Of a stretch of 64,000 bases of DNA, positions 1 to 64,000 are shown piece after piece; the stretch's first letter is position 1; each line of letters begins with the position of its first letter. The position numbers and the translations under genes are program-made. The notes beneath the pieces are model-generated. The model searched no databases. It worked only from the letters and a program-made list of their open reading frames with translations, and was not told the DNA's origin. This DNA is from an uncultured Planctomycetales bacterium (lineage in GTDB: Bacteria; Planctomycetota; Phycisphaerae; UBA1845; G020352895): assembly GCA_964571825.1 (NCBI GenBank), contig CAZNDQ010000001.1, positions 5,540 through 69,539 of the forward strand, in the 5' to 3' direction.

Positions 1-28
1 GACTCGCTCGGGTGGACCATCCGCCGAG

Positions 29-658
29 GTGGTGTTGCGTTGTGCCGAAGTGCTGCCCGAGCCGCGCGGCTGGGCGCTGGTGCTGGCCAGCGAGGCGGAT
101 GCGGAGCAGGTGGCCGGACTAAAGGCGTTCCTCACCATGCCGCCGGCTGATGAGAACGGGGCCATGTCGGCAATCGCCCGCGCCCGCCTCGTGCAGCTGG
201 ACGCGCCGGGTGATGCCGGCACCTGCGCGCGATGCGGCGCCGCGCTGGTAATGCGTCCGGTGTGCCCGTCGTCGACGCCGCAGACCGCGGACGACTGCGA
301 AGCGCCGGGTGACTCGGGTGGCGTGGCGGACGGCCAGCGGCTGCGGACGGCTCTTCAGCTAGCGATGGATGAACCGTCCGATGTTGCGGATATGGATCTG
401 GTGGCCTCGGTGGCGCGTCTCGTCGACGACTACCACGAACAAGTAACTGTCGCCAGCGACGCCATTGCTGCGCTGCGCTCAGCGCGTGACGACGCCGGCG
501 CCATCCGCCGCGAGGCCCGAGCCGAGGTGCTGATGGAGCTGATTGAGGAGCTGCGTGTCTATCCTGCACTGTGGGCATCGTGGGAGGACGTGATTCGACG
601 AGAGGTGCGCGCCATGCTCGCAGATGCCGAGAAGGAGCGACGCGATGGGACCGACTGA
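29..658 (+). CDS. hypothetical protein (frame stays open back to position 2, may be 5' truncated)
   Basis: 209-aa ORF co-oriented with the + strand block. No recognisable motif. Confidence 0.4.
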   Translation: MVLRCAEVLPEPRGWALVLASEADAEQVAGLKAFLTMPPADENGAMSAIARARLVQLDAPGDAGTCARCGAALVMRPVCPSSTPQTADDCEAPGDSGGVADGQRLRTALQLAMDEPSDVADMDLVASVARLVDDYHEQVTVASDAIAALRSARDDAGAIRREARAEVLMELIEELRVYPALWASWEDVIRREVRAMLADAEKERRDGTD

Positions 659-718
659 CGCAGACGATGCCGCACGGAACGCCGGGTCGACTGACTTTGA
701 GTCGCTGCGGGGTTTGCG

Positions 719-1150
719 ATGACGCTTACGGTCTACACGTCGCGCATCGACTACAGCGGCCCGGACCGTATCGATATCACGCGCAAGTCAGGATGCCGCG
801 TCGGCAAGTGCTTCGCGCCGTCGTGGAAGATCCTGAAACCGGCGCTGGACGACATGAAGCGCGCCGGCAAGATGCGCGCCGACGCGTCGTTGCTGCCATC
901 GCCGCGAGTGCGCGCCGTCGTGGTGAGCGGCGCCAACGATCTGCACGACGCAGCATGGCGCCGCTACGTTGACGCGTTCACTTCCGAGATGCGCGTATCT
1001 TATCGCGAAAACCGCGGCACGTGGGACGACGTCCTGTCCCGCGACGAGGTGACGCTGTGCTGTTACTGCACCGACGCGGCGCACTGTCACCGCCGGCTGG
1101 TGGCGGACATGCTGGTGAAACTCGGTGCGACGTATGGAGGTGAAAGGTGA
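719..1150 (+). CDS. DUF488-like protein
   Basis: N-terminal TSRIDYSG..DITRKSG and C-terminal LCCYCTDAAHCHRRLVADML resemble the DUF488 family signature as I recall it. Confidence 0.55.
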   Translation: MTLTVYTSRIDYSGPDRIDITRKSGCRVGKCFAPSWKILKPALDDMKRAGKMRADASLLPSPRVRAVVVSGANDLHDAAWRRYVDAFTSEMRVSYRENRGTWDDVLSRDEVTLCCYCTDAAHCHRRLVADMLVKLGATYGGER

Positions 1151-1830
1151 CTACCGCCCGCATCGTCGCGCTCTCAGACACGCACATGCACCACGAAAAG
1201 CTGCGCGTACCGGACGGCGACATCCTGATCCATGCCGGCGACGCGACCAACGAGGGCTTGCCGTGGGAGTTTCTTGCCTTCGCGAAGTGGTTCGCGGCGC
1301 TGCCGCACGCTGCGAAGATCTACGTGCCTGGAAATCATGACCGCGTCGTGCAGGTGTGCCACGAGCGCGGCGAAGACGGCGAGACGTGGCTGCGCGACGC
1401 GATGCCCGGCGTGAAGATCCTGATCGACCAGTACATCAACGTCGGCGTCGGCACTGGCCGCGACGTGGAGCTGCTGAAGATCTACGGCACGCCGTGGGTT
1501 CCAGCATGCGGCGTGTGGGCGTGGCAGTACGAGCGCGGCAGCGCGGAGCTTTCCGCACGGGCGCTCGCCATTCCGGATTGCGACATCCTGGTGAGCCACG
1601 GTCCGGCGTACGGCATCTGCGACGTGGATCGTGCGATGCGGACCGAGGCGCTGGGCTGCGCAGCGTTGCGACACAGGCTTGAGCTTGGCGGCGTGAAGCA
1701 TCACGTGCATGGGCATATCCACCACTGCGATCCGTGGCGGAACGAAGGCGCGTGGACGACGCACAACGTGGCGTGTCGGGTGGCAGCGTTTGATGTGACG
1801 ATCGAAGGCGGCGCTGTGGAGGTGACGTAA
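1147..1830 (+). CDS. metallophosphoesterase (calcineurin-like)
   Basis: Ordered motifs SDTH, HAGD, GNHD, SHGP and HGHIH. Start overlaps the upstream stop (GTGA). Confidence 0.75.
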   Translation: MTTARIVALSDTHMHHEKLRVPDGDILIHAGDATNEGLPWEFLAFAKWFAALPHAAKIYVPGNHDRVVQVCHERGEDGETWLRDAMPGVKILIDQYINVGVGTGRDVELLKIYGTPWVPACGVWAWQYERGSAELSARALAIPDCDILVSHGPAYGICDVDRAMRTEALGCAALRHRLELGGVKHHVHGHIHHCDPWRNEGAWTTHNVACRVAAFDVTIEGGAVEVT

Positions 1831-2078
1831 TGGCAAAGCGAAAATCCAAGTCGGCAGCAATCGGCGAGGCGGTCGACCGGCTGGCGGACGCCACGCCGTA
1901 CGGGCACGCCATGAAGTGCTTGGGTCCCACGATGCTGCTAGACGCTGCCGCGTCTCGGATTCGTGAGCTGGAGGAAACGGTCAAGTGGGTATCCGGGTGC
2001 TCCGACGCGTCCGCGCGGTCGTACGTGCGCTGCCGTCACCCCGAGCTGCTCACTGACGACGGGCGGTGCGCCACATGA
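1830..2078 (+). CDS. hypothetical protein
   Basis: 82-aa ORF with its start overlapping the upstream stop (TAATG). Confidence 0.4.
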   Translation: MAKRKSKSAAIGEAVDRLADATPYGHAMKCLGPTMLLDAAASRIRELEETVKWVSGCSDASARSYVRCRHPELLTDDGRCAT

Positions 2079-2365
2079 CCCGCTGGCGCTGGCAGTTCAC
2101 CATCGACACGAGCCGCGCCGCGTTGGCGCGATTCGGCGAGGCGATCATCGACACCGGGGCGCACGTCGTCGACACGCACACGTTCATCAAGGGACGGCTT
2201 GGCCGCGACGTGACGGCCGTTGTCATGGTGTCGCTGAACGAGGGCGACGAGGAGCGGTTCGCTGCGATCTGCAAGCCACACTTCGGCGAGATGAAGCCGC
2301 CGCCGCTGGTTCAGGTGGGCATGGTGAAGCAGCCCGACGATGGGCACCCAGGGAGGCGACGATGA
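2075..2365 (+). CDS. hypothetical protein
   Basis: ORF 2066..2365. The ATG at 2075 forms an ATGA overlap with the upstream stop. Confidence 0.4.
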   Translation: MTRWRWQFTIDTSRAALARFGEAIIDTGAHVVDTHTFIKGRLGRDVTAVVMVSLNEGDEERFAAICKPHFGEMKPPPLVQVGMVKQPDDGHPGRRR

Positions 2366-2700
2366 GCGACAACGATCCGCTAGACGATGACGGGCCGCTA
2401 ATCTGCGATGCGGATGGGTGCGCACGGTTCGCCACGACCTGGTGCGGAGGCGACGTCGCTGTGTTCTGCTGGGACCACGGCAGACCGTACCGCAAGAACC
2501 ACAACGGCCCGGACGAGAACGATCTGCTTGACTGCGCGGACGTGCTGGCCGCAGAGGCGCAGGTGCGCCGCGAGACGCTGCTTCGCGTCGCAAAGCGGTG
2601 CGTGCAGCTGGCCGAGTTGCAGGCCGCCAGCGTCGACGAGCAGTGCGACGGGCGGACAGCGTTGTTGCGTCTCGCTGACGAGTTGCGGGGTGGCACGTGA
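2362..2700 (+). CDS. hypothetical Cys-containing protein
   Basis: Internal ATG at 2362 of ORF 1963..2700, preceded by GGGAGG. ATGA overlap with the upstream stop. Confidence 0.45.
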   Translation: MSDNDPLDDDGPLICDADGCARFATTWCGGDVAVFCWDHGRPYRKNHNGPDENDLLDCADVLAAEAQVRRETLLRVAKRCVQLAELQAASVDEQCDGRTALLRLADELRGGT

Positions 2701-2879
2701 CGATCTGGCAGGCCGCGGCGTACGGCTCCGTGCTGCTGCTGATGATCGGCGGAGGCGCCGGGTGGGCTGGCTACGTAGTCGGCCGCTACGTCGAGCGGCG
2801 GCGCATCGCGACGCTTGCCGTTGCGCTGGTGCGGCGGCGTGCTGATGCGACTGTGGTCGTGTCGGAGGAGGTGCACTAA
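2697..2879 (+). CDS. small membrane protein
   Basis: 60 aa with one hydrophobic span (AAYGSVLLLMIGGGAGWAGYVV). GTGA overlap with the upstream gene. Confidence 0.4.
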   Translation: MTIWQAAAYGSVLLLMIGGGAGWAGYVVGRYVERRRIATLAVALVRRRADATVVVSEEVH

Positions 2880-2880
2880 C

Positions 2881-3249
2881 GTGACGTGGCTGCGCGCCAG
2901 CGACGTGGCGGCAGAGTTGCGCTGCAGCCTGCGCCAAGCGTACTCGCTCATGGCGGACATGAACCCGATGCGCGCCGGGCGCATGCTTCGCGTGTCGCGG
3001 TTCGAGTTTGACCAATGGTGCGCCGCGCGGCAGCATCGGCGAACATGGCAGCGAGGCTCTACAAGCGCGGGCGGATCTGGTGGACGTGGTTCTACGACGC
3101 AGATGGCAGGCGCCGCGTCAAGTCGACAAGATGCCGCGACCACCGCGCCGCAAGCATCGTCGCGCGACAACTCGAGCGCGAGAGCGCCGCTCCGGGAAAC
3201 GCAGCCTCGGCGGAAACGATCCGCGGCGCCTGCGAGCGCCTCAGAGTAG
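2881..3249 (+). CDS. excisionase-like HTH DNA-binding protein (C-terminal extent doubtful)
   Basis: GTG at 2881 gives VTWLRASDVAAELRCSLRQAYSLMADM..LRVSRFEFDQW, typical of Xis/AlpA-type HTH. The frame only stops at 3249, about 200 nt inside int. Confidence 0.45.
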   Translation: MTWLRASDVAAELRCSLRQAYSLMADMNPMRAGRMLRVSRFEFDQWCAARQHRRTWQRGSTSAGGSGGRGSTTQMAGAASSRQDAATTAPQASSRDNSSARAPLRETQPRRKRSAAPASASE

Positions 3250-4046
3250 ATCGCGAAAACCGCGGACGGAGCGACGCGACGATCTCGTACTACGAGACCA
3301 AGCTCGGCCACATTCTCCGCGTGTTCGGTGCAGACACGTTGCTGTCCGAGGTAGACCCGGTCAGCGTCGATGCGTACATCGCGACGCGGCGCAGCGAGGA
3401 CGCGTCGATCGCGACGATCGCCAAGGAGTTAGGCGCACTGCGCGGCGCGCTACGGCTCGCGGCGCGGCGCGGTGAGTACGATCGCGACCCGTCGTCGGTG
3501 TTACCGGAGGGATGGAGCGGCGGCTACAGGCCGCGCACGCGGAGCCTGACCGAGGACCAGGCACGTGAGCTGATCGCCGAGCTGCGGCACGACAGGGCGG
3601 CACACGTGGCGTTCATGCTGGCCACTGGAGCGCGGCTCGGCGAGTCGATCCGTGCGCGGCGCAGCGACATCGACCTAGACCGCCACGTGGTGGCACTGAG
3701 AGGCACCAAGACGCCAGGGGCGCGCCGCATCGTCCCCGTGCTGGCCCATGTGGCGGACCTCGCTGCACGCGCCGTATCAGGCGCAGCAAAGGCTGGCCCA
3801 GCGTACGCCCCGTGGCCCAACGTGAGGCGTGACATCGCAGCAGCATGCCGCCGCGCGCAGGTGCCGGTGGTGTCGCCGAACGATCTGCGACGGTCAGCGG
3901 CTACGTGGTTGATCGAACGCGGCGCGCCGGCCCACCTTGTGGCGTACTACCTCGGCCACGTCGGCAGCCGCATGGTGGAGCGGGTCTATGGCAGGGTCGA
4001 CGGCGAAGCGCTTGCTAGGGCCTTCGCCGCTGCAGCAGATTTGTAG
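3045..4046 (+). CDS. int: tyrosine recombinase / phage integrase
   Basis: N-terminal LYKRGRIWWTWFYD. Catalytic-region motifs ATGARLGE, LRRSAATW and YLGHVGSRMVERVYG. Lies next to a partial tRNA. Confidence 0.9.
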   Translation: MAARLYKRGRIWWTWFYDADGRRRVKSTRCRDHRAASIVARQLERESAAPGNAASAETIRGACERLRVDRENRGRSDATISYYETKLGHILRVFGADTLLSEVDPVSVDAYIATRRSEDASIATIAKELGALRGALRLAARRGEYDRDPSSVLPEGWSGGYRPRTRSLTEDQARELIAELRHDRAAHVAFMLATGARLGESIRARRSDIDLDRHVVALRGTKTPGARRIVPVLAHVADLAARAVSGAAKAGPAYAPWPNVRRDIAAACRRAQVPVVSPNDLRRSAATWLIERGAPAHLVAYYLGHVGSRMVERVYGRVDGEALARAFAAAADL

Positions 4047-4129
4047 CACGCACCCGTCGTCACGGTGCGCACTGTGCGCGCCATGCACGGCCGGCGATGG
4101 CAGGATCGCGAGATAACACAGCGATATTC

Positions 4130-4176
4130 GGTGCCGAGGGTCAGAATTGAACTGACGACACGCGGATTTTCAGTCC
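4130..4176 (-). other. attP-like core: 3' portion of tRNA-Phe(GAA), from anticodon loop to acceptor end, with no 5' half
   Basis: Minus strand reads CTGAAAA-TCCGC-GTGTC-GTCAG-TTCAATT-CTGAC-CCTCGGC-A-CC. Upstream sequence has no D arm or acceptor partner. Confidence 0.7.
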
Positions 4177-4196
4177 TGGGGCACAGGCCCTAAGCA

Positions 4197-4222
4197 TCGT
4201 GAATATTTATAAATATTCACGA
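4197..4222. repeat. 26-bp perfect AT-rich palindrome TCGTGAATATTTATAAATATTCACGA
   Basis: Exact self-complementarity read directly from the sequence. Lies between the att fragment and the first early promoter. Confidence 0.9.
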
Positions 4223-4271
4223 AGTGAAGCACAATCGTAGCAGCGACCTGCAGAAAATCGACCGCCACCCC

Positions 4272-4300
4272 TTGCGCCTCGTACTACGGATGCGTATTGT
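4272..4300 (+). promoter_or_regulatory. class I sigma70-like promoter P1 (TTGCGC-N17-TATTGT)
   Basis: Hexamers with a 17-nt spacer. AAATCGAC box (4255..4262) 9 nt upstream of -35, as in P2 and P3. Confidence 0.5.
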
Positions 4301-4340
4301 AGAGGTGTCGCCGGGACGGACCCGGCAGAGGGAGACTGAC

Positions 4341-4712
4341 ATGAGCACCTACGCGATCATCGACTCGAGCAGCACCATCATCGCCCAGGCAGACCGCGAG
4401 ACCGACGAGCAGGCGCAGTCGTGGTTCGCGGCCTTCGCTGGTCGCGGAAACAGCCTCGTGGTGCTGGACCTCGCCGATGGCGAGGTGGCGGAGACCGGTG
4501 ACGTCGTATCGGTAGACGATGACGGCGTCGCGACGGTGTGCCGCCTGACCGTCCACGACTACCAGACCGGCGAAGAGCTGGGCGAGCTGAGCGCTGAGCA
4601 GGCTGCTGCGTACGCCGCCGAGCTGGCCTCCATGACCGAGTCGGAGCGCGCCGTGGGCGCCGTCGATGGCGAGCGCTACGGCCACCCGGGCAGGACCATT
4701 TACGCCTGCTGA
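4341..4712 (+). CDS. hypothetical acidic protein
   Basis: ATG at 4341 preceded by AGAGGGAGA. 123 aa. Confidence 0.55.
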   Translation: MSTYAIIDSSSTIIAQADRETDEQAQSWFAAFAGRGNSLVVLDLADGEVAETGDVVSVDDDGVATVCRLTVHDYQTGEELGELSAEQAAAYAAELASMTESERAVGAVDGERYGHPGRTIYAC

Positions 4713-4787
4713 CGTCCTGCGACGCGACGCCGCTCTCCGGAGCGACGTCGACCGCAGCACGTGAGCTGCCACAGAGGGAGACGCGAC

Positions 4788-5003
4788 ATGACCGACTATG
4801 ACAGCTACCGGACAATGCCCTGGACCTCAGACCACGACGAGTGTGAGGCCGGGTGCGGCGTGGTCATGGCCGAGGGGCGCTACGTCGAGGGCGACCATGG
4901 CCACTATTGCTCGCGGCGCTGCCTGTACGAGCAGGAGGGCGACAGCGGCCCCTCCGACGCTTGGCTCCGCCAGCAGGAGCGCAGGCAGATGGGAATCGGC
5001 TGA
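4788..5003 (+). CDS. hypothetical Cys/His-containing small protein
   Basis: ATG at 4788 preceded by AGAGGGAGA and the repeated structured leader. Confidence 0.5.
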   Translation: MTDYDSYRTMPWTSDHDECEAGCGVVMAEGRYVEGDHGHYCSRRCLYEQEGDSGPSDAWLRQQERRQMGIG

Positions 5004-5079
5004 TGTCCTGCGACGCGCCCCGTCTCACCCGAGGCGAGGCGACCGCAGCACGTGAGCTGCAGAGGGAGAGACTGAGACC

Positions 5080-5379
5080 ATGACGAATCAAGCAGAGGTC
5101 TACGAGCTACACCTGATCGCCAGCGGGTCCGGGCCCCACGATGGCCCCGACAGCACGGCTCGCCTGTTGTCAACGCACGACACGCTCGCGGCCGCGGCGC
5201 GTGCGGGCGCGGCCTACCTCGTCGAGCACGGGGCCGCGTGGCTCCAGATCGACGATGGCCATGGCGGCATCACCGACGTGGAGGAGTGCCTCCGCGACGG
5301 CGCCGACCGCGGGGCGCCAGATGCCGCGCGCCGTGGCGAAGCGATCCGCCCTGCGGCCCTCGGACCACGGCGCTACTAG
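5080..5379 (+). CDS. hypothetical protein
   Basis: ATG at 5080 preceded by AGAGGGAGAGA and the repeated structured leader. Confidence 0.5.
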   Translation: MTNQAEVYELHLIASGSGPHDGPDSTARLLSTHDTLAAAARAGAAYLVEHGAAWLQIDDGHGGITDVEECLRDGADRGAPDAARRGEAIRPAALGPRRY

Positions 5380-5472
5380 ACGAGATTCTCCGCGCGAGCG
5401 GAGGTGACCCCGAGTTGGTTGTTGCGAGAAAAAGTCCCCACGCATGTGGGGGGAGTGAAACCGAGGAGACCG

Positions 5473-5664
5473 ATGATGCACAGGGCGTTTCAGGGAGCGA
5501 ATGGCTGGTACGTGGCGGAGGAGGACGAGAGCGGGTTTCATCGCCAGCCGTCGGTTGGTCCGTGGCTGTCGAGATCCGAGGCCGTCCGCGTAGCGCGCGA
5601 GCGCAACGAACACAGCGACGATGACGAGGCCGCAGAGTATTGGGGCGGCACCGAGGAGCCATGA
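5473..5664 (+). CDS. hypothetical protein
   Basis: Internal ATG of ORF 5404..5664, preceded by GAGGAG. Confidence 0.4.
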   Translation: MMHRAFQGANGWYVAEEDESGFHRQPSVGPWLSRSEAVRVARERNEHSDDDEAAEYWGGTEEP

Positions 5665-5705
5665 ACCGCGGCACGTGAGCTGCACGAGAAGAGAAAGGAA
5701 GAGCC

Positions 5706-6650
5706 ATGAGCAAAGTAAGATTGTGGGTGCTGGGGGCACCGGATCCAGAAATGGCAGCCATCGAAGCGCTCCTCGCGCAATGCGGTGAGCAGGTGGCCCA
5801 TGCCACCGTCGGCGGTACGCGCGTGCGGCCCGATCAGGCGTACGCCGATGCGTGCACCTGGCACGACCCGGACCCGGATTCGTGGGACGAGATCATCACG
5901 ATCGAATGCGGGCCTACCACGCGCGTCACGCAGCGCATCGACCATCACCGCTCCGGAGACCCGGGCCATGGCCGACCACCCGTCGAGTTCCTGGCCGCCA
6001 GCTCGATCGGTCAGGTGATCGCAGCGCTTGCGCGGTTGGGGCGGCTCCCGACGGCGTGGGAGCGCTCCGATCTCGCCACCATGCGCCACCCACCAGGGCA
6101 CATTGGCCTTGGCGCGCGCCCCGGATCGCGGACGCGATCGACGTGGGTCGTGACCACGTCCGCGTTCGACGGGCGAGGCGCCACACTCATCCCCGACGAT
6201 CTCGTCCTCGTTGCGGCCGCCGATCACTGCCTCGCCGCCGCGTACCGCGGCGAGTGCCCAGGTGTCGACCCTGACGCGCTCATGCGCTGGCGCGTAGAAT
6301 CGCGCGCCGCGTTCCAGCGCCGCGACCCGGCGCGCTTGCTCGCCGATGTCGAGGCCACACGCGCGGCGCTGCAGAAGGCCCCTACGATCACGCTCGCCTC
6401 GGAGCCTCCCCAACCGGTCATCGTCGCCGACATGCGCCGCGACACACCGTGGCCGGAGCTGCCGGAGGCCGCCGCGCGCGAGGGGATCGGTTACGTCTCG
6501 GGGCCGCTCGTCGGCCCTGACGGCCGGCGCAAGTTCACGTGCGCCGGAACCCGCGAGCAAGTGCGCGCTTGGCTGGATTGGGCCAAGGCGCCTCTCATCG
6601 ACGTCTACGGCGATCCCGAGCGGGGCTTCGCGGGCGGCTACGAGCCATGA
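5706..6650 (+). CDS. hypothetical protein (IDHH..GDPG motif, function unknown)
   Basis: 314-aa ORF with an AAGGAAGAG Shine-Dalgarno (SD) sequence, preceded by the hairpin GCGGCACGTGAGCTGC. Confidence 0.55.
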   Translation: MSKVRLWVLGAPDPEMAAIEALLAQCGEQVAHATVGGTRVRPDQAYADACTWHDPDPDSWDEIITIECGPTTRVTQRIDHHRSGDPGHGRPPVEFLAASSIGQVIAALARLGRLPTAWERSDLATMRHPPGHIGLGARPGSRTRSTWVVTTSAFDGRGATLIPDDLVLVAAADHCLAAAYRGECPGVDPDALMRWRVESRAAFQRRDPARLLADVEATRAALQKAPTITLASEPPQPVIVADMRRDTPWPELPEAAAREGIGYVSGPLVGPDGRRKFTCAGTREQVRAWLDWAKAPLIDVYGDPERGFAGGYEP

Positions 6651-7015
6651 CCCGCACCACCATCACACGCCTCGCCCACGAGACGGGCGCCGCACCGTGG
6701 CTCGTGTGGACCGACTTCGGGCCGGTGCTCCGCGACGAGCACGGCGACGAGCCGCTGCGCCTCGGCTCGCTGGCAGAGCTGGAGACGCAGCTACGCGGGT
6801 GGGTCGACAGCTGCCGCGTGCACCGACTCGTCAGCGGCATTCACGACCGCCGCAAGCAGCTGGGGCTGACGCAGGCCGAGGCGGCCGAACGCGCCGGCAT
6901 CACCCAGGGCGCCTGGAGCCACGCCGAGCGCGGCTACCGTGAGCCGCGCCTCGACCTGCTCGAGCGCATGGCGGCGGCGGTGGGGCTGCGCGTGGAGCTG
7001 GTCGACGACACGTGA
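6647..7015 (+). CDS. XRE-family HTH protein
   Basis: C-terminal RRKQLGLTQAEAAERAGITQGAWSHAERG is a classic XRE HTH. ATGA overlap with the upstream gene. Confidence 0.6.
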   Translation: MTRTTITRLAHETGAAPWLVWTDFGPVLRDEHGDEPLRLGSLAELETQLRGWVDSCRVHRLVSGIHDRRKQLGLTQAEAAERAGITQGAWSHAERGYREPRLDLLERMAAAVGLRVELVDDT

Positions 7016-7236
7016 TCCTCCGCGGCCTCACCCTCACCCAGGCGCTGCGCTGGCACCTCGAGCGCGCCGGCGATCCCCCCGCTGCTCGTGTGCCGCGCCC
7101 TCAACCTGCGAGTCGAAGCGCTGCGGCTGTCGGGGGCGCGGAAGGCGCGGAGCTGCTGGGCCCGGGCGGAAACGCGGCACATGTCGGGCGCTTGCGGAGT
7201 CCGGACCGACGATGATCACAAATCGACACCAACCCC

Positions 7237-7265
7237 TTGACACGGACCCCGCGAAGCCTCATACT
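7237..7265 (+). promoter_or_regulatory. class I promoter P2 (TTGACA-N17-CATACT), leaderless
   Basis: Consensus -35, 17-nt spacer, and the ATG 7 nt after the -10 with no SD. AAATCGAC box at 7220..7227. Confidence 0.6.
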
Positions 7266-7271
7266 CTGGAC

Positions 7272-7631
7272 ATGTCGAAGCGACACACCGCGGGACGCAG
7301 CAAGCACGACAGCCGCCCCCGGCGCGAGTCGCTCAGCAAGCGCCTGGGCCGCGTGGCCCGCCGCATCAAGGCGCGCGACGACAACCGCTGCGTGTACTGC
7401 GGCTCGGACGGCGACGGTGCGCACCTGCACCTGGACCACCTCACGCCACGCAGCGCTGGCGGCGCGGACGTGGCGAGCAACCTCGTCACCGCATGCCGGC
7501 GCTGCAATACGGCGCGACAGAATATGTCCGTCGCGCAGTGGTCGGCGTATGCTCGTACCGTGTACGGCCTGACTTTCTCGGCGCGGCAGATTCGCGCCCT
7601 GGCGCGCCGACGCCTTCCGGAGGCAGCATGA
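7272..7631 (+). CDS. HNH endonuclease
   Basis: CVYCG..HLDHLTPRSAGG..NLVTACRRCN matches the HNH ββα-metal (beta-beta-alpha-metal) motif with flanking Cys pairs. Confidence 0.8.
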   Translation: MSKRHTAGRSKHDSRPRRESLSKRLGRVARRIKARDDNRCVYCGSDGDGAHLHLDHLTPRSAGGADVASNLVTACRRCNTARQNMSVAQWSAYARTVYGLTFSARQIRALARRRLPEAA

Positions 7632-7846
7632 TCCACTACTACGCACAACCCTGCAGTGACCGCCTCCTGGCGATCCTCCGCACCCGCAACGACGACGGTC
7701 AGCCCGAGCTGGTCGTCGCGTGGCAGTACGACGACGCAGACGGCGCCGACCTGACCATCACCCGAGCGGATGGCAGCGAGCCGTCGCCGAGCGAGGAGGC
7801 GCACATCATGGCGACCCTCGCGGCGAACCGGGTGGAGCCGATCTGA
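7628..7846 (+). CDS. hypothetical protein
   Basis: ATGA overlap with the HNH gene stop. Confidence 0.45.
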   Translation: MIHYYAQPCSDRLLAILRTRNDDGQPELVVAWQYDDADGADLTITRADGSEPSPSEEAHIMATLAANRVEPI

Positions 7847-7892
7847 CAGTCACCCGCGACTAGTCGCCCTTGATTGGTACGACGATACAGCC

Positions 7893-8123
7893 ATGACCAG
7901 CATCATCATAACGACCGCGCCGCACGAAGACGGCCAGCGGATAACGGCTGCGCGCGACGGCGTCGCGCTGGCGTGGCTCCAGGTGGGGCTGCATGCGCGG
8001 TGGTCGCAGTGGGGCGAGCCGATGGGCTCCCCGGATCCACTCGCTGGGCGCAACGCGATCCGTGAGCACCTGCTGAGGACCGGCAGCGCGATCCGGCCCG
8101 CCCGCGAGCGCGCGCCATGCTGA
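7893..8123 (+). CDS. hypothetical protein
   Basis: Internal ATG of ORF 7770..8123. Weak start context. Confidence 0.3.
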   Translation: MTSIIITTAPHEDGQRITAARDGVALAWLQVGLHARWSQWGEPMGSPDPLAGRNAIREHLLRTGSAIRPARERAPC

Positions 8124-8187
8124 CCTCCGCCGCCATCCGCCGCATCGTGCGCGAGGAGCGCTGCGCCGCCCCGGTGCTGGAGTAGCA

Positions 8188-8520
8188 GTGCCCTACGCTG
8201 ACGGAACGTGCCGCTCGTGTGGAGACGAGCCCGAGCCGGGGCGCACCCGCTGTGCCCGCTGTGCCGCGCGCCGTCGCCGCGATGCCGCTGCGCTCCGTGC
8301 CGCAAGGCGCCGCGCCGGGCTGTGCCTGACGTGTGGCGCCAAGGCGGTGCGTGACCGCGCCTACTGCGCCGCGCATCTCGAGGCGTACCGCGCCCGCGCC
8401 CGTGGCGAGCCGGGGCTGTGCGTGACGTGTGGCGCCGCCACGGAGGGCGATGCGGTGCGGTGTGCGTATCACCAGGAGCTACGTCGCGAGGCCCAGCGGA
8501 GGCGGCGGGCGGCGGAGTGA
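8188..8520 (+). CDS. hypothetical protein with three CxxC..C..C repeats (zinc-ribbon-like)
   Basis: Repeated C(R/L/V)(S/T)CG...RCA(R/Y)(C/H) units. Confidence 0.45.
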   Translation: MPYADGTCRSCGDEPEPGRTRCARCAARRRRDAAALRAARRRAGLCLTCGAKAVRDRAYCAAHLEAYRARARGEPGLCVTCGAATEGDAVRCAYHQELRREAQRRRRAAE

Positions 8521-8551
8521 TGGGAATCGTCAGAAATCGACACGGCAGGGC

Positions 8552-8580
8552 TTGGCCTGGACCCATAGAAGCCTCATACT
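8552..8580 (+). promoter_or_regulatory. class I promoter P3 (TTGGCC-N17-CATACT), leaderless
   Basis: Same -10 and discriminator AGGGAC-ATG as P4. AAATCGAC box at 8534..8541. Confidence 0.5.
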
Positions 8581-8586
8581 AGGGAC

Positions 8587-8907
8587 ATGAACGAGACACG
8601 CACCACCATCCGCTGCAACGCCCACAAGCTCATCGACGCCATCTTCGCGAGCGCCACCGCGTGTCGCGCCTACGATCTGCAGAGCGGCTTCGTGGGCGTC
8701 GACTGCGATGCCTCGGTGGCTCGCTCCACGTACGAGAGCATGCGCCGGTCCGGCTGCAAGCCCGGGTTCCGCTACGAGCACGAGGCCAAGCCGTTGCGCG
8801 ACGGTGGTAGCCGCCCGCCGCGCTACGTCGTGCGGATCCACATGAGCCTGTGGTACGAAATCGAAGCTCCCGCGCCCGCAATGCTGCGCCAGCGAAGGGC
8901 GGCGTGA
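8587..8907 (+). CDS. hypothetical protein
   Basis: ATG 7 nt after the P3 -10. Starts MNET like the gene at 9172. Confidence 0.5.
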   Translation: MNETRTTIRCNAHKLIDAIFASATACRAYDLQSGFVGVDCDASVARSTYESMRRSGCKPGFRYEHEAKPLRDGGSRPPRYVVRIHMSLWYEIEAPAPAMLRQRRAA

Positions 8908-8910
8908 GCC

Positions 8911-9117
8911 GTGACCAGCGACACCACGGGCACACGCATCCGCGCCGCCAGGGAAGCCGCGGGGCTGACCCAGGCGGAGCTTGCGCGGCGTGCGGGCATG
9001 TCACGGGCGCAGCTGCACCAGCTGGAAACGGACTGGCGCGGACGGGTGCCCGATGTGCGGACTGTGCGCAAGTTGGCGGATGAATTGGGCGTTGCGTGGG
9101 CGGACCTGTATCCGTAG
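8911..9117 (+). CDS. XRE/Cro-like HTH protein
   Basis: RIRAAREAAGLTQAELARRAGMSRAQLHQLE is a classic HTH. GTG start. Confidence 0.65.
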   Translation: MTSDTTGTRIRAAREAAGLTQAELARRAGMSRAQLHQLETDWRGRVPDVRTVRKLADELGVAWADLYP

Positions 9118-9137
9118 AAAAATATGAGCGTGACCCC

Positions 9138-9165
9138 TTGCGTCGTGTATAGCCGTGGCTATACT
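9138..9165 (+). promoter_or_regulatory. class I promoter P4 (TTGCGT-N16-TATACT), leaderless
   Basis: -10 followed by AGGGAC-ATG, as in P3. Confidence 0.5.
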
Positions 9166-9171
9166 AGGGAC

Positions 9172-9678
9172 ATGAACGAGACGATGACCACCGCGTCGAC
9201 CTGGACCCACCCCTTCGAAGCCGCCGGCCTCGGCAAGGCGCCGTTCCGCTGCGTTGGTCGCGAGTCGTTCGCGGCAGGCGGCGGCGCTGGCCCCGGCGTG
9301 CGCGTCCTCGGCGAGACCAGCGATGGTGTACGCATCGAAACGTCGCCAGGCACCAGCTGCGACTACTGCGGCACGTACATCATCAACGCGTTCTGGATCC
9401 TCTCGTCCGACGCGCGCCGCTTCAAGGTCGGCTGTGACTGCGTCGCGAAGACCAAGGACGCCGCGCTGACGAAGCAGGTCAAGCGCCTCGTGTCGGAGGC
9501 TGCCGCGGCGAAGCGCAAGGCTCGCAACGCGGCACGGCGCGACGCGCGCCGCAACGGGCCGGCGAGTGCGGCGCAGATCGCGTACGCGCAGGAGCTTGGC
9601 GCGACGGCTGAGCAGGTGAGCGGCATCACGTTGGCGGACTGCTCGGCGCTGATCGACTCGCTGCGGAGGGTGTCGTGA
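9172..9678 (+). CDS. hypothetical protein
   Basis: ATG 7 nt after the P4 -10. 168 aa. Confidence 0.5.
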   Translation: MNETMTTASTWTHPFEAAGLGKAPFRCVGRESFAAGGGAGPGVRVLGETSDGVRIETSPGTSCDYCGTYIINAFWILSSDARRFKVGCDCVAKTKDAALTKQVKRLVSEAAAAKRKARNAARRDARRNGPASAAQIAYAQELGATAEQVSGITLADCSALIDSLRRVS

Positions 9679-10007
9679 CCCTGCGCGACGCAGCGGCGCG
9701 GCTCGTCAAGGCGATTGCCCGCGCCACCGAGGAGCATGGCTCGCCAAACCGGTTCTGGTTTCGCGAGTTGGAGCAATACGGTGGCCCGCCAGCGATGATC
9801 GCTGGTCGCGCGGCGCGACTCTACCGGGATCGCCTGTCTACCGAGGCGGACGCCTGGCTAGTGAACGGGGCGATTGAGGTTGGCGCCGTGATCTGCGGCG
9901 TGTGTGAGCATGAGTGGTGCGGCCCAGCCGACATGCCCAGCGGAGAACCGGCACCGTGCCCGAGGTGTGGCAACAAGTACGAGGATCATGTTGTCCGCGG
10001 CTCGTGA
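9675..10007 (+). CDS. hypothetical protein (C-terminal CxxC..CxxC)
   Basis: GTGA overlap with the upstream gene. Confidence 0.45.
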   Translation: MTLRDAAARLVKAIARATEEHGSPNRFWFRELEQYGGPPAMIAGRAARLYRDRLSTEADAWLVNGAIEVGAVICGVCEHEWCGPADMPSGEPAPCPRCGNKYEDHVVRGS

Positions 10008-10066
10008 CCACAAAAGCGAAAACGCCCCCGACCCGCAAGGGCCAGGGGCGTCGGGGTGATGTGATG

Positions 10067-10082
10067 GTGTCGTGCTACCTGC
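10067..10082 (+). promoter_or_regulatory. class II motif variant on + strand (GTGTCGTGCTACCTGC)
   Basis: First 11 nt are identical to the 17-mer. Co-oriented with the gene at 10097, which has a GAGG SD. Confidence 0.4.
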
Positions 10083-10096
10083 AGCAACGAGGCAAC

Positions 10097-10660
10097 ATGA
10101 TCTGTACCTGCGGCAACGAGACGGACCATGAGATCGCGCGCCGCGAGACGGCGGATGGCGTCACCGTCTACCTGTGGAGCGACGGTGCGGTCACGGGGCG
10201 CATGGGCTTCGCGCTGCGCGGCGTGACCCTGGTTCGCCCGAAGACCGCCGAGGCGATCCGTCGCGAGCGCGCTGCTGGTTGGATGCTAATGGGCGACGTG
10301 TGCCTGTACGACCTTGACGAGGTCGGCGCGCTCTACGACGCGTGCCGCTGGGCAGCGCGCCGCGGGCTCGGAGTCGCCGGGGCGCGGGAGCGATTGGTCA
10401 ACAGCAAGGGTCCACGCGTCACGCCTCACTGGGAGGTGTACCAGACGGACCGTGACGGCAACCCGCGTGTCCGCGTGTGGCGGCTGCCGCGCATTGCCTG
10501 GCATGGCCTTGCCGTGTGGGATGAGGTTGCGCCCGGGCACTCGCGCGGGCGCTACCTGGTGTGCACCGTGGACCGCGACGGCGTCGCGGAGTCCACCGGC
10601 ATGTACTTCTCCAACCTGCGCGACCTCGCGGCGTACCTGGACGAGGTTCGCGCGTCGTGA
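10097..10660 (+). CDS. hypothetical protein
   Basis: ATG at 10097 in ORF 9914..10660, downstream of the motif variant and a GAGG SD. Confidence 0.5.
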   Translation: MICTCGNETDHEIARRETADGVTVYLWSDGAVTGRMGFALRGVTLVRPKTAEAIRRERAAGWMLMGDVCLYDLDEVGALYDACRWAARRGLGVAGARERLVNSKGPRVTPHWEVYQTDRDGNPRVRVWRLPRIAWHGLAVWDEVAPGHSRGRYLVCTVDRDGVAESTGMYFSNLRDLAAYLDEVRAS

Positions 10661-10929
10661 CAACGGTCCGCCTACGCCTCGGTGCTCAGCAAGCCAGCGC
10701 GTTGCAGATCAACCTGACCGACCCGGCGCACGACGTCGACCGCGAGCCGTGGTGGCCCGTGGTGGAGCGCGACGCGCTGGTATTCGCCGACACGGACCGC
10801 GACCGCGTCGCATCGCTGCTCACCGACATGGCAAACAGCGAGGACGCGCAGCACGAGGCGACAGGTTGCCGATATGCCGCCGCGGCGCGGGATGCGCTGA
10901 CGCGGTTGGTGGCGCGATGTCGCGCCTAG
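10657..10929 (+). CDS. hypothetical protein
   Basis: GTG at 10657 overlaps the upstream stop. Last gene of the + block. Confidence 0.4.
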   Translation: MTTVRLRLGAQQASALQINLTDPAHDVDREPWWPVVERDALVFADTDRDRVASLLTDMANSEDAQHEATGCRYAAAARDALTRLVARCRA

Positions 10930-11438
10930 CAGCTCACGAAGCTGAACGGCGCGGCCACCGTCGTGCAGTGCCGCGCCGCGGCCTCCAGCGCCTTCTTGAC
11001 GCGCGTTCGCGCTCCCATGGTGGCAGGCAGCGCCGACAGCGCGCCGAGCGCGTAATCGCAGCCTGAGCCGCCTGCGTGGTAGCCACAGCCGACGCCGTGT
11101 ACGCCGAGCTTGCAGTCGACGTTGAAGATCTGCCCGCCCACGCCGATGAGCAGGTCCATGCCCGCTGGCTCGAGCCCCACGTCGCCGAACGCCGTGTCGA
11201 TCATCGGCACCACTTCGCCGAGCAGCCAGCGCCACGGGTCGCCTCCGCCGTAGCGCGCAACGTTGACGTGGCGGATCAGATTGTCGGCGCGGCACTCGCC
11301 AGCGTAGCCCCACACCGCGCCGCGCCGCGACCACACCTTGCGCTCGCTGCAGATCGTCGTGCTGACGCCCCACGACACGGCGGAGTCGGCACCGATGGTC
11401 ACGGTGCCGTTGTGTTCGACGGCTGCGATGCAAGTCAC
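10926..11438 (-). CDS. proteasome-β / HslV-like Ntn hydrolase
   Basis: GTG start then TCIAAVEHNGTVTIGADSA (Thr at position 2). Later AGGSGCDYALGAL and ALEAAARHC, co-linear with HslV as I recall it. Confidence 0.6.
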   Translation of the reverse strand: MTCIAAVEHNGTVTIGADSAVSWGVSTTICSERKVWSRRGAVWGYAGECRADNLIRHVNVARYGGGDPWRWLLGEVVPMIDTAFGDVGLEPAGMDLLIGVGGQIFNVDCKLGVHGVGCGYHAGGSGCDYALGALSALPATMGARTRVKKALEAAARHCTTVAAPFSFVSC

Positions 11439-11641
11439 GCGTTGCCCCCGGCGCCGCTGTACATGCTTCGCGTGTCGACGTAGCAGCGCAGGCAGACGAG
11501 CCACCAGTCGCCGCGTGGCGACGATGCGGTGTGCCACGCGTGGCCGCGTGCATCGGTGCACGGACCGACGCACCGGGCCGACTCGCTGTGCAGCAATCCG
11601 CAGGCGACGCAATCGGTTCCAGAATCGGCAGACTTGCTCAT
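11435..11641 (-). CDS. hypothetical Cys-rich protein
   Basis: Overlaps the downstream start by 4 nt. 68 aa. Confidence 0.4.
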   Translation of the reverse strand: MSKSADSGTDCVACGLLHSESARCVGPCTDARGHAWHTASSPRGDWWLVCLRCYVDTRSMYSGAGGNA

Positions 11642-11838
11642 GCGCACCTCGGCTGGTTACCTGCCCACCCGTACTTCGGAGATTCGATCGTTTCGCCACT
11701 GGCGTCGTAGTACTTGTACGACCCGGGCCATCCGGGCGCCCACGAATAGCAGCGCTTCTGACCGCACCGCTCGCACTTGTCGAAGCGTGCGTAGCCGTAC
11801 GTGTGCGTGGTCTGCCAGTTGTGCTCGGTCGTGATCAT
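11638..11838 (-). CDS. hypothetical protein (CxxC)
   Basis: 66-aa ORF tightly packed in the operon. Confidence 0.4.
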   Translation of the reverse strand: MITTEHNWQTTHTYGYARFDKCERCGQKRCYSWAPGWPGSYKYYDASGETIESPKYGWAGNQPRCA

Positions 11839-11841
11839 GGC

Positions 11842-12159
11842 TCACACCATCGACTGGTAGAGCCAGCCGAAGCCGGCGCAGAACAGGCTCAGCAGGATCG
11901 AGGTGACCAGCGGCGAAAGCGCCTTGGTCACCGCGTCATCGGCGTCGTCGTCCTTGGGCGGCTTCTGGAAAACCAGCATCGTCACCAGCGCGGAGATGCC
12001 GCACGCGTGCCAGAACCCGATCGCAGCCACACCAAGCGGCACGACGAACCAGCCCCACAGCAGCGAAAGCGACCAGCCGCGTGCAACCAGTGCCAACACC
12101 GTGCCCACGAACCACGCGGCCACGAGGCCGCATCCGACGACTTCACTCTTCTTCGCCAT
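11842..12159 (-). CDS. membrane protein (3-4 TM)
   Basis: ATG at 12159 preceded by GGAGGG. Several hydrophobic spans. Confidence 0.5.
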   Translation of the reverse strand: MAKKSEVVGCGLVAAWFVGTVLALVARGWSLSLLWGWFVVPLGVAAIGFWHACGISALVTMLVFQKPPKDDDADDAVTKALSPLVTSILLSLFCAGFGWLYQSMV

Positions 12160-12209
12160 GTTGTTCCCTCCGTCGCAGTATTCGCAGGCCCTGCGCGGCC
12201 GTTGTTCCG

Positions 12210-13298
12210 CTACGCCGCACCCCGCTGCGCTTCGACGACGACGCCCTCCACAACGCATCGCCTGTTGACGATCGGCACGCCGTGGAGATGTACGTCACCG
12301 CTCGGCGTCATGTAGCCCAAGCCGAAGCCGTGCTGATACTCACGCTGCGCCACCAGCTTGTTGCGGTAGTCGTGCGCCACGTCGTCGCGCGCCAGCCACC
12401 CGAAGCACGACGCCACGTGCTTGTCGCCGGTCGACGTGCCGAGGTACACCGTCTGCATGCGGTGAAGGTGGCCGATCACAACGTTGCAGCCGCCGTCGAC
12501 CAGAGCTTGCTGCGCCGCGTATTTGCCGTGCTTGCCGAGGTCGTGCGTGCAGTACAGCTTGCCGAGCCACACGCCATCGCCGTAGTCGCACCATTCCCAG
12601 CCGCGCTCGTCCAGCTGCAGAAGCGACGGGATGCTGACCATGCCGAACAGCTCCGGAGCGCGGTCCCACAGGTAGCGGCGCAGCCGGTCCTCGTGGTTGC
12701 CGAGCGTGATGATCTTTCGCTGCACGCCTGGGATCGCGTCTAGCTGGTCCAGCAGCTCACGACACACCGCGATCTCGCCCTCGAGCTGCCCGCGGCGTTG
12801 CGGGTGACGGCTGTGCGTAGACACTGTGTAGCAGTCCGCGAAGTCGCCGTTGTGCACGATGATGCTCGGCCGAAACACCTGTGCCGCGAGCAGCATCGTG
12901 TTCCACGCCGCCACGTCGTGATACGGCGCGTGCGTGTCCGGAATGAATAGGATGCGATGCAGCCACTCTGGCTGCGGCGCGTAGTTCTGCGGCAGATGCG
13001 CAACGCGCGGACGCGGCCCACTGGCAGCGAGCATGTCGCACCGCGGCGAGGCGGGCTCCGTGTCGTGACGAGTCCAGTCAACGTTGCCGTTTCGCACCGC
13101 GCTCGTTTCGTAACGTACGCTGCGCAACGTCGGCGGGTCACTCGTCGCACCGCGACTCGACAAGCCGCCACTTGGCGAACCGCAATGCCGCGCCCGCGCC
13201 CGCCGCGCCGTCGACTCGTTGACTCCGTACGCAACGGCAAGCTCGGCGTTGGACCGCGACCAGTCGGCGCGCGACCAGTCGATGCCGACGTTCCTCAC
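12210..13298 (-). CDS. metallophosphoesterase with N-terminal HTH-like region
   Basis: Motifs DTHAPYHD, GDFAD, GNHE and GHLH. GTG at 13298 overlaps the upstream stop (GTGA). Confidence 0.7.
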   Translation of the reverse strand: MRNVGIDWSRADWSRSNAELAVAYGVNESTARRARARHCGSPSGGLSSRGATSDPPTLRSVRYETSAVRNGNVDWTRHDTEPASPRCDMLAASGPRPRVAHLPQNYAPQPEWLHRILFIPDTHAPYHDVAAWNTMLLAAQVFRPSIIVHNGDFADCYTVSTHSRHPQRRGQLEGEIAVCRELLDQLDAIPGVQRKIITLGNHEDRLRRYLWDRAPELFGMVSIPSLLQLDERGWEWCDYGDGVWLGKLYCTHDLGKHGKYAAQQALVDGGCNVVIGHLHRMQTVYLGTSTGDKHVASCFGWLARDDVAHDYRNKLVAQREYQHGFGLGYMTPSGDVHLHGVPIVNRRCVVEGVVVEAQRGAA

Positions 13299-13672
13299 TG
13301 CGACACCCCGCGCGACATGAGCCGTTCTCGCAGGTCGCAGATGCGCATCCACACCGCGAAGCCCATTGCGGCGGTGCGTAGCGCATCGTCGGCAAGATCC
13401 GGGTCGATGTGGCGCACCTTGGTCCATTCCACGAAGCCCCATCCCGCAACGTCCAGCGCCTCCTCTGCCCACTCGTTGCAGATGTAGCCAGCCGGTAGCC
13501 GGAACGACTTGTCGCCGTAGTCGCGCTGCCCCTGCGCCATACGCGCCTCCAGCTGCGACATGAACGCGCCCCACTTGCCGCGCTTGTAGTAGCCGAGTTC
13601 GCCGACCTCGCCAGCAAGCGCCGTTGCGTAGGTGGGCCACGCCGCCAATGGTTCGCTGCTATCGCCGTCCAT
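13295..13672 (-). CDS. hypothetical protein
   Basis: ATG at 13672 preceded by GAGGAGGAG. Class II motif about 48 nt upstream. Confidence 0.5.
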   Translation of the reverse strand: MDGDSSEPLAAWPTYATALAGEVGELGYYKRGKWGAFMSQLEARMAQGQRDYGDKSFRLPAGYICNEWAEEALDVAGWGFVEWTKVRHIDPDLADDALRTAAMGFAVWMRICDLRERLMSRGVSQ

Positions 13673-13720
13673 CTGCTCCTCCTCGCTTGAGATGCGCCAG
13701 CAATCCAGCCATCTCGTCAC

Positions 13721-13737
13721 GCCGCATAGCACGACAC
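13721..13737 (-). promoter_or_regulatory. class II 17-mer GTGTCGTGCTATGCGGC
   Basis: 17/17 match. Upstream of the gene starting at 13672. Confidence 0.55.
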
Positions 13738-13849
13738 ATCGCGGCGATTAGTTCGCGCATGAACGGGTCGCGCAGGATCGTTCGCAGTTCATCGTCGCTC
13801 ATGTCCTCGCGTCGTGCTATGTTGTGGCCTGCAAAGGCCGCGCAGGGCC

Positions 13850-14173
13850 TCAAATGCTGCGACAATTGCCCAGCCTCTCCAGCTCGGCCGCCCGCACTCG
13901 CATCTCGTTCACGATCCACTGTCTCTCGCCGGCAAGTGCCGCGTCGCTGCGTTTCGGCCACTGCCGAATGCGCTCCTCGATCTGCGCGAACCGGTGCGCC
14001 ATGTCCATGCACCGCTTCGCCTTCGCCACGTCGAAGCACGGCAGCCGTGGCTCACTGAACCGGCGCGCCTGCACCGTGGCGCGCTCGGCAAGCTGCCGCG
14101 CGCTCATTGCGATCTGGCGCCAACCGAGCACGGATGGCGTCGGGCTGCTGTCGGGTGCGGCGGTCATAGGCAT
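13850..14173 (-). CDS. hypothetical protein
   Basis: High GC3 frame. The second ATG (14167) forms an ATGA overlap with a 33-aa upstream ORF. Confidence 0.45.
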   Translation of the reverse strand: MPMTAAPDSSPTPSVLGWRQIAMSARQLAERATVQARRFSEPRLPCFDVAKAKRCMDMAHRFAQIEERIRQWPKRSDAALAGERQWIVNEMRVRAAELERLGNCRSI

Positions 14174-14265
14174 GCCTCGGATCCGCTGCCGCTGCAGTCA
14201 CCGGTATGCGACAGGTGCGCCGGCACGAGCAGGTGGAGCGTCACGGTGTCGTTGTGGTCACACAT
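14164..14265 (-). CDS. possible 33-aa ORF (MCDHNDTVTLHLLVPAHLSHTGDCSGSGSEACL)
   Basis: GGTGAGG SD 5 nt upstream and a stop overlapping the next start. Below the ORF-track size cut-off. Confidence 0.3.
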   Translation of the reverse strand: MCDHNDTVTLHLLVPAHLSHTGDCSGSGSEACL

Positions 14266-14267
14266 CG

Positions 14268-15200
14268 CTACCTCACCAGCGGCAACCGCCGCGCCCAGTT
14301 CAGATCCAGATAGGCACCCTCGGCGCCATCACGAAACCCGACATGCCGATGCGACCCGCTCCGCTGCCACACCGCCCACGCTGGCCAGTACGCGGGCCAC
14401 GACGGCTCGTCCGCCGCGGTGTAGTGCGCCACCCATGGCGAGAACCGCTCCAGCCATTGCGGCCTGCCAAGCGTCACGTAGTGCGACGGCGACATGTACA
14501 CGAGGCAGTCGCCGTACTCGGTGGCGAGCACGTCGGCGATGCGCTCGCCCTTCGCGTTGTGCGCCGCGGCGTCAACGGGACCATCGGCGCCGCTGTCGTT
14601 GTACTCAAGATCCAGCGCCGGTACGATGTCGCCGGCTGCGATGTGCGCAAGGTCCATCTGCGCCTGGAACGACGCGAGTTGCGCATCGACGCTCTGTTGC
14701 TGCCGAAAGAACATGTACGCACCGACACGCAGCCCAGCGGCGCGCGCGTCGGCGATGTGTCGGGCGAAGTGGCGATCTGCCGACGTCCCGTAACACGCCC
14801 GCGCGATGCAGAACGCGTAGTCGCGCGCGAGCAGATCCCAGCGCAACAGCGACGGCGGCTGATGGTGCGAGATGTCGATGCCGGCAACGTCGTTCAATTC
14901 GGCTGAACTTTCGTGCGCGGCGGGCCCCGATATTCCAGATGGAATATTTTCATTCCGTTCGGAATAATTCACGTCAGCATCGTTGCCGTCAGGCGCGAAC
15001 CCTCGCTCAAAGTGCCATGCGATGACGGCGCGGTCTGTACCCTCGCCGTGGATGCCGTCAGCGCCGCCGCTCCCTGCGACCATGCGCGCCGGCTCGCCGC
15101 CCCACCGCAGCAGGTAGCGTTGCAGCACGGCGACGTCGGTGCCACGGTCGCCGCGCCTCGTGATACGCGGTGGTGTTTCGGCGTGGGCAGGGTTGGTCAT
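14268..15200 (-). CDS. endolysin: peptidoglycan-binding domain plus GH25 muramidase
   Basis: GDRGTDVAVLQRYL matches PG_binding_1-type repeats. GIDISHHQ...DLEYN matches GH25. ATGA overlap with the upstream gene. Confidence 0.8.
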   Translation of the reverse strand: MTNPAHAETPPRITRRGDRGTDVAVLQRYLLRWGGEPARMVAGSGGADGIHGEGTDRAVIAWHFERGFAPDGNDADVNYSERNENIPSGISGPAAHESSAELNDVAGIDISHHQPPSLLRWDLLARDYAFCIARACYGTSADRHFARHIADARAAGLRVGAYMFFRQQQSVDAQLASFQAQMDLAHIAAGDIVPALDLEYNDSGADGPVDAAAHNAKGERIADVLATEYGDCLVYMSPSHYVTLGRPQWLERFSPWVAHYTAADEPSWPAYWPAWAVWQRSGSHRHVGFRDGAEGAYLDLNWARRLPLVR

Positions 15201-16504
15201 GCTGCGTCTCCTGGGAAGAGCGACGCCTGCGCTTCGGGCTCCCACGCTACAATGCGTGCCTGTGCGATGGCGGCATAGTCCTCGTCTTGCTCAATGCCGA
15301 TGAACGAGAAGCCCTCCAGCTTCGCGGCTATGCCCGTGGTACCGCTGCCGCAGAATGGATCGAGGATCGTGCCGCCCGGTGGCGTGATGAGGCGGGCGAG
15401 CCAGGACATAAGAGACAACGGCTTGACGGTGCTGTGTTTGTTGGCGCGCCCGCTGCGCTCGTCGCGCGGTAGCTCTGCACAGCCACGCTCCCGTTCGCGC
15501 GTGGACGCTTTGGCGCAGTAGTAGAAGCGTGAGGCGCCACCGGTGTCACGGAAGCCGGGAAGCACAACCGACGACGACGACGACGACGACGACGACGCAT
15601 ATCCCATGCCGCGACCAGTGGTAGCGCCACGATTTAGTGTGCCGCCGGCAAATCCTGGACGCTCCCCACTCTGCTCGTCCAGCTCAGCGGCGGCGACCTC
15701 ATCCAACACCACATTCGCCGGCCATCGCCCGCCGGGGTGACACGTGATGCCCTCGCCCGGTGGCGCCGCGATCTTCTCCGTATCGGGCTGCGCAGTGTTG
15801 CCGCTGCGCTTCCACGATTCGGGTCGGTCCGGCTCGTTCCAGTCCGTCGCAATGCGGCACGCGTCGATGTTGATCGCGCCGGTGCCATGGGCGAGGACGT
15901 TGGCGGCAATGGTCTTCTCGGCGAGCGGCTTGCGACACAGCCACCAATCCTCTGCCGCGGGCTTCAGTGCAGTTCCCCACCCGGACCATTGTTGCGCCTC
16001 GGCACTGGATGGCGCAGTGACAGCTACGGCGATCGGTGGCGCAGTGCCCACGCCCACGCCGTAGCTGCCGCCCTTGTCCTTGCACGACACCGCGGCATTG
16101 CCGCCGAGTTTGCGCGACCCTACGACGCGCGGCTTTTCGCCGAGGTGCTTGTCAATCGCCTTAGGCACTGACAGGCTCTTCGGAAATCCTGAACCGAACA
16201 AATGCGTCACGCGATCTCTCACCTCAAAGCCGGAGTTCTCCAACGCCATGCCGGTCCAGTGCGAAGTGCGCGGCAGTGCCCACACCAGCGCGTGACCTCC
16301 CGGTTTCAGCACGCGCAGCGCCTCGCGCATCACCTCGGTGAGCCATGCAATCCACCGGTCGCGACCCCCCTTGTCGCTGTCCCACGACTCACACATGAAC
16401 GAGATGCCTGCCGGCGGATCTGTCACCACAGCATCAACGCTGCAGTCCGGCATGCCGCGCATCACCTCGATGCAGTCTCCAACGATGACGCGTTGCTCAC
16501 TCAT
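15197..16504 (-). CDS. DNA methyltransferase (β-class N4/N6, motif IV before motif I)
   Basis: VVTDPPAG near the N-terminus and ILDPFCGSGTTG near the C-terminus. Contains a 9-Ser run. Confidence 0.85.
   Translation of the reverse strand: MSEQRVIVGDCIEVMRGMPDCSVDAVVTDPPAGISFMCESWDSDKGGRDRWIAWLTEVMREALRVLKPGGHALVWALPRTSHWTGMALENSGFEVRDRVTHLFGSGFPKSLSVPKAIDKHLGEKPRVVGSRKLGGNAAVSCKDKGGSYGVGVGTAPPIAVAVTAPSSAEAQQWSGWGTALKPAAEDWWLCRKPLAEKTIAANVLAHGTGAINIDACRIATDWNEPDRPESWKRSGNTAQPDTEKIAAPPGEGITCHPGGRWPANVVLDEVAAAELDEQSGERPGFAGGTLNRGATTGRGMGYASSSSSSSSSVVLPGFRDTGGASRFYYCAKASTRERERGCAELPRDERSGRANKHSTVKPLSLMSWLARLITPPGGTILDPFCGSGTTGIAAKLEGFSFIGIEQDEDYAAIAQARIVAWEPEAQASLFPGDAA
15569..15597 (-). repeat. 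(TCG)9 trinucleotide repeat encoding Ser9 inside the methyltransferase
   Basis: Nine perfect CGA units on the + strand, read directly. Confidence 0.95.
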
Positions 16505-16511
16505 ACGCCGC

Positions 16512-16528
16512 GCCGCATAGCACGACAC
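16512..16528 (-). promoter_or_regulatory. class II 17-mer GTGTCGTGCTATGCGGC
   Basis: 17/17 match. ATG of the methyltransferase (16504) lies 9 nt after TATGCG. Confidence 0.6.
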
Positions 16529-16529
16529 A

Positions 16530-17486
16530 TCACCCAGCCAAGCCCCGGAACAGCGACGGCTGCGCCGGCTCATTGTTGCATGCTGGCGAGAACCAGATCA
16601 CCTCCAGCTCAGTCGTCTTGCTGCCCGAGTACGTGTGCCGGCCGCGAGACCAGCGATACTCGGACCACCCCGGCATGTCGTGCTCGCCTTGGTGCCCACA
16701 CAGCGCAACGCGCAGGTTCTCGTTTGCGCGACACCACTCCGCGACGGCCCCGGCGACGCTGCCGGAGCCGTAGACGCCTTCGAAGCCGTCATAGGGCGGG
16801 TCCATGAAGCACGCGGTGTCGTCGCCGCCGTAGTGGTGATTCAGGCAGCGCGACCAGTCGCCGTGAATGACGCGGACGCGCTCTAGCCGGTCGGCGAGTT
16901 GTCGCAACCAGCGCAGCGCAACACGCCCCGACGATGTGAGCATCTCCGGATCGCCCCTCCCGGCGTTGCCGCTGTGGGGGACTTGGCCGATGGCTTGGAC
17001 GCCCCTCCCGGCGTCGCTGCTGTGGGGGACTTGGCCGATGGCTTGGACGCCCCTGCCGGCGTCGCTGCTGTGGGGGACTTGGCCGAACCAATCGCACCAC
17101 CCCGATCCGATCCACGCGCACTGCCCCCATAGCCACCAGCCAGCGACCTTGGCGTCACCTGGCCAGTCCGGGTCCTGCAGCTCAGCGCCGAGTCGTTCGC
17201 GCTGTTGCATGAGCCAGCCATGGCGCGCGCCCATGTCGATGTGACTCACAGGGTAGTCGGCCCACTCTGCGACCGCGTCGGGCTGGTGCTTCGTGCACCG
17301 CCAAAAATTGGCGACCATGCCGTTGAGATCGCCGATAACTTCCAGCGACGCGGGCCGCGGCGCACCGAGCAGGACGGCTGCGCTGCCGCAGAACGGTTCG
17401 ATGTATTGCTTTGGCGAACCGAAGCGCCGCCACACCTCGTCGACGACTGCGCTTTTTCCGCCGAAGTACGGCCAGGGAGCCTTCAT
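16530..17486 (-). CDS. D12-class (Dam-like) N6-adenine DNA methyltransferase with internal 16-aa repeats
   Basis: PYFGGK near the N-terminus and DPPY later. GQVPHSSDAGRGVQAI repeated about 2.8 times. Confidence 0.8.
   Translation of the reverse strand: MKAPWPYFGGKSAVVDEVWRRFGSPKQYIEPFCGSAAVLLGAPRPASLEVIGDLNGMVANFWRCTKHQPDAVAEWADYPVSHIDMGARHGWLMQQRERLGAELQDPDWPGDAKVAGWWLWGQCAWIGSGWCDWFGQVPHSSDAGRGVQAIGQVPHSSDAGRGVQAIGQVPHSGNAGRGDPEMLTSSGRVALRWLRQLADRLERVRVIHGDWSRCLNHHYGGDDTACFMDPPYDGFEGVYGSGSVAGAVAEWCRANENLRVALCGHQGEHDMPGWSEYRWSRGRHTYSGSKTTELEVIWFSPACNNEPAQPSLFRGLAG
16953..17089 (-). repeat. 48-nt tandem repeat, about 2.85 copies, in frame
   Basis: Copies at 16953..17000, 17001..17048 and 17049..17089, with 2-3 substitutions. 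Confidence 0.9.
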
Positions 17487-17490
17487 GCGC

Positions 17491-17507
17491 GCCGCATAGC
17501 ACGACAC
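17491..17507 (-). promoter_or_regulatory. class II 17-mer GTGTCGTGCTATGCGGC
   Basis: 17/17 match. ATG at 17486 lies 6 nt after TATGCG, with no SD. Confidence 0.6.
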
Positions 17508-17508
17508 A

Positions 17509-18810
17509 CTAGCCCACCAGCTCCACACCATCCGCAGCGAGCCGCGCGATCAGCTCCGCCACCTCGTCCATCCCACCGTCGCCAAGCGCACCGGGTTTAC
17601 CCTCGGGCCACATGATGTACCCGGGCACACGTGGCGCACCGCTATCAGGCGGCTCGTCCGCGGCGACAGGCGGCGCAACAGCGCGGTCGTGACACCACGG
17701 CGGGAGCGACACGTAGCCCAGCAGCGCTGGGTCGCTCGCCGGTCGCTCCGTGATGCGCCACGACGTGCCCTCGTTGGCCCCGATGGTCCGCTCGCCCGAC
17801 GTGTCGGCATCGATGACGCGGCACCCGTGACGCTGCCACGCCTCGGTGCCGCGCTTGCTGATGCGCCAGTCGCCTGGGCGCGGGATGTACCCGTGCGCGC
17901 GTGTACGCCACAGACCGAGGCGCTGCGCGTCCTGCTGCATCTCCAGCCCGCTAACACGGTACGCGTGCGGCAACGTCTCGCCCGGCAGCAACGCCATACG
18001 CCCCGCGAAGCACCCGCCAGCAACGCACCAGTCACCCGACGTGAGGCCGAGCTTCGTCTCGCGACCTCCGATGACGCGCGTGGCCGGCGCGAAGTACTCC
18101 GCGATGCGCGGTCCAGTGTTGTGGCCGCGCGTCTCGAGGTTCCCGCGTGCCAGCTCAGCGTACGACGCTTCGATGCACCGCTCCGCGTAGCTGCGCGCCG
18201 GGTCCTGCCATGGGTCTGTGGGCGGCATGTCGGTCGCGTCGTCAGCGGGTCGCATCAGCACCAGCGTCATGCTGTAATCCACATGATTCTCACCGTGCGA
18301 CGTGTCGGTGCTGCGCTGGACGATCTGTGCCGTCGTCTCGTTGGACTCGGCCGGATGCGTAGGGAGACCCCAGTCGACGCCACGCGGAACGTGCCACCCG
18401 TACAGGTAGCGCACCGCGAGCCCCGCAGGCGTGGCGCACCAGTGCTTGCCCACGTTGCCGACGACACCCGGAGCGGCGACGCCGCGATCGGTGAGCGCCG
18501 CTGCGATGTCGGCGTCGATGGCAGCGCTGTGCTTGGCGCCGTCATCGTTGGCTCGCGCCGCCGGTTTGCCTGATGACGCAGCAAGCCACAGCTGTTGTGT
18601 GTGCGGCCGGTTCTTCAGCCACGCCGATTCCCACCGCGCATCAAGCACGTTCGGCACCGGCAGCAGCGCGCCTAGCCTGTGCGCCCACTCCTCAGCGTCG
18701 GCATACGACACGTTGATGCGCTTACCGTCGATGCGCAGGGCATCGCGTGACACGTCCCAGCGCGAGCCGTTGCGCAGCGTGATGGTCGCCCAGTCGTGTT
18801 GCGCGGTCAC
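17509..18810 (-). CDS. putative cell-wall hydrolase (NlpC/P60- or CHAP-like central domain)
   Basis: GHNTGPRIAEYF...WCVAGGCF...PRPGDW...HGCRV pattern. GTG at 18810 after GGAGGA, with a GTGA overlap. Confidence 0.5.
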   Translation of the reverse strand: MTAQHDWATITLRNGSRWDVSRDALRIDGKRINVSYADAEEWAHRLGALLPVPNVLDARWESAWLKNRPHTQQLWLAASSGKPAARANDDGAKHSAAIDADIAAALTDRGVAAPGVVGNVGKHWCATPAGLAVRYLYGWHVPRGVDWGLPTHPAESNETTAQIVQRSTDTSHGENHVDYSMTLVLMRPADDATDMPPTDPWQDPARSYAERCIEASYAELARGNLETRGHNTGPRIAEYFAPATRVIGGRETKLGLTSGDWCVAGGCFAGRMALLPGETLPHAYRVSGLEMQQDAQRLGLWRTRAHGYIPRPGDWRISKRGTEAWQRHGCRVIDADTSGERTIGANEGTSWRITERPASDPALLGYVSLPPWCHDRAVAPPVAADEPPDSGAPRVPGYIMWPEGKPGALGDGGMDEVAELIARLAADGVELVG

Positions 18811-19037
18811 TTCTCGGCGTCCTCCACGCACTTGCCCCACTGGCCGAGACAGAAATTAAGGCACTTGTCGAGATCGGGCTGACGCTTCTCATGCGCCTCG
18901 TGGCACTTCTGGGCGCAATACACCAGTCTATGGTGACACCGGTGTCGCGCCTCGTTGTCGTCGGGCCGGTGCCCGTCGCCATGCATCGGCGCCGCATTAG
19001 CGAGCAGCGCAGCGAACAGGATCGCGGCGAGCTTCAC
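18807..19037 (-). CDS. secreted Cys/His-rich small protein
   Basis: Signal peptide MKLAAILFAALLANA, then 6 Cys in 55 aa. Confidence 0.5.
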   Translation of the reverse strand: MKLAAILFAALLANAAPMHGDGHRPDDNEARHRCHHRLVYCAQKCHEAHEKRQPDLDKCLNFCLGQWGKCVEDAEK

Positions 19038-19384
19038 AGCTCCTCCGCAATCTCATCGACGCACACCGCAACGCATCGCATCGCGTCCGGCATGCACGCC
19101 ACACCGCCGTCCACCGCCTCCAGCGCGGCGCGCATGCAGTCGTTCAGCGCGTAGCCGCACTCGCGGTTACACTCCGCATCGTCGCCGCACGCGTCGATGC
19201 ACAGGTCCACCGTGTCGACGCAAGCCTCGGCGTCGTCCAGCGCGTCGCCGAGCTGCCGCGCGCACGAATCCGCACCGCTGACACAATCGCCGAAACAGTC
19301 CACGGCGCCGTCGACCGCTGGGATGCAGGTCAGTCCGAGCAGCGCCAATGTCAGCGCGGCTACACTTCGCCTCACGATACTCAT
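19034..19384 (-). CDS. secreted Cys-rich acidic protein
   Basis: ATG at 19384 gives MSIVRRSVAALTLALLGLTC, then 12 Cys. Preceded by an AGGTGGA SD inside a 5-codon uORF. Confidence 0.55.
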   Translation of the reverse strand: MSIVRRSVAALTLALLGLTCIPAVDGAVDCFGDCVSGADSCARQLGDALDDAEACVDTVDLCIDACGDDAECNRECGYALNDCMRAALEAVDGGVACMPDAMRCVAVCVDEIAEEL

Positions 19385-19402
19385 CGCATCCACCTCATGC
19401 GT

Positions 19403-19419
19403 GCCGCATAGCACGACAC
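19403..19419 (-). promoter_or_regulatory. class II 17-mer GTGTCGTGCTATGCGGC
   Basis: 17/17 match. ATG of uORF MRWMR (19398) lies 6 nt after TATGCG. Confidence 0.6.
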
Positions 19420-19462
19420 GTTTTGCCCACCGCGGCGCTCCAGGTAGACAACTTTGTCCCGC

Positions 19463-19515
19463 AGAAATAGAAAACGCCGCCACCCGGCCCGGGAGGGACA
19501 AGCCAGGTGGCGGCG
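19463..19515 (-). terminator. Rho-independent terminator
   Basis: 10-bp stem CGCCGCCACC/GGTGGCGGCG followed by TTTTCTATTTCT on the minus strand. Confidence 0.65.
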
Positions 19516-19576
19516 CAAGTTGCAGCCGCGACGATGCGCGGCGAAGGCCCAGGCGCGGCCCGGACTCCAGTGTAAT

Positions 19577-20143
19577 CTATGGTGACGGCGCGCAGGAGTC
19601 GTAGCCGCGCTGTGCCGCTTCGATGCGCTCAGGTGGCGCCGGGTGCGTCGTCGCGGTCCCGCCACCGGTGCTGCGCAGAAACGCGGTGAACCCGCTCAGA
19701 TGGCAGCTGACTAGCGCCAATGCGCAGCCAGCCACCGAGTCGGCGTACAGCTCGCGCTCGTGGTCGGACATGTCGACGCGTCGCGACAGGGCGTGATCGG
19801 CGTGTGCCAACTCATGCGCGAAGATGCCGATCGGCGCGCCCGGTCCGAGGTTGTCGCCGAGCATCTCCATCGCGCCGCGGTCGAACTCGATCTCAGCGGT
19901 GCGCGCGTCCGGGTCAATCTCGATCGTCGCGATCGGCGGGTAGTCATACGTCGGCTTCAGCACGACGTGATCCGGCACGGCGAGGCTCGGCGAGCGACGC
20001 TCCCTCACGAGCCGCAGCCCCTGTACCGCGATGGCGTAGGCCATCTCTGCGCTCAGCTCGCCGCACGGGCAGTAGCGGGCGACGCGTGCTTGCTGGCACC
20101 CGCTCAGAATTGTCAGAACGAGGACCAACAGCAACGCGCGCAC
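19577..20143 (-). CDS. lipoprotein, putative zinc metallopeptidase
   Basis: Lipobox LTILSGC, HELAH (HEXXH) motif, GTG start after AAGGAG. Confidence 0.6.
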   Translation of the reverse strand: MRALLLVLVLTILSGCQQARVARYCPCGELSAEMAYAIAVQGLRLVRERRSPSLAVPDHVVLKPTYDYPPIATIEIDPDARTAEIEFDRGAMEMLGDNLGPGAPIGIFAHELAHADHALSRRVDMSDHERELYADSVAGCALALVSCHLSGFTAFLRSTGGGTATTHPAPPERIEAAQRGYDSCAPSP

Positions 20144-20146
20144 GGC

Positions 20147-20284
20147 TTACTCCTTTGGGCGACGACGGCGACGCAGCTCGGCGTCAATGTCCTTGTCGAC
20201 TGCGTCCCGCTGCTCTTTGCTGTCACCCGCGGCGCGCTTGTACAGCGCGGCGATGACGTCCAGCAGCCTGTCGATCCACTTCAC
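20147..20284 (-). CDS. possible 45-aa basic protein
   Basis: GTG overlapping the upstream stop. High GC3. Below the track cut-off. Confidence 0.3.
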   Translation of the reverse strand: MKWIDRLLDVIAALYKRAAGDSKEQRDAVDKDIDAELRRRRRPKE

Positions 20285-20490
20285 TTGCGCAACTCCCGCT
20301 CGTACAGCCGCACGCCGCGCACGCACGCAACGTCACGGTCGGCGACCACGTCGGCGTCGGTCTGGTAATCCTCGAGGCACCGTTCCTGAGCCGCCTCGTA
20401 TGGCCCGACGACGAAAGGGCAGCACCCCGACAGCGCGTTCGCGATCACGATGACCAGCCCGAACAGCAGGATCTTCAACTCCACACTCAT
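20281..20490 (-). CDS. small lipoprotein (o-spanin-like size)
   Basis: MSVELKILLFGLVIVIANALSGC has a lipobox. ATGA overlap with the upstream gene. Confidence 0.5.
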   Translation of the reverse strand: MSVELKILLFGLVIVIANALSGCCPFVVGPYEAAQERCLEDYQTDADVVADRDVACVRGVRLYERELRK

Positions 20491-20693
20491 GTCAGCCTCG
20501 CCTCGTTCCGTGCGCGACGTCGCGCCGAGCACCCGGCGTCGTAGCCGTCGTCAAACGCGTCGCGCTCCCTCTCGTTCCACACGTCGTCGGCCTGCGCCGG
20601 GATGCGATCCAGCAGGCCAATGGCACCGCGGCGCCAGCCCATCATGTAGGCGCGCATCGCGGACGAGTCGTCCAACTGCTCTACGTTCTCCAT
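20487..20693 (-). CDS. hypothetical protein
   Basis: 68-aa ORF packed in the operon. Confidence 0.4.
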   Translation of the reverse strand: MENVEQLDDSSAMRAYMMGWRRGAIGLLDRIPAQADDVWNERERDAFDDGYDAGCSARRRARNEARLT

Positions 20694-20902
20694 GTGGCCC
20701 TCTCGTATGCCGCCGCGGCGAGCGCCAACTTTTCCAGCAGCAGCTTCGCAAGCCGGTCCACGGTGAACTGTCGCGGACTACCGGACCAGCTCATGTGGTG
20801 CGGCCCAGCGTCGCCGTCCAGTTCGATACGGATCGACATGCGAGATGCGCCACAGCCCTTCACGAGCCGCATCGCCTGCCTGAACGTCAACGGCCGATCC
20901 AT
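20681..20902 (-). CDS. hypothetical protein
   Basis: 73-aa ORF packed in the operon. Confidence 0.4.
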   Translation of the reverse strand: MDRPLTFRQAMRLVKGCGASRMSIRIELDGDAGPHHMSWSGSPRQFTVDRLAKLLLEKLALAAAAYERATWRT

Positions 20903-20958
20903 GTCACCAGCGCAACAGCAACACGCTCACGATCGCGAGCAGCGTTGAGAAGAGTCGC

Positions 20959-21312
20959 TCAACCCAGTGCACGGCGCCGCTCCTGTCGACTCTCGTGGCA
21001 CCCGTCACACAGCGTCAGTATCCAACCGCCGCCACGCCGGCTGCCAGCCGCCCCGCAGTTCTCACAGGTTCGCGCACACTCCTCCTCAGCGGTGCGAATC
21101 AGCGCCTCGGCGGTGTCATAATCGCTGCTTTCGTGATACACTCGCAGTCCGCCGAACTTTTCCTTGACCTGCGTCACCGTGACACCACCGAGATCAGCGA
21201 GCTGTTCACCGAGTCGCTCCACGATCGGAACCCATCCGTCACCGACGTCGACGCCGCAGCGTACGTTTTGGTAAATCGGCATGCGCGCAATCATGTCTGC
21301 CAGTTTGCTCAT
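20959..21312 (-). CDS. hypothetical protein (KEKFGGLR motif, C-terminal CxxC..CxxC)
   Basis: ATG at 21312 lies 6 nt after the TATGCG of a class II motif. Confidence 0.5.
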   Translation of the reverse strand: MSKLADMIARMPIYQNVRCGVDVGDGWVPIVERLGEQLADLGGVTVTQVKEKFGGLRVYHESSDYDTAEALIRTAEEECARTCENCGAAGSRRGGGWILTLCDGCHESRQERRRALG

Positions 21313-21316
21313 GCGG

Positions 21317-21333
21317 GCCGCATAGCACGACAC
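21317..21333 (-). promoter_or_regulatory. class II 17-mer GTGTCGTGCTATGCGGC
   Basis: 17/17 match with leaderless spacing to the ATG at 21312. Confidence 0.6.
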
Positions 21334-21340
21334 ACCACGG

Positions 21341-21640
21341 CTACTGCGCTGGCGGAACGGCGGGCTTCGTAGCGCGCAGGTTCAGCAGCGCGAACGCCAC
21401 GGTCAGCCCAGCGACCAGCGACTCCATCCACGGCCGACCAGCAATTAGCAGCGGTGCAGCGGTACCGGCCGCGCCGATGAGCGCGCCGCGCAACGTGGGC
21501 AGCATGGCCCGCCACTGCTCGGCGAGCGGCACGCCGTCCTGGTACTTCGCGGCGATCCACGTGACCAGCACGAGGACCGAGCCGACCATTGGGCCGAGCA
21601 TGCCAGAGGTGAGTGCGTTTGCGATTGTCTGCTCGTCCAT
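21341..21640 (-). CDS. membrane protein, holin candidate
   Basis: Three hydrophobic spans. Follows the XhlA-like gene after the fibre genes. Confidence 0.4.
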   Translation of the reverse strand: MDEQTIANALTSGMLGPMVGSVLVLVTWIAAKYQDGVPLAEQWRAMLPTLRGALIGAAGTAAPLLIAGRPWMESLVAGLTVAFALLNLRATKPAVPPAQ

Positions 21641-21644
21641 GGTT

Positions 21645-21851
21645 CTATCCGATCGCGAATTGCGCGCCGACGTAGGCGCTGAGAAAGATCGTACCGACGA
21701 GGAACAGTGAGCCTACGACCCACCGTCCCCAGTGTCGCCGCGACTCCTTGACGTCGCACACCGCGGCCTCAACCACCGCGAGGCGCTTGTCGATGTCGTG
21801 GACCTTCTCTTCGATCCGGTCCAGCTGCGTCTGTCCAGGGCCTCGCATCAT
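21645..21851 (-). CDS. XhlA-like tail-anchored membrane protein
   Basis: N-terminal coiled region (LDRIEEKVHDIDKRLAVVE) plus a single C-terminal TM, as in XhlA lysis-associated proteins. Confidence 0.45.
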   Translation of the reverse strand: MMRGPGQTQLDRIEEKVHDIDKRLAVVEAAVCDVKESRRHWGRWVVGSLFLVGTIFLSAYVGAQFAIG

Positions 21852-21855
21852 GTGG

Positions 21856-22656
21856 CTATCCGAAGTTGTGCGTCATGAGCTTGTAGACGTGGAACACGTA
21901 TGACGTCTCGTTGGCTGAGTCGGGCGTGAACGTAGCCAGCACGTTGCCGCCGCTTGCCTCGAGGGTGCGCGCCCATGCCTCGTCGTCCTCACCATCTTGC
22001 CCGCCGCTTGAGCCGATCGCCGACGCTGTTCCAGAGATGCACTTGAATCCGAGGATCACGTTGTACCAGGCGCCGTGTGGCGTCGTTGCGTCGAACGCCA
22101 GCAGCCGCAACGCGTACACAGACACCTCGTCGTCCGCCATTGCGATCGTGGCGAGCGTCGTCTTGCCCGCTCCGCCCGCGAGTGCCCCGGAGCCGCTCGC
22201 GACCAGTTCGCCCCAGGAGCCACGGATCGATGGGTTGATCGCAGCCACGCCGCCGAACGTGGCGTCGCTGACGTTGTCCTCGTCGTCCAGTTCGCCAGCG
22301 CACAGGACCTCGCGCCCAGATACGGTAGGGACGTACCACTTTACCTCGGCGCTCATCGCGGCGGATGGCCGCGACGTGCTCGGGTCGATGCCGCCCGCAA
22401 CCGTGGCCTTCAGCACGCCAGCGGTGCCTGCCTCGCCAGCGGTGAACGACACGGTCTGATTCACGCTGCCCGATGGCGTCAACGTGTAGTCGCTGTCGTC
22501 GGTGGTCTCGTCGGTGCGCGATACCGCCCACGTCACCGGAGCAACGCCAGCGATGTCGTCTAGCGTCGCGACGATCGCGCCACCGGCGGCGACAGCGACC
22601 TTGGCACCGACCGCGGCGCCGTTGATCGAAAATGCGGGACTCGGTGTCGTCGGCAT
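21856..22656 (-). CDS. putative tail fibre or fibre-associated protein
   Basis: Position after the baseplate genes. Gly/Ala/Thr-rich. Confidence 0.4.
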   Translation of the reverse strand: MPTTPSPAFSINGAAVGAKVAVAAGGAIVATLDDIAGVAPVTWAVSRTDETTDDSDYTLTPSGSVNQTVSFTAGEAGTAGVLKATVAGGIDPSTSRPSAAMSAEVKWYVPTVSGREVLCAGELDDEDNVSDATFGGVAAINPSIRGSWGELVASGSGALAGGAGKTTLATIAMADDEVSVYALRLLAFDATTPHGAWYNVILGFKCISGTASAIGSSGGQDGEDDEAWARTLEASGGNVLATFTPDSANETSYVFHVYKLMTHNFG

Positions 22657-23747
22657 CAGGAGAATCCGTATCGGTGCCGCGCGTCCTGGATGCCCTCGGG
22701 CTCACCGGTCGGCGCGGTTGGGTTCGTGGCAACGATCGCGTCCAGGTACGCCACGATCAGGTCGTCGAGTTTGCTAGGCGCCGCGAGCGTGTTGGTGCTG
22801 TCCGCTGCGCCGTGCGTGTCAGGCGATGCGATCTGCACGCGGTGCCGCTCGTAGCAGCGCTCACGCAGGTCAGCGCTCAGCACCGTGGCTTGCGCCAACG
22901 TCTGCGCGGCTGGCGCAACGGGCACGTTCGTGCCGTCGTCGTGGTCCTCGGTGTGCCACGGGTTGCTGCTGCCGCCCACCGGCGCGTTGCCGCCGAGGTT
23001 GTACTCTGTAGTGCTGGTCAGCAGGTGACCGAGCAGCGCCTCGTGGAGCAGGTTCAACGTGGCGATGGCGGCTGCCTGCGAGCCGGTGCCGTGCGCGTGG
23101 ACGCCGTTGGTGATGTCCGCCGACACGTGCACGCTGCCGCTCGTTAGTTCGCGGTGCGCCTCGTAGTTGGTGAGCAGGTCCGCGACGCCCGTCTGCAGGT
23201 CGGTTCCTGCCGAAGCGACAGTGACGCCAACGAGCGCGGCGAGAGGCGACGTGACGCTGCTCTGTAGCGCTGCGATGCGCGCCGTTTCGGTGGTCGGCTC
23301 CACAAGCGTAGCGGCGCGGATCGTTTCGTCGACAATCGTGAGCCGCAGCGTTGCGCCGTCGCCTGCCTCGGTGCCGATGTACAGATCCGACGTGGCGCCG
23401 ACGTGTGCCGTGCCCTCCTCTGTGCCGAGGATGTGCACGCCGCGCACGCCGGCCGGATCGCCATCGAACGACGGCGCGCCTGGATCGCGGCGGATGTCGA
23501 CGACCGTTACGCCGTACTCACCGGCCACGTCTGGCGTGAACGTTTCGACGTTGGTCCCCGCGAGCAGCGCCGCGACAACGCCGGTCTGGTCCTCGTCGGT
23601 CGGCGTGACAAGCAGACCAGTGGTAAGCGCGGACTCGGCCGGCACGGACGACAAGATCCAGACGCGGTCTGTTCCGCTGAGCGCGTCGGACGACAGCGTG
23701 ATGGTTTCGCCGACGACGGGATAGGTCGGCGAGGTGGAGATCGTCAT
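22656..23747 (-). CDS. putative tail fibre protein
   Basis: Position. 363 aa, Thr/Gly/Ala-rich. Confidence 0.4.
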   Translation of the reverse strand: MTISTSPTYPVVGETITLSSDALSGTDRVWILSSVPAESALTTGLLVTPTDEDQTGVVAALLAGTNVETFTPDVAGEYGVTVVDIRRDPGAPSFDGDPAGVRGVHILGTEEGTAHVGATSDLYIGTEAGDGATLRLTIVDETIRAATLVEPTTETARIAALQSSVTSPLAALVGVTVASAGTDLQTGVADLLTNYEAHRELTSGSVHVSADITNGVHAHGTGSQAAAIATLNLLHEALLGHLLTSTTEYNLGGNAPVGGSSNPWHTEDHDDGTNVPVAPAAQTLAQATVLSADLRERCYERHRVQIASPDTHGAADSTNTLAAPSKLDDLIVAYLDAIVATNPTAPTGEPEGIQDARHRYGFS

Positions 23748-23750
23748 GTG

Positions 23751-24341
23751 CTATGGCGTGCCGATGCCGTACGCCACCGGGGTCCACTCACCCTGCGGGT
23801 TGGACGCGGTGAGCGACGTGTCGAACATGAGGTCCACGAAATCGGTGGCGGTGTTGTTGCTGGTGTAGATCGGATTGCTGTTCCCGCCCTCGCTCGCGAC
23901 GGCGATGTCGTGCGTGGCGCTCGGGATGTTGAACGAGATCCGAATCACTTCACCGTTGACGCACGGTTCGGCCATCGACGCCTTCACCGTGATCGTGTGG
24001 GTCGACGTGGCCGCGGAGCTGTCCACGAGGTACAGTGTTCCGGCGCTGCCTGCGTCAAGATCGCGGATAGTCACGTTGGCATTCGTGATGGTCACGCGGG
24101 TTGGCGGGCATGCCTGCCTGCCGCTTGTGCCGAACGTGTACGTGCCGGACAGCGACGTGTCTGTCTGCACGCCACCGAAGCCGCTGCCGTTGAAGTTGAC
24201 CGCGGCGGACGGCGTGTAGTTGCCGCCTGAGGTTCCGTCGACTGCGCGCGACTGGTTAATGTCGAGCTGATTCAACGCAGCGGCGAGCAGTCGCGAGACG
24301 CCATCAGTGAGGCCGAGCGGCCAGACGCGAGAGAATGCCAT
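23751..24341 (-). CDS. putative tail fibre or baseplate-distal protein
   Basis: Position only. Confidence 0.35.
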   Translation of the reverse strand: MAFSRVWPLGLTDGVSRLLAAALNQLDINQSRAVDGTSGGNYTPSAAVNFNGSGFGGVQTDTSLSGTYTFGTSGRQACPPTRVTITNANVTIRDLDAGSAGTLYLVDSSAATSTHTITVKASMAEPCVNGEVIRISFNIPSATHDIAVASEGGNSNPIYTSNNTATDFVDLMFDTSLTASNPQGEWTPVAYGIGTP

Positions 24342-24377
24342 GTCAGATGTCGCGGTATTTGAGGCACCGCGCTGCCA

Positions 24378-25025
24378 TTAGATCAGTGCGTGTCCGATGA
24401 TCGTTTCCCCGACGATGAACTCAGTACCGGTTCCGATCTCGTACGTGAGCCACGCGGGGCGCATGTGGTCCAGCGTGTTGGCGAGGTTCTCCACCTTGCG
24501 CAGGAACGTCGGCTCGTTGAGGCCATTCTTGTTCATCCGGATCGCGATGTGCGCCGTGTTGCTGCTGAACTCGTAGCCAGGCGGACCGGGATTGACGCCG
24601 GGCCAGTAAGCGACGCGGTCCGCGTCAGGCACCGGGACGAGCGCTTCGAAGTTGTCGCCGAGTGCGGTGCGCGCCGCTTCCTCGAGATCTGACAGCGCGT
24701 TACGTGTCACGCCGCGCAGGCGCGATGCGATGCGGCGTCGTCGGTCAACGAGCGTGTCGTTGCGGCCGACGCGGATCCGCATGATCGTCTCCCAGTCCGC
24801 CAAGGCATCCTGCATCTTGAGCGGGAACGCCTGGTTGCCGGCGCGACGATTGATCGCCCACAGCATCGTGATGGCGAGCGCGTCCGTCTTCGCTTCGATG
24901 TTCGCTTCGGACTCGCTGCCAACGTCCCAGCCCGGCGCGAGGTAGTCCAGGATCGCCTGGTGCTCCTGCTCCAGCGTGGGATCGTGCGCTCCGAAGCGCC
25001 ACGGGAAGCGCGCGGGGAATCGCAT
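24378..25025 (-). CDS. Mu gp48-like (DUF2313) baseplate protein
   Basis: Size, position near baseplate J, and the DYLAPGW.. / RRRIASRL pattern recalled from DUF2313. Confidence 0.5.
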   Translation of the reverse strand: MRFPARFPWRFGAHDPTLEQEHQAILDYLAPGWDVGSESEANIEAKTDALAITMLWAINRRAGNQAFPLKMQDALADWETIMRIRVGRNDTLVDRRRRIASRLRGVTRNALSDLEEAARTALGDNFEALVPVPDADRVAYWPGVNPGPPGYEFSSNTAHIAIRMNKNGLNEPTFLRKVENLANTLDHMRPAWLTYEIGTGTEFIVGETIIGHALI

Positions 25026-25071
25026 CAGCTAGCCGTCGCAGCTTTGAGGCGCCGCGCTGCCTTTGTGTGAA

Positions 25072-25087
25072 TCGTGTAGCACGACGA
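25072..25087 (-). promoter_or_regulatory. weak class II variant (GTCGTCGTGCTACACG)
   Basis: Shares TCGTGCTA. About 45 nt upstream of the ATG at 25025. Confidence 0.25.
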
Positions 25088-25090
25088 CCA

Positions 25091-25621
25091 TTAGCCGAAC
25101 AGCGGAACGGTGACGGCGATGGACGCGGCGCTTTGATCGCCAGCGTCAGCGAGCACGCCGCGCGGCGACTCAACCTTGATCGTGACGGTGTTGCCGCTGA
25201 TGGTAAGCACCTCGGCATACAGATCGTCGCTCTCGTCGCCGCTCATCACGCCAGGGAGCGGCGCGGACCAGAACGAAACGGTTTCCACGCCGCCGCTCCC
25301 GGCCTCGCTGTACGTCGCGGCAAAGGTCGACGAGTACGCGATCGTGTAGCGCCCGGTGGCGGTCTTCGTGACGGTGGGCTTCTGTCCGTCGCCGCTGCCC
25401 CAGTGCGAGCGGTGCGACACCATCGTGGTACCGAGCGCGCCGGCTGCACCCGTGTGCGTGGCGAGCCGCACGATCGCTTTGGGCGAGGTGTTGCTCATGT
25501 GCGCCACGGTCTCCAGCAGCGCGTTGCCCTCGTCGGAGTCCATCTCCGTTTCGGGATCGGTGCGCGGGACTGCGTCGGTGAACGGTCCACCGAAGTTGCC
25601 GATGGTCTTTGGTGTAGCCAT
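25091..25621 (-). CDS. hypothetical structural protein
   Basis: Position in the baseplate module. Confidence 0.4.
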   Translation of the reverse strand: MATPKTIGNFGGPFTDAVPRTDPETEMDSDEGNALLETVAHMSNTSPKAIVRLATHTGAAGALGTTMVSHRSHWGSGDGQKPTVTKTATGRYTIAYSSTFAATYSEAGSGGVETVSFWSAPLPGVMSGDESDDLYAEVLTISGNTVTIKVESPRGVLADAGDQSAASIAVTVPLFG

Positions 25622-25627
25622 GTGCTC

Positions 25628-27142
25628 TTACAAGGTGGCGCGGAACGAGAGGCGCTTGAGGGAGAGGATGCGCGGCGAAAGCGCCGTGGTCGCCGGAACG
25701 GACGGCGTGGTCTTCGTCGTCTTGGTTCCCTCTGAGAACCGTCCTGCGAACGAGACGTCGCTGACCTCTGCGCGGTCGCTGATCCCCTTGAGTTGCAGCG
25801 ACGTCAGCGCGTACGGTCGTTCGATGTCGGGACCCGGCTTGCGCCGCGCGTAGAACAGAATGTCCGTGTTGCTGCTCTTCTCTCCGCACCCAAGCAGCTT
25901 GGTGGAAGCGAGGAACGCCGCGGCGTACTCGTCCAGGTACTCAGCGTCAGGACTTACGTAGAGACCGGACTCAAGGAAGCTGTCGGCCGCCGATCCGAAC
26001 AGGTCCAGAACGCACGTGTACGCCCCAGACGATCCGCCGACAGAGACGATGCTGAAGTGCTTCATCGTCTCCTCGGTATAGTCCCACACCGCGATGCGGT
26101 TTCCAGCCAGCGGCGGATCTGCGCTGGTGCTGTTGACCGTGATCTGGATGAGCCCGCTTGACGTGTCCGTCACGGCGCTGATCTCACCGAACACGTTCGG
26201 GCCGCTCTCGTTGTCAGATGGCCACGGAACGGCATCCAGCCAGCCGCCGCCTGCGCCGCCTGCGCTCTTCGGCAGCGCGAGACCGAGCCCGATGATGGCG
26301 TCGATCTCCTCCTCGGTGACGCTCGTCACGTTGAGCGACACGTTGCCCGGCATCTCAGCGGCAATGGCCGATGCCACCTGGTCCTGCACCGTGGTGTTGA
26401 GCGACAGATCGTCGCCGCCTCCCATGATCGCAACGTCGTAGCTCGACGGTCCGCGTGCTGTTGGGTACACGGCCGCGAACGCTACGCTTGCGTTGGCGCC
26501 CTCGGCCCACTCCTGCACCTGCGACCAGTTTCCGCCGACACCGGGAAAGCCGAGGCGTCGCAGCAGGCGCGCGCGAAGGTCCTCGTCGTCGTCAGCGTCA
26601 GCGGCACCGTCAATGCCGCCTGGTGCAACGGTTGCCTTGGTGCCGAGGTACGTGATGGACGAACTGTCCCACGTGATGATCTCGCCCTCGTCAAGGTTCG
26701 CCGAGTCGCCGGTGTCGATCGACTCAAGCTTGACGGCGCCGCCATTCGCAACCCCGACGTTGATCGCGGTGGTCTGGTATTTTTTGCCGCTGGCCGACGT
26801 GCCTTTGAACGATGCCGGCACGGTGAGCGACGTGGCCGGCGAGAGGACAACGATGGTGACGAAGCCGCTGGACTTGGTGGCGGGCCGCTTCGTGACACCG
26901 AAGATCCCGGCCCACTCCTGCAGGTCGTCGCCGGTCGCCGTCAGCGGGTTGATCCGCTTGTTGATGAGCCGGCCGTTCTGGGTCGCGACCGCGAGGCGCT
27001 TGGCGACTGCGAGCGTGCGGTGCCACAGCTCACTGTCCTTCGCGACGTTGGCCGTGACGCCGATCGTCGCGTAGCCGTAGCGCAGATCACTGAGCAGCTG
27101 TGAGTGCAGCTCGGCTACGGTGGGGTAGACAGGATCAGCCAT
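25628..27142 (-). CDS. baseplate J / Mu gp47-like protein
   Basis: 504 aa. The N-terminal region resembles the baseplate J family. Gene order fits. Confidence 0.7.
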   Translation of the reverse strand: MADPVYPTVAELHSQLLSDLRYGYATIGVTANVAKDSELWHRTLAVAKRLAVATQNGRLINKRINPLTATGDDLQEWAGIFGVTKRPATKSSGFVTIVVLSPATSLTVPASFKGTSASGKKYQTTAINVGVANGGAVKLESIDTGDSANLDEGEIITWDSSSITYLGTKATVAPGGIDGAADADDDEDLRARLLRRLGFPGVGGNWSQVQEWAEGANASVAFAAVYPTARGPSSYDVAIMGGGDDLSLNTTVQDQVASAIAAEMPGNVSLNVTSVTEEEIDAIIGLGLALPKSAGGAGGGWLDAVPWPSDNESGPNVFGEISAVTDTSSGLIQITVNSTSADPPLAGNRIAVWDYTEETMKHFSIVSVGGSSGAYTCVLDLFGSAADSFLESGLYVSPDAEYLDEYAAAFLASTKLLGCGEKSSNTDILFYARRKPGPDIERPYALTSLQLKGISDRAEVSDVSFAGRFSEGTKTTKTTPSVPATTALSPRILSLKRLSFRATL

Positions 27143-27560
27143 GGGTGACGGTCACGGTCGACTCGCGCTGCGTGCGCTGGTTGACGTAGGAAACGGTTTC
27201 GCGGAACACTCCCGCCGCGGTACGACCGACGAACACTGCCGACTCGCGTCGTCCGTTGCGGACCACAGCGGGCAACGTGATCGCGCCCTCGCGGACCATG
27301 GACTCGAGCGCCGCGAGGATGCGCTGCTTGCGCGCCGTCAGCTCGCGGTCGTCGTCAAGGTTGCGTGGCGGTCCGCCGCCTGCGTACGACACTGCGAGGA
27401 TCACGCGCTGCGCGATCGGGTCCATGCCGGCCGCGTTGCCGTTGTCGTCGATCTCGTAGCTCTGCGCGACGAAGTCGATCTTCCGCGAGCCGGTGACGAC
27501 TGTCTCGTCAGGCGACGGGAGCGACGTGAAGCGCGCGTATGGTCCGGCGTGGTAGCCCAT
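27135..27560 (-). CDS. putative baseplate protein (gp46/W position)
   Basis: Position immediately upstream of J. Overlaps the J start. Confidence 0.4.
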   Translation of the reverse strand: MGYHAGPYARFTSLPSPDETVVTGSRKIDFVAQSYEIDDNGNAAGMDPIAQRVILAVSYAGGGPPRNLDDDRELTARKQRILAALESMVREGAITLPAVVRNGRRESAVFVGRTAAGVFRETVSYVNQRTQRESTVTVTHG

Positions 27561-27563
27561 GGA

Positions 27564-27869
27564 TCAATCGAGCGGACAAGGTATTGACGGCAGCGATGGG
27601 AGCTGCGGGAATGGCGGGAGCCCAGGAATCGTCGGCAGCGCAGGGAACGGGATCGCGGGCAGTCCAGGCAGCGACGGCAACGCTGGGAGTGAAGGCAGCT
27701 GCGGAAATGGCGGCAGTCCCGGAATCGATGGCAGCGCAGGCAGCGCGATCGTTGGGATGCCCGGGAGCGCCGGCAGCGGCGGAAGTGAAGGCAACTGCGG
27801 GAATGGCGGCAGTCCCGGAATCGACGGCAGTACCGGGAACGGGATCGGCGGAAAGGCGCAGAGGGTCAC
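27564..27869 (-). CDS. proline-rich repeat protein (xPx triplets, 32-aa period)
   Basis: GTG start after a GAGGTG SD. Stop is 3 nt before the next start. The opposite strand is also open (see findings). Confidence 0.4.
   Translation of the reverse strand: MTLCAFPPIPFPVLPSIPGLPPFPQLPSLPPLPALPGIPTIALPALPSIPGLPPFPQLPSLPALPSLPGLPAIPFPALPTIPGLPPFPQLPSLPSIPCPLD
27601..27851. repeat. 96-nt tandem repeat, about 2.6 copies
   Basis: Copies at 27601..27696, 27697..27792 and 27793..27851. Confidence 0.85.
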
Positions 27870-27885
27870 GCCGCACCTCGCGATG

Positions 27886-27900
27886 TGATATGGCTACGTC
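27886..27900 (+). promoter_or_regulatory. extended -10-like element (TGA-TATGGC) with leaderless spacing
   Basis: TATGGC, then 6 nt, then the ATG at 27901. Same geometry as the class II motif. Confidence 0.35.
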
Positions 27901-28509
27901 ATGCGACACGTAGCGAAATTGGGATTGCTCGCGCTGTGCGGGCTTGTGGCGTGCGGCAACGACGAGGCGGGTGTCACGCCGCAGAAGGACACGACAGCCT
28001 CGTCAGGCGGCTCTGGTGGCGACGGCGGGGCAACCAGCGGCGGCGGTGGATCTGGCGCCGACGATGGCGGACCCGCGGCGTTCACCGGCGGGTCTCGGCT
28101 CAAGGTGCGACGGCTAGTGGCTGACGACGGTTCGGTGCAGCTGCTTGGGTTCCATGACTCGGAGCTTGGCGTGAATTGCGGCTTCACGCGCGCTTCCGAT
28201 GGCGCGATGCGGTGCCTACCGTCGAACGTGGCGGCAGCCGGGTCTTACTTCGCTGACGCGGCGTGTTCAGAGCCAGCGGTAATCGGTCTCAAGAATTGCG
28301 ACCAGCCGGACTTCGCCATCTCTCTTGAGGGCGTGTGTGGCGATCACAGGCGCGTCCACCAGCTCGGCGCAGAGCTGACGTCGCTCTACACGGGGACGCC
28401 ATCTAGTTGCCTAAGCCAGGTTGCGTTGCTGGCCACATACCGCGCGTGGGCACTTGGTGGATCCGTGTCGCCCGGAGAGTTCGTCTTAGCCGAGGAGTCT
28501 GTGGACTAA
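27901..28509 (+). CDS. lipoprotein (opposite-strand moron inside the baseplate operon)
   Basis: MRHVAKLGLLALCGLVAC lipobox, Gly/Ser linker, 8 further Cys. Its stop overlaps the stop of the convergent gene. Confidence 0.65.
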   Translation: MRHVAKLGLLALCGLVACGNDEAGVTPQKDTTASSGGSGGDGGATSGGGGSGADDGGPAAFTGGSRLKVRRLVADDGSVQLLGFHDSELGVNCGFTRASDGAMRCLPSNVAAAGSYFADAACSEPAVIGLKNCDQPDFAISLEGVCGDHRRVHQLGAELTSLYTGTPSSCLSQVALLATYRAWALGGSVSPGEFVLAEESVD

Positions 28510-29351
28510 AACGACGCCTTGACCTTGCTGGATGCCAGCGGGGTCGCGCTCGGCGCCGCTGGCGTAGATGTCGCCTTTGCGGTTCCTCCGCCGCCTCCGG
28601 TAACGGGCAACCCCGTGGTCTTCAGAAGCGTGTCAATGGAGCCGATCCATGTGGTGACTTGCGCGTACCAGGCAAGGAACTGCGTAGCTAGCACGACGAA
28701 GTCAGTCGTCGCCGGATCTGCCGCGCCCATGTTGACGCCGCCACACAAATTCAGCGATGCTGCGCTGAGCGTCATCTTGTCTTCGACGATGTCGATGAAC
28801 GCCGCGCCCGTGTGCGATCCGAGGTAGACGTTACCGTCGTTTGTCAGCACGAAGCTGTGTCCCTTTTCGTGCACCAGCGAGATCGACGCCTCGTCAGCCT
28901 TGCTGTTCATCGCGAACACGTGAGCCTTCTGCGGCGTCCCCGGCGTGCCGGTGAACGGGTCGGCTCCGCTGTTGCGCACGGTGTACAGCGTCAGCGCCGT
29001 TGCGTCGCGCGAGTCGTGCTCGGCAAAGGTCATCTGCACGAACCCGCCTGAAGGGTGCATGATCATGACGTCGCCGTCCTTCCTTGCGCCGACCTTCGCG
29101 TTGTAGCGATTGTCGTGAACGCCGAGGACGTAGAAGTCCTCGCCGTCGCGGAAGTACTGCGCCTGACACGACTCACCGCTAAGCGCCGCCGGCATCGGGC
29201 GCGAGTAGAAGCCCCATGGGGTTAGCAGTACCGCCTCGCCGCAGTGCGCCTTCTTCAGGTCTGCCCAGCCGAGTTGCGCACGCACCTCGCCGTCCGTCGC
29301 GTCGGTGGCGATGATGTCGCCCTCGTAGAAGTCAACGTCGTCACGCTGCAT
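28506..29351 (-). CDS. baseplate central spike (gpV / Mu gp45-like)
   Basis: Position after the hub protein. Gly/Ala/Thr C-terminal tail. Confidence 0.5.
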   Translation of the reverse strand: MQRDDVDFYEGDIIATDATDGEVRAQLGWADLKKAHCGEAVLLTPWGFYSRPMPAALSGESCQAQYFRDGEDFYVLGVHDNRYNAKVGARKDGDVMIMHPSGGFVQMTFAEHDSRDATALTLYTVRNSGADPFTGTPGTPQKAHVFAMNSKADEASISLVHEKGHSFVLTNDGNVYLGSHTGAAFIDIVEDKMTLSAASLNLCGGVNMGAADPATTDFVVLATQFLAWYAQVTTWIGSIDTLLKTTGLPVTGGGGGTAKATSTPAAPSATPLASSKVKASF

Positions 29352-29354
29352 TGT

Positions 29355-30113
29355 CTACGCTACGCCCTTGGACCACCGGTCCAGGCTGAGCCACTGAATC
29401 GCGCCATCGCTACGACGTCGCACATACAGATCGCAGAACGCGTACAGTCCGCGTCTCTGGTCTGGCGTCATCGGGCTGGACAAACTCCACGAGCCCAGTT
29501 CCGTGTTAGCGAGCGCGGTCTTGTTGATCTGGACCGTGCCGCTGTACCCGTCGCCAGACGTGGACTCGATACCGTAGCGCGAGATCTCAAGATACTGCTT
29601 CGTGGGATCGTCTGTCCGCTGCGACAGGTACCAGTCGTACTCGTCTGCGCCAGGGATCGCATCTGTCGCGAAGTTGTTTACGGTTGCAACAAGCTCGCCT
29701 GTTCCAGCGGTCTCTGTCACGGATATGCCGCCACTGAACCCACCGCTGCGCACCTTGTCCGTGGTCTGCGAGAACGGGCCCGGCCACTCCTCGAGCGCGT
29801 CGATGCCGACGTAGAAGCTCCGCAGCTGTTGGCCTGGCGTAGCGCCCTCGGCCGTCAGCGTCGCGCCGCTCGCGTCCCACGTCATCAGCGTCGCGGTGAG
29901 CGCCGAGATGTACCCGCGCTTGCCGTCGTTGTTCGCTGTGTTCTTCGGCTCGCAGTACATGCCGGTCGCGGCACCGTCGGCGATGAACGATCCGCCCGCC
30001 CGCTCGATCGTGCTCGGCGGGCCGGCGGTGAACGTCATGCCAGCGTCCGGCGCGCTCAGGATGCGGTCCGCGAAGATGTAGCGGAACGTGGTGTAGTTGG
30101 CGAGGATGGTCAT
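29355..30113 (-). CDS. hypothetical baseplate-module protein
   Basis: Position only. Confidence 0.4.
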   Translation of the reverse strand: MTILANYTTFRYIFADRILSAPDAGMTFTAGPPSTIERAGGSFIADGAATGMYCEPKNTANNDGKRGYISALTATLMTWDASGATLTAEGATPGQQLRSFYVGIDALEEWPGPFSQTTDKVRSGGFSGGISVTETAGTGELVATVNNFATDAIPGADEYDWYLSQRTDDPTKQYLEISRYGIESTSGDGYSGTVQINKTALANTELGSWSLSSPMTPDQRRGLYAFCDLYVRRRSDGAIQWLSLDRWSKGVA

Positions 30114-30114
30114 A

Positions 30115-31323
30115 CTACTCGCCGCCGAGCTGGAGGGCGTGCTTCGGGATCCAGGTCAGCATGGTGATCTGCCCCTTGTCCTTGGTGCCCGTCATGGTCC
30201 GCTCCAGCAGCCACATGTCCTCGTCGATGTTGAACGCAGTCGCGACGACGCGACCCACTGTGTTGACGGCCCACACCGCGTTTGCGCTGACCGACTTGAA
30301 GCCGTCGACCGCGTGCCGCACTGTGAATGCGCTGACGCTTTGCGCGCAGTGCAGCAACGTGGCGTGCGCCTCGCAGCGCTCCTTGTCGCGGCTCTTTTTG
30401 TCGATCTTGTAGCGCGGCTTCCACGGACCGGCGTACAGGTATCGCCCGTCAGCAAGGTCCACGAGCTGGTCATCGACGAACGGCGCGTCACTCGGGCGCG
30501 TCACACCGGCGACCCTTACGCCGCCGCGTGGCGAGCCGGCGGTCACCTTGCTGCGCTTCGCCGCGTCCTTGCCGACGATGAGCGTCTCGGAGAACTGCCG
30601 ATCGATCGTGTCCTTCACGACGATGCTCGGCTCCATCAGCATGCGGTCGCCCTTGTTGGACAGGTCGCTGTCCTGCGCCACGACGTAGCGCGCTTTCTGC
30701 TCGTAGTCGGGCGAGCCGACCAGCAGCTTGCCGTCGTAGTCGCTGCGCATCACAAGTCCGACGCGTGACAGGAGGCGATTGCAGAACCCGAACGCGCTGT
30801 CACTCTGCGCGGTGGCGAGGTCCTTGTGCGTAAGCTCGTCTAGCGCCGGAGGGTTTGCCCCGCCGCTGAGCGCCTTGCCGCTGATCGCGGTGATGTCGGC
30901 GGACTGGTCCGACACCAGCGTGGTGAAGCCGAACGGGGCGAGGATCGACAGGATCGCATCGGCCATCGGTGTGTCGGCGCCGAACGACTGCGCCACGAAC
31001 GGGTCGACGCTGGCCTCGTAGATCGTGCACAGCGGCGACTTGCACTCGGCGCGCATGAGGTAGCCGTCGCGGCCAAGCTCCTGCTCCACCGTGGTGATGA
31101 GCATCCGCGCTTGCTGGCGGCCGTCGATGTGCAGCGTCACCTCGCCGCCCTTGACGATGCGGTCGCGGTATTCCTCGCGGTCCAGCAGCGGAACGGCAAG
31201 GTCGAACGTCAGCGAGCCGAGCGGGTCGGTGTAGTTCTCGCGATACGTGAACTCGCGCGCGACGGTGATCGGATCGCCCTCGGCGAACTTGATCGCCCAG
31301 TCGGCGCGGGTACGCTTCGACAC
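30115..31323 (-). CDS. late control D / Mu gp44-like baseplate hub
   Basis: 402 aa, positioned after the DNA-circulation-like gene. Confidence 0.55.
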   Translation of the reverse strand: MSKRTRADWAIKFAEGDPITVAREFTYRENYTDPLGSLTFDLAVPLLDREEYRDRIVKGGEVTLHIDGRQQARMLITTVEQELGRDGYLMRAECKSPLCTIYEASVDPFVAQSFGADTPMADAILSILAPFGFTTLVSDQSADITAISGKALSGGANPPALDELTHKDLATAQSDSAFGFCNRLLSRVGLVMRSDYDGKLLVGSPDYEQKARYVVAQDSDLSNKGDRMLMEPSIVVKDTIDRQFSETLIVGKDAAKRSKVTAGSPRGGVRVAGVTRPSDAPFVDDQLVDLADGRYLYAGPWKPRYKIDKKSRDKERCEAHATLLHCAQSVSAFTVRHAVDGFKSVSANAVWAVNTVGRVVATAFNIDEDMWLLERTMTGTKDKGQITMLTWIPKHALQLGGE

Positions 31324-31332
31324 GGTTCGTCG

Positions 31333-32226
31333 TCAGAGGTAGAATTGCAGCTCGGTGCCGCGCGGAACAGTCGGCGTCGCGAGCGCAAAAAGGTTCAGCG
31401 AGATCACATCCTCCAGCGTGTTGCCGACAGAGTCAGCGAACGCGCTTAGCGGCGTGTCTGTCTCGAGGACTGCGGTGCCCTTCTGTCGCGCGCGGTCTCG
31501 CGTCGGTGGGTCCTCGCCGAGGTCTTTGTACGCGCCCCACAGCGCAACGAGATCGTCGTGCGCCTGCGTGACCCCGGTCTCGCCGGCAAGCATGCGCCGC
31601 TCTGCGATCTCCACCATGCCGGCCACTGCGCTGGTCATGCCGTTGATCGCGCCAACCACGTCCGCTTCGGCGCTGGCAACGAGGCCGTCGATCATCGCGG
31701 GCCCGTCCGTGATGTCGGTGACTGGCGCCTCGTCTGGCAGGAAGATCCCCGCCTCTGACGACGACTGGCCAGCCTTGACGCTGAGCGCGGTCAGGTTCGC
31801 CTTGATCGGCTGAAGCTCGTTGGCCTCCTCCGGATCTTTGATGTCGGTCGACCAGACGATGTCGGCCACGACGCCCGCGGTGCTCTGCGCGTTGAGCGTG
31901 ACCTTGACGCTCTGGATGACCGCGTTGACCTTGCCGAGCAGCGGGTGGACGAGGTCGCCGGGCTCCGGATCGCGCAGCTCCTTGAGCCACTCGTTCCACA
32001 CGTCTGGGAACAGCCCCGTCTCTAGCGAGTTGAGAAAGTAAAGCCTGACCGGCAGCGTGTCTTCGCTGAGGCCAGTGCTCTCATGGTGCGCGCCGTTGAC
32101 GTACGGGAACTGCCGCTTCGCCTGGCCGAGCGACCACTCGGCCGACGCGTCGTCGTACCACTGGTGCTCCAGTCCGCGCCACGACAGGATGGGCAGCGCT
32201 TGAATGGCGCGTAGTTCGTCGGCCAT
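31333..32226 (-). CDS. Mu gp43-like (DNA circulation N-terminal domain) tail protein
   Basis: Immediately follows the tape measure gene. N-terminal ILSWRG..FPYVNG pattern. Confidence 0.55.
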   Translation of the reverse strand: MADELRAIQALPILSWRGLEHQWYDDASAEWSLGQAKRQFPYVNGAHHESTGLSEDTLPVRLYFLNSLETGLFPDVWNEWLKELRDPEPGDLVHPLLGKVNAVIQSVKVTLNAQSTAGVVADIVWSTDIKDPEEANELQPIKANLTALSVKAGQSSSEAGIFLPDEAPVTDITDGPAMIDGLVASAEADVVGAINGMTSAVAGMVEIAERRMLAGETGVTQAHDDLVALWGAYKDLGEDPPTRDRARQKGTAVLETDTPLSAFADSVGNTLEDVISLNLFALATPTVPRGTELQFYL

Positions 32227-32229
32227 GGG

Positions 32230-34410
32230 TTAGCCAGGGAGGTTCGACGCGACAGCGGCGCCCTTGATCGCCCCAGCTGCTTCCTTCAGCGCACCAGCGG
32301 CGTCGCGCAGTTCCTTTCCGCCCAGCAGCGCGTCCTTCATTTCGTTGCGGACGCCCTGGTCGGTGGTGTTCTGCATCTGCGTGATCTGGTCGCGCAGCTG
32401 TTGGATGATCGCCAGCTGTTCGTCGCTGTGCCGGATGTCCGGCCCGACGTTCGCCATTGGATCGGCGATGATACTCTCGGCGATCCCTTTCGCGCGGTTC
32501 TCGCGGTGCGTATCGCTTGCAAAGTCAAACGTGGCGCGGTCCGCCGAGAGGTAGCGCTTCACAAACTCTTCGGCGCTCACCGTCTCGTTGGCGCGGTCGC
32601 TCATCGACTGCCACTGCGTTTCAGCGCTGCGTTTGATGTTGTGCTGGCGCTCGATCTCGCTGTTCAGCGAGTTGAGCTGCGTCATCTCAACGTCGCTTAG
32701 GGTTCCTCCGCTGCGTACCTTGGCGAACAGCGACTCACGCGTCACCGAAGCCTTCGCAATAGCTGCATCGGCATCGCGGATGTGCTCCTCGGGAGACCTG
32801 TCGCCGACGATGCCAAACTCCTTGAGCTTGTCCACCGCGAGCTGTCCAGCCTCGGCAAGCGCGTGCATGGTCGTAACCAGCGGCGAGAACACGCCCGCAT
32901 CGGCGAGCGACGACACTGCACCGAGCAGCGCGGCAAACGCTGGCGTGACCTCTTGCCCGACCTGCGCTTTCAGCGACTCCCACACCGAGGTCAACGCCGC
33001 GCTGCTCTGCTGCTGTGCGCTCGCAAGGTCTCGCTGCACCTCGGCGTAGGCGCCGCTCGTCTCAGTGGCGCGCGCGATGCGCCGCCGCAGTGCGTCGACT
33101 CCGTCCGCTCCCTTCGCGGTCGCCTCGGCGTACTCCATGATCAGCGGACGCAGCGCGCGGATGCCTTCCTCGCCGAAGATCTTTTGCAGGCCAACCTTCT
33201 TCTTCTCCATGTCGGTTCCGCCAACCTTGGCGATCGACTCCACGAGGATGTCGGTGATGTTGCGCGCGTTGCCCTGCTTGTCGAAGACGTTGACGCCTGC
33301 CGTCTTGAGCTTCGTGCTCTGGGCCGTCAGCTGACGGAACGTCGCCTCAAGCGCAGACGCGGCCTGCTCTGGTGAGCCGGTCGCGGTGCGCGCGATCTGC
33401 GTCAGGCCGCCGAGCGTCGCCACGGCACCGGCGCCCTTGCCGATGCCAAACGAACCCGCCGCCGCTGCCAACTTGGGGAACTGCTTCGCAGCGTCCTCAA
33501 GCTCGAAGCTGCCCTGTTTGCCCTGGACCGTGAGGATCGCCATCGCATCCGCCATCTCCTCAACCGTCTTGACGTCGAACTTCTCAAACAGGTCTGCCAT
33601 CGCGCCCGCAAGCGCCGAGGTGTCGGTACCCGTCGCGACCGAGAACTCCGCCATGGTGCGCTGCAGATCGATCCCGAGCTGCATGTTGCCCGTCTTGCCG
33701 ACGAACTCATCTACACCAGCGGCAATGTCGGCCGCCTTTGCGCCACGCACGCCGACCGCAGTAGCCTCGAATCCGCGGCGGAGCCTGTTTGCGTCGAAGC
33801 CCTCGCCGCCCTTGATGGCGAGGCGCTTGCTGAAGTCGTCCAGCGCCAGCGATTCACGCAGCGCCCTGCCGCCAACGAGCGCACCGGCGCCCATGACAGC
33901 GCCGGCACCAGTGATCGCGGCGCCGCCAATTGCTGCGATGGCGCCACGAATGCGTGAGCCACGCGCCTCGCGTCGTTGCTCGGTCCTGCGTGCAAGATCG
34001 CGCTCGTGACGCTCTTGCAGCTTGGTGCGGCGATCGAGGTGGCTGCGCACGTCGCGCTCACGCTGCCGGTCCAGCCCTTGCTGCACACGCGCGGCGCGGC
34101 GTGCTTCACGGATCTGCGCGTCAGCCGCCTTCTTTGCGGCGCGCTCCTGATCGCGCGCCACCTTGAGGCCGAGCTTCTCCGTCTCGCTCATCGGCCGCTT
34201 CGCCGATGACCACGCCTCCGACACCTGTTTCGCTGCGCCACGGGACGCGCCAGCGGCGCCGCGGCCTGCCTTGGCCGCCGCCTTCGGGAACGATCCGAGC
34301 GCCTTGTTGGCCTGCGCCTCGAGGTCGCCGTACGCGTCGCCGATCGAGCGGATGACGCTCTTCAGCTTGTCGTGACCGTCCGAGACCCAGACGAAGCGCG
34401 TATCGGGCAT
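32230..34410 (-). CDS. tail tape measure protein
   Basis: 726 aa, Ala/Gly-rich helical, with a TP901-type core-like segment. Position fits. Confidence 0.85.
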   Translation of the reverse strand: MPDTRFVWVSDGHDKLKSVIRSIGDAYGDLEAQANKALGSFPKAAAKAGRGAAGASRGAAKQVSEAWSSAKRPMSETEKLGLKVARDQERAAKKAADAQIREARRAARVQQGLDRQRERDVRSHLDRRTKLQERHERDLARRTEQRREARGSRIRGAIAAIGGAAITGAGAVMGAGALVGGRALRESLALDDFSKRLAIKGGEGFDANRLRRGFEATAVGVRGAKAADIAAGVDEFVGKTGNMQLGIDLQRTMAEFSVATGTDTSALAGAMADLFEKFDVKTVEEMADAMAILTVQGKQGSFELEDAAKQFPKLAAAAGSFGIGKGAGAVATLGGLTQIARTATGSPEQAASALEATFRQLTAQSTKLKTAGVNVFDKQGNARNITDILVESIAKVGGTDMEKKKVGLQKIFGEEGIRALRPLIMEYAEATAKGADGVDALRRRIARATETSGAYAEVQRDLASAQQQSSAALTSVWESLKAQVGQEVTPAFAALLGAVSSLADAGVFSPLVTTMHALAEAGQLAVDKLKEFGIVGDRSPEEHIRDADAAIAKASVTRESLFAKVRSGGTLSDVEMTQLNSLNSEIERQHNIKRSAETQWQSMSDRANETVSAEEFVKRYLSADRATFDFASDTHRENRAKGIAESIIADPMANVGPDIRHSDEQLAIIQQLRDQITQMQNTTDQGVRNEMKDALLGGKELRDAAGALKEAAGAIKGAAVASNLPG

Positions 34411-34763
34411 TAGCGTCCAGCGATCTTCCTAGCGAGCCGGTCCACACCCTTGCGCATCAGATCGTCGGCGCGCTCGGCTACGGCTTCGAAGTCGCTCCAC
34501 CCGCTAGCAGCGAGGTACTTGCCGTAATGCATGCCCATCTCCAGCACGACTTCGATGCTGTCGCCGGCCTCGTTGACGTCGGCGACGGTACTGTCGCGCA
34601 GGTCGCCGGTGCGGTCCGTGTATGGGTCCGTTGCACGCAGGTGTGCCGCCGCCTGCTCGGCCACGTCGAACATGTTGGTTGCGACGTCATCCAACTCGCG
34701 CTCTGCGCGCCGGACCCAAGCGGGGATGGTGCTACGTACCGGCATGCTCTGGTTGGATCTCAC
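34410..34763 (-). CDS. hypothetical tail-module protein
   Basis: 117-aa ORF abutting the tape measure start. Confidence 0.45.
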   Translation of the reverse strand: MRSNQSMPVRSTIPAWVRRAERELDDVATNMFDVAEQAAAHLRATDPYTDRTGDLRDSTVADVNEAGDSIEVVLEMGMHYGKYLAASGWSDFEAVAERADDLMRKGVDRLARKIAGR

Positions 34764-35595
34764 TCAGCGCGTCGATGATGTCGGATGCGGTTGGCTCGCT
34801 CATTCCCTGGGCAATCTCCACCGCGCGCCGCCCAATGCTTTCCGGGTCGAGCCCGGTGCGGACCGCAACGGCGCCGATCGCCGAGGCGATCTGGTTGCCG
34901 ACAATGGCGTGGTTCGTGTCGTCGATGAACGCGTTGGCGCCAGCGGCACCGATGTACCGCAGCAGCTCCTCGCGCTCGTCATGCCACATCGTCGCCATCA
35001 ACACGAACGCTGACGCGGCGTCGGTGGGGTCAAGCATCGCAACGGACAGCTCCGGGATGTTGGTGTCACGGTGCGAAACGCACGAGTCACGCAGCGCTTC
35101 GATGAACTCGTGGTCGATGCGCTCAGGGATGGGACCACGCGCGCGGCGGACCTGCACATAGGTGCGCAGCAGACAGCCAATCTGATCGCTATCGAGATTC
35201 TTCAGCATCCACTCCGGCGTACCGAAGCAGGGGCAGTTGTCGTCGGGCGACAGGCATGCGCGGTACAGCGCCTCCACCGTCTTCACGTCGACGAGCTGGT
35301 CCGCGTCGTTGCTCGCGCGCTGCGCAGCGTCGCCGGTGAGACCAGCCGCAGCGACACGTGCCGCAACGAACGCGTGAGCCGCGTTGACGGCAGCGATGTC
35401 GTCCCACTTGCTGTTGACCACGAATCGGATCTTCGGCAGCGGTGCGCCGTCGTGCCCGAAGAACCCCGTGACGTCAACGTCCTGGTAGTACTGCGGGCGC
35501 GCCTCGTAGGCAGCCTGCCACGGCGTCTTCGGCTCTGCCGGCTTGTTGCCGGGCATGTGAGACTTCGCCGGCTGCGTCTGTCCGGGTCGTTTCAT
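34732..35595 (-). CDS. hypothetical protein
   Basis: ATG at 35595 preceded by GGAGGAGGG. The longer ORF upstream of it is only the translated tRNA. Confidence 0.5.
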   Translation of the reverse strand: MKRPGQTQPAKSHMPGNKPAEPKTPWQAAYEARPQYYQDVDVTGFFGHDGAPLPKIRFVVNSKWDDIAAVNAAHAFVAARVAAAGLTGDAAQRASNDADQLVDVKTVEALYRACLSPDDNCPCFGTPEWMLKNLDSDQIGCLLRTYVQVRRARGPIPERIDHEFIEALRDSCVSHRDTNIPELSVAMLDPTDAASAFVLMATMWHDEREELLRYIGAAGANAFIDDTNHAIVGNQIASAIGAVAVRTGLDPESIGRRAVEIAQGMSEPTASDIIDALSEIQPEHAGT

Positions 35596-35647
35596 TGCTT
35601 CCCTCCTCCGGTCTGTCGCGGTATTCGTGGCCCCGCGCGGCCGAAGG

Positions 35648-35720
35648 TCTGAGCGGCACGATTCGAACGTGCGACCCCGAGCACCCAAGGCTCGTGCGCT
35701 ACCAACTGCGCTACGCTCAG
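35648..35720 (-). tRNA. tRNA-Pro (anticodon UGG)
   Basis: Full cloverleaf read by hand: CTGAGCG-TA-GCGC-AGTTGGTA-GCGC-A-CGAGC-CTTGGGT-GCTCG-GGGTC-GCACG-TTCGAAT-CGTGC-CGCTCAG-A. Has C1:G72, G37 and A73. Confidence 0.9.
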
Positions 35721-36340
35721 TCTTTCGTCGTCGCAGCACGCGCCGCGCGATACGCGAGCCACTGCCCGTCGGTCATGTCGCCAATCGGCACACCGAAGAA
35801 CCGGTCAGGCCGCTGAATGACGCGACTGCCGACTGGCTTGCCGCGCGCGTCGACAATCTCCTCGCGGCCGTCGGTGCAGCCCGCAAGCGCCGCGGCGCGT
35901 GCGTAGTTGCTCGGATGCGCGGCGCCGAGCGTAAGGTAAGCAAGCCAAGCGTCGTGGTTGCAACGCAGCAGCGACGGCGACACGGTGCGCAGCGCCCTCA
36001 CCGTTGCGGCGATGACCGCGTCCGCGTCGCGCTCGTCCATGTCGAGCACAGCGCGCGCCGTGGCGAACATGCGCCGTCCGCCTGCGTCGTGCAACGACAG
36101 CGCGGTCAGTTCCGCGCCGAGCATGTACGCGCGCACCTCTTCGCTGTGCTCTGCGACGGCGTCTACCGCTGCCGCGTCGTCCAGCGGGTGCAGTGCGCGC
36201 ACCTCGGCGTCAAAACAAAAAGCCCCGCCCTCCGCCCCTGCGATCGGCAGTCGTACAGGAAGCGAAGCGCGGGGCGCGCGAAGAAGGAGCCGAAAGAGAC
36301 GTTCTGCCGGTACGTCACTCGGCGGACCGCTCGGATCCAT
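35717..36340 (-). CDS. hypothetical protein (tail assembly chaperone position)
   Basis: Lies between the tube and tape measure genes. Stop codon overlaps the first 4 nt of the tRNA. Confidence 0.45.
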   Translation of the reverse strand: MDPSGPPSDVPAERLFRLLLRAPRASLPVRLPIAGAEGGAFCFDAEVRALHPLDDAAAVDAVAEHSEEVRAYMLGAELTALSLHDAGGRRMFATARAVLDMDERDADAVIAATVRALRTVSPSLLRCNHDAWLAYLTLGAAHPSNYARAAALAGCTDGREEIVDARGKPVGSRVIQRPDRFFGVPIGDMTDGQWLAYRAARAATTKD

Positions 36341-36381
36341 CGTCTATGTCGCGGCTCGCGCCGCCCCTCCGTTGAACGCGC

Positions 36382-36762
36382 CTACTTGAAGCGCGGTGCC
36401 GGCGAGCCGACGCTGGACATCTCGATCGATTCCGTGGTCGGTGCGCCACTGGCCGCCGAGCGCTTGTAGCTCTCGACGATGAACTTGCCGACCAGCTTGT
36501 CTGGTGCGGCGATGCCCTGGACCTTGATCTCCACCTCGGTGCGCGCCTCTTTCGCGGCGGCCCAGTCGTACTCGGTGCCCGCCTTGGGGACAGCGTTCGT
36601 GATGGAGATCATCGTCACGTCGGGTCCAGGTGCGGGACCCGCGCGACCGAGCGGAATGGTATCCACTGGCGCGTTGGTGTTGGGCTGGTCGACGTCGATG
36701 GTTTGGTTCTGGTAGATCAGAATGCCATCGGCCCAAAGCGTCATGCCGAGGTAAAGCGACAA
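36382..36762 (-). CDS. tail tube protein
   Basis: 126 aa, directly after the sheath gene. TTG start after GGAG. Confidence 0.55.
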   Translation of the reverse strand: MSLYLGMTLWADGILIYQNQTIDVDQPNTNAPVDTIPLGRAGPAPGPDVTMISITNAVPKAGTEYDWAAAKEARTEVEIKVQGIAAPDKLVGKFIVESYKRSAASGAPTTESIEMSSVGSPAPRFK

Positions 36763-36780
36763 GGCGTGCTCCGTTCAGTT

Positions 36781-36810
36781 GCGCGCCGACGCGAAGGGGC
36801 GTCAGCGCGC
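36781..36810 (-). other. 12-bp GC-rich hairpin between the sheath and tube genes
   Basis: GCGCGCTGACGC-CCCTTC-GCGTCGGCGCGC on the minus strand, with no U tract. Confidence 0.5.
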
Positions 36811-36829
36811 TAAGGATGTTGACGTGGCG

Positions 36830-38407
36830 CTAGTACGCCTGACCGGACTCCGCGATCACGGTGCCGGTCTTGATGAGGTGCTCGATCGTCTTCTTGTCCT
36901 GGAAGATGCTGAACGAGCCGCCGCCGTTGTAGACGCAGCTGAACTTCTCCAGCATCTCCTGCTTCGCACTCGGCTTCATGATCGGACCCGGATAAAGACC
37001 GTACGGCGAGTTGCTGCACATCTCATTGAGATGGTTCTCGTAGATCGCCACGATGTCGGCCGGCGTGGTCGTCAGCGCGGGCGGCAGCTGCCCTTCCGGC
37101 GGATCGTCGTCCGCGTTCGGCTGGAGCTTCGCAGTCATCGAACCGAAGAACAGCTCCCAGTTGCTGTGCAGACAGCGCGGGATGTGGCCCTCGCGGACCT
37201 TGTAGTCGTTGCTTCCGGCACTGTTCAGCGACTGGTTCGTGATGAAGCGCTTGATGCGCATCGCGCCCCTCTCGTACGTGATCGGGATAATCCCGTTGTC
37301 GAGCGCGGTTCGGATCTCCGTGTCCGTCGGCACGTCGGCCTCGAGACGCGGGCGCGGGATGTTGACCGCCAGTCCGTTGATGTTCGCCGCGGGGTAGGCG
37401 ATCTGGTGCTTGCGCGCCTGAGCCGCCATGTACGCGGCGATCCAGCCGCCGGGCCAGTCGTTGTTTTCCGCCCACGTGCAGTGCGCGGTCCACAGGTTCA
37501 TCTGGGCATCGGTCGACACCGTCACGGCTTCCGTGTTGGTGCCGGTGAGGCCGACAAACAGCAGCGTGTCGACGCCGTTGATCGGAAGCGCCAGGGTGCG
37601 CAGCGCTTCGGTCAACTCGCCAAGTCCGTTGTCGGTCGCAGTTGGGGCGCTCGTCGGGCTCTTCGGCGTGACGACGTAGTAGAAGAGATTCTCCTTGGCG
37701 CGCGCCGTCAGCGCAGCGATCGCCGCGGTGTGGTCGTCCTCGGTCGCACCGGCTACAGCGTCGGCGGTCTGCTTCTGCGCGACCTGCGTGTTGGTCGGCC
37801 CGATGAGCCGCACGCGCAAGCCGAGCGTCGCCGACGCGCCCTGGATGAGCGCGGTGCCGCGCGGACCGATGTTCGCCGCGGTCACCACCACGTCGAGCCC
37901 GGTCGTTGCCGCGGTCGGCGCAGCTGCGGTGAACGGACAGCGCCCGCCCTCGGCTGCGTTGATGGCCGACTGCACGCGCGCCGCGACGGTCGCCTCGCTC
38001 TCGTTGGCCTTGCGCGGCACTTCGATGGTTCCGTCTGCCCAGTCGATCGCGATGGTGCCCGGCTGATCCGACGTTCCCTGAATGTTGAGGACCGTGGCCG
38101 CAGCGGTGCCGCCCGACTCGGTGGGACAGAGCACGTAGATCGTGCCACTGGGATCCACTTTCCGAATCTGCCGGTACATCCACGCGGCTTCGCTGCGCGG
38201 ACCGAGGCGCGACTCAGCGTCGGCGTCGTCGGCGATCGGCGTGAGACTGATCGCGTCGACCGTCTCGGTACCGCCGCTCGTCTTGTTGCCGATGACGAGG
38301 TACGGCAAGGAGCTGACAGCGCCGGGTCCTCCGCCGCTGCCGGGACGGTACTCTCTCCGGTGTGCTGGAGACGGATCGGTGGGGTCTACCCCAAGCAGGC
38401 CAGCCAT
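36830..38407 (-). CDS. contractile tail sheath protein
   Basis: 525 aa, upstream of the tube gene in a Mu/P2-like order. Confidence 0.7.
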   Translation of the reverse strand: MAGLLGVDPTDPSPAHRREYRPGSGGGPGAVSSLPYLVIGNKTSGGTETVDAISLTPIADDADAESRLGPRSEAAWMYRQIRKVDPSGTIYVLCPTESGGTAAATVLNIQGTSDQPGTIAIDWADGTIEVPRKANESEATVAARVQSAINAAEGGRCPFTAAAPTAATTGLDVVVTAANIGPRGTALIQGASATLGLRVRLIGPTNTQVAQKQTADAVAGATEDDHTAAIAALTARAKENLFYYVVTPKSPTSAPTATDNGLGELTEALRTLALPINGVDTLLFVGLTGTNTEAVTVSTDAQMNLWTAHCTWAENNDWPGGWIAAYMAAQARKHQIAYPAANINGLAVNIPRPRLEADVPTDTEIRTALDNGIIPITYERGAMRIKRFITNQSLNSAGSNDYKVREGHIPRCLHSNWELFFGSMTAKLQPNADDDPPEGQLPPALTTTPADIVAIYENHLNEMCSNSPYGLYPGPIMKPSAKQEMLEKFSCVYNGGGSFSIFQDKKTIEHLIKTGTVIAESGQAY

Positions 38408-38719
38408 TTACTTGTCACCCTTCTTCTTCACGGCAGCCGACGCAGGCATCAGCATTGCGCCCGCCTCGGCAATCGACTTGCAGCACACGACCTTGCCGTC
38501 GCCGATCAGATCGCCTCGCGACAGCGCCTTGCGGATCGCTCCGTCCAGCGCCACCACCTCGGTGCACGGCGCGTATCGGTCGACGAGGCTCACGGGCTTG
38601 TCGAGCTTCTCCAGCTCGTCCCAGCCCTTCTCGCGCTGGCCGGCAAAGCGCTTTCCCGTCGTATCGGGATGCGGGACAAGCACGCCAGGCTTGCCCGTGA
38701 CGCAGACGAATCGCTGCAT
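38408..38719 (-). CDS. hypothetical protein
   Basis: Abuts the sheath start with a 0-nt gap. Confidence 0.45.
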   Translation of the reverse strand: MQRFVCVTGKPGVLVPHPDTTGKRFAGQREKGWDELEKLDKPVSLVDRYAPCTEVVALDGAIRKALSRGDLIGDGKVVCCKSIAEAGAMLMPASAAVKKKGDK

Positions 38720-38802
38720 GGGTGTATCTCCGTTGCGGCGCGTGTCGCGCTGCGGTGAATCGGCGCGGAGCGCGAAGCATCCGCGGTAGTTGGTGTGCGT
38801 CG

Positions 38803-39324
38803 CTACGGGTCGATGCAGATCCGAAGCCGCGAGAAGTTCGTTCCGTCGAAGCGGAAGTCAGCGCTGCCCGTGTTGCCGGCAGGGAACGTGAAGATCGTCC
38901 CGCCACCAGCGCCGCCATTGACAACAGCGATCGTGTAGATGCTCAGGTCATTGCGGACGATGGTCACGACGGCGCCAACCGGCACGCCCGTAGGCGACAG
39001 CGTCAGTGTGCGATCGTCGCTCAGCGTCGACGCGGGCATCGTGAAGATCGTCCCGCTGCCGATGCTCAGCGTGGCGTCGGCGTTGCCGAGTGCAGCGCTC
39101 GCCGCGGTGTCGCCGAAGATGGCATGCCACCGGCCAGCGTCGCCGCCGGTGTGGCCGATGACGGTGAGCCCGTTCGTAGCGGTCGTATCGTCCGCGACCC
39201 AGCGGTACATCAGGCCGTTGTCGACCACGTACGCCCAGTGGCGCGACCTCGCGTAGCCACGCTGTGCCGCAAGCGTCGACACGTCGTCGTAGATTGCTGC
39301 GCTGCGCGGTACAGTGGGTGCCAT
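38803..39324 (-). CDS. hypothetical head-tail joining module protein
   Basis: Position only. Confidence 0.4.
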   Translation of the reverse strand: MAPTVPRSAAIYDDVSTLAAQRGYARSRHWAYVVDNGLMYRWVADDTTATNGLTVIGHTGGDAGRWHAIFGDTAASAALGNADATLSIGSGTIFTMPASTLSDDRTLTLSPTGVPVGAVVTIVRNDLSIYTIAVVNGGAGGGTIFTFPAGNTGSADFRFDGTNFSRLRICIDP

Positions 39325-40085
39325 CAGTCTGCTCCGCCGTCAGGCGTTGGGCTCGGCGCATCGACGACGCGGTCAGTCCACAGCGCGTCGCTGCCGTCGT
39401 GCTTCACTGTCGCCCTGATGTCGCGCGTCAGCGCGTCCGCGCCGGCTTGTCCGATCAGCTCACGCACTGTCCAGCGCGCTTGCACAGCGGGGTATCCTCG
39501 CTGCACCGCACCGTCGCCGCCGCTGTTACGCGACGCGCTCAGCGGTCGCTGCCCCGGCTCGAGCTGCACGTGGCCGAACGACGAGCCGTCGTACTGCCAC
39601 CCCTCGATGCCGAGGCGGTTCGCGATCGTCTCGCCAACCGGCATCGTGCCGTAGCTGAACGTCTCGTGAAAGCCTAGCTTCGTTGCGCGCCCGAGCGTCG
39701 CGTCGACCAGGCTGTACAGCCCGTTCATCGTCTCGCTCGGGATGAGCTGCTCGGCGAAGATGTACAACGCGCGCAGCTGCGTCACGCGCTCGTCAACCAG
39801 CTGCGTGTACGGCCGCGTCACGATCGACTCGCGCCACATGTACAGCGCTGGCGGGTTGCGTCGCGCATGACCACGACCCGGATCGCACGCCACCGCGTTG
39901 CCTGACGGGACCGCCGCGTTGGGCTGTCCAGCGATGTTGGCCAGCCGCGTGTTGAGGTCGGCGTTGAGCCAGTGCGCGAAGTAGCTGAGCAGTCCGATGA
40001 CGAGCGGGTCATTGACCTGCGTGTCGGCATCGCCAGCAACCAGCGGCAGATCATGTGCGCCGACCGTGCTCGCAGTGGTCGGCAT
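39324..40085 (-). CDS. hypothetical protein
   Basis: Position only. Confidence 0.4.
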   Translation of the reverse strand: MPTTASTVGAHDLPLVAGDADTQVNDPLVIGLLSYFAHWLNADLNTRLANIAGQPNAAVPSGNAVACDPGRGHARRNPPALYMWRESIVTRPYTQLVDERVTQLRALYIFAEQLIPSETMNGLYSLVDATLGRATKLGFHETFSYGTMPVGETIANRLGIEGWQYDGSSFGHVQLEPGQRPLSASRNSGGDGAVQRGYPAVQARWTVRELIGQAGADALTRDIRATVKHDGSDALWTDRVVDAPSPTPDGGAD

Positions 40086-40088
40086 GGC

Positions 40089-40493
40089 TCAGCCCTCGGG
40101 GTTCGGTTGGCGACGGTTCAGCGCGCGCAGGACCAGCGTGCGACGGAACGGCCGCGACGTGTCGATCGCCTCGCCTGTGTAGTCGCCTTCGTTCGGTCCT
40201 TCGACCTGGTAGAACACCTCGGTCAGCGACGACTCGCTCGGGTTCAACTCGGCCGGCGTCATCATGATGTTCACCGGCGTGCACACCAGCGTACGCCCAC
40301 CGTCGCGCTCCTGCACGCGCGGGCGCGGCAAGATCTCAGTCCGCTCGTCGGTGTACGATCCAGTCCGGACCGCGCCTCCGTCATGGGTGCGCACCACAGC
40401 GAAGATGCGGTTCGTGCGCACGTCGAGCCCCGTGGGACCGGCGATCTGTTGGATCACCTGGTAGACGGGGCGGAACGATTCGCGGAACGTCAC
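40089..40493 (-). CDS. hypothetical protein
   Basis: GTG start, packed in the operon. Confidence 0.4.
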   Translation of the reverse strand: MTFRESFRPVYQVIQQIAGPTGLDVRTNRIFAVVRTHDGGAVRTGSYTDERTEILPRPRVQERDGGRTLVCTPVNIMMTPAELNPSESSLTEVFYQVEGPNEGDYTGEAIDTSRPFRRTLVLRALNRRQPNPEG

Positions 40494-40494
40494 G

Positions 40495-40671
40495 TCAGTT
40501 CGGCGCGTCGCATGGCGAGAGCATCGCCTTGAGGATCGCTTCGATCTGCGGCTCGTTGAGATCGCAGTCGCGGATCATGTCCACCACGGTGGCGCGCACC
40601 TCGTCAACGGTGCTGTCGGCGATGAGTGCCACGATGGGCAGGAGCGCTTCGATGCGTGCGGAGAGGGTCAT
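40495..40671 (-). CDS. possible 58-aa protein
   Basis: ATG after a GGAGA SD. High GC3. Fills the gap between flanking genes. Confidence 0.35.
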   Translation of the reverse strand: MTLSARIEALLPIVALIADSTVDEVRATVVDMIRDCDLNEPQIEAILKAMLSPCDAPN

Positions 40672-40675
40672 GGCG

Positions 40676-41830
40676 CTATCTCCTCAACTCCCACCTAACA
40701 GTGGCCGTGCTGCTCGCATTGGAGCTATTCAGTGTGAACCCGCTGGTTGCCTTGCTGGTAACCCAGAAGTTCTCATCGGCCTCGCCACCGAGCAGGACGC
40801 CATAGTTGGCATCGGGTTCCGTCGCCGCAAAGCTCACCGCCTTCGTGCTCGCGCCCGTGAACGTGGCGAGGCCACCAGGATTGAGCACGTTCACGATGGC
40901 TGGAGATGGTCCCGCAACGACGTTCACCGGAAGCGCCTGGTAGCCACCAGAATCGATGATGCAGGCGCCTACGGTGTTGTTGACTTCCAGCGCGATGTTC
41001 GGTGACGAGAGTGCCTGCCGGTTGTTGAGCCAGCAGAACCCAACGCACAGCTCCGCGTTGACGAGGCGTCTCGGGTCGCCCGACGCTTGCGTGATCCGGC
41101 AGCCTTGAACGGTGGTGTTGGTGCAGCGGTAGAACTTCAGCGACGGATCGGCAGCGGTATGTTCGACGTGGATCGCCTGAAGCGACAGCGCCTCGCACCA
41201 CTCGAACCGCGCTACGCCCTCGCCGGCAAGCCCGGTGCCACCGGTCCCCTGAATGAGCCCGCCTGCCCAGTTGAACGTCTGGGCGTAATACAGCAGGCAA
41301 TCGTTTTGCGTGTTCTGGTTCACGCGCAGGTTCGACGCGCGCGTCTGCTTTGCGCCGTCGTTGCTGTCGCCCTCGGTGCCAACCTGCAGCCCAATTAGGC
41401 AATTCTGAATGTGGACGTTGTTGATCGACGTGTCCTGCGCGTCGCCGTGCAGCCACAAGCCGGCACCGTCGGCGTCATTGACGATCCACAGGTTGCTCAG
41501 GTCACAGAAGTGCGCACCGTCCACCTCGATTCCGCCACCGTCGAGCTTGAAGTTGCGCAGGTAGTGCTGAATCCAATACGCGGCGCCGTCGTAGGATGGC
41601 TCGACGATGATCGCCGGACCGCTGCCGGTGTAGCGCAGCGTAGTCAGCGCGGGCCCCGACCCCTCGATGCCTCCAAGTGTTCCTGTCGAGATCGTCAACG
41701 GAGTGTCGAACTCGTGTGTCCCAGGCGGGAACACCAGCGGAGCACCGATAGCGAGGGCCGGTGACAGTGACAGTGCCGGATCGCCGGATCGAAAGATCAC
41801 GGCCGCCCTGTTGTCCGCCCGCCAACTCAT
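40676..41830 (-). CDS. right-handed β-helix (pectate-lyase-fold) protein, possible depolymerase
   Basis: Repeated N/C-containing turns (NNVHIQNC, GCRITQ, NNTVGACIID) typical of parallel β-helix repeats. Confidence 0.5.
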   Translation of the reverse strand: MSWRADNRAAVIFRSGDPALSLSPALAIGAPLVFPPGTHEFDTPLTISTGTLGGIEGSGPALTTLRYTGSGPAIIVEPSYDGAAYWIQHYLRNFKLDGGGIEVDGAHFCDLSNLWIVNDADGAGLWLHGDAQDTSINNVHIQNCLIGLQVGTEGDSNDGAKQTRASNLRVNQNTQNDCLLYYAQTFNWAGGLIQGTGGTGLAGEGVARFEWCEALSLQAIHVEHTAADPSLKFYRCTNTTVQGCRITQASGDPRRLVNAELCVGFCWLNNRQALSSPNIALEVNNTVGACIIDSGGYQALPVNVVAGPSPAIVNVLNPGGLATFTGASTKAVSFAATEPDANYGVLLGGEADENFWVTSKATSGFTLNSSNASSTATVRWELRR

Positions 41831-42618
41831 AAGCCGTATCGCTCAGTGGCGTACGACTCAAGCTGCTCGCACTGCGCGTCGCTTAGTCGTGAACTCCACA
41901 CCCCGCCCTCGGCGTATCCGATTGACGGTGGGTCTCCGCCGAGCGTCAGATTGCCCACGGTGAGCGACCCTAGGCTATCAGATGTAGTTGGCGTGTCGAG
42001 GTACGAATCCGCTGCCACCTCGGTGCCGTTGAGCCGCAGGCTGTAGCCCGTTGCGTCGGTGCGCGTGATGATGACGTGCTGCCCAACGCCCATGGCAGGT
42101 GCGCCGCCGCCAGACAGGTTGACGACGAATGATGTCCCGCTGCCGTTTCCGATCTGCCAGAGGAGAGCGCCCGACGTTCCCACACCAAGGTCGAACCCGA
42201 TGCGCGAGTTGAGTGAGCGCAGCGTGGAGAAGAACGCGCCGGCATCTGCTGCGTCCACATCAATCACATGAAACGTCGTGCAGTCGGTACCGTTGTGCAG
42301 CCGGTTGAACACACTCTTGGCGCCACCGAAAACGAGCGCGTGCGATGTGTCGGCGTTGGCGTAGGTGATGCTCGGCCGGTTGTTCAGGTCGGCGTTTTCT
42401 GCGTCGTACAGCGGCTGAGCGGACGCCGTCCCCTGCGCAACGTTGTTGCCGTTGCCACTCTGGTCGGCCCACGCGCTGACGTCCGTGCCGTTCAGCGTCA
42501 CCCCCATGTCGGCCCGCAGCCACAGCACCGCGCCGGCGATGTCCGTCGGCAGGAACGGCGCAATCGCACCCCGCCGCCTCCGCCCGCGGCGCAGAACCCA
42601 CTCAATGGCGCTGGACAT
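41827..42618 (-). CDS. LamG / concanavalin-A-like lectin-fold protein
   Basis: The WLRAD..DQSGNGNN..G....P pattern is typical of Laminin_G_3-type domains. Confidence 0.45.
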   Translation of the reverse strand: MSSAIEWVLRRGRRRRGAIAPFLPTDIAGAVLWLRADMGVTLNGTDVSAWADQSGNGNNVAQGTASAQPLYDAENADLNNRPSITYANADTSHALVFGGAKSVFNRLHNGTDCTTFHVIDVDAADAGAFFSTLRSLNSRIGFDLGVGTSGALLWQIGNGSGTSFVVNLSGGGAPAMGVGQHVIITRTDATGYSLRLNGTEVAADSYLDTPTTSDSLGSLTVGNLTLGGDPPSIGYAEGGVWSSRLSDAQCEQLESYATERYGL

Positions 42619-42627
42619 GTCGTTGCG

Positions 42628-43653
42628 TCAGCTTCGCGCCGGCATACCCAGCGCCGCGCACAACTCCGCCGTGACGGGGTCGTACACGCGCCGCATGCGC
42701 AGCGAGATGGCGATATCAGCGGCAAGCATGGGCAGGATGAGCAGCGGTTCGATGGCGGCGACACCGGCGGCAGCAATGCACCTCACGGCGAGGTCCGCGG
42801 CGACGATGAAACGAGCGTTGCGTACCGGGGCGAGGGCATGTGCTCCGATGAGGAGGGCCACGACCACAGCCTCGGCGCCCGTGGCAATGCCGGTGGGCAA
42901 CAGGAGGAACGGGAGAGGAGAGAGGAGCAGAAGGTCCGTCAAGAGACGGTGCGGAGCGCCGCGCTGGTGAGCGCGCGCGTAGGGATTGTCGTGGCCGCGC
43001 GACGATGCGCGCAGCACCCGCCACGCGAGGCGCGGACCGTACAGCAGCGCCAGGGACGCGACCCACACTGCGATGCCGATTGCGACGCCCAGGAGAGCCA
43101 CAGGCGCGCCGTAGAGACACGCGGCGGCAACGGCGGGCAGGGAGAACGCGGCGCCCTCCTTGAGGCTCAGCAGCGCGAAGACGAGGACCGCGACGCCGAG
43201 CAGCGAGCCGTGGAGCCCGGCACCAATGGCGAGCAGCGTCACGGCAGCGACGGGTCCGTCCTGCAGCGCGCGGCGCCCCACGATGTGGAGCAGCGGCGAG
43301 ACGAGACAGAGCGCCACGGCCGCGTATGCGATCGTGTACTCGGTGAGGATGTCAGCGAACGCATACGCGGCGGCGAGCGGCGCCATGAGCAGCGACAGCA
43401 GCGGCAAGGCGCGGTGCGATACGCGGCGGAACAGCGCGACCAGCAGCAGCCAGAGCCACCGCGTCGGTGCGGGGAAGCAGTGCAGGTCGGGGCGATCGAC
43501 GAACCGCTGCGCGAGGCGGCGGAGCGCGCCGATGCCCTCGGTGCGGGTCGCGTCGGCCTGTGCCGTGTAGACGATCTCGTCGTAGCCCGCGACGGGCGGC
43601 GGGTCGGCTGGGATGCGGCCGGAGACGGCGGCGTAGAGCTGGGCGGCGGTCAT
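42628..43653 (-). CDS. polytopic membrane protein (about 9-10 TM)
   Basis: Hydrophobicity pattern. Sits in the GT/methyltransferase cluster. Confidence 0.55.
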   Translation of the reverse strand: MTAAQLYAAVSGRIPADPPPVAGYDEIVYTAQADATRTEGIGALRRLAQRFVDRPDLHCFPAPTRWLWLLLVALFRRVSHRALPLLSLLMAPLAAAYAFADILTEYTIAYAAVALCLVSPLLHIVGRRALQDGPVAAVTLLAIGAGLHGSLLGVAVLVFALLSLKEGAAFSLPAVAAACLYGAPVALLGVAIGIAVWVASLALLYGPRLAWRVLRASSRGHDNPYARAHQRGAPHRLLTDLLLLSPLPFLLLPTGIATGAEAVVVALLIGAHALAPVRNARFIVAADLAVRCIAAAGVAAIEPLLILPMLAADIAISLRMRRVYDPVTAELCAALGMPARS

Positions 43654-43826
43654 TCGCCCACCGTGTCCGCAGCAAGCCGTGCGTCAAGCGCAGCAACGCG
43701 GCACCATGACGACAGGCTGGAATGCACCAGGTCGGATCGCAGGTGCGCGTCCGCGATTGCCATGGTTCCGATCGTGCTCAGCGCAAGCACAATCGAACCG
43801 AAGAACCACGAGTCGTTGAGTTCCAT
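43650..43826 (-). CDS. small single-TM protein
   Basis: ATG at 43826 lies 7 nt after the TATGCG of a class II motif. ATGA overlap downstream. Confidence 0.4.
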   Translation of the reverse strand: MELNDSWFFGSIVLALSTIGTMAIADAHLRSDLVHSSLSSWCRVAALDARLAADTVGE

Positions 43827-43831
43827 GCCGC

Positions 43832-43848
43832 GCCGCATAGCACGACAC
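43832..43848 (-). promoter_or_regulatory. class II 17-mer GTGTCGTGCTATGCGGC
   Basis: 17/17 match. Confidence 0.6.
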
Positions 43849-43861
43849 GGCAGCGCTGCAC

Positions 43862-44491
43862 CTAGCGCCGAAACACACCCAGCGTCATCGTCGCAGCGTT
43901 GGTCTTGTCGCCCTTGAGCCGACGTAGCGGTGGCGATTCGTCACGCCACCCTGCGTCACGCAGCAGTTTGCAGCACTCGCGCGGCACGTCGAAGTCGCGA
44001 TCGTCGAACACGAACAGCGATACGCGCGGCGACGCAATGACCTGCTCGGTGAAGCGGCGCTGCTCGTCGGCGTGGTCGCCGTCGTAGAACACCACGTCGT
44101 AGTCCAGCGGCGCGGCGAGCGTCTCACTGCGGTCGAACGCGACGGAAAGCTCCGGCGCGTCGAAGTACTTGAGGCGGTTGCGGTCGAAGTCGACCGGCTT
44201 CGCTGGGCGCCCTACCCACTGGTCCGCCACGTGGGCGTCGACCGTGTGGAGCCGCCAATTCTCCGGCGACTCACGCAGCGAATGCACGATGCCGCACGTC
44301 GACAAGCCGCGGTAGTGGCCCACCTCCAGGATGCGGTACTCGCTGCCGTAGCAGTCGCCGCCGCGGACCAGCGCCATCAGCAGGTCCAGCTCCGCGACGC
44401 TGAGTAGGCCACCCTGCGCGCCCCACACCTCTGCGCCGAGCGCTTTGATTTGCGCGGCGTTCATGGCCTGGGTGGCGTTGTGTCGCGGCAC
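43862..44491 (-). CDS. class I SAM-dependent methyltransferase
   Basis: ILEVGHYRGLST (motif I-like) and VFYDGDH (post-I acidic loop). Confidence 0.55.
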   Translation of the reverse strand: MPRHNATQAMNAAQIKALGAEVWGAQGGLLSVAELDLLMALVRGGDCYGSEYRILEVGHYRGLSTCGIVHSLRESPENWRLHTVDAHVADQWVGRPAKPVDFDRNRLKYFDAPELSVAFDRSETLAAPLDYDVVFYDGDHADEQRRFTEQVIASPRVSLFVFDDRDFDVPRECCKLLRDAGWRDESPPLRRLKGDKTNAATMTLGVFRR

Positions 44492-44525
44492 TCGTCAGCC
44501 CCGCGCGGCTGTATCGTCTGCGCAG

Positions 44526-44702
44526 TCAAAGTACGACCCACACCAGCAGCGCCGCGGTCAGCGCGTGCAGCACCGACCACGCCGCGAAGGGCCACGCGCC
44601 GTACACCGACGCGATGACGAGCCACACCAGCGATGCCGTCGCGTTGGCGAACAGGCCGGCAATGAGGATGGGTCGCGCGTCGGGTGGCGGGAGTGCGGTC
44701 AT
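44526..44702 (-). CDS. small 2-TM membrane protein
   Basis: ATG at 44702 lies 9 nt after the hexamer of a class II variant. Confidence 0.4.
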   Translation of the reverse strand: MTALPPPDARPILIAGLFANATASLVWLVIASVYGAWPFAAWSVLHALTAALLVWVVL

Positions 44703-44709
44703 TGTGTCA

Positions 44710-44726
44710 GCCACATAGCACGACGC
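44710..44726 (-). promoter_or_regulatory. class II variant GCGTCGTGCTATGTGGC (15/17)
   Basis: Two substitutions, same orientation and context. Confidence 0.5.
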
Positions 44727-44760
44727 ATATGGCCACCATTCCGCTGCAACCGTGGCCGAA

Positions 44761-46194
44761 TCACGCCGCAAGCGCATCCGCCTGCTCGCGCTGCGCTTTC
44801 GCCTCGGCGATGTCCTCGCGCAGCCGCTTGGCGTTTTCGTCGAACCGCGCCCACTCGCTCCGCGGCAGCCGCGGCGTCGCGCGCAGCTGCTCGATGTAGT
44901 GCAGCGCTTCCTCTTGGCGACCGAGCCGCGCGAGCGCCCCGATCAGCTCATCGAAGGCACGCCACTGATACACCGGCTCGTGCACCATCAGTGCGTCTTG
45001 CGGCATCTGCATCTGTGCCGCGCGGCGCGCGAACAACTCGGCCAGCGCATAGTCGCCCGAGTCGTTGCAGATGACCGCGCATGCCCACAGCGGCTCGGCG
45101 CGTCGCGGGCGCATCTGGTACGCCTCGAGGTAGTTGCACAGCGCAGCGCGCCGGTCCGCGTCGGTCCGATTCGCGCGCTTGCCGTCCTTCTCGCCGGTCT
45201 CGCCGCCGCTCGCCTTGTAGTCGAACAGCGCGGCGCGCATCCACGCGGCGTAGTACCGCTCTTCTGGCCAGCCACCGAGCGACACGCGCTTGTCGAACGC
45301 GTCGATCGCCTCGTCGATGCACAACGCACCGGCGAGCGCCTGGCCGAGGTAGTACCAATGACGCGGGTTGTTCGGCTCGCGCTCCACCATGCCGCGCAGC
45401 ACCTCGGCGTCGCGGAGGTACTTGTCGCGGCCCTGGTCGTTGCGGTGCGAGTCGTTGTGGCTCAGCACCTCCAGCGGCAGACACGGCGGGGGCAGCAGTG
45501 GCATGCCCTTGGGTAGCGTCAATACCTCGTGTAGCTCGTACACGTAGTGCCAAGGCAACGCGGCGCGCACCAGCACGCGGCGTACCCAGACGCCGTCGTG
45601 GTCCGTCATGCGCAGGCGGATCGAGTACGCGTCCGCGGTGAGCGGTTGCGGGTCGCCTGGATTGGCCACGTCTTCGCAACCGACGTGGCCAAAAGTGACG
45701 CCGTCCGGTCCGGTCAGTTCCTCGTCAGCGTCGATGACGAACAGGTAGCCGGTGGCGTCACCTCCGTCGCGGGCCAGAACCTCGCGACCCAGATCGAGCG
45801 ACTGGTTTCGGTTGGTGGAGAAGTCGACCCACTCCCGTTCGATCAACTCGCCGGGCATGTCAGCCATCATCTCGCGGACGATGTCCTGCGTGCCGTCGGT
45901 GCTGCCCGTGTCCACGATCGCCCAGTGCGTCACGTGCGGGCGCACGGTGCGGAGGCATCGTTCGATGACCTTCGCCTCGTTGCGGACGATCATGCAGAGG
46001 CATACCGGCGTGCGTGGCGAGTCCGCGTGCGGTTGCTGACCGTTGCTGTCAGCTGGTGAGCGCGAAACGTTACCGTTGGTGTAACTTTGCGCGCGTCGGG
46101 CAACCGCGTGCTCGGGCAGGATGTACCCGTGCGCGATGAGCCAGAAGCGCAGCCACGCGACGAGGCGCGACCAGGCGCGGATGATTCGGTCCAT
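44761..46194 (-). CDS. GT2-family glycosyltransferase with C-terminal TPR-like repeats (paralogue A)
   Basis: CLCMIVRNEAKVIERCL..IVDTGSTDGT..DADE motifs. C-terminal WYYLGQALAG-type helical repeats. ATG after GGGAGGG. Confidence 0.75.
   Translation of the reverse strand: MDRIIRAWSRLVAWLRFWLIAHGYILPEHAVARRAQSYTNGNVSRSPADSNGQQPHADSPRTPVCLCMIVRNEAKVIERCLRTVRPHVTHWAIVDTGSTDGTQDIVREMMADMPGELIEREWVDFSTNRNQSLDLGREVLARDGGDATGYLFVIDADEELTGPDGVTFGHVGCEDVANPGDPQPLTADAYSIRLRMTDHDGVWVRRVLVRAALPWHYVYELHEVLTLPKGMPLLPPPCLPLEVLSHNDSHRNDQGRDKYLRDAEVLRGMVEREPNNPRHWYYLGQALAGALCIDEAIDAFDKRVSLGGWPEERYYAAWMRAALFDYKASGGETGEKDGKRANRTDADRRAALCNYLEAYQMRPRRAEPLWACAVICNDSGDYALAELFARRAAQMQMPQDALMVHEPVYQWRAFDELIGALARLGRQEEALHYIEQLRATPRLPRSEWARFDENAKRLREDIAEAKAQREQADALAA
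45847..45936. repeat. 90-bp segment identical to 51112..51201
   Basis: Base-by-base identity read directly. Encodes VTHWAIVDTGSTDGTQDIVREMMADMPGEL. Confidence 0.9.
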
Positions 46195-46321
46195 CACTGC
46201 CCTCCCAGGCGATGGTGAGATGTGTCCCGCCGCGCTAGCTAGGCGCATTGGCTTTCGGCGACCCGTGGCTACCCATTGAGTCGCTCATGCGGGCCGGACC
46301 AGCCCGGGTAGTTGTGTTGCG

Positions 46322-46642
46322 CTACGTCGCCGGGTTTCCGCCGCCGACCTGCCAGCCGCGCAGCGTGGCGATCACTTCCATGCCGGTCGCGCTCGCCTCC
46401 AGCCGGATGTGGCTGATCGCTTCGGGGATCTCGACGCACGTCGCAGCGGCAAGGCTGATCGCCGTGCCGTGGTCGATGTACGTCGTACCGTCTGCGCTGA
46501 TCTCGACGTCGAGCGTGCCGCTGTTGAATGTGCCGGTCAGCGTGAGCCACTTGTCGGCCATGTCGCCGCAGAACATTGCGGTACCGTCAGCCGGCGTCGC
46601 CGGGCACGCCAAGCGGCGGAAGATGTAGCCTCGATCGCTCAT
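46322..46642 (-). CDS. hypothetical head-module protein
   Basis: Position only. Confidence 0.4.
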   Translation of the reverse strand: MSDRGYIFRRLACPATPADGTAMFCGDMADKWLTLTGTFNSGTLDVEISADGTTYIDHGTAISLAAATCVEIPEAISHIRLEASATGMEVIATLRGWQVGGGNPAT

Positions 46643-46654
46643 TGTGCCTCGCTG

Positions 46655-47290
46655 TCAATACAGCGCGATTGCGCCGCCGCCCATTCCGCCGCCGGCCTGT
46701 CGGCCGAGCCACCATTCGTAGATCCCGCAGAGCTTTGCGAGTTCACCGCGCCAGTACTGCCGCGCGTCGACCAGCTGCGCGAAACGCGTCTGCGACGATG
46801 CGCTGCTGCCGGCCGGGTAGAACTCGATCTCATCGACGCGCTTCAGCCCGGCGCCCTGTACACCGCTGCCGCCCCCGCCAAGCTCGTCGGCGATGAGTTG
46901 CAGTTGGCGGAGCGCATTGCGCACGTGCGACTCGCCAGCTTCGACCACAACGGGGTACGTGCCGCTGTGCGCCTTCTGCAGCAACACGGTCAGCGACGTG
47001 CCGCTGATGCTCTGCACGCTGCAAAGCTCCTGGCGTGCATCGACGTCTACAACGACGCGGTCAAACGCCGCGAAGCCCGTACCTGACGCGAGCGTCAGCG
47101 TGACGGGCGTCGGTGCCGACGCTGCGGTGACAGCGGTGCTCGACGTGGTCGATGCGCCCGCCGTCATGTACTGCTGAATCACCGACGTGAAAACGGAATG
47201 CACGCCAATGAATGGCTCGGCACCCACCTCCAGCAGATTCACGCCAAGCTCGGCGCGGATGCGAAGAACCTCGCTATCAGTGAGACTCAT
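46655..47290 (-). CDS. hypothetical head-module protein
   Basis: Position only. Confidence 0.4.
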   Translation of the reverse strand: MSLTDSEVLRIRAELGVNLLEVGAEPFIGVHSVFTSVIQQYMTAGASTTSSTAVTAASAPTPVTLTLASGTGFAAFDRVVVDVDARQELCSVQSISGTSLTVLLQKAHSGTYPVVVEAGESHVRNALRQLQLIADELGGGGSGVQGAGLKRVDEIEFYPAGSSASSQTRFAQLVDARQYWRGELAKLCGIYEWWLGRQAGGGMGGGAIALY

Positions 47291-47316
47291 GGCCGGCTAC
47301 CTCGCAGGCAACCGGC

Positions 47317-47730
47317 TCAGTGCTGGCGGTACTGATAGCCGATGGAGAACGTATCCGACGCCGTTCCGGTCACGACGCCGACCTCGATCGCCAGGCGCGC
47401 GTACTTGAAGCCCTCGATGCAACTTGGCGCAGGAATCACCTTGGTGACCGACGCGTCAGCGCCGTCCGTGCCAGTGGCGAGCACGACGGCCGCTGCGTTC
47501 TGCGACCCGTTGGCCACGTCGACCCAGGTCGTGGTGTCGTTGCTGGCCTGCCACTTCGCGGCGAGGGTGATCGTGTCGGTCTCGGCGTCGACCGTGACGA
47601 GTGCGCTGAGCGACTCGGCGCGCTGCTTGGAGCCACCGATCGTCACGTGGTTTCCGGTGACCGTTCCACCTGGCGCTACGCCAGTCGCGGTGCCGGTCTT
47701 GAGGTGTGCGTTATAGCGAAGAAAGCCCAT
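47317..47730 (-). CDS. hypothetical protein (decoration or head-associated position)
   Basis: Directly follows the capsid gene. Confidence 0.4.
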   Translation of the reverse strand: MGFLRYNAHLKTGTATGVAPGGTVTGNHVTIGGSKQRAESLSALVTVDAETDTITLAAKWQASNDTTTWVDVANGSQNAAAVVLATGTDGADASVTKVIPAPSCIEGFKYARLAIEVGVVTGTASDTFSIGYQYRQH

Positions 47731-47846
47731 CTTGTATCGGTGCCTCTGTCAGTGCGCGACTCGCGCGGTGTGGCGCACCAGGCGCCGAGAGATTGGGTGC
47801 CGACCGCCCGCGCCGTGACGCAACGGGCGGTCAGCTGCGCTCAGCA

Positions 47847-48932
47847 CTAGGCCGAGCTGCGAACGCTCAGCACGAAGCTGTTGTCGGCGAGGCCGAACGC
47901 GTGATCGGCGAGCCAGATCACCTTCGCGGTTTCGCCGTAGTTGTCGTCGGTCGACGCGGCGACGCGCGGCGCGCGACCCATGCCGGCGAGCAGCGCTCCG
48001 GGGGCGATCAGGTGACCGCGGTGCACGTTCACCGAGGAGCTGTTCGCCGGAGCGTTCAGCGTGGTCGCCTTGAACACGTGCATCTTGCTGATGCTGCCCA
48101 CGTAGGACGGGAACACGGCGTTGTACTGCGGATGCGCCTTGCCCCACTCGATGCCGTCCGAGTCGCCCTTGAGCTGACGCAGCTGCGTCGGGCTGAGCAC
48201 GAGCATGCGGAAGCCGTCGCCGAGCGTCGGCAGGTTCGCGTCGTCGGCCTGTTGCTCCGCTCTGAAGATCTGCTCCAGCGTCAGCGGGAACGATCCGACC
48301 GTGGTCGCATCGTTGTCAGCGCTCATGCCATCGGGGTAGACGGTGGTCGACGCGAGGTCGAGCAGCGCCACGTTCACGATGTCGAGGAACCGATCGTAGT
48401 CACGCCGCAGCTGGCTGCCGACGATCTTGCTTGCCTTGTGCACACCCATGTTGGCGTCGAACGCCTCGATTCCCATCGGGGCGACGCGGCTGTTCGCGCT
48501 GTCGTACGGGCCACCGTAGCGGAACAGCGTGAGGCTGGTCTGCTGCGCGGTCGGCTCGATCGCCGTGGTGCTGATCGAGGTGCCCGTCGCAATGCGGCGC
48601 GCGCTCTCGGTCGCCGTGGTGTTCTCGTATACCGGGCGATTGATGCGCACCGTGTTGCCGGGCGCCGCGTTGAAGTCGACCGTCGCGGCGATGATCTCGC
48701 TCGACAGCGGGCCGCTCAGCATCAGGCGATCCTGCTCGGCCGCGGCGTAGTCAGCGCCGACGCCGCCGACGCTGCGACCGGGGAGGCCCAGCTCCTCGGG
48801 GGTGTCGAGCGACGCCATCAGTGCCGACTTGAACAGCTGCGCGTAGAGGTACTGCGGCTCGGGCGCCGCAAGCAGCATGTCGCTGGTCTTGTCGTAGAAG
48901 CCCTCGGGCATCGAAACGCGGGAGTAAGACAT
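47847..48932 (-). CDS. major capsid protein
   Basis: 361 aa, after the scaffold-like gene. AAGGA SD. Size and position typical of HK97-fold MCPs. Confidence 0.65.
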   Translation of the reverse strand: MSYSRVSMPEGFYDKTSDMLLAAPEPQYLYAQLFKSALMASLDTPEELGLPGRSVGGVGADYAAAEQDRLMLSGPLSSEIIAATVDFNAAPGNTVRINRPVYENTTATESARRIATGTSISTTAIEPTAQQTSLTLFRYGGPYDSANSRVAPMGIEAFDANMGVHKASKIVGSQLRRDYDRFLDIVNVALLDLASTTVYPDGMSADNDATTVGSFPLTLEQIFRAEQQADDANLPTLGDGFRMLVLSPTQLRQLKGDSDGIEWGKAHPQYNAVFPSYVGSISKMHVFKATTLNAPANSSSVNVHRGHLIAPGALLAGMGRAPRVAASTDDNYGETAKVIWLADHAFGLADNSFVLSVRSSA

Positions 48933-49029
48933 GTGTCATCCTTCGCCGCGCGTATCGCTGCGGCGTAATCTGTCCGTTGACTTCCCGGGGCGCGCCAACA
49001 CCGCTATGCGGGAGGCGCAATGAAAGGCT

Positions 49030-49830
49030 CTACGCGGACTTCTCGTAGACCTTGGGGTTCGCCGCGGCATAAGCAGCAGCGGCAAACGGATTGGCCGACC
49101 TGGCGCGCTCGTACACCTCGCGGTGATTCGGCTCGCTGGTCGTGACAGCGCCGGCGGGTGCGCCGGGGCTGAGAGTCGTGTTGGCGGGTGCAGCGGGCGT
49201 CTGCGCCGCGGCCTGCTGTTGCGCGGTCACCGCAGCAGCTGCGACAGCAGCGGCCTGCGCCGCTTCCTTCGCCTTCTGCCACGTGGGCGCCAATGCGCCG
49301 ATCGTGCGGAGCTGCGCAGCGACATCGTCACCCGCAATCGCCTTGACCGCGGCCTGCTCGTCTTCGCTGAGCACGCCCATCATACGCGCGGCCTGCTCCG
49401 TCGCGACAGCCTCGAGCGCAGCAGCGCGGTCCTGTGCGGCTTTTGCTGCGGCGGCTTGCTCAGCGGCGCGCTGCTCGGCGGTCTTGCTCGCCTCGGCTGC
49501 CGCTTGTGCTGCGGCAATGGCCTGCTTTGCCGCTTCGACGTCGGTGATCCCAAGCTGCGAGAGCAGCTCGGCCTGCGCGGACTTCTTCGCCGTCTCCAGG
49601 CGCGGAGCAAGCCAGCGGGGGTCGCCTGGCTGCGGCTCTGCAGGCGGTTGCTGCTGAGCAGGTGCCGGCGGTGTCGGAGCGGTGGGCGGTGTGGCGGGCG
49701 CAGGTGGCGCGGACTGCGCCGGCTGAGCGGGCGCAGCCGTCTGCGCTGGTGCCACGGCTGGCGCGGTCGGGGTCGTGGGCGGTGCGGTGGGCGCAGGATT
49801 GCCCTGCGCAGCGGTCTCAGTACCAGACAT
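49030..49830 (-). CDS. scaffolding protein with Pro/Thr/Ala-rich N-terminus
   Basis: Ala/Gln/Glu-rich helical body directly upstream of the capsid gene. Confidence 0.55.
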   Translation of the reverse strand: MSGTETAAQGNPAPTAPPTTPTAPAVAPAQTAAPAQPAQSAPPAPATPPTAPTPPAPAQQQPPAEPQPGDPRWLAPRLETAKKSAQAELLSQLGITDVEAAKQAIAAAQAAAEASKTAEQRAAEQAAAAKAAQDRAAALEAVATEQAARMMGVLSEDEQAAVKAIAGDDVAAQLRTIGALAPTWQKAKEAAQAAAVAAAAVTAQQQAAAQTPAAPANTTLSPGAPAGAVTTSEPNHREVYERARSANPFAAAAYAAANPKVYEKSA

Positions 49831-49838
49831 TGCGTTCT

Positions 49839-49865
49839 CCGTTCGACCGATTAACGGGCGTCGTC
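49839..49865 (-). promoter_or_regulatory. conserved leader element (copy S), shared with 56590..56615
   Basis: GACGACGCCCGTTAATCGGTCGAAC, with hairpin CCGTT/AACGG, just before the scaffold ATG. Confidence 0.5.
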
Positions 49866-49896
49866 CCCTGGGGAGATGTTGTGTTGGTTCGACGCG

Positions 49897-50154
49897 CTAC
49901 GCGTCGGTCACGATCGCCATCACGCTCCACTTGTCGACGAACGTGCGGTATGGCTGAAAGCTCATCTCTGCCTTGGCCCGCTCCTCCTCGGGAAGGCACC
50001 ACTCACTGACAAGCACGGCGTCGCCGCGCTTTACGCCCTTTGCTTCTGGCCCAACGGCGAGCACCTCAGCAAGCAGCCCACCCGGCGAGTCTTCGCGGAT
50101 CTTGTTCTCCACGATCTCGACATCGACGTGGCTGCCCATTGGCTTCGTCTTCAT
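49897..50154 (-). CDS. GroES/Cpn10-like protein
   Basis: KPMGSHVDVEIVE..GGLL..AEVLAVGPEAKGVKRGDAVLV..VMAIVTDA is co-linear with the GroES pattern, with a short mobile loop. Confidence 0.5.
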   Translation of the reverse strand: MKTKPMGSHVDVEIVENKIREDSPGGLLAEVLAVGPEAKGVKRGDAVLVSEWCLPEEERAKAEMSFQPYRTFVDKWSVMAIVTDA

Positions 50155-50160
50155 TGGTCC

Positions 50161-51297
50161 CTATGCAGCGGCTCGCGCCGCGTCGTTCTGTGCCGCCAGC
50201 CCACGCATGTATGCGAGGTTGTCCGCCATGCGCTGGCGATGCTCTGCGGGAATGCTTGGGTGCGTGGCGAGCGGTGCGTAGATACGCAGCGCCTCGTCAA
50301 TGCGCCCGAGGTTCGTCAGCGCGCCGCACAGTTCCTCGGCGGCGCGGTAGTGGTAGACGCTGCCGTACACAGGCAACGAGTCGGTGGGTCGCCTCAGTCG
50401 ACACGCAGCGCGTGCCCACACCTCGGCGAGGGCGTGTCGCCCTGCGTTGGCGTGCAGCACCGCAATGGCCCAGCACGGCTCGGCTCGCGTCGGGCGGGCC
50501 TCATAGGCGCGCTCGTAGGCGGCAATGACCTCGGCGTCGTCGCGGCCGAGAAACTCCAACAGGCGCGCCGTCTCGTAGTGCGAGTGGAAGACCTCTTCGT
50601 CGAAGCCGCCCTCCATCTGCACGCGCCGCGCAAACGCATGCAGCGCCGCGTCGTACTGCTGCGCGCCGGCAAGCGCCTGCGCGAGGTAGTACCAGTGTCG
50701 CGGGTTGTGCGGGTCGTCGGCGATCTCAGCACGCAACAACTCGGCGTAGCGCGCACACTTCGCCTTATCGTCCTCCGACGAGTGACCGTCGGCGTGGTTG
50801 CGCAGCCGGAAGCCCTCGACGATGCGGTGCGGACCGTCCTGTCCCGGGCACGCCACGACCTCGTGGATGCGACCGACGTAGCGCCACGGAAGGTCCAGCC
50901 TGATCAGCGTCAGCCGATACCAGCGTTGATCTTCCATCTCCAGCGGGATGGCGTACGCCGCCTCGGTCAGCTCAGGCAGCGTTGCGCCGTCGTCTGCCTC
51001 CAGCACCTCGTCGGCGTCGATGCACAGCGCGTAGTCGGCGCCCATGTCGCGCGCCATCGTCAGCGCGCGGTTGCGTGCCGAGCTGAAGTCGCGAAACTCC
51101 ACCTCGGCAAGCTCGCCGGGCATGTCAGCCATCATCTCGCGGACGATGTCCTGCGTGCCGTCGGTGCTGCCCGTGTCCACGATCGCCCAGTGCGTCACGT
51201 GTGGCAGCACCGAATCGAGACAGCGCGCAATGACACGCGCCTCGTTGCGCACGATGAGACACGCGCAGACGCGCGGTGACGTGTTCCCTCCCGTCAC
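50161..51297 (-). CDS. GT2-family glycosyltransferase with C-terminal TPR-like repeats (paralogue B)
   Basis: CACLIVRNEARVIARCL..IVDTGSTDGT..DADE. WYYLAQALAG repeats. Confidence 0.75.
   Translation of the reverse strand: MTGGNTSPRVCACLIVRNEARVIARCLDSVLPHVTHWAIVDTGSTDGTQDIVREMMADMPGELAEVEFRDFSSARNRALTMARDMGADYALCIDADEVLEADDGATLPELTEAAYAIPLEMEDQRWYRLTLIRLDLPWRYVGRIHEVVACPGQDGPHRIVEGFRLRNHADGHSSEDDKAKCARYAELLRAEIADDPHNPRHWYYLAQALAGAQQYDAALHAFARRVQMEGGFDEEVFHSHYETARLLEFLGRDDAEVIAAYERAYEARPTRAEPCWAIAVLHANAGRHALAEVWARAACRLRRPTDSLPVYGSVYHYRAAEELCGALTNLGRIDEALRIYAPLATHPSIPAEHRQRMADNLAYMRGLAAQNDAARAAA
51112..51201. repeat. 90-bp segment identical to 45847..45936
   Basis: Direct repeat, same orientation, 5.26 kb apart. 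Confidence 0.9.
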
Positions 51298-51304
51298 GCG
51301 CTCT

Positions 51305-51682
51305 CTACGCCTCGTCGCAGCTGACGATCAGCTGGACGTCCTCGCTGGTCGACGCGAGGTTCAGGTCAGCGCCGGTCGACGTGACCAGGTCGAACGTGAG
51401 GTCGTCCGAGGACACGGCGAGGGACCCGCCGGCATAGACGTCGGCGCCCGCGTCGGTGAGACCAGGCTGGCCACCGCAACAGCTGCGGAGCGTCACGGTC
51501 TTGCCGTTCTTGGTTGCCGCGGCAATGGACGCGCCAACGGCCTCCAGCGCGACGGTGTCCGCCGAGCCGGTGAACGCATCGGACCAGCTCGCGCCGATCG
51601 CGTAGGTCTTGCGGTTGCCGCGGCCCGATGGCGACGCAGCGATGAGATTGATTGAGGTAACAGTGCCAGTGACAACGGCCAT
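51305..51682 (-). CDS. hypothetical protein
   Basis: 125-aa ORF in the head module. Confidence 0.4.
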   Translation of the reverse strand: MAVVTGTVTSINLIAASPSGRGNRKTYAIGASWSDAFTGSADTVALEAVGASIAAATKNGKTVTLRSCCGGQPGLTDAGADVYAGGSLAVSSDDLTFDLVTSTGADLNLASTSEDVQLIVSCDEA

Positions 51683-51712
51683 GTGATGCTCCGGTGGTGG
51701 CGCTCAGCGCGC

Positions 51713-52102
51713 CTATGCGATGCGCCGCACTGGCGCGGTAGTGGTCTTGTTCTCTGCGGCAGCGATGAGCCGATCTAGCTCGGCAAGCTCCGCCTTGAGT
51801 TGCTCGTGGCGCTTCAGCTCGCGCCGGATCGCTTTGCGCCGCGCCCTGGCGGCCTTGAGCACGCCGCGCGGGCCGAGACCGTCAAGCGGCGCCTCGGCGG
51901 TGGCGGGCTTCGCCGCTGACCGCACAGCGGCCGCCGGGGGCGCCACACTCGGCAGCTGCAGCTGAGGCGAGCCGCCCTGCGCTCCGCTCATGGCGTGCAA
52001 TTGCGCAATGAGCGCCCCGCCCGGGACGACGTCGTCCGGTGCGGGCGCTGGGTCACTGAGCGGCACGATGCCGCCAGTGGTCATCTGGAACGCCTGGCCC
52101 AC
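51713..52102 (-). CDS. hypothetical protein
   Basis: 129-aa ORF with a C-terminal basic coiled segment. Confidence 0.4.
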   Translation of the reverse strand: MGQAFQMTTGGIVPLSDPAPAPDDVVPGGALIAQLHAMSGAQGGSPQLQLPSVAPPAAAVRSAAKPATAEAPLDGLGPRGVLKAARARRKAIRRELKRHEQLKAELAELDRLIAAAENKTTTAPVRRIA

Positions 52103-52105
52103 GCG

Positions 52106-52375
52106 CTACTTGCGACCGCGCTTGTTGCGCTTCGGTGCGTCAGCCGCACTCGCCGTATGCGCGTCGGGTGACGCAGACGCGTCGCCATCCGCAGGGCTGT
52201 TCGCAGAAGCGGCATCGTCCGCTGCAGATGGCGAGGACATGTCCAGGGCCGTCACCGGCGCGGCGTCGCGCTTCGGTGCGCTGCCGACACATGCGCCCCA
52301 CGACGCCTCGCCGCAGCGCGGACAGGTGGGCGCCGCGTCGTCGTTTTCGTGATGGCAGATGAGGCAGGGTTTCAT
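52106..52375 (-). CDS. zinc-ribbon protein with acidic/Ala-rich tail
   Basis: MKPCLICHHEN..CPRCG. ATGA overlap with the upstream gene. Confidence 0.4.
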   Translation of the reverse strand: MKPCLICHHENDDAAPTCPRCGEASWGACVGSAPKRDAAPVTALDMSSPSAADDAASANSPADGDASASPDAHTASAADAPKRNKRGRK

Positions 52376-53079
52376 AGCTCCGACTTTCGGACGATGACCA
52401 GTGTGTCCATGCAGCGACAGTTGGGATGCACGGCACCGGGCTCGCCATCTGGCCACGTGTCGTCTGCCGCGATGATCTCGTCGTCGTAACCTCTGCAGAC
52501 CTTGCAGGAGTCCAGCGCGGCGAACCACTTGCGGGCAACAACCAGCGCATCTGCGCGGTCCGGGTTGGCCTTGGCGACTGCGTCGGCCACCTTCGCCGCG
52601 GCCTGCGAGCGCACAGCGGAGAACGACAGCGCGTTCTCGGTGGCGACGGTAGACGCTAGACCGCGACGGATGGCGCGCGACGCCACGATCCGCGGTGACG
52701 AAGTCCCCGTCGCCTTGGCTGCGACGCGCTGCGCCTCCCAGCGCTTGGCGACGCGCTTACCGATGCGCTCGGCGTGGCGGCGATCTGCGGCGCGCTCCTT
52801 GGTGAACGCGTCGAATGCCGGAAGCGTCGGCTGTACGAGCTTGGCAGCAATGAGCGCCGCGGTCAGCTCGCGCTTCATCGCCCGCAGCGATACGCGTCTG
52901 GCGCGTCGTCGTGCGAGCAAGATCGCAGCGGCTACGGCAGCGGCGACTTTTGCCTCGTTGCCGTTGCGCGCGGCGCTATTCGTCGTCCGCTGCGCCTCGG
53001 TCTGACTCGTCCGCTCCGCCGCGAGCAGATCCGCCGCGCTTTGCAGGTGCGCCCTCGTCACCGTCCTCGGCGTCGGCAT
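52372..53079 (-). CDS. head morphogenesis protein (Mu F / SPP1 gp7-like)
   Basis: C-terminal VHPNCRC motif. Follows the portal gene. The start may lie downstream of 53079 because of a 104-nt overlap. Confidence 0.6.
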   Translation of the reverse strand: MPTPRTVTRAHLQSAADLLAAERTSQTEAQRTTNSAARNGNEAKVAAAVAAAILLARRRARRVSLRAMKRELTAALIAAKLVQPTLPAFDAFTKERAADRRHAERIGKRVAKRWEAQRVAAKATGTSSPRIVASRAIRRGLASTVATENALSFSAVRSQAAAKVADAVAKANPDRADALVVARKWFAALDSCKVCRGYDDEIIAADDTWPDGEPGAVHPNCRCMDTLVIVRKSEL

Positions 53080-54736
53080 TTAGCTTCTCCACGGCGTCGT
53101 GCAGTGCCTTGTCGGCGGCGCCCTTCTCCGTCTCCAGCTCCTTCAGGTAGCCTTCGACGTCGTCAATGCCGTAGCGCTGTGCGCGGCGCTCAACGGCGCT
53201 ACGTAGCGTGATGATGCCGGCCTCCAGATCGTCGCGGACCGTGGCGGCTTCCTTCTGCTCGTCCTCGAGGTCCGGCGTGAAGTAACTCGGCCACGCCAGC
53301 GTGATGTCGCTCTCGTCAAGCTCCGCCGCACGCTGCACCGCAGCCATGAGGCGCCGCGGGAACCTGAGCGCGCCCTCGCCGACCTTCGCGATGATCCGCA
53401 GCAGCATCAGTGAAGCCGGGATCAGGAAGTTGTCGCCGAAGTCGTCGCGGTACTGGTCGCAGCGGTTGATCTGCCGCGCGCGGAGCAGCTGCAGGGCTTT
53501 GCCCGACAGCGCCGATGCGAACTTGAACGCGTCGGCGTCCAGGAACACGACGGCCAGCGACTCGGCGAGCTTGATCCGCTGGTCGCGCGCGTTGTCGTCG
53601 ATCGCCTTGAGCGCGTCGCCCGGCAGCGTGTGGAGCTGGACCTTGGCGTTGGGATTGTCGTACTGCCAGACCTCGCCGGGGCCTTTGCGGCGGCCCATCT
53701 TCTCGGTCGAGCCGCTGATCCATCGGCTATTGGCAGGGTTGTCGCCCTTGTAGCCGACAATCTGGTTCGTCGTCTGATCGTAGATTGGCTCGCTCGGACT
53801 GCCGCCCCGTGGCGTGCCGTCCATCTCGACGACGTATCCGGGCGCCGTTGGGCCGGTGCCGCGACGAACGCCGATCTCGGTCCATTGAGGATCGCCGGCC
53901 ATCAGCGCTGCGCGGTGCCGCTGCGACACGCTGAAGTCGTGCGCGCGCACCTCGTCAAGCAGCAGCTCGTGGATGGCCCTGCCGTCGAAGCTACCCTCGA
54001 TTGAGCAGCCGCGCATGTGCGCGTACCAGACAACCGGGCAGAACCCGAAGCCGTGCACAGCCTTGCGCTTTTCGCGCCAGCCAGATTCGTCTAGTGGCGA
54101 GCCGTGCTTGTCGGCTACGCGCGGCTCGTACTCGACATCGACCTTACCGTCGATGACGCGGCGGTAGAGCTTCGTGACGCGATGCCACTTGCCATCAGCG
54201 CCAAGTGCGTCCTCAAAAAACGGGTACTGCACGACTAGGCGCGACACCTTGCCGTCCTCGTCGAACTCCGGCTCGCACTTGGCCGGATCGATCGTGGTCG
54301 CGCTGAGGCGCCCGTTGACTACGCCAAACGTGACGCAGCCGGATCGGCAAGACTGCCCGGTCCCGAACACCTCTTTCGCGACGGTGCGAAACCGAACGCG
54401 ACGGTGCGCCTCGGCGATGGCGTCTGTGACGTCGTTGCTCTCGGTGGCCCGCTCTTCGCCCTGCTCGTCCTCGACCGTGACGTTGAACGCCGGCCAGCGC
54501 GCGTTCCCGAGCAGCAGGTCAAGGTTGCTATCGATCGCGTTGCGAACGATTGGATAAACGAAGCACGGCGCGCGCTTGAACAGCGGCACGTCCGCTGCGA
54601 ACCAGTCGGCGAGGTGTTCGTACTGTCGTCCGTCGACCCAGCGCTGCAGGTCCTCGAGATAGTGCGCGCGGGGTGACTTGTTGCACCTCGCGGTTTCGCG
54701 CGCAGCTTCGGCGCCTACAAGCTGCACGTCGGCCAT
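52976..54736 (-). CDS. portal protein
   Basis: 586 aa, immediately after the large terminase. Acidic C-terminus. Confidence 0.7.
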   Translation of the reverse strand: MADVQLVGAEAARETARCNKSPRAHYLEDLQRWVDGRQYEHLADWFAADVPLFKRAPCFVYPIVRNAIDSNLDLLLGNARWPAFNVTVEDEQGEERATESNDVTDAIAEAHRRVRFRTVAKEVFGTGQSCRSGCVTFGVVNGRLSATTIDPAKCEPEFDEDGKVSRLVVQYPFFEDALGADGKWHRVTKLYRRVIDGKVDVEYEPRVADKHGSPLDESGWREKRKAVHGFGFCPVVWYAHMRGCSIEGSFDGRAIHELLLDEVRAHDFSVSQRHRAALMAGDPQWTEIGVRRGTGPTAPGYVVEMDGTPRGGSPSEPIYDQTTNQIVGYKGDNPANSRWISGSTEKMGRRKGPGEVWQYDNPNAKVQLHTLPGDALKAIDDNARDQRIKLAESLAVVFLDADAFKFASALSGKALQLLRARQINRCDQYRDDFGDNFLIPASLMLLRIIAKVGEGALRFPRRLMAAVQRAAELDESDITLAWPSYFTPDLEDEQKEAATVRDDLEAGIITLRSAVERRAQRYGIDDVEGYLKELETEKGAADKALHDAVEKLNADAEDGDEGAPAKRGGSARGGADESDRGAADDE

Positions 54737-54780
54737 GTGGTGTCGCTTCGCTTGGGTTGTCGCTTCCGGGTGCCGTGCCG

Positions 54781-56121
54781 CTACATGTCGGCGATGACGG
54801 TCTTGGTTGCGATGGGTGCGTTGGCGGCGCGTAACGCCATGGCCAGCGCCCAGAATGAATCAGCGTGTCCCTCGCTGGTCCGCGGCGCCTCATACGAGAC
54901 GTTGCCGGCCTGCGTGACGACGCGCTTGATGGAGCACACGTCGCGGAACAGCTGCTCGTTGTCGCGAGGCATTCGGATCATGTCCGACGCGAACAGCGAG
55001 TGCGCGCGCGTCGCCATGTCCTCTTTGCTCTGCAGGGTGAAGCTCACGGGCTCGACGCTCATCTCGCCGTACGCCGCTTGCGCCTCGGAGGCAGGGAACG
55101 CACCCAACCCGGTCGCGTCGATGCACATGCGCTCCACACCGAACGGCGGCGCGAAGGCGCGCGCCACGAGCATCTGAATGTCGCCGAGCTGCGTGCGCTT
55201 GCAGGTGGCAGTGTGGACCACGTGGTAGCGCCCGTCGTGGTTGCGTCGCACGATGGCCAGCTCTGTCCGATCAACCTCTTTGCCGATGTCGAGCCCAGCC
55301 CAGCACGGTCCGTGCGGGATGTACGTCGAATCGATGCGGGCCGCTTCGACCAGGTGCGTCGGGATGTACTGCTGCTCGTTGTCTAGGAATGAGCAGCAGA
55401 ACAGCTGGTTGAAGACGCGCTCGTCGCCGCGCGCCAGCCTCCAGCAGTCGGCGATGTCGACTGGCATGCCATCGGCGATGGCGTCGTCCAGCGTTACGGC
55501 GTGGCGCGAGTACCCTTCGTTCTGCTTCGGGTCACTCCACAGCTCGTAGAACAGACCCGCCGCGCCGTTGGGCGTCGACAACCCGCGGATGCGGTAGCCG
55601 TGCAGCGCGGTGCCCGCCGCGCCGTCCCACACCTCGTAGGGCCGGTCGTAGTACGCCAGCTCGTCCAGGATGACGTTGCCGCTAAACGAGCGGCCCGCCG
55701 ACGTGTTGGGCAGCGACAGAATGCGCCCGCCATCGCCGCGGCCGTTGCCGCGCATGATGAGCTTGGTCGCACTGTTGTGCAGCGGGACGGCCCATCGCGA
55801 GCCAAGCTCGGCGAGCGCCGATGCGTGCAGCTTCGACTTGGCGAGGACCTCGTCGGCCTCGCGCTGCCCCAGCGAGATGACGGTCGTCGTCTCGCCGAAC
55901 AGCCCCCACAGCACCGCGGCACCCGCGATGGTGTGGCTGATCCCGATCTGTCGCGACTTGAGCGCGAGCATGAACCGCGACCAATCGAGTATCCACTCGA
56001 GCTGGAAGCGGTAGAACGTGTGCAGCCACGCGTCTACCGCGGCGAACTCACGCGACGGTAGCGCCTCGCGCAATCCGTCGTAGGTCCGCTGGGCGTCAGC
56101 GCTGAGAGTCGGCAGCGCCAT
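54781..56121 (-). CDS. terL: terminase large subunit
   Basis: Walker A-like KSRQIGIS and Walker B-like VILDELA, followed by a nuclease-half pattern. Position fits. Confidence 0.8.
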   Translation of the reverse strand: MALPTLSADAQRTYDGLREALPSREFAAVDAWLHTFYRFQLEWILDWSRFMLALKSRQIGISHTIAGAAVLWGLFGETTTVISLGQREADEVLAKSKLHASALAELGSRWAVPLHNSATKLIMRGNGRGDGGRILSLPNTSAGRSFSGNVILDELAYYDRPYEVWDGAAGTALHGYRIRGLSTPNGAAGLFYELWSDPKQNEGYSRHAVTLDDAIADGMPVDIADCWRLARGDERVFNQLFCCSFLDNEQQYIPTHLVEAARIDSTYIPHGPCWAGLDIGKEVDRTELAIVRRNHDGRYHVVHTATCKRTQLGDIQMLVARAFAPPFGVERMCIDATGLGAFPASEAQAAYGEMSVEPVSFTLQSKEDMATRAHSLFASDMIRMPRDNEQLFRDVCSIKRVVTQAGNVSYEAPRTSEGHADSFWALAMALRAANAPIATKTVIADM

Positions 56122-56581
56122 CGCGCGCCTCGTCGCTCTGCGGCGTCAGCTTGCCGAAGCGCTCCGCCATGATGCGGCGTGCCTGCTCCGGCGTCGCCTC
56201 GGTGGTGGTCACCTCGTGGCGCTCCGCTGCCTTGACGCCGCTGATCTCAGCCCACGTCTTGGCAACGAGTGCCACAGCGCGCGGGTCACGGTCGACCTTC
56301 GCAACGGCGCTTGCCAGTGCGGCATTGAGCGCCTGATTGACATCGATCTCGATGCCCTCGCGATCGGTCACCTCGGCGCGCACGATGCGGCTCGCCTCCG
56401 CGCAGTACTTCTTCGCCGTGTCGCGATGGACCTGCCACGCCTCGGCGAGCGCCTTGTAGGTGCGGCCACGCTCGAAACGGAGCGCGCGCATCAGGTCCGC
56501 GATGTAGTCGACGCGCTGGTCCGGTGTGGACAGCGCCGCAACCTCGGGCGAGGTCGGCCCTGGGATGTCGTGGTGTGCCAC
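56096..56581 (-). CDS. putative terminase small subunit
   Basis: 161 aa, overlapping the terL start, with an HTH-like segment. Called by position. Confidence 0.45.
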   Translation of the reverse strand: MAHHDIPGPTSPEVAALSTPDQRVDYIADLMRALRFERGRTYKALAEAWQVHRDTAKKYCAEASRIVRAEVTDREGIEIDVNQALNAALASAVAKVDRDPRAVALVAKTWAEISGVKAAERHEVTTTEATPEQARRIMAERFGKLTPQSDEARDGAADSQR

Positions 56582-56589
56582 TGTGCCCC

Positions 56590-56615
56590 CGGTTCGACCG
56601 TTAACCGCCGTCGTC
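56590..56615 (-). promoter_or_regulatory. conserved leader element (copy T), shared with 49839..49865
   Basis: GACGACGGCGGTTAACGGTCGAAC, with hairpin CGGTT/AACCG, 10-11 nt before the GTG start. Confidence 0.5.
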
Positions 56616-56672
56616 GCGTGGTGGGGTGGGTGGTGATAAGCGGCGGTGTTGGACCGCGCGTGAGAGATCTGG

Positions 56673-57044
56673 CTACGCGAGCATCACCGCAACGCCGCGG
56701 GCCGACGGCTCGCCAGCTATCTCGTCCCACACCGTCGCGACGCCCTTCGCCATCGTCGCCTGGCCGCGTGTCAGCGCCATACGCGGCGACATCATCAGGT
56801 AGACGACGTCGCACGGCTTGCCGTCGTGGTTGCGCGCCAGCCACTTGCGCAGCGCCCGTGCCGACTGGACGCCCTCCACGACCCACGGGCCCGGCTCGTC
56901 GAAGTAGCGTGACGCAGCCTCGCTTGCCTCGCTCCACGCGTGCGTTGCGATTAGGTCGTCCAGGTGCCGAACCGTGTCGACACCGAGCCGCGTGGACAGC
57001 GTCGTCTTGCCGGTCCGTGGCACGCCCGCGATTACGATGCGCAT
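56673..57044 (-). CDS. P-loop NTPase (small kinase/ATPase-like)
   Basis: MRIVIAGVPRTGKTTL is a Walker A motif at the extreme N-terminus. Confidence 0.55.
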   Translation of the reverse strand: MRIVIAGVPRTGKTTLSTRLGVDTVRHLDDLIATHAWSEASEAASRYFDEPGPWVVEGVQSARALRKWLARNHDGKPCDVVYLMMSPRMALTRGQATMAKGVATVWDEIAGEPSARGVAVMLA

Positions 57045-57843
57045 CGCGTTGTCCCAGTACTCCACGTCACGTACCGCGCGAGCCGCTGCGCCCTGCGCTG
57101 TAGCTCGGCGTACGTCACCTCTTGCGACGCGTCCTGCTCGGCCGGCGCCATGTTGCGCCAGATGCTCAGCATGTGGGCCCACTTCTCGTCGCCTCGCTCG
57201 CCCCGTTGGTGCGGTCCGCGAGCTGGTAGACGATGACTCTGTGGTAGAGGGCGATCATGAAAAGCCCAGCGTGGCACAGGCGCTCGCGTCTGCGCGACCC
57301 TGGGCGGGTTAGTCGTTGTGGTTTGCTGAGTTGTCGCAGTACTTGAACCGCTGCGCCGGTGTTGGTGGACCAGCTGGGTAACGCTCCCAGTAACATCGCC
57401 GCTTGGTCGTAGTATTCGTAGCGCTACGCCGCTTCGTGGACCAGAGCGGAATCGGACCGCTTCGGCTCAGCTTGCAAGGCTGGCCACCAGCCCACTGGAC
57501 CGGCCCAGGCAGCCCGCATCGCTACGGGCCAGGCCACATCGGCACGAGGCGCTCGCGTCTCATGCCGCCCCTCGCCGACGTGTGTCGGCGCGTGGCTTCG
57601 GGGTTGCGTCACTCGGGGCTTGTGAGGCCCCTCGGGGTGTGATCCCACGCGACGCAGTGGACCGTGTCGGTACTGCCCCGACCGTCCGCGGCGGTCCGCG
57701 TTGCGGTGTTCCGCCACGTCGAAGCTGTTTCGGCCCGTGAGGCGCTGGACCCTGCGCCGACGTCGTGCCGCAGCGTTGGCGTCGTGGCGAGCAGGATCCG
57801 AAGCCCTCATATATATAGGGCAAAACATGTCCGCTGGTGTCCC

Positions 57844-58257
57844 TTACTTCACCAAAAGATGCTTAACGGCGCGGGCCAGGGCGCGCTGTCTTGCGTCGAT
57901 TGTGTCAATGAGTTCGTATATCTCCTCAACGCAGTCTCGCACCTCGCCGACAATATTCGCCGCTTCGTCTAGAAGAGACGCACGGCGAAGAGCATCTCGT
58001 GTTGTCCAGCACCTGCCGCCACCGGCGACCCCGCTCCGGCGAAGCCCGCCTCCGAAAACCAAACGCTGCCCCGTTTGCTGCTCAGCGCGGCGCAGTCGGC
58101 GCTTGGCTCTGCGCATCGTGGTCGGCGTCGGTTCGCCATCTGCCCCGAGCCATTTGCCGCCCGGGTCAACGTCGGCTAACAGCCGGCACACGTCGGCCAT
58201 GGTCAGCTGTTGGGCCAACTGCGCCCTGGCGCGCTGCGGCACCGGGCGCGGCTTCAT
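57844..58257 (-). CDS. hypothetical DNA-binding protein
   Basis: LTMADVCRLL HTH-like start and a C-terminal coiled segment. Last gene before the 660-bp non-coding region. Confidence 0.4.
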   Translation of the reverse strand: MKPRPVPQRARAQLAQQLTMADVCRLLADVDPGGKWLGADGEPTPTTMRRAKRRLRRAEQQTGQRLVFGGGLRRSGVAGGGRCWTTRDALRRASLLDEAANIVGEVRDCVEEIYELIDTIDARQRALARAVKHLLVK

Positions 58258-58958
58258 TCGTCACCACCCGTAGCTCGCTCAGCATGCTCGCGCAGCGACG
58301 ACAGCGGCGTGACGGCATCGTCGCTCAGTCCCAGTGCCTCCATCCACGCCTCTGCTCTCAGGTCAGCGTCGACCGGATCGCCAAGCAGCTCGCTCAGCAG
58401 CAGCTCGCTCCGTCGCCGCCCCTGCGCCCTGGCGCGGTCCCTCTCGGCACGGGCCGCAGCGCGATCGTCTCGGCGAATGTCCTGCCACGACAAGTGCGCC
58501 TCGGTCAGGATCCGCACGGCGCGCGCAACCTCACCGGCGCCCTCGCGCTCGGCCCACCGCAATGTCTTGCCGTTGTCGCGGAGAATGCGCCGCACAATGT
58601 TGGCCGCGATCCCGTAGTTGCTCGCCAGCGCTGGGCCGTCGTCTTCGGTGTTCGGGTGTCGCAACTCGTAGCTGATGCACAGCGCCGACTGGTGACGCTT
58701 CTGCAGCTTGCGAAACGATGCGAGCAGCCACCGCTGCCGAGACGCCGCGTTGACTTGGCGCGGCGTGAGCGTTGCCGCGCTGATCCAACCGGGCTCCAGC
58801 CACGCCGCGAGCGGATCGGTTGCCGGAATGCCCACCGCGCCGCCTCCGCCCGACATGGCCACGTCGAGTTGATGTCCCATCGCCGACGAGTAGCCAAGCT
58901 CGGCCGCGGAGTCCCAGAACAGCCACGCCAGGTCAAGGTCAGGATTGATCGCGCTCAT
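58254..58958 (-). CDS. hypothetical protein with sigma region-4-like HTH
   Basis: ATG at 58958 (ATGA overlap). The ALASNYGIAANIVRRILRDNG segment is HTH-like. Confidence 0.4.
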   Translation of the reverse strand: MSAINPDLDLAWLFWDSAAELGYSSAMGHQLDVAMSGGGGAVGIPATDPLAAWLEPGWISAATLTPRQVNAASRQRWLLASFRKLQKRHQSALCISYELRHPNTEDDGPALASNYGIAANIVRRILRDNGKTLRWAEREGAGEVARAVRILTEAHLSWQDIRRDDRAAARAERDRARAQGRRRSELLLSELLGDPVDADLRAEAWMEALGLSDDAVTPLSSLREHAERATGGDE

Positions 58959-59569
58959 ACGTCCACCGTCCACCTGATAGGCTCCGGACTGATGCCCGTG
59001 TCGGCGATGAACGCCGCGAGCCACGCTCTGGCGCCATCCTCGCCGAGCGACGCATGGCGGTTGTTGCGGACCCACTGCGACGCGTGCAAGGCCGCAAGGC
59101 GTCGCTCCAGCGCGTGCGCGGCGAGACCCGGTGGCGCGCATCTGTGCGCTACCAGTCGCGCCACGACCCGGCGCAGCTTCGACTCGTACAGCGCCTCGTC
59201 CGCGTCCTGAACGCCCTCCGGTGAGCTGCCAAGCGGCTCGCCTACTGCGAGGAACTCCAGGTCGCTGCAGATCTCAGCGAGCACGTCGACGCGCCCCTCC
59301 TCGTCCTCGAAGAATCCCTCCGCATGGTAGTAGCGGTCTGTCTTCGGGATCTGGCGGACCAACGTGTCGTCCATTGGCTTGGCCGCGCAATGCCACCCGG
59401 CCGGGCACTCCGCGTGCACGACACCAACGTCGGTGTACGCGGCGGATTGGCCAGGCAGGATGTGGCGCCCACACTTGCGGCACGGGAGACGCGGCTCGCG
59501 CTCGCCGAGCAGCTTCGTGCCAGCGATGAACGGGCGCGTCGTCCTCGGCCTCGTTACGATTGCAGTCAT
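58955..59569 (-). CDS. hypothetical protein
   Basis: ATG at 59569 lies 6 nt after the TATGCG of a class II motif. Confidence 0.45.
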   Translation of the reverse strand: MTAIVTRPRTTRPFIAGTKLLGEREPRLPCRKCGRHILPGQSAAYTDVGVVHAECPAGWHCAAKPMDDTLVRQIPKTDRYYHAEGFFEDEEGRVDVLAEICSDLEFLAVGEPLGSSPEGVQDADEALYESKLRRVVARLVAHRCAPPGLAAHALERRLAALHASQWVRNNRHASLGEDGARAWLAAFIADTGISPEPIRWTVDV

Positions 59570-59573
59570 GCAT

Positions 59574-59590
59574 GCCGCATAGCACGACAC
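59574..59590 (-). promoter_or_regulatory. class II 17-mer GTGTCGTGCTATGCGGC
   Basis: 17/17 match with leaderless spacing. Confidence 0.6.
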
Positions 59591-59617
59591 ACCCGGTCAC
59601 CACGACGCGGGCACTCC

Positions 59618-59653
59618 AAAAGAAAAAGCCCGACCGCCTCGCGACGATCGGGC
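59618..59653 (-). terminator. Rho-independent terminator closing the Y-RNA cluster
   Basis: GCCCGATCG-TCGCGAGG-CGGTCGGGC followed by TTTTTCTTTT. Confidence 0.7.
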
Positions 59654-59672
59654 CGAACTACCATGGTGTCAG

Positions 59673-59796
59673 GGTCAACGGCGGGATTCGAACCCGCGAC
59701 CTCCCTCGTGCAAAGAGATAACCGTTCCGCTGCGGCCCGAATCGGGCAAAGAGGTGCGAGACGGAATAGGCGCTCTACCAGCTGAGCTACGTTGAC
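59673..59796 (-). ncRNA. tRNA-like RNA with a Y-RNA-type hairpin in place of the anticodon arm (module 3)
   Basis: Perfect acceptor (GTCAACG/CGTTGAC), D arm (GCTC-AGCTGGTA-GAGC) and T arm (GCGGG-TTCGAAT-CCCGC). A 68-nt insert carries CTTTGCCCG-ATT-CGGGCCGCAG..GGTTATC. Confidence 0.65.
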
Positions 59797-59843
59797 CGGT
59801 GTTCCCGGCTTGAATTGCACCAGCGTTACCGGCGTGAAAGGCG

Positions 59844-59894
59844 ATAACCCTCATGCTTCGGCCCGCGGACGGGCAAAGTGTTGCCGAGGGGTAT
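59844..59894 (-). ncRNA. Y-RNA-like module 2 (Ro-helix motif closed by a tetraloop)
   Basis: ATACCCCTC..CTTT-GCCCG-TCCG-CGGGC-C-GAAG..GAGGGTTAT folds as one long hairpin with a bulged C. Confidence 0.5.
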
Positions 59895-59929
59895 TGAACG
59901 GTGTCCTGCTCACTAGACGACGGGAACAG

Positions 59930-59992
59930 ATGTCGGGCAAGTTGGTGCGGCAGGGGAACATACCAGATAACCCTACCACTTCGGCCCGACAT
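59930..59992 (-). ncRNA. Y-RNA-like module 1 (compact, canonical topology)
   Basis: Termini pair as ATGTCGGGC/GCCCGACAT, with bulged C/G, AAGT/ACTT, GGTAGGG/CCCTGCC and loop TTATCTGGTATGTTC. The 5' end coincides with the predicted TSS. Confidence 0.65.
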
Positions 59993-59997
59993 GGAAA

Positions 59998-60015
59998 CTC
60001 TATAGCACACCACAC
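59998..60015 (-). promoter_or_regulatory. class II-related promoter of the Y-RNA cluster (GTGTGGTGTGCTATAGAG)
   Basis: TGC-TATAGA extended -10. 6 nt to the A that starts the Y-RNA terminal helix. Confidence 0.55.
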
Positions 60016-60035
60016 GCGTCGCAGTATTGGCAGCC

Positions 60036-61787
60036 CTACGCGGCTGACGAATCTTCTGTGAGGCCACACGCGAACTCAGACAGGAGCTGCGGCGTGGCCG
60101 TGTCGAACCCGGCGACGTCGATCATGCCGGCGTCGCTCGGGTCTGCGATCGTGAACTCGGTCGCTTCCATTGCGACCACCGCGAGCTTAGCGTCGATGCC
60201 CATCTGCTGGCGGTACTGCTTCAGCGCGACGTGGGCATGCAAGTCGCCCTGCCACGTCTCGTTGTCAGTGTAGATGTGAAACACATCGACCGGCACCTTG
60301 TGCTCCATGGCCCACATCATCGGCAGGGCGCAGTCCGTGCCACCCATCGGGATCTGAGCGATCCGCTGCATCGCGTCGCCGATCCTCATGCGCGGCGAAA
60401 TGTCGACCGTGCTGATACCCGACCGCAGCGAGCTGTTGTGACCGTAGGCGCGGTACCCGGCGCTCGCCCACTGCCCGGTGCAACGCGGATGCGACCAACC
60501 CGCGTCAGCGCTGGAGAACGCCACCACGCCGCAGTTCGGCTCCACGGCCAGCGCAACCATCGCCATCGCGGTCGCAGCCTCGCGACACGAGACGAAGTCG
60601 ATCCCGGCGACCGGCGCGCCCATCGATCCTGACACGTCCAGCGCCAGCAGGTGCCGCTTGCCGGTCTTCGGCACGGCACCGAACGCCGCGTAGAACGCCG
60701 CGTCCAACGCGTCGGTGACCTGCGACACGGGCCCCCACGTCAGCGAGCCCTTCACGCCACAGCCGCGCGCGTACACCTTCTGCGCCGCCATCAGCGCGAT
60801 CGGGTGCATCCGGGCGCGGCGCAGTCGCTCGACATCGCCGAGCCGCTCCGCAACGGTGCGCGACGCATCGGACAGCGGCGCGATCAGCCCGACGCTCGTC
60901 ATCTTGCCGAGGTTGCGGATCATAGCCGTCATGGGCATGCCGACGAGTAGCGCCTCCCACACCTCACGGTGCGCAAGCAGCTCAGTCGGCACCATCTCGC
61001 GCGCGAGTCCGCGCTCCACAATGAGCTTCGCCGCTGCTTTGGGATCGGTCGCCAGCGTCTTGCACTCCTCGTACGCGGCGATCAGGTCGGGCAGGTGCCG
61101 CTTCAGTGCGCCCTGTTCCTCCACCGCGTCGCGGCGCTTCACGATGCGCTTGCCCATGCCGTCGCTGCCAGCCACGGCCCACCGAAGCGCGGCCTCGGCC
61201 GGTAGCTCCAGGTTGTCCGCGAGATGGCACAGGCGCAGCACGTCGCGATGCGACCAGCCGTTGCGCTGTTGGTACTTCACGAGCTGCAGCGCCAGCTGGT
61301 CGCCCGTCTTCGCCGCGTACCACTTGCCGACACCACGCCGCAGGCCGCGACCCCACCCGCGCAGCTCGTTGACGATCGCGACAAACTCGAACAGGTGCGT
61401 CCCGATGCGGCACACGTCGGGTAAGGCATCCAGCGCAGCACGGCGCGCCTCGGGCGACTCCGACGCTGCGCAGATGGCCAACGCGAAGATCGCCGGGCTG
61501 TTCTTTGGCGCGTTGCCGGCTTGACTCACCTCGGCGATCGTCCGCACGGTGCGCAGTGGATCGGCGACTACGCAGCGACGGACGGCGGCGGCGTTGTCCA
61601 GCGTGAGGGCGCGCTCCTTGACGTAGTAGGTGCCGCCCTCGCTGCCGAGGATCAGGAAGCGCTGCAACCGCGCCCAGTCGTCCACGACGAAGCTGTAGCC
61701 GCCCGCGTTGTTCTCCTGCTGCAACGGGGACACCGCCTCGGACTGCGGCGTGTGGATCGGGTTGAGTGCCGTGGTGTAGATGCTCAT
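60036..61787 (-). CDS. rsr: Ro60 / Rsr orthologue (TROVE plus vWA domains)
   Basis: NNAGGYSFVVDDWARLQRFLILGSEGGTYY (TROVE N-terminus) and C-terminal MIDAS LALDVSGSM. ATG at 61787 after the motif. The longer ORF upstream is not supported. Confidence 0.88.
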   Translation of the reverse strand: MSIYTTALNPIHTPQSEAVSPLQQENNAGGYSFVVDDWARLQRFLILGSEGGTYYVKERALTLDNAAAVRRCVVADPLRTVRTIAEVSQAGNAPKNSPAIFALAICAASESPEARRAALDALPDVCRIGTHLFEFVAIVNELRGWGRGLRRGVGKWYAAKTGDQLALQLVKYQQRNGWSHRDVLRLCHLADNLELPAEAALRWAVAGSDGMGKRIVKRRDAVEEQGALKRHLPDLIAAYEECKTLATDPKAAAKLIVERGLAREMVPTELLAHREVWEALLVGMPMTAMIRNLGKMTSVGLIAPLSDASRTVAERLGDVERLRRARMHPIALMAAQKVYARGCGVKGSLTWGPVSQVTDALDAAFYAAFGAVPKTGKRHLLALDVSGSMGAPVAGIDFVSCREAATAMAMVALAVEPNCGVVAFSSADAGWSHPRCTGQWASAGYRAYGHNSSLRSGISTVDISPRMRIGDAMQRIAQIPMGGTDCALPMMWAMEHKVPVDVFHIYTDNETWQGDLHAHVALKQYRQQMGIDAKLAVVAMEATEFTIADPSDAGMIDVAGFDTATPQLLSEFACGLTEDSSAA

Positions 61788-61794
61788 GACTTGG

Positions 61795-61811
61795 TCCTCA
61801 TAGCACGACAC
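61795..61811 (-). promoter_or_regulatory. class II variant GTGTCGTGCTATGAGGA (13/17)
   Basis: First 13 nt identical. The 3' end reads GAGGA (SD-like). ATG at 61787. Confidence 0.55.
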
Positions 61812-61812
61812 A

Positions 61813-62115
61813 TCACGGATACTCGCTGGCCAACTCGGACGCGCACTGGCGACAGACCACGCGCTGCGGTGGAGTTGGCTGCGGCAGGATGGCCCGCAGC
61901 GCAGCGGCGACGCCGGCTGCAAATGCTTCGCACTCCTCGTTGGTCGGACGAGCACTGAGTGCCTCGCTCGCGATGCGTCGCTTGACGATGTCGACCACCA
62001 CACACCACTCGCTTTCATCTGTGAAGTCCAGGCGGGATCGCTTTCCTTCAAGTCGTTTCCACCAGCCGCGAAGCAGATCGTGATCGCCAATCGGTTGCCA
62101 GTTAACCTTGCTCAT
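61813..62115 (-). CDS. hypothetical protein
   Basis: ATG at 62115 (MSKVNWQPIG), overlapping the upstream stop by 14 nt. Confidence 0.4.
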   Translation of the reverse strand: MSKVNWQPIGDHDLLRGWWKRLEGKRSRLDFTDESEWCVVVDIVKRRIASEALSARPTNEECEAFAAGVAAALRAILPQPTPPQRVVCRQCASELASEYP

Positions 62116-62701
62116 TGCTCGCAGCCTCCAGTTGTTCCAACCAATCCTTGCCGAGGTGCCGCCGCGCAGCCTTGGCAAACCCATCCGCAGTCGCGCGCAC
62201 CGTCACCGTCTTCGGTCGAAAGCCAGCCTCTACCATCGCAGCATGCGGCGACATCTCCCCCGCTACGACACGCTCGTGCAGCGTCGGCGCGTCCTTGCGC
62301 AGGCGGCGGAGGGCCTTCGCCGCAGTATTGCCCTCTGGTCTTCCAACTGAATCGGTAACATTGTTACCAGTTTCACGCCCACCATCAGCGGGCCTTCCCG
62401 GCTCACGCCTCACCGCCTCATCGAACAACGACAGCGCTTCGGGGTCGCCGCGGAGCATGTTGCGGACGATGTCGATCGTTGCGCCCAGCCCCTCCAGCGG
62501 CTTGGTCGCTACGAACTCCTCAAACCGGTCGAAGCGCACGGTCTCGCCAGTCTGGATGACGCGCTCGCGCCACAATTCGCGACGAAGAATCTTCTTCAGA
62601 AGCCCCGGCACAAGTGCAAGCGTCGACGAGACCGACATCGCCTGTCGCAGCGACACGACCAGCTCGTCACCAAGACGCTTCTCGTCAAATGGCGACGGCA
62701 T
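62102..62701 (-). CDS. hypothetical DNA-binding-like protein
   Basis: 199 aa. The C-terminal AAKALRRLRKDAPTLHERVVAGEMSPHAAMVEAGFR segment is common in phage replication-module proteins. Confidence 0.45.
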   Translation of the reverse strand: MPSPFDEKRLGDELVVSLRQAMSVSSTLALVPGLLKKILRRELWRERVIQTGETVRFDRFEEFVATKPLEGLGATIDIVRNMLRGDPEALSLFDEAVRREPGRPADGGRETGNNVTDSVGRPEGNTAAKALRRLRKDAPTLHERVVAGEMSPHAAMVEAGFRPKTVTVRATADGFAKAARRHLGKDWLEQLEAASNEQG

Positions 62702-64000
62702 CGCCTCTCAGCCATGAACTCACGACGCGCATCCTGTTCTCCAGTTCATCGATCGATGGGTTGTTGTTGTACTCACCGCCGATCTTGTTCACGCGCGCCC
62801 ACGCTGCGCGGTAGTCCACGACCCCACCGCTCTTGTGGAACCGGACAGCGTAGCGCTTTACTAGCTTGTTCAAAGCCCGATTGCTGGCGTCGCGACGCTC
62901 TGCCATGGTCGGCGTACGCTCAGGCTGAGCGTCGGTGCGATCCACGAAGGCTCCGTGTAGACGAATCGCAAGAGCCATGTCCACGGGAGATCGGATCTCC
63001 CCTACGCGCGCCATGAGCGCCTCGGCAGCTGCGATCTCGTCCGACGTGAATCGCTGCCCGTCAAAGATCGTTCCAGCGTGTTCCGCCTCGGTGGCGCCAA
63101 CTGGAACGAAGTCCCCGCCAGTGGCCGCCCGCGGCGTCTCTCCGCGGAGCGCGCGCCTCGCAACTTCGTCGGCGCCGATGGCGCGCGCCACCTCGTCTTT
63201 GACGCGGTCAGCAAATCGAACCAGTGTGCTGTCCGATGGCATGTAGAAGTGGGCCACGCCGTCTCCGCCGCGCACGGCGCGTCCCATGAACTGGCGAAAG
63301 AACATCTCCGTGAGGATGTTCGTCGCGTACACAAGGACGCGCGTCCGCTTGATGTCGGTCCCCTCGCTCACCATGCGCACTGACACGCACCACGGTTCGT
63401 TCCCCCGGCGCAGTCGATCGATCTTGGCGCCGGCCTCCGCATCGTCCGACACAACAACAACCGGCGTCACACCCAGGTGGCGCCTCATGGCCCCGGCAAT
63501 CGCGCGCGCATGCTGCTGATCGACCGCGGTCACCAGCCCCATGGCATCCGGTGTGTCGCCGGCCCGAATCTTCATCAGCTGCTCGTGCGCCTCGCGAAGA
63601 AGGTTAGGCAGGAACGCAAACTCCACATCAACTTGCAACGCGGTCAGCAGCGTCTTGCGAGACAGGTCTGCATCACCATCGGCGAGTCGGCTGGTATGGC
63701 TCTCGCCGTGCTGTCGCCACGTCATCTCGCCGTCGAAGTGGTGAAACAACACCGGGCGACATGTTCCAGCAGACAACGCTTCATCGTAGCCGAACGCGTA
63801 GTCGGCCTTACACTTGCGCCCAGCCCCGCCGTCATCGGTGACCGCGTCCTCGTACTCAACGAATGGGATGTCCCCGGCGTCCTCGCGCCAGGGTGTGCCC
63901 GAGAGACACAGTCGCATTGTGGCGGAGTTGAACGCCGTGACCAGGCTGCGCCCCCAATCACGCCCCTCGGCGGCGTGATGGATCTCGTCGGCGATGAACA
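62685..64000 (-). CDS. DEAH-box superfamily-2 helicase (5' end outside the window)
   Basis: The frame is open to the window edge and reads FIADEIHHAA (motif II) and LSGTPWR (motif III). A helicase C-terminal domain follows. Confidence 0.75.
   Translation of the reverse strand, partial: FIADEIHHAAEGRDWGRSLVTAFNSATMRLCLSGTPWREDAGDIPFVEYEDAVTDDGGAGRKCKADYAFGYDEALSAGTCRPVLFHHFDGEMTWRQHGESHTSRLADGDADLSRKTLLTALQVDVEFAFLPNLLREAHEQLMKIRAGDTPDAMGLVTAVDQQHARAIAGAMRRHLGVTPVVVVSDDAEAGAKIDRLRRGNEPWCVSVRMVSEGTDIKRTRVLVYATNILTEMFFRQFMGRAVRGGDGVAHFYMPSDSTLVRFADRVKDEVARAIGADEVARRALRGETPRAATGGDFVPVGATEAEHAGTIFDGQRFTSDEIAAAEALMARVGEIRSPVDMALAIRLHGAFVDRTDAQPERTPTMAERRDASNRALNKLVKRYAVRFHKSGGVVDYRAAWARVNKIGGEYNNNPSIDELENRMRVVSSWLRGDAVAI

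What the first reader, a model, noticed from the sequence alone, without database searches (positions are those of the whole stretch)
13721..61811. Dispersed 17-mer GTGTCGTGCTATGCGGC marking accessory genes: probable extended -10 promoter giving leaderless transcripts
**Copies on the minus strand.**
- Exact copies at 13721, 16512, 17491, 19403, 21317, 43832 and 59574.
- Close variants at 44710 (15/17), 61795 (13/17) and 59998 (the Y-RNA promoter).
- Weaker variants at 25072 (-), 10067 (+) and 27886 (+).

**Orientation and spacing.** Every copy is co-oriented with the gene immediately downstream. Read as TGC-TATGCG (TGn plus a -10 hexamer), the start ATG lies exactly 6 nt after the hexamer at 17486, 19398, 21312 and 59569. 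It lies 7-9 nt after at 43826, 16504, 44702 and 61787. None of these has a Shine-Dalgarno sequence.

**Independent support for the TSS.** At the Y-RNA locus the same +7 position is the A that begins the terminal helix ATGTCGGGC/GCCCGACAT. That agrees with the predicted transcription start.

**What it precedes.** The motif precedes only accessory cargo: both DNA methyltransferases, secreted Cys-rich proteins, small membrane proteins, Rsr and the Y RNAs. It never precedes core structural genes. No conserved -35 is visible, so a phage-specific factor is possible.

**Alternatives.** The sites could be repressor sites of the stoperator type, or start-associated sequences as described in mycobacteriophages.
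Basis: partly seen in the sequence, partly recalled or inferred. Interest (0 to 1): 0.75.

Follow-up and report, generated by a model that had tools for sequence, protein, structure and literature searches.

The report
Repeated phage promoter-like 17-mer
An uncharacterised temperate phage carries about a dozen copies of one short DNA signal that most likely acts as a self-contained promoter, restarting transcription just before add-on genes and at operon heads; this is a known kind of phage signal in a new sequence form.

Summary
The core observation holds. GTGTCGTGCTATGCGGC occurs 7 times exactly and twice with 2 mismatches. All nine copies are on the minus strand, lie between genes and point the same way as the next gene; shuffles gave none. 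I found four diverged copies sharing the invariant GTGCTA: 60014-59998, 25088-25072, 10067-10083(+) and 13809-13825(+).

Best reading (about 0.6) is a -35-independent, extended -10 type promoter module (TGC + TATGCG).
- Three canonical promoters in the same window place ATG 6 nt after their -10 hexamer, the same spacing as the 17-mer.
- Two copies follow strong intrinsic terminators.
- One diverged copy precedes non-coding Y RNA.
- Three copies precede Shine-Dalgarno-led genes, so the signal tracks transcript 5' ends, not start codons.

- ATG 19398 opens a 5-codon ORF; the real start, 19384, has an SD.
- The gene after 13721 starts at 13672 with an SD.
- 61795 matches 15/17, not 13/17.
- 27886 is not a copy.
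- The units these copies head also contain the endolysin and packaging genes.

The hexamer lacks the canonical T at -7, and exact 17-nt identity is odd for a host-sigma promoter, so a dedicated factor is possible. No relative in any collection carries the motif. Nothing here is experimentally tested.

The parts
13721..13737 (-). Exact 17-mer. The next real gene starts at ATG 13672 behind GGAGGAG, giving a predicted leader of about 45 nt.
16512..16528 (-). Exact 17-mer, 1 nt after the TGA stop of the D12 methylase gene. ATG 16504 of the N6_N4 methylase lies 9 nt after TATGCG with no SD. The GH25 endolysin gene follows in the same unit.
17491..17507 (-). Exact 17-mer, 1 nt after the TAG stop of gene 17509-18810. 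ATG 17486 of the D12 methylase lies 6 nt after TATGCG with no SD.
19403..19419 (-). Exact 17-mer downstream of the strong terminator 19516-19474. The predicted start at A19398 would give a 14-nt leader carrying GAGGTGG, followed by ATG 19384 of a Cys-rich secreted protein.
21317..21333 (-). Exact 17-mer, 7 nt after the TAG stop of gene 21341-21640. ATG 21312 lies 6 nt after TATGCG and opens a 117-aa CxxC protein. A weak terminator follows at 20941-20924.
43832..43848 (-). Exact 17-mer after the O-methyltransferase gene. ATG 43826 lies 7 nt after TATGCG and opens a 58-62 aa membrane protein.
44710..44726 (-). Copy with 2 mismatches (GCGTCGTGCTATGTGGC) after the glycosyltransferase gene. ATG 44702 lies 9 nt after the hexamer and opens a 58-aa membrane protein.
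59574..59590 (-). Exact 17-mer, 36 nt after the stem of terminator 59654-59627. ATG 59569 lies 6 nt after TATGCG. It heads a minus-strand unit, and the scan found no strong terminator between it and the terminase genes.
61795..61811 (-). Copy with 2 mismatches (GTGTCGTGCTATGAGGA), 1 nt after a TGA stop. ATG 61787 of Rsr/Ro60 lies 9 nt after the hexamer.
59998..60014 (-). Diverged copy TGTGGTGTGCTATAGAG. Its TATAGA lies 6 nt before A59992; the Rfam Y-RNA-like match begins at 59993.
25072..25088 (-). Diverged copy GTCGTCGTGCTACACGA, followed by the conserved CCTCAAA hairpin and then ATG 25025.
10067..10083 (+). Diverged plus-strand copy GTGTCGTGCTACCTGCA, just after the GC-rich hairpin 10021-10052. 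It is co-oriented with a plus-strand gene whose ATG 10103 follows GAGG.
13809..13825 (+). Diverged plus-strand copy GCGTCGTGCTATGTTGT, whose hexamer TATGTT has the canonical T at -7. It is divergent from the 13721 copy, is followed by the CCTCAAA hairpin and has no plus-strand ORF. It is a possible antisense or small RNA start.
19474..19516 (-). Intrinsic-terminator-like hairpin (18 pairs, then TTTCTATTTC) immediately upstream of copy 19403.
59627..59654 (-). Intrinsic-terminator-like hairpin (12 pairs, then TTTTTCTTTT) ending the rsr and Y-RNA unit, immediately upstream of copy 59574.

Best explanation
The 17-mer is a self-contained promoter module that does not need a -35 element. Numbering TATGCG as -12 to -7, the conserved block spans -21 to -5: GTGTCG (-21 to -16), TGC (the 'TGn' of extended -10 promoters, -15 to -13), TATGCG, then GC. 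RNA polymerase would open the DNA at the TAT and start 7-10 nt after the hexamer.

- In four copies the predicted start is the A of the start codon, giving a leaderless mRNA.
- In three copies the start is within 0-4 nt of the ATG.
- In three copies a short leader with its own Shine-Dalgarno sequence follows.
- In one copy the 5' helix of a Y RNA follows.

The copies restart transcription inside the long minus-strand gene array. They act after terminators (19403, 59574) and in front of inserted add-on genes: two DNA methylases, Rsr with its Y RNAs, small secreted and membrane proteins.

**Shown:** the sequence anatomy, positions, spacing and terminators. **Inferred:** that transcription starts there, and where. 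**Open:** which form of polymerase reads the module. It could be the host housekeeping holoenzyme alone, a holoenzyme remodelled by a phage protein, or an alternative or phage-encoded sigma.
For: 1. **Non-random copies.** Seven exact copies, two near-exact and four diverged; none expected by chance; all intergenic and co-oriented with the next gene.
2. **Matching geometry in the same genome.** The window holds three canonical promoters that put ATG exactly 6 nt after the -10 hexamer: TTGACA-17-CATACT-ctggac-ATG at 7272, and similar ones at 8587 and 9172. The 17-mer has the same spacing at 17486, 21312, 59569 and 19398.
3. **Extended -10 features.** TG lies at -15/-14, with T at -12 and A at -11. 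No -35 hexamer is conserved in the aligned flanks.
4. **Terminators upstream.** Strong terminator-like hairpins sit directly upstream of copies 19403 and 59574, so the genes behind them need a new start.
5. **A copy before non-coding RNA.** A diverged copy lies at the right distance before the Y-RNA helix. A translation signal would have no role there.
6. **Copies before SD-led genes.** Copies at 13721, 19403 and 10067(+) are followed by leaders with their own SD. The motif therefore tracks a transcript 5' end, not a start codon.
7. **TSS-like context.** The base before the predicted start is C, and the start is A, in 6 of the 8 copies with a nearby ATG and in the Y-RNA copy.
8. **Moron-like setting.**
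   - Gene 21312-20959 has the motif in front and a weak terminator behind.
   - rsr, the Y RNAs and gene 59569-58955 found no match in the fetched loci of relatives L029/L030. The neighbouring gene 58254-58958 is conserved there.
9. **Precedents in the literature.**
   - Phage P23-45 middle and late promoters are extended -10 class without -35 (PMC3950348).
   - Predicted leaderless SigA-like promoters occur in Cluster O mycobacteriophages (PMC4351075).
   - Repeated 46-47 bp promoter-containing motifs occur in phage Adephagia (PMC11373665).
Against: - No hexamer in the exact 17-mer has both A at position 2 and T at position 6. TATGCG has G at -7, and 10 of the 13 copies have G there. From established structural work on sigma-70 region 2, T at -7 is one of the two most important -10 bases.
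- Seven copies are identical over 17 nt, whereas the three canonical promoters in this genome differ from one another. That looks more like the site of a very specific protein, or a recently copied module.
- Pfam and PHROG scans found no sigma, RNA polymerase or sigma-binding protein in the window. About 31 kb of the source contig lies outside the window.
- The motif could not be checked for conservation. No relative in the viral, genome or metagenome collections carries it.
- The host is unknown.
- Y RNAs can also be made by processing of an rsr co-transcript.
- There are no transcript data.
Confidence: 0.6

Rival explanations
1. The motif is a binding site for a phage regulator, as with the stoperators of Cluster A mycobacteriophages. 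A repressor bound to an asymmetric site between genes would block polymerase arriving from upstream, or switch the downstream genes on or off. The motif would not itself be the promoter.
For: - The motif is asymmetric, 17 nt long and exactly conserved.
- It lies in very short intergenic gaps, three times only 1 nt after a stop codon, and always in one orientation relative to transcription.
- These are the published hallmarks of stoperators (PMC9283540, PMC6550527; contrast drawn in PMC3203893).
- The phage is temperate: it has an integrase at 3015-4046 and an Xre-type HTH protein at 6647-7015.
Against: - No copy overlaps the early plus-strand promoters or lies near the HTH gene, where an operator would be expected.
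- There are only about 13 sites, and most keep a fixed spacing of 6-9 nt to a start codon or RNA 5' end. A roadblock does not need that spacing.
- The core that is invariant in all 13 copies is the promoter-like GTGCTA, not the 5' half.
- Copies directly after terminators have nothing to block.
- An Xre-type HTH usually binds palindromes, and the window has a better candidate operator: the 22-bp palindrome near 4200.
Confidence: 0.15
2. The motif is an RNA-level signal on read-through transcripts. It could be a start-associated sequence that helps ribosomes begin without a Shine-Dalgarno sequence, or a cleavage site for a specific ribonuclease that trims polycistronic RNA to leaderless mRNAs.
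For: - In seven genuine gene starts the motif ends 4-7 nt before the ATG, and every associated start codon is ATG. SAS elements lie typically 3-7 bp before start codons, which are mostly ATG (PMC3203893).
- Most genes here lack an SD: only 35 of 92 starts have one.
- An ATG inside the motif opens a 4-5 codon mini-ORF. In 7 of 9 copies it ends in a TGA overlapping the next ATG.
Against: - The motif has no SD-like core, unlike SAS.
- Copies precede a non-coding RNA and three genes that carry their own SD further downstream.
- Hairpins between the motif and the start codon are weak, -3.5 to -8 kcal/mol, with z-scores of -0.4 to -2.1.
- The mini-ORF pattern follows from the 6- or 9-nt spacing. In addition, 42% of the other genes in this window have A after the start codon.
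- Two copies follow strong terminators, so little read-through RNA would exist there.
Confidence: 0.08
3. The motif is a recombination junction or a copy-paste scar. Identical direct repeats would flank add-on gene cassettes because the cassettes were gained or swapped by recombination at that sequence, with no expression role needed.
For: - The D12 methylase gene is exactly bracketed by two identical copies (17507 and 16528).
- The small membrane-protein and O-methyltransferase genes are bracketed by 44726 and 43848.
- A gene flanked by a 17-bp direct repeat is described in phage Corndog (PMC4351075).
Against: - The similarity stops sharply at the motif edges and no flanking homology exists.
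- The diverged copies keep the -10-like core.
- The spacing to start codons is constrained.
- No cassette 3' signal is shared.
- This reading is compatible with the motif also being a promoter.
Confidence: 0.05

Closest known systems
Extended -10 (TGn) promoters without a -35 element, as used for middle and late genes of Thermus phage P23-45
   Same: - TG lies one base upstream of a TA-starting hexamer.
- No conserved -35 element is present.
- A second, canonical -35/-10 promoter class coexists in the same phage (here TTGACA-17-CATACT on the plus strand).
- Conservation reaches into the spacer (-16 to -21), the region said to approach the beta' zipper and Zn finger on such promoters (PMC3950348).
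   Different: - The 3' half of the hexamer is GCG and there is no T at -7.
- Seven copies are identical over 17 nt.
- No gp39-like factor was identified.
- The host is unknown.
- Nothing has been tested biochemically.
Leaderless-mRNA promoters of actinobacteria and their phages (for example Cluster O mycobacteriophage PL1, PR2 and PL2)
   Same: The hexamer is followed by 6 nt and then the A of the ATG, so the predicted +1 is the first base of the start codon (PMC4351075). The same arrangement occurs at the three canonical promoters of this window.
   Different: - Those promoters have recognisable SigA-type -35 and -10 hexamers and differ from each other.
- In this window only about half of the copies fit a strictly leaderless start.
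ESAS / SAS repeats of Cluster K mycobacteriophages
   Same: - Short conserved asymmetric repeats, 11-19 per genome, in one orientation.
- They lie a few bp upstream of ATG start codons of non-structural genes (PMC3203893).
- The longer ESAS was later read as a repeated promoter-containing motif (PMC11373665).
   Different: - SAS contains the AGGAG Shine-Dalgarno core and is thought to act in translation. The 17-mer has no such core and also precedes a non-coding RNA.
- ESAS has -35 and -10 hexamers and a 15-17 bp inverted repeat. The 17-mer has neither a -35 element nor dyad symmetry.
Stoperators of Cluster A mycobacteriophages
   Same: Asymmetric sites of 13-17 bp, many per genome, in short intergenic gaps or overlapping stop and start codons, oriented with transcription (PMC9283540, PMC6550527).
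   Different: - Stoperators are spread over both genome arms, and one doubles as the operator of the early lytic promoter.
- In this window there is no copy at the early promoters. There is also a fixed distance to start codons and a promoter-like core.
Morons (promoter-gene-terminator insertions in phage late operons)
   Same: - Add-on genes sit between conserved genes.
- The motif lies in front of them, and terminator-like hairpins lie behind gene 21312-20959 and behind the rsr and Y-RNA unit.
   Different: Morons normally each bring their own, unrelated promoter. Here one identical module serves many unrelated genes.

Membership tests
Extended -10 sigma-70-type promoter | TG at -15/-14, one base upstream of the -10 hexamer | tested here: met
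   GTGC-TAT is present in all 13 copies; GTGCTA is invariant.
Extended -10 sigma-70-type promoter | -10 hexamer with A at -11 and T at -7 | tested here: not met
   A-11 is present in all copies. Position -7 is G in 10 of 13, A in the Y-RNA copy and T only at 13809(+).
Extended -10 sigma-70-type promoter | No requirement for a -35 hexamer | tested here: met
   The aligned upstream flanks show no conserved hexamer. There is only a weak (T/A)G(G/T) tendency 10-12 nt upstream of the motif, not significant after multiple testing.
Extended -10 sigma-70-type promoter | Transcription starts 6-9 nt downstream of the hexamer | not testable with these tools
   This needs 5'-end mapping. The only indirect pointers are the C/A context at -1/+1 and the 5' helix of the Y RNA.
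Leaderless mRNA | Start codon at, or within a few nt of, the transcript 5' end | tested here: inconclusive
   The spacing fits at 17486, 21312, 59569 and 43826. It is borderline (9 nt) at 16504, 44702 and 61787. It does not fit at 13672, 19384 or 10103.
Leaderless mRNA | No Shine-Dalgarno sequence before the start codon | tested here: inconclusive
   An SD is absent at seven starts. One is present at 13672 (GGAGGAG), 19384 (GAGGTGG) and 10103 (GAGG).
Stoperator (Cluster A type repressor site) | Asymmetric site, oriented with transcription, in short intergenic gaps | tested here: met
Stoperator (Cluster A type repressor site) | A copy overlaps the early lytic promoter as its operator, and sites are spread across both arms | tested here: not met
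   No copy lies at the promoters of 7272, 8587 or 9172, or near the HTH gene. One diverged copy on the plus-strand arm (10067) precedes gene 10103.
Stoperator (Cluster A type repressor site) | Bound by the phage immunity repressor | not testable with these tools
   This needs EMSA or ChIP.
Start-associated sequence (Cluster K SAS) | Lies 3-9 bp upstream of translation start codons, mostly ATG | tested here: inconclusive
   The motif ends 4-7 nt before an ATG at seven genuine starts. It also precedes a Y RNA, a 5-codon ORF and three SD-led genes.
Start-associated sequence (Cluster K SAS) | Contains the Shine-Dalgarno core AGGAG | tested here: not met
   GTGTCGTGCTATGCGGC has no purine-rich SD-like stretch.
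Moron | An add-on gene with its own promoter and terminator, inserted between conserved phage genes | tested here: inconclusive
   Terminator-like hairpins lie behind 21312-20959 and behind the rsr and Y-RNA unit. These genes found no match in the fetched loci of relatives L029/L030. Synteny is known for only part of the genome.

The most novel reading that the evidence does not exclude
The 17-mer is not read by the ordinary host holoenzyme. It would be the recognition site of a dedicated phage-directed transcription machine: a phage sigma-like or sigma-remodelling protein, possibly encoded in the roughly 31 kb of the contig outside the window. Such a machine would tolerate G at -7 and need no -35 element. 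It would define a private promoter class that launches leaderless mRNAs and Y RNA. Being a portable 17-25 bp module, the motif could also serve as the junction at which add-on genes are gained and swapped.
Probability: 0.2. Interest if true: 0.6.

Novelty: new member of a known kind. Interest (0 to 1): 0.35.

Why it matters
If transcription does start at these sites, this phage shows a compact way to express add-on genes: one 17-nt module, no -35 element and often no leader. It is placed in front of methylases, an Ro60/Y-RNA unit and small envelope proteins, and at operon restarts after terminators.

The contrast with the canonical -35/-10 leaderless promoters of the opposite arm suggests two promoter classes that could be switched against each other, as in Thermus phage P23-45.

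A -10 element ending in G rather than T would be of interest to people who study promoter recognition.

The wider impact is limited. Repeated phage-specific promoter motifs and leaderless starts are already known. The motif is found in this genome only, and the host is unknown.

Tried and rejected
1. **N-terminal coding sequence.** I asked whether the 17-mer encodes an N-terminus (GTG start, 'MSCYAA...').
   - The GTG is in frame with the gene in 5 of 9 copies: 16512, 17491, 21317, 59574 and 61795.
   - It is GCG at 44710 and out of frame at 13721, 19403 and 43832.
   - It sits 1 nt after a stop with no SD.
   - Rsr homologues align from residue 1 of the ATG-61787 protein. Rejected.
2. **Mini-ORF coupling.** The motif's internal ATG opens a mini-ORF that ends in a TGA overlapping the next ATG in 7 of 9 copies. 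This follows from the 6- or 9-nt spacing. A after the start codon occurs in 42% of other genes (0.42^7 = 0.002, and the copies are not independent). Not pursued as a mechanism.
3. **RNA hairpin pairing ATGCG with CGCAT.** The hairpins are weak and not better than shuffles. The GCAT is explained by a C(-1)/A(+1) start context.
4. **Shared half-site.** GTGTCG resembles AAATCGACAC upstream of two early promoters, but GTGTCG occurs 116 times in the window. Uninformative.
5. **Relatives carrying the motif.**
   - Searches used the exact 17-mer in viral, genome and metagenome collections, and a degenerate 16-mer in viral contigs. They gave only single, chance-level hits with no homology to the window.
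   - The closest relatives by terminase (67% and 64% identity; L029, L030) lack the motif.
6. **Source contig.** Exact look-up of the terminase found nothing.
7. **Sigma-54, ECF, sigma-28 and ops/RfaH-like consensus comparisons.** These were done by eye and gave no convincing match. A resemblance of GTGCTAT to the GGGTAT -10 of SigB/SigF-type sigmas (4/6) is a lead from memory only.
8. **Phage-encoded factor.** Pfam and PHROG scans of almost all window proteins found no sigma or polymerase.
9. **Host inference from phage-database hits.** The results are inconsistent: Rsr is closest to actinophages, terminase to Mu-like proteobacterial phages, and glycosyltransferase to an acidobacterial phage.

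Full report
**Setting.** The window has 67% G+C and is a tailed, temperate phage or prophage.

Genes identified on the plus-strand arm:
- a tyrosine integrase, 3015-4046;
- an Xre-type HTH protein, 6647-7015;
- an HNH nuclease, 7272-7631.

Genes identified on the minus-strand arm:
- a helicase-like gene, 62685-63917;
- Rsr/Ro60, 60036-61787;
- large terminase, 54781-56121;
- major head protein, 47847-48911;
- tail sheath, tape measure and baseplate genes;
- a GH25 endolysin, 14268-15200;
- two DNA methylases, 15197-16504 and 16530-17486.

My codon-usage gene calls put genes 50-10929 on the plus strand. Nearly everything from 10926 to 64000 is on the minus strand.

Rfam finds three RNA genes:
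- a Y-RNA-like RNA at 59993-59930;
- a tRNA-like element with a 64-nt insert at 59796-59673;
- a tRNA-Pro.

No known phage is close at the DNA level. The best protein matches are about 30% identical for terminase and about 47% for Rsr. The terminase is 100% identical to a protein on a 94.9-kb NCBI contig that I could not retrieve. The host is unknown.

**The observation.** GTGTCGTGCTATGCGGC occurs seven times exactly, always on the minus strand, against none in 100 shuffles. Two more copies differ at two positions, at 44710 and 61795.

- The motif supplies all the most frequent 12-mers of the window.
- All nine copies lie between genes or on a gene start, although only 11% of the window is intergenic.
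- Three copies begin one base after the stop codon of the upstream gene.

Relaxed searches and an alignment add four diverged copies that keep an invariant GTGCTA:
- 60014-59998, before the Y RNA;
- 25088-25072;
- 10067-10083 on the plus strand, which matches GTGTCGTGCTA;
- 13809-13825 on the plus strand, which matches GTCGTGCTATG.

Each of the two 11-mers is expected 0.02 times by chance. GTGCTAT alone is expected 3.6 times. The Y-RNA copy is therefore supported by its exact placement rather than by its count.

**What lies downstream.** Two assignments are wrong.

- ATG 19398 opens a five-codon ORF. The 116-residue protein with a clear signal peptide starts at ATG 19384, five bases after GAGGTGG.
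- After the 13721 copy the nearest ATG opens a 17-codon ORF. The real gene starts at ATG 13672 behind GGAGGAG.
- The plus-strand copy at 10067 is likewise followed by GAGG and ATG 10103.

The motif therefore keeps a fixed relation to something other than the start codon.

**Why a promoter is the best reading.**

1. The motif contains TG, one base, then TAT. This is the arrangement of extended -10 promoters. The aligned flanks show no conserved -35 hexamer.
2. The same genome contains three textbook promoters on the plus strand with leaderless geometry. They are TTGACA, 17 nt, CATACT, 6 nt, ATG at 7272, and close variants at 8587 and 9172. The 17-mer places TATGCG at exactly that distance from ATG in four copies. 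Whatever host this phage infects, it evidently starts transcripts on the start codon.
3. Two copies lie just downstream of strong terminator-like hairpins: 19516-19474 before copy 19403, and 59654-59627 before copy 59574. Genes behind a terminator need a new promoter. The 26-45 nt between each terminator tail and the motif hold no other candidate.
4. A diverged copy lies before the Y RNA, with TATAGA 6 nt before the A that follows the first base of the Rfam match. A translation signal would make no sense there.
5. The base before the predicted start is C, and the start itself is A, in most copies. This is the usual preference at transcription start sites and explains the recurrent GCATGA.

**What the promoters would drive.**

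- The immediately downstream genes are indeed add-ons:
  - two methylases;
  - Rsr and its Y RNAs;
  - Cys-rich secreted proteins;
  - two 58-62-residue membrane proteins inside a glycosylation block;
  - a CxxC protein that is followed by a weak terminator.
- rsr, the Y RNAs and gene 59569-58955 found no match in the fetched loci of relatives L029 and L030. The neighbouring gene 58254-58958 is conserved in those loci.
- The units do not stop at these add-on genes. Copies 19403, 17491 and 16512 lie upstream of the endolysin.
- Copy 59574 follows a terminator. No strong terminator was found between it and the terminase and head genes.
- 'Accessory only' is therefore too narrow. 'Restart points within the long minus-strand array, many of them in front of inserted genes' is closer.

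**What does not fit a plain host promoter.**

- No hexamer in the exact motif has both A at position 2 and T at position 6. The position that should be T-7 is G in 10 of 13 copies. Only 13809(+) has TATGTT.
- Seven copies are identical over 17 nt, and an upstream T is added in seven of nine. The three canonical promoters differ from each other.
- Conservation from -21 to -5 is more than sigma region 2 and 3 contacts usually impose.
- This leaves room for three possibilities:
  - a phage factor that remodels the holoenzyme, as gp39 of P23-45 does to favour extended -10 promoters (PMC3950348);
  - an alternative sigma;
  - recent copy-and-paste of a module.
- I found no candidate factor in the window.

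**Rivals.**

- **Stoperator-type repressor site.** It shares the asymmetry, orientation and tight intergenic placement (PMC9283540, PMC6550527). However, no copy sits at the early promoters. The fixed distance to 5' ends is unexplained, and copies behind terminators have nothing to block.
- **SAS-like translation signal.** It shares the position a few bases before ATG codons (PMC3203893). However, the motif lacks any Shine-Dalgarno core. It also precedes a non-coding RNA and three SD-led genes.
- **Mini-ORF and hairpin.** I noticed both within the motif, and both are explained by the spacing and by base composition.
- **Coding N-terminus.** This is excluded by frame and by the GCG variant.
- **Recombination junction.** Direct repeats bracketing the D12 methylase gene and the membrane-protein/O-methyltransferase pair make this possible as a side effect. 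It does not explain the conserved core or the spacing.

**Comparison and novelty.**

- Repeated, phage-specific promoter motifs are known. One example is the ESAS motif of Adephagia, now read as carrying SigA-like promoters (PMC11373665).
- Extended -10 promoter classes in phages are known (PMC3950348).
- Predicted leaderless promoters in phages are known (PMC4351075).
- Phage-borne Ro60 with Y RNAs is also known (PMC4201824).
- This is a new member of that kind, with an unusual G at -7 and unusual copy identity.
- The motif is private to this genome. Scans of viral, genome and metagenome collections gave only chance-level single hits. The nearest relatives lack it.
- Evolutionary conservation therefore could not be used. 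All functional statements rest on anatomy and need transcript mapping.

Noticed in passing
window 13841-13861 (+), 25056-25036 (-), 24371-24351 (-): A second conserved element occurs in three copies: GGC(A/C)GCGC(R)GNGCCTCAAA..C(Y)GCGAC. It folds into a 6-bp stem with a 9-nt loop GCCUCAAAU and has two covarying pairs. Two copies lie 10-12 nt before the start codons of adjacent tail-region genes (ATG 25025 and 24341). Two copies follow diverged 17-mer copies at a similar distance. Its function is unknown.
   Followed up: partly
window 7237-7274, 8550-8589, 9135-9174 (+): Three canonical -35/-10 promoters (TTGACA/TTGGCC/TTGCGT, 17 nt, CATACT/TATACT) have the ATG exactly 6 nt after the -10 hexamer, so the predicted mRNAs are leaderless. 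The first two also share AAATCGACAC about 50 nt upstream.
   Followed up: partly
window ~4198-4219: A perfect 22-bp AT-rich palindrome, GTGAATATTTATAAATATTCAC, lies in a 67% G+C genome between the integrase gene and gene 4224-4712. It is a candidate operator or attachment-site element.
   Followed up: no
window ~4745-4787 and ~5037-5079 (+): A repeated block of about 30 nt, CGACCGCAGCACGTGAGCTGC...AGAGGGAGA (a hairpin plus an SD), lies directly upstream of two small genes with ATG 4788 and ATG 5080.
   Followed up: no
window 59993-59673 (-): The Y-RNA locus holds three modules with the GGTTATC-type motif: a 64-nt Y-RNA-like hairpin, a middle module, and one embedded as a 64-nt insert in a tRNA-like element. 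All lie between rsr and one terminator, so they may form a single multi-module transcript.
   Followed up: partly
window 50161-51252, 44761-46197, 43862-44491 (-): Two GT2-family glycosyltransferases (one with a weak, sub-threshold TPR-like hit) and an O-methyltransferase-like gene (weak, sub-threshold Pfam hit) sit inside the virion structural module. The first glycosyltransferase is absent at the syntenic position of relative L029. Together they may be a virion glycosylation cassette.
   Followed up: partly
whole window: Only 35 of 92 predicted starts have an SD-like sequence. Many structural genes start 4-6 nt after the previous stop with no SD. This suggests a host with low Shine-Dalgarno dependence.
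   Followed up: partly
window 10021-10052: A strong GC-rich hairpin has its U-tract on the minus strand, yet it lies between two plus-strand genes (9675-10007 and 10103-10660). It may shield the plus-strand arm from antisense read-through.
   Followed up: no

Follow-up and report, generated by a model that had tools for sequence, protein, structure and literature searches.

Glycosylation systems in which a GT2 enzyme is paired with a GT-C protein, such as ArnC/ArnT and Gtr, follow the usual logic of this kind of modification (PMC11127046, PMC6801728). In the account of Cluster O mycobacteriophages given in PMC11600133 (citing Freeman et al. 2023), the virion glycosylation genes include an O-methyltransferase and three glycosyltransferases. 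SunS (SPβ yolJ) and GmaR are GT2 enzymes that glycosylate peptide or flagellin, respectively, and consist of an N-terminal GT-A domain followed by C-terminal TPR-like repeats. The characterised GT-C enzymes, to our knowledge, all act on envelope or secreted glycoconjugates.

The DNA analysed here, a stretch of 64,000 nucleotides (the window), carries a phage whose integrase at 3015-4046 (phrog_1 match, 1.5e-46) indicates that it is temperate; its genome matches were MAG contigs only. Within the late structural operon of this temperate myovirus lies a window-specific, composite insertion (40495-46642), with conserved head-completion genes on one side and neck/sheath genes on the other. A preliminary description had proposed seven genes between the head and tail modules. 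All seven were found on the minus strand, the individual calls were essentially correct by Pfam, PHROG, hydropathy, AlphaFold and Foldseek evidence, and their placement is confirmed by the capsid gene and g137/g211 upstream and by g134/g253 and the sheath gene downstream. The cluster is enlarged here by an orphan ORF at either end (46322-46642 and 40495-40671). In transcription order the features are:

46322..46642, minus strand: ORF of 106 aa, orphan, opening the insertion (GC3 0.88)
44761..46248, minus strand: GT2-TPR glycosyltransferase (Pfam Glycos_transf_2, TPR, phrog_13126)
44710..44726, minus strand: copy of the promoter-like motif (variant GCGTCGTGCTATGTGGC); the ATG of the 2-TM peptide follows 12 nt on
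44526..44702, minus strand: 2-TM peptide, 58 aa, orphan (hydropathy; GC3 0.86)
43862..44491, minus strand: class I SAM-dependent methyltransferase, Methyltransf_24 family (Pfam, orthologues)
43832..43848, minus strand: copy of the promoter-like motif (GTGTCGTGCTATGCGGC); the ATG of the 1-TM peptide follows 10 nt on
43650..43826, minus strand: 1-TM peptide, 58 aa, orphan (hydropathy, N-terminal TM segment)
42628..43653, minus strand: predicted GT-C-fold membrane glycosyltransferase homologue (PMT_2/ArnT-like), TM1-less (profiles, AlphaFold, Foldseek)
41827..42618, minus strand: LamG/ConA-like lectin-fold protein, virion-fibre-associated type (phrog_10356; homologues; GC3 0.79)
40676..41830, minus strand: tailspike-like right-handed β-helix protein, 384 aa (Pam1 C-terminus; Foldseek)
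40495..40671, minus strand: ORF of 58 aa, orphan, closing the insertion (GC3 0.86)

The seven genes are co-oriented and closely spaced (intergenic gaps of -4 to 73 nt), the last three of them coupled, and no terminator-like site was found on the cluster's coding strand. With GC3 values of 0.71-0.87 in a genome of 67% GC, the seven ORFs look like typical coding sequence. In the relatives L011 and L014, at most 0.6 kb separates g211 from the g134 that follows it (72 nt in the case of L014), and no cluster genes lie in between. The 106-aa ORF had no homologue across related loci and a weak DUF6385 match (E 0.02), and no homologue of the terminal 58-aa ORF was present among relatives. We read the insertion, tentatively and with a little less than even confidence, as a mixed module combining host-envelope modification with an extra receptor-binding/depolymerase pair. 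Among the options raised in the preliminary description this one is favoured, because in relatives the three enzymes occur as a set that includes neither a LamG nor a β-helix protein.

Structure prediction and homology searches assigned the 341-aa polytopic membrane protein to a glycosyltransferase fold (GT-C) and hence not to an unrelated function. Its AlphaFold model (pLDDT 94.7, pTM 0.92) has approximately 10-11 helices, and the 13 best Foldseek matches in the PDB were all GT-C enzymes at a probability of ~1, including ALG9, ALG12, ArnT, ALG3, STT3, Pmt4 and EmbA/B. A profile search seeded with this protein and two homologues reached PMT_2 proteins such as P0006 (PF13231, 8e-14; labelled ArnT-like by its source) and P0070, the family comprising 425 representatives at E <= 1e-3. 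As modelled, the protein is a PMT_2/ArnT-type GT-C-fold glycosyltransferase homologue. D25, R65, G232, P246 and R281 are invariant in the family (D25-E26 being the DE motif), and E26, D132, K165, E166, R236, D240, D287, R291 and a YDPxT tail are nearly so. The usual first TM helix (TM1) is absent from the window protein, as it is from 47 of 90 aligned members, namely the phage-type ones.

The GT2-TPR enzyme matched Glycos_transf_2 (32.4 bits, 1e-7; Pfam cut-off 23.3 bits), TPR profiles and phrog_13126 (1e-25). An SD-like GGGAGGG before ATG 46194 favours the start chosen in the preliminary description, which likely yields a product of 477 aa; its N-terminal extension of ~57-75 aa is missing from the paralogue described below and from most relatives. 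Among sequences with solved structures, the closest were GmaR (4e-8) and SunS (1.6e-7). The enzyme is not GtrB-like, as it has a TPR domain and no TM helices and matched phrog_841 only at E 0.022 over ~50 aa. A further copy lies outside the insertion:

50161..51297, minus strand: second GT2-TPR paralogue, 378 aa, 45% identity to the first copy

This paralogue occupies the site where relatives have a GT2-TPR and GT-C pair, no GT-C gene is adjacent to it in the window, and a 90-bp stretch is identical in both copies (45847-45936 = 51112-51201). The methyltransferase scored slightly under the Methyltransf_24 cut-off (23.6 against 26.3 bits), and its orthologues in L030 and L022 (59-61% identity) lie above it at 28.5 and 26.7 bits. 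As alignments with orthologues begin at residue 10, translation may in fact start at ATG 44464.

Judged from sequence comparisons, the GT2-TPR, methyltransferase and GT-C genes are a recurrent phage unit. GT2-TPR is directly upstream of the GT-C gene in 11/11 IMG/VR loci and in L016, all three genes have overlapping stop/start codons in L030, and at least seven distinct sequences carry GT2-TPR and GT-C as a single in-frame ORF. These seven fusions (mutual identity 48-77%) keep a GPDExxY motif 10-15 polar residues past the TPR domain, with no hydrophobic segment in the 120 aa scanned upstream. Other architectures are TM1, GT-C and a C-terminal GT2-TPR (P0055) and GT-C with a C-terminal Methyltransf_24 (P0085). 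Natural fusions together with the K/R distribution place the DE-motif face of the GT-C protein in the cytoplasm, so that it appears to be oriented opposite to canonical GT-C enzymes. Both termini are fused in relatives to enzymes that need cytoplasmic co-substrates, and the loops holding the conserved residues carry ~11 K/R versus ~0.8 in the opposite loops; the charge bias flanking TM1 in cellular homologues was ambiguous (19 vs 19). Such an orientation runs counter to every characterised GT-C enzyme, its basis being fusions and charge bias and not coordinates.

A rival reading is a canonical Gtr/Arn-type periplasmic glycosylation, in which GT2-TPR would make a polyprenyl-phosphate sugar, a small TM peptide or a host protein would flip it and a usually oriented GT-C protein would transfer the sugar to periplasmic O-antigen, LPS or a surface protein. 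We consider this distinctly improbable, as phage-type members lack TM1, the helix by which canonical enzymes export the DE loop, the seven diverged fusions set the DE motif just behind a cytoplasmic GT2-TPR without a TM segment between, and GT-C proteins with C-terminal GT2-TPR or methyltransferase exist. Moreover, the supposed cytoplasmic loops would hold only the ~0.8 K/R, and neither small peptide (each of 58 aa, with 1-2 TM) matches a GtrA/flippase family or is present in any relative with the enzyme trio. What speaks for it is the GT2 and GT-C pairing itself, a GT-C fold whose DE motif resembles that of ArnT and PMT, the small TM proteins within the cluster and the temperate nature of the phage; systems of this kind are established to work in this way (PMC11127046). 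A GtrABC cassette as such, to which the preliminary description had loosely likened the set, was rejected on the non-GtrB GT2, the lack of a GtrA flippase, the distance of ~38 kb from integrase to cassette and the TM1-less, apparently cytoplasm-facing GT-C protein; the likeness persists as an analogy in the GT2/GT-C pairing.

The two small peptides are orphans inserted among the enzyme genes. Hydropathy gave hydrophobic segments at residues 11-33 and 38-58 of the 2-TM peptide, for which family searches and related loci yielded no family and no homologue. The stop codon of the 1-TM peptide overlaps the GT-C gene start by 4 nt (ATGA), and its homologues were not found in related loci. The motif core GTCGTGCTATG was observed in 10 copies against 0.03 expected, with an ATG 9-13 nt after CTAT in 9/10 (the exception, on the plus strand at 13811, lacks one in that range), and two core copies lie exactly within the two intergenic gaps (44714-44724 and 43836-43846). 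The internal copies reported before the small membrane genes were thus borne out, with the ATG 12 and 10 nt downstream; of their earlier designation as leaderless class II promoters, the motif stands as real and highly non-random, and promoter function we infer. As each small peptide has its own promoter-like motif, the downstream genes could have transcription of their own, separate from that of the late operon; the timing of cluster expression is likewise presumptive.

The LamG protein matched phrog_10356 "virion structural protein" (1e-14) with no direct Pfam match found, and its homologues, which in L034 follow a tail-fibre gene, exceed the Laminin_G_3 cut-off. Residues 320-383 of the β-helix protein, whose C-terminal domain is conserved, matched the C-terminus of the Pam1 tailspike 7eea (1.8e-8), its homologue P0162 matched Pect-lyase_RHGA_epim (5.7e-14), and its weak AlphaFold model (pLDDT 61) gave mostly phage tailspikes/depolymerases in Foldseek. 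Since the pair is missing from every relative, has lower GC3 (0.78-0.79 vs 0.85-0.87) and shows tailspike/fibre affinities, it is a separate acquisition from the enzyme trio. The suggestion that these are virion-type proteins is supported by their resemblance to fibre and tailspike proteins, from which we infer virion association. That both are instead glycan-processing enzymes (lyase/epimerase-type) sharing a polysaccharide substrate with the glycosyltransferase unit is very unlikely: neither has an evident signal peptide, they accompany the trio in no relative, their best affinities lie with tailspike and fibre proteins and their GC3 differs from that of the trio. Such a single pathway would fit the co-oriented, tightly packed genes with the last three coupled, the resemblance of the β-helix model to mannuronan C-5 epimerases and glucanases as well, and the lack of a recognisable virion anchor at the N-terminus of the β-helix protein.

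In relatives the enzyme unit lies inside the head operon, adjoining scaffold and capsid genes and without its own promoter, and in an unrelated E217-like phage the fusion immediately follows the capsid gene. Virion glycosylation is a serious, if unlikely, rival, in which a GmaR/SunS-like GT2-TPR would bind capsid, decoration or fibre proteins via its TPR and add a sugar in the cytoplasm that the methyltransferase then caps, while a cytoplasm-facing GT-C would extend the glycan from a lipid-linked donor or tether the enzyme. At least 10 related loci have the unit directly beside scaffold/capsid genes, and in relatives its translation is coupled to that of the head operon; the closest solved relatives of GT2-TPR agree with this rival, the jumbo phage Tunturi_5 has GT2-TPR near tail-fibre genes, and the GT-C termini and DE motif appear to be cytoplasmic, where virions assemble. 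However, we know of no virion glycosylation system that requires a polytopic membrane protein, yet in this lineage GT2-TPR always comes with a GT-C partner or is fused to it, and capsid assembly is not membrane-bound. No capsid/decoration feature convincingly tracks the module: 7/10 capsid proteins from module-bearing phages have an N-N-[S/T] sequon, versus 0/13 from module-less ones, but this sequon is limited to one clade and missing from the window. In L039, the unit lies among accessory rather than structural genes.

In the preferred mixed module, the first part would be an inner-membrane glycosylation/methylation unit of GT2-TPR, Methyltransf_24 methyltransferase and TM1-less GT-C-fold protein. 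The soluble GT2-TPR would use a cytoplasmic nucleotide sugar while docked on the GT-C-fold protein, a docking suggested alongside the covalent fusion of both in many relatives, the DE/Arg-rich conserved face of the latter would be oriented to the cytoplasm, and the methyltransferase would O-methylate the sugar. The acceptor would most likely belong to the host envelope and be met before it leaves the cytoplasmic side of the membrane, for example as a glycan precursor linked to polyprenyl or as a protein awaiting export, and the surface of the infected or lysogenic cell may thereby be altered (receptor masking or lysogenic conversion). The LamG-like and tailspike-like β-helix proteins would form a separately gained receptor-binding or polysaccharide-depolymerase pair. 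Counting against this reading is the head-operon placement beside scaffold/capsid genes in relatives, from which a late role connected with the virion would be expected rather than lysogenic conversion. The characterised enzymes closest to GT2-TPR are protein/peptide and not polyprenyl-phosphate glycosyltransferases; its occurrence without GT-C in Tunturi_5 and the missing terminator-like site count likewise.

Compared with known systems, the window GT2-TPR has the same domain architecture as SunS and GmaR, with similarity confined to ~75 catalytic-domain residues (37 bits against NCBIfam SunS, cut-off 350), and is accompanied by GT-C whereas they have no membrane partner. For Cluster O mycobacteriophages, too, we know of no membrane GT-C partner. 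As far as the account cited above goes, they likewise encode a methyltransferase together with glycosyltransferase(s), in other hosts and with other enzyme families, and concern virion glycosylation where the window offers genes alone. Tailspike depolymerases (Pam1, Sf6, LKA1 gp49 and K1 lyase) have a β-helix body in common with the window protein, whose structural model has low confidence, and the C-terminal domain of Pam1 is homologous to its own; unlike them, it has only 384 aa, no N-terminal particle-binding domain and a gene apart from the baseplate/fibre genes. GtrA/GtrB/GtrC and ArnC/ArnE-F/ArnT likewise join a GT2 enzyme to a polytopic PMT_2/ArnT-type GT-C protein, and as with such three-component systems the window unit is phage-borne, in a temperate phage. 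In contrast to them, it has no GtrA/ArnE-F-type flippase, its GT2 carries TPR without TM helices and is closest to SunS/GmaR, and its type of GT-C has no TM1 and often stands behind a cytoplasmic GT2-TPR in a fusion, pointing to an opposite orientation in the membrane. Finally, the methyltransferase is an integral third member of the phage unit, which unlike Gtr systems resides in the head operon and not beside attP/int.

The window is a phage genome segment with 67% GC, and its hallmark genes lie at the following positions:

3015-4046, integrase (phrog_1, 1.5e-46)
36830-38407, tail sheath
47847-48932, capsid protein
54781-56121, terminase

As tape-measure and baseplate proteins were also encoded, this gene set identifies the phage as a temperate myovirus. 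Neither megablast of the region 40000-47000 nor tblastn of the capsid protein gave a match against 50,697 phage records, and the phage is therefore without a close cultured relative. A profile search of genome contigs with the capsid alignment retrieved only three MAG contigs of inconsistent taxonomy, and a metagenome scan returned one locus. Relatives came from uncultivated viral contigs, 14 with capsid identity of 40-67% and several further loci from later searches. Their common gene order is scaffold, capsid, the gene families g137 and g211, the neck genes (g134 and g253) and sheath. After the capsid gene, some of these loci carry g137, which may encode a decoration protein, as a tandem duplicate (L019 2782-3601; L030 8817-9653). 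In the related locus L014, g211 and g134 are separated by 72 nt, whereas 6.1 kb (40495-46642) lie between them in the window, and so the preliminary description was right to call the cluster an insertion separating head and tail modules. All of the seven genes in that preliminary description were present on the minus strand, in the order of a glycosyltransferase with TPR repeats (GT2-TPR), a 2-TM peptide, a methyltransferase, a 1-TM peptide, a 341-aa membrane protein, a LamG-like protein and a β-helix protein, with intergenic gaps of -4 to 73 nt and GC3 values of 0.71-0.87, in line with real genes of this genome. Apart from these, two orphan ORFs with no homologue in any related locus lie within the insertion:

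46322-46642, minus strand, orphan ORF
40495-40671, minus strand, orphan ORF

PADLOC gave no defence-system match for any of the cluster proteins.

The 341-aa membrane protein retrieved only three relatives in a single-sequence search, while the profile built from three sequences led to PMT_2 proteins, including one that its source calls ArnT-like, and an exhaustive HMM search from the family reached 425 representatives. The window protein itself had no match to Pfam PMT_2 (PF13231), and the full-length homologues reached by its profile scored above the threshold of this family (P0006, 52.5 bits; P0070, 53.9; P0101, 46.1). Its AlphaFold model, computed from a 90-sequence alignment, had a pLDDT of 94.7 and pTM of 0.92, and the confident Foldseek matches in the PDB were GT-C enzymes only, namely ALG9, ALG12, ArnT, ALG3, STT3, Pmt4 and Emb. 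Structure prediction thus gave a GT-C glycosyltransferase fold in place of clear homology to an unrelated function, and the protein is a polytopic homologue of GT-C glycosyltransferases. In the 90 aligned sequences, a G-x-DE-xx-Y motif carries an invariant D25 and E26 in at least 90% of members, and R65, G232, P246 and R281 are further invariant residues. This conserved acidic motif, in the loop that precedes the second TM helix, is present in the window protein and resembles the DE motif that is catalytic in ArnT and PMT. The 90-sequence profile had no match among PDB sequences, a profile search of genome contigs with a GT-C alignment found nothing, and tblastn detected no homologue in the 50,697 deposited phage genomes.

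The GT2-TPR protein scored 32.4 bits with Pfam Glycos_transf_2, above the cut-off of 23.3, which assigns it to GT2 (GT-A fold); TPR hits were present, phrog_13126 was matched at 1e-25 and the sequence VIDADEE, with a DxD motif, was seen in translation. The start proposed earlier for this gene is favoured by the sequence GGGAGGG, 5 nt before the ATG at 46194. Its best sequence matches among solved structures were GmaR (4e-8) and SunS (1.6e-7), in both cases confined to some 75 residues within the catalytic domain. With the SunS-family peptide S-glycosyltransferase model (TIGR04195), scores of 37.4 and 39.7 bits stood against the NCBIfam cut-off of 350, so that GT2-TPR is no equivalog and has the architecture alone in common with SunS. 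A second copy is encoded in the window, upstream of the scaffold gene at the unit's canonical site, where no GT-C gene accompanies it:

50161-51297, second GT2-TPR copy

The two copies are 45% identical, and because a 90-bp patch (45847-45936 and 51112-51201) is perfectly identical between them, recent gene conversion is suggested. At the site where relatives carry the GT-C gene, the window has an 85-aa ORF (49897-50154, minus strand) which is GroES-like by eye; its sole Pfam match was a weak one to ADH_N ('alcohol dehydrogenase GroES-like domain', E 0.028), and the loci L001 and L004, which lack the module, have weak homologues ahead of their scaffold genes. The methyltransferase, in which the motifs LEVGHYRG and FYDGDH are visible, scored 23.6 bits with Methyltransf_24, just below the cut-off of 26.3, and its orthologues with 59-61% identity scored above it (28.5 and 26.7 bits). 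In the related locus L022, the methyltransferase gene follows g211, at the same site as the insertion in the window.

GT2-TPR, methyltransferase and GT-C protein form one unit. The GT2-TPR gene was found directly upstream of the GT-C gene in every viral locus carrying the latter, and the two occur as a single in-frame ORF in seven distinct sequences with 48-77% mutual identity. In an unrelated E217-like myovirus, one protein (P0055), encoded directly after the capsid gene, contains the GT-C part followed by GT2-TPR, while in P0085 the GT-C protein is fused to a Methyltransf_24 domain and followed by a GT2 gene. In the locus L030 the three genes GT2-TPR, methyltransferase and GT-C overlap at their stop and start codons and immediately precede scaffold and capsid. 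An origin of the GT2-TPR::GT-C fusions in gene calling or recoding was considered and rejected, as the fusion P0014 is in frame on its contig and the seven diverged fusions keep both frame and motif. The unit is found again in uncultivated phages from soil and water, as well as in another myovirus lineage unrelated to the first. As it is patchily spread on the capsid tree, it was gained or lost on several occasions. The LamG and β-helix proteins and the small peptides were never seen beside the unit in the locus of any relative. In the locus L039, a Tad2-like (anti-Thoeris) gene (6968-7198) lies two genes downstream of a GT-C::methyltransferase fusion and GT2 pair, and the unit there therefore stands among accessory or counter-defence genes rather than structural ones. 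When capsid, decoration and scaffold features were screened for correlation with presence of the module, one sequon emerged: a C-terminal N-N-[S/T] in the capsid of seven out of ten module-bearing loci (L005, L016, L022, L023, L025, L029 and L030) vs none of 13 module-less ones, broken in L003, the one module-less member of its clade. The sequon is no more than suggestive and was rejected as evidence of a link between module and capsid, since it is limited to a single clade and the window lacks it.

The orientation of the GT-C protein in the membrane bears on where the unit acts. In canonical GT-C enzymes, the first TM helix (TM1) brings the acidic loop to the extracytoplasmic side (PMC6801728). 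The window protein lacks TM1, as do 47 of the 90 aligned members. In the seven fusions, 10-15 polar residues separate the TPR domain from the GPDExxY motif that comes after it, and the 120 aa scanned upstream of the motif contained no hydrophobic segment. GT2-TPR and methyltransferase are fused to the C-terminus of the GT-C protein as well in relatives, and both of these enzymes need cytoplasmic co-substrates. Besides, about 11 K/R in total are found in the loops bearing nearly all the conserved polar residues, vs about 0.8 in the opposite loops. With the helices taken to map onto those of ArnT, the absence of TM1, the fusions at both termini and this K/R bias give good support to a cytoplasmic position of the conserved face, which we consider marginally probable. 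The charge bias around TM1 of cellular homologues (19 vs 19) is ambiguous for orientation. The natural fusions also count against the canonical periplasmic Gtr/Arn-type route (PMC11127046), which is disfavoured. The wider proposal, to which we give somewhat less than an even chance, is that this GT-C-fold family may sit upside-down relative to all characterised GT-C enzymes, with its DE site on the cytoplasmic face and physically coupled, often by fusion, to GT2-TPR and methyltransferase, and that phages would use the unit to glycosylate and methylate a target made in the cytoplasm, either the neighbouring capsid and decoration proteins or lipid-linked envelope precursors that are yet to be flipped.

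The cluster also carries two copies of a promoter-like motif, GTCGTGCTATG, which occurred 10 times against 0.03 expected. Nine of these copies have an ATG 9-13 nt after CTAT; the exception is the copy at 13811 on the plus strand, which has none within this range. The two copies in the cluster occupy its only two sizeable intergenic gaps, and the others are as follows:

13725, 13811 (plus strand), 16516, 17495, 19407, 21321, 59578 and 61799, copies of the motif outside the cluster

These outside copies precede accessory genes, including DNA methyltransferases (15197-16573 and 16530-17531) and a Ro60 homologue. The motif was absent from the loci of all relatives, and no sigma-70-like promoter was found in the cluster. 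We infer that the motif functions as a promoter giving leaderless starts. Of the two attributes of a moron (an autonomous accessory gene in a late operon), its own promoter and terminator, the cluster has the promoter-like motif twice and no terminator-like site on its coding strand. Both small TM peptides are 58 aa long, with two and one TM segments by hydropathy; they had no match in Pfam, PHROG or NCBIfam, and no homologues were found. The 1-TM peptide was considered as a split-off TM1 of the GT-C gene and rejected for lack of sequence similarity and wrong spacing to the DE motif (56 aa vs 10-15 aa).

The remaining two genes are of a different kind. The LamG-like protein matched phrog_10356, 'virion structural protein', at 1e-14 and had no match in Pfam, Laminin_G_3 included; homologues of the same PHROG scored 28.7 bits (L036) and 20.1 bits (L034) against the Laminin_G_3 cut-off of 27.6, and in L034 two tandem LamG copies follow a tail-fibre gene. 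In the β-helix protein, residues 320-383 gave a match (1.8e-8) to the C-terminal end of the tailspike of cyanophage Pam1, and homologues of the β-helix protein have pectate-lyase-like or Beta_helix domains (P0162, pectate-lyase-like). Its AlphaFold model is weak (pLDDT 61) with an all-β repeat pattern, and Foldseek with this model gave almost only phage tailspikes and depolymerases, the tailspike matches having E-values of 1.6e-6 to 1e-3 and low TM-scores. No N-terminal anchor domain was detected, only about 30 residues preceding the β-helix, and no relative of the protein was found in IMG/VR. The most plausible reading of the two proteins is an additional pair for receptor binding or depolymerisation, putatively in virions. 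The cluster is composite, this pair standing next to a unit for glycosylation and methylation that is associated with the membrane and moves among phages.

For the function of that unit, we favour, at close to an even chance, that it modifies a component of the host envelope at the inner membrane. The reasons are an obligatory polytopic GT-C partner, the temperate nature of the phage, internal promoter-like elements acquired by the copy in the window, and a tailspike-like protein next to the unit. The last of these is reminiscent of P22, whose gtrABC genes lie next to the tailspike gene. Glycosylation of the virion is a serious if rather improbable rival: two lineages have the unit embedded in their head operon, GT2-TPR is similar to protein glycosyltransferases and stands without GT-C beside fibre genes in Tunturi_5, and a methyltransferase-plus-glycosyltransferase precedent is found in cluster O mycobacteriophages (PMC11600133). 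Through host envelope modification the unit would rewrite the host surface, with receptor masking or serotype change, and through the rival it would decorate virions, with effects on stability or immune recognition; both bear on the prediction of phage-host range and on phage therapy. If the cytoplasmic orientation is true, GT-C enzymes are not confined to the extracytoplasmic side and the unit would represent a new coupling of nucleotide-sugar and membrane-bound glycosyl transfer; confirmation of the inverted orientation would make it a categorically new working mode for a GT-C-fold protein.

Other features of the window were also recorded:

59673-62090, minus strand, what looks like a phage-borne Rsr/Y-RNA module
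60036-62090, minus strand, Ro60/TROVE and vWA gene (Pfam 2.4e-60) of this putative module
59930-59993, after the Ro60 gene, Y-RNA-like sbRNA match (Rfam RF01656)
59673-59796, after the Ro60 gene, 124-nt tRNA-like element
61799, within the Ro60 region, copy of the promoter-like motif
35646-35720, minus strand, tRNA-Pro (anticodon TGG) embedded in the tail module
27589-27876, close to the baseplate/fibre region, tandem array of three 96-nt repeats
16952-17095, three tandem 48-nt repeats
10926-11699, minus strand, HslV-family peptidase homologue (phrog_1040, 7e-14) in the early/accessory region

Phage-borne pairs of GT2 and GT-C enzymes are known as seroconversion cassettes, and the preliminary description had loosely likened the cluster to those of the GtrABC type. 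The analogy fails for the flippase, the GtrB-type enzyme and the location, and is ambiguous for GtrC. The GtrA-type flippase has about 120 aa and four TM segments (Pfam GtrA), unlike the 58-aa peptides with two TM and one TM. GtrB is a GT2 enzyme with C-terminal TM helices, whereas GT2-TPR has no TM segment by hydropathy and ends in a TPR domain; phrog_841 matched it over residues 82-132 at an E-value of only 0.022. GtrC is a polytopic, serotype-specific transferase of the GT-C class; the 341-aa protein has the GT-C fold, belongs to a PMT_2-like family, lacks TM1 and is of doubtful orientation. While gtrABC lies beside attP and the integrase gene, the cluster is about 38 kb from the integrase gene of the window. 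The cluster is not a member of GtrABC. With its GT2-TPR, methyltransferase and TM1-less GT-C protein, the unit sets itself apart from seroconversion cassettes, and the cluster is a new form of the GT2 and GT-C pairing, with no representative in the 50,697 deposited phage genomes that were searched.
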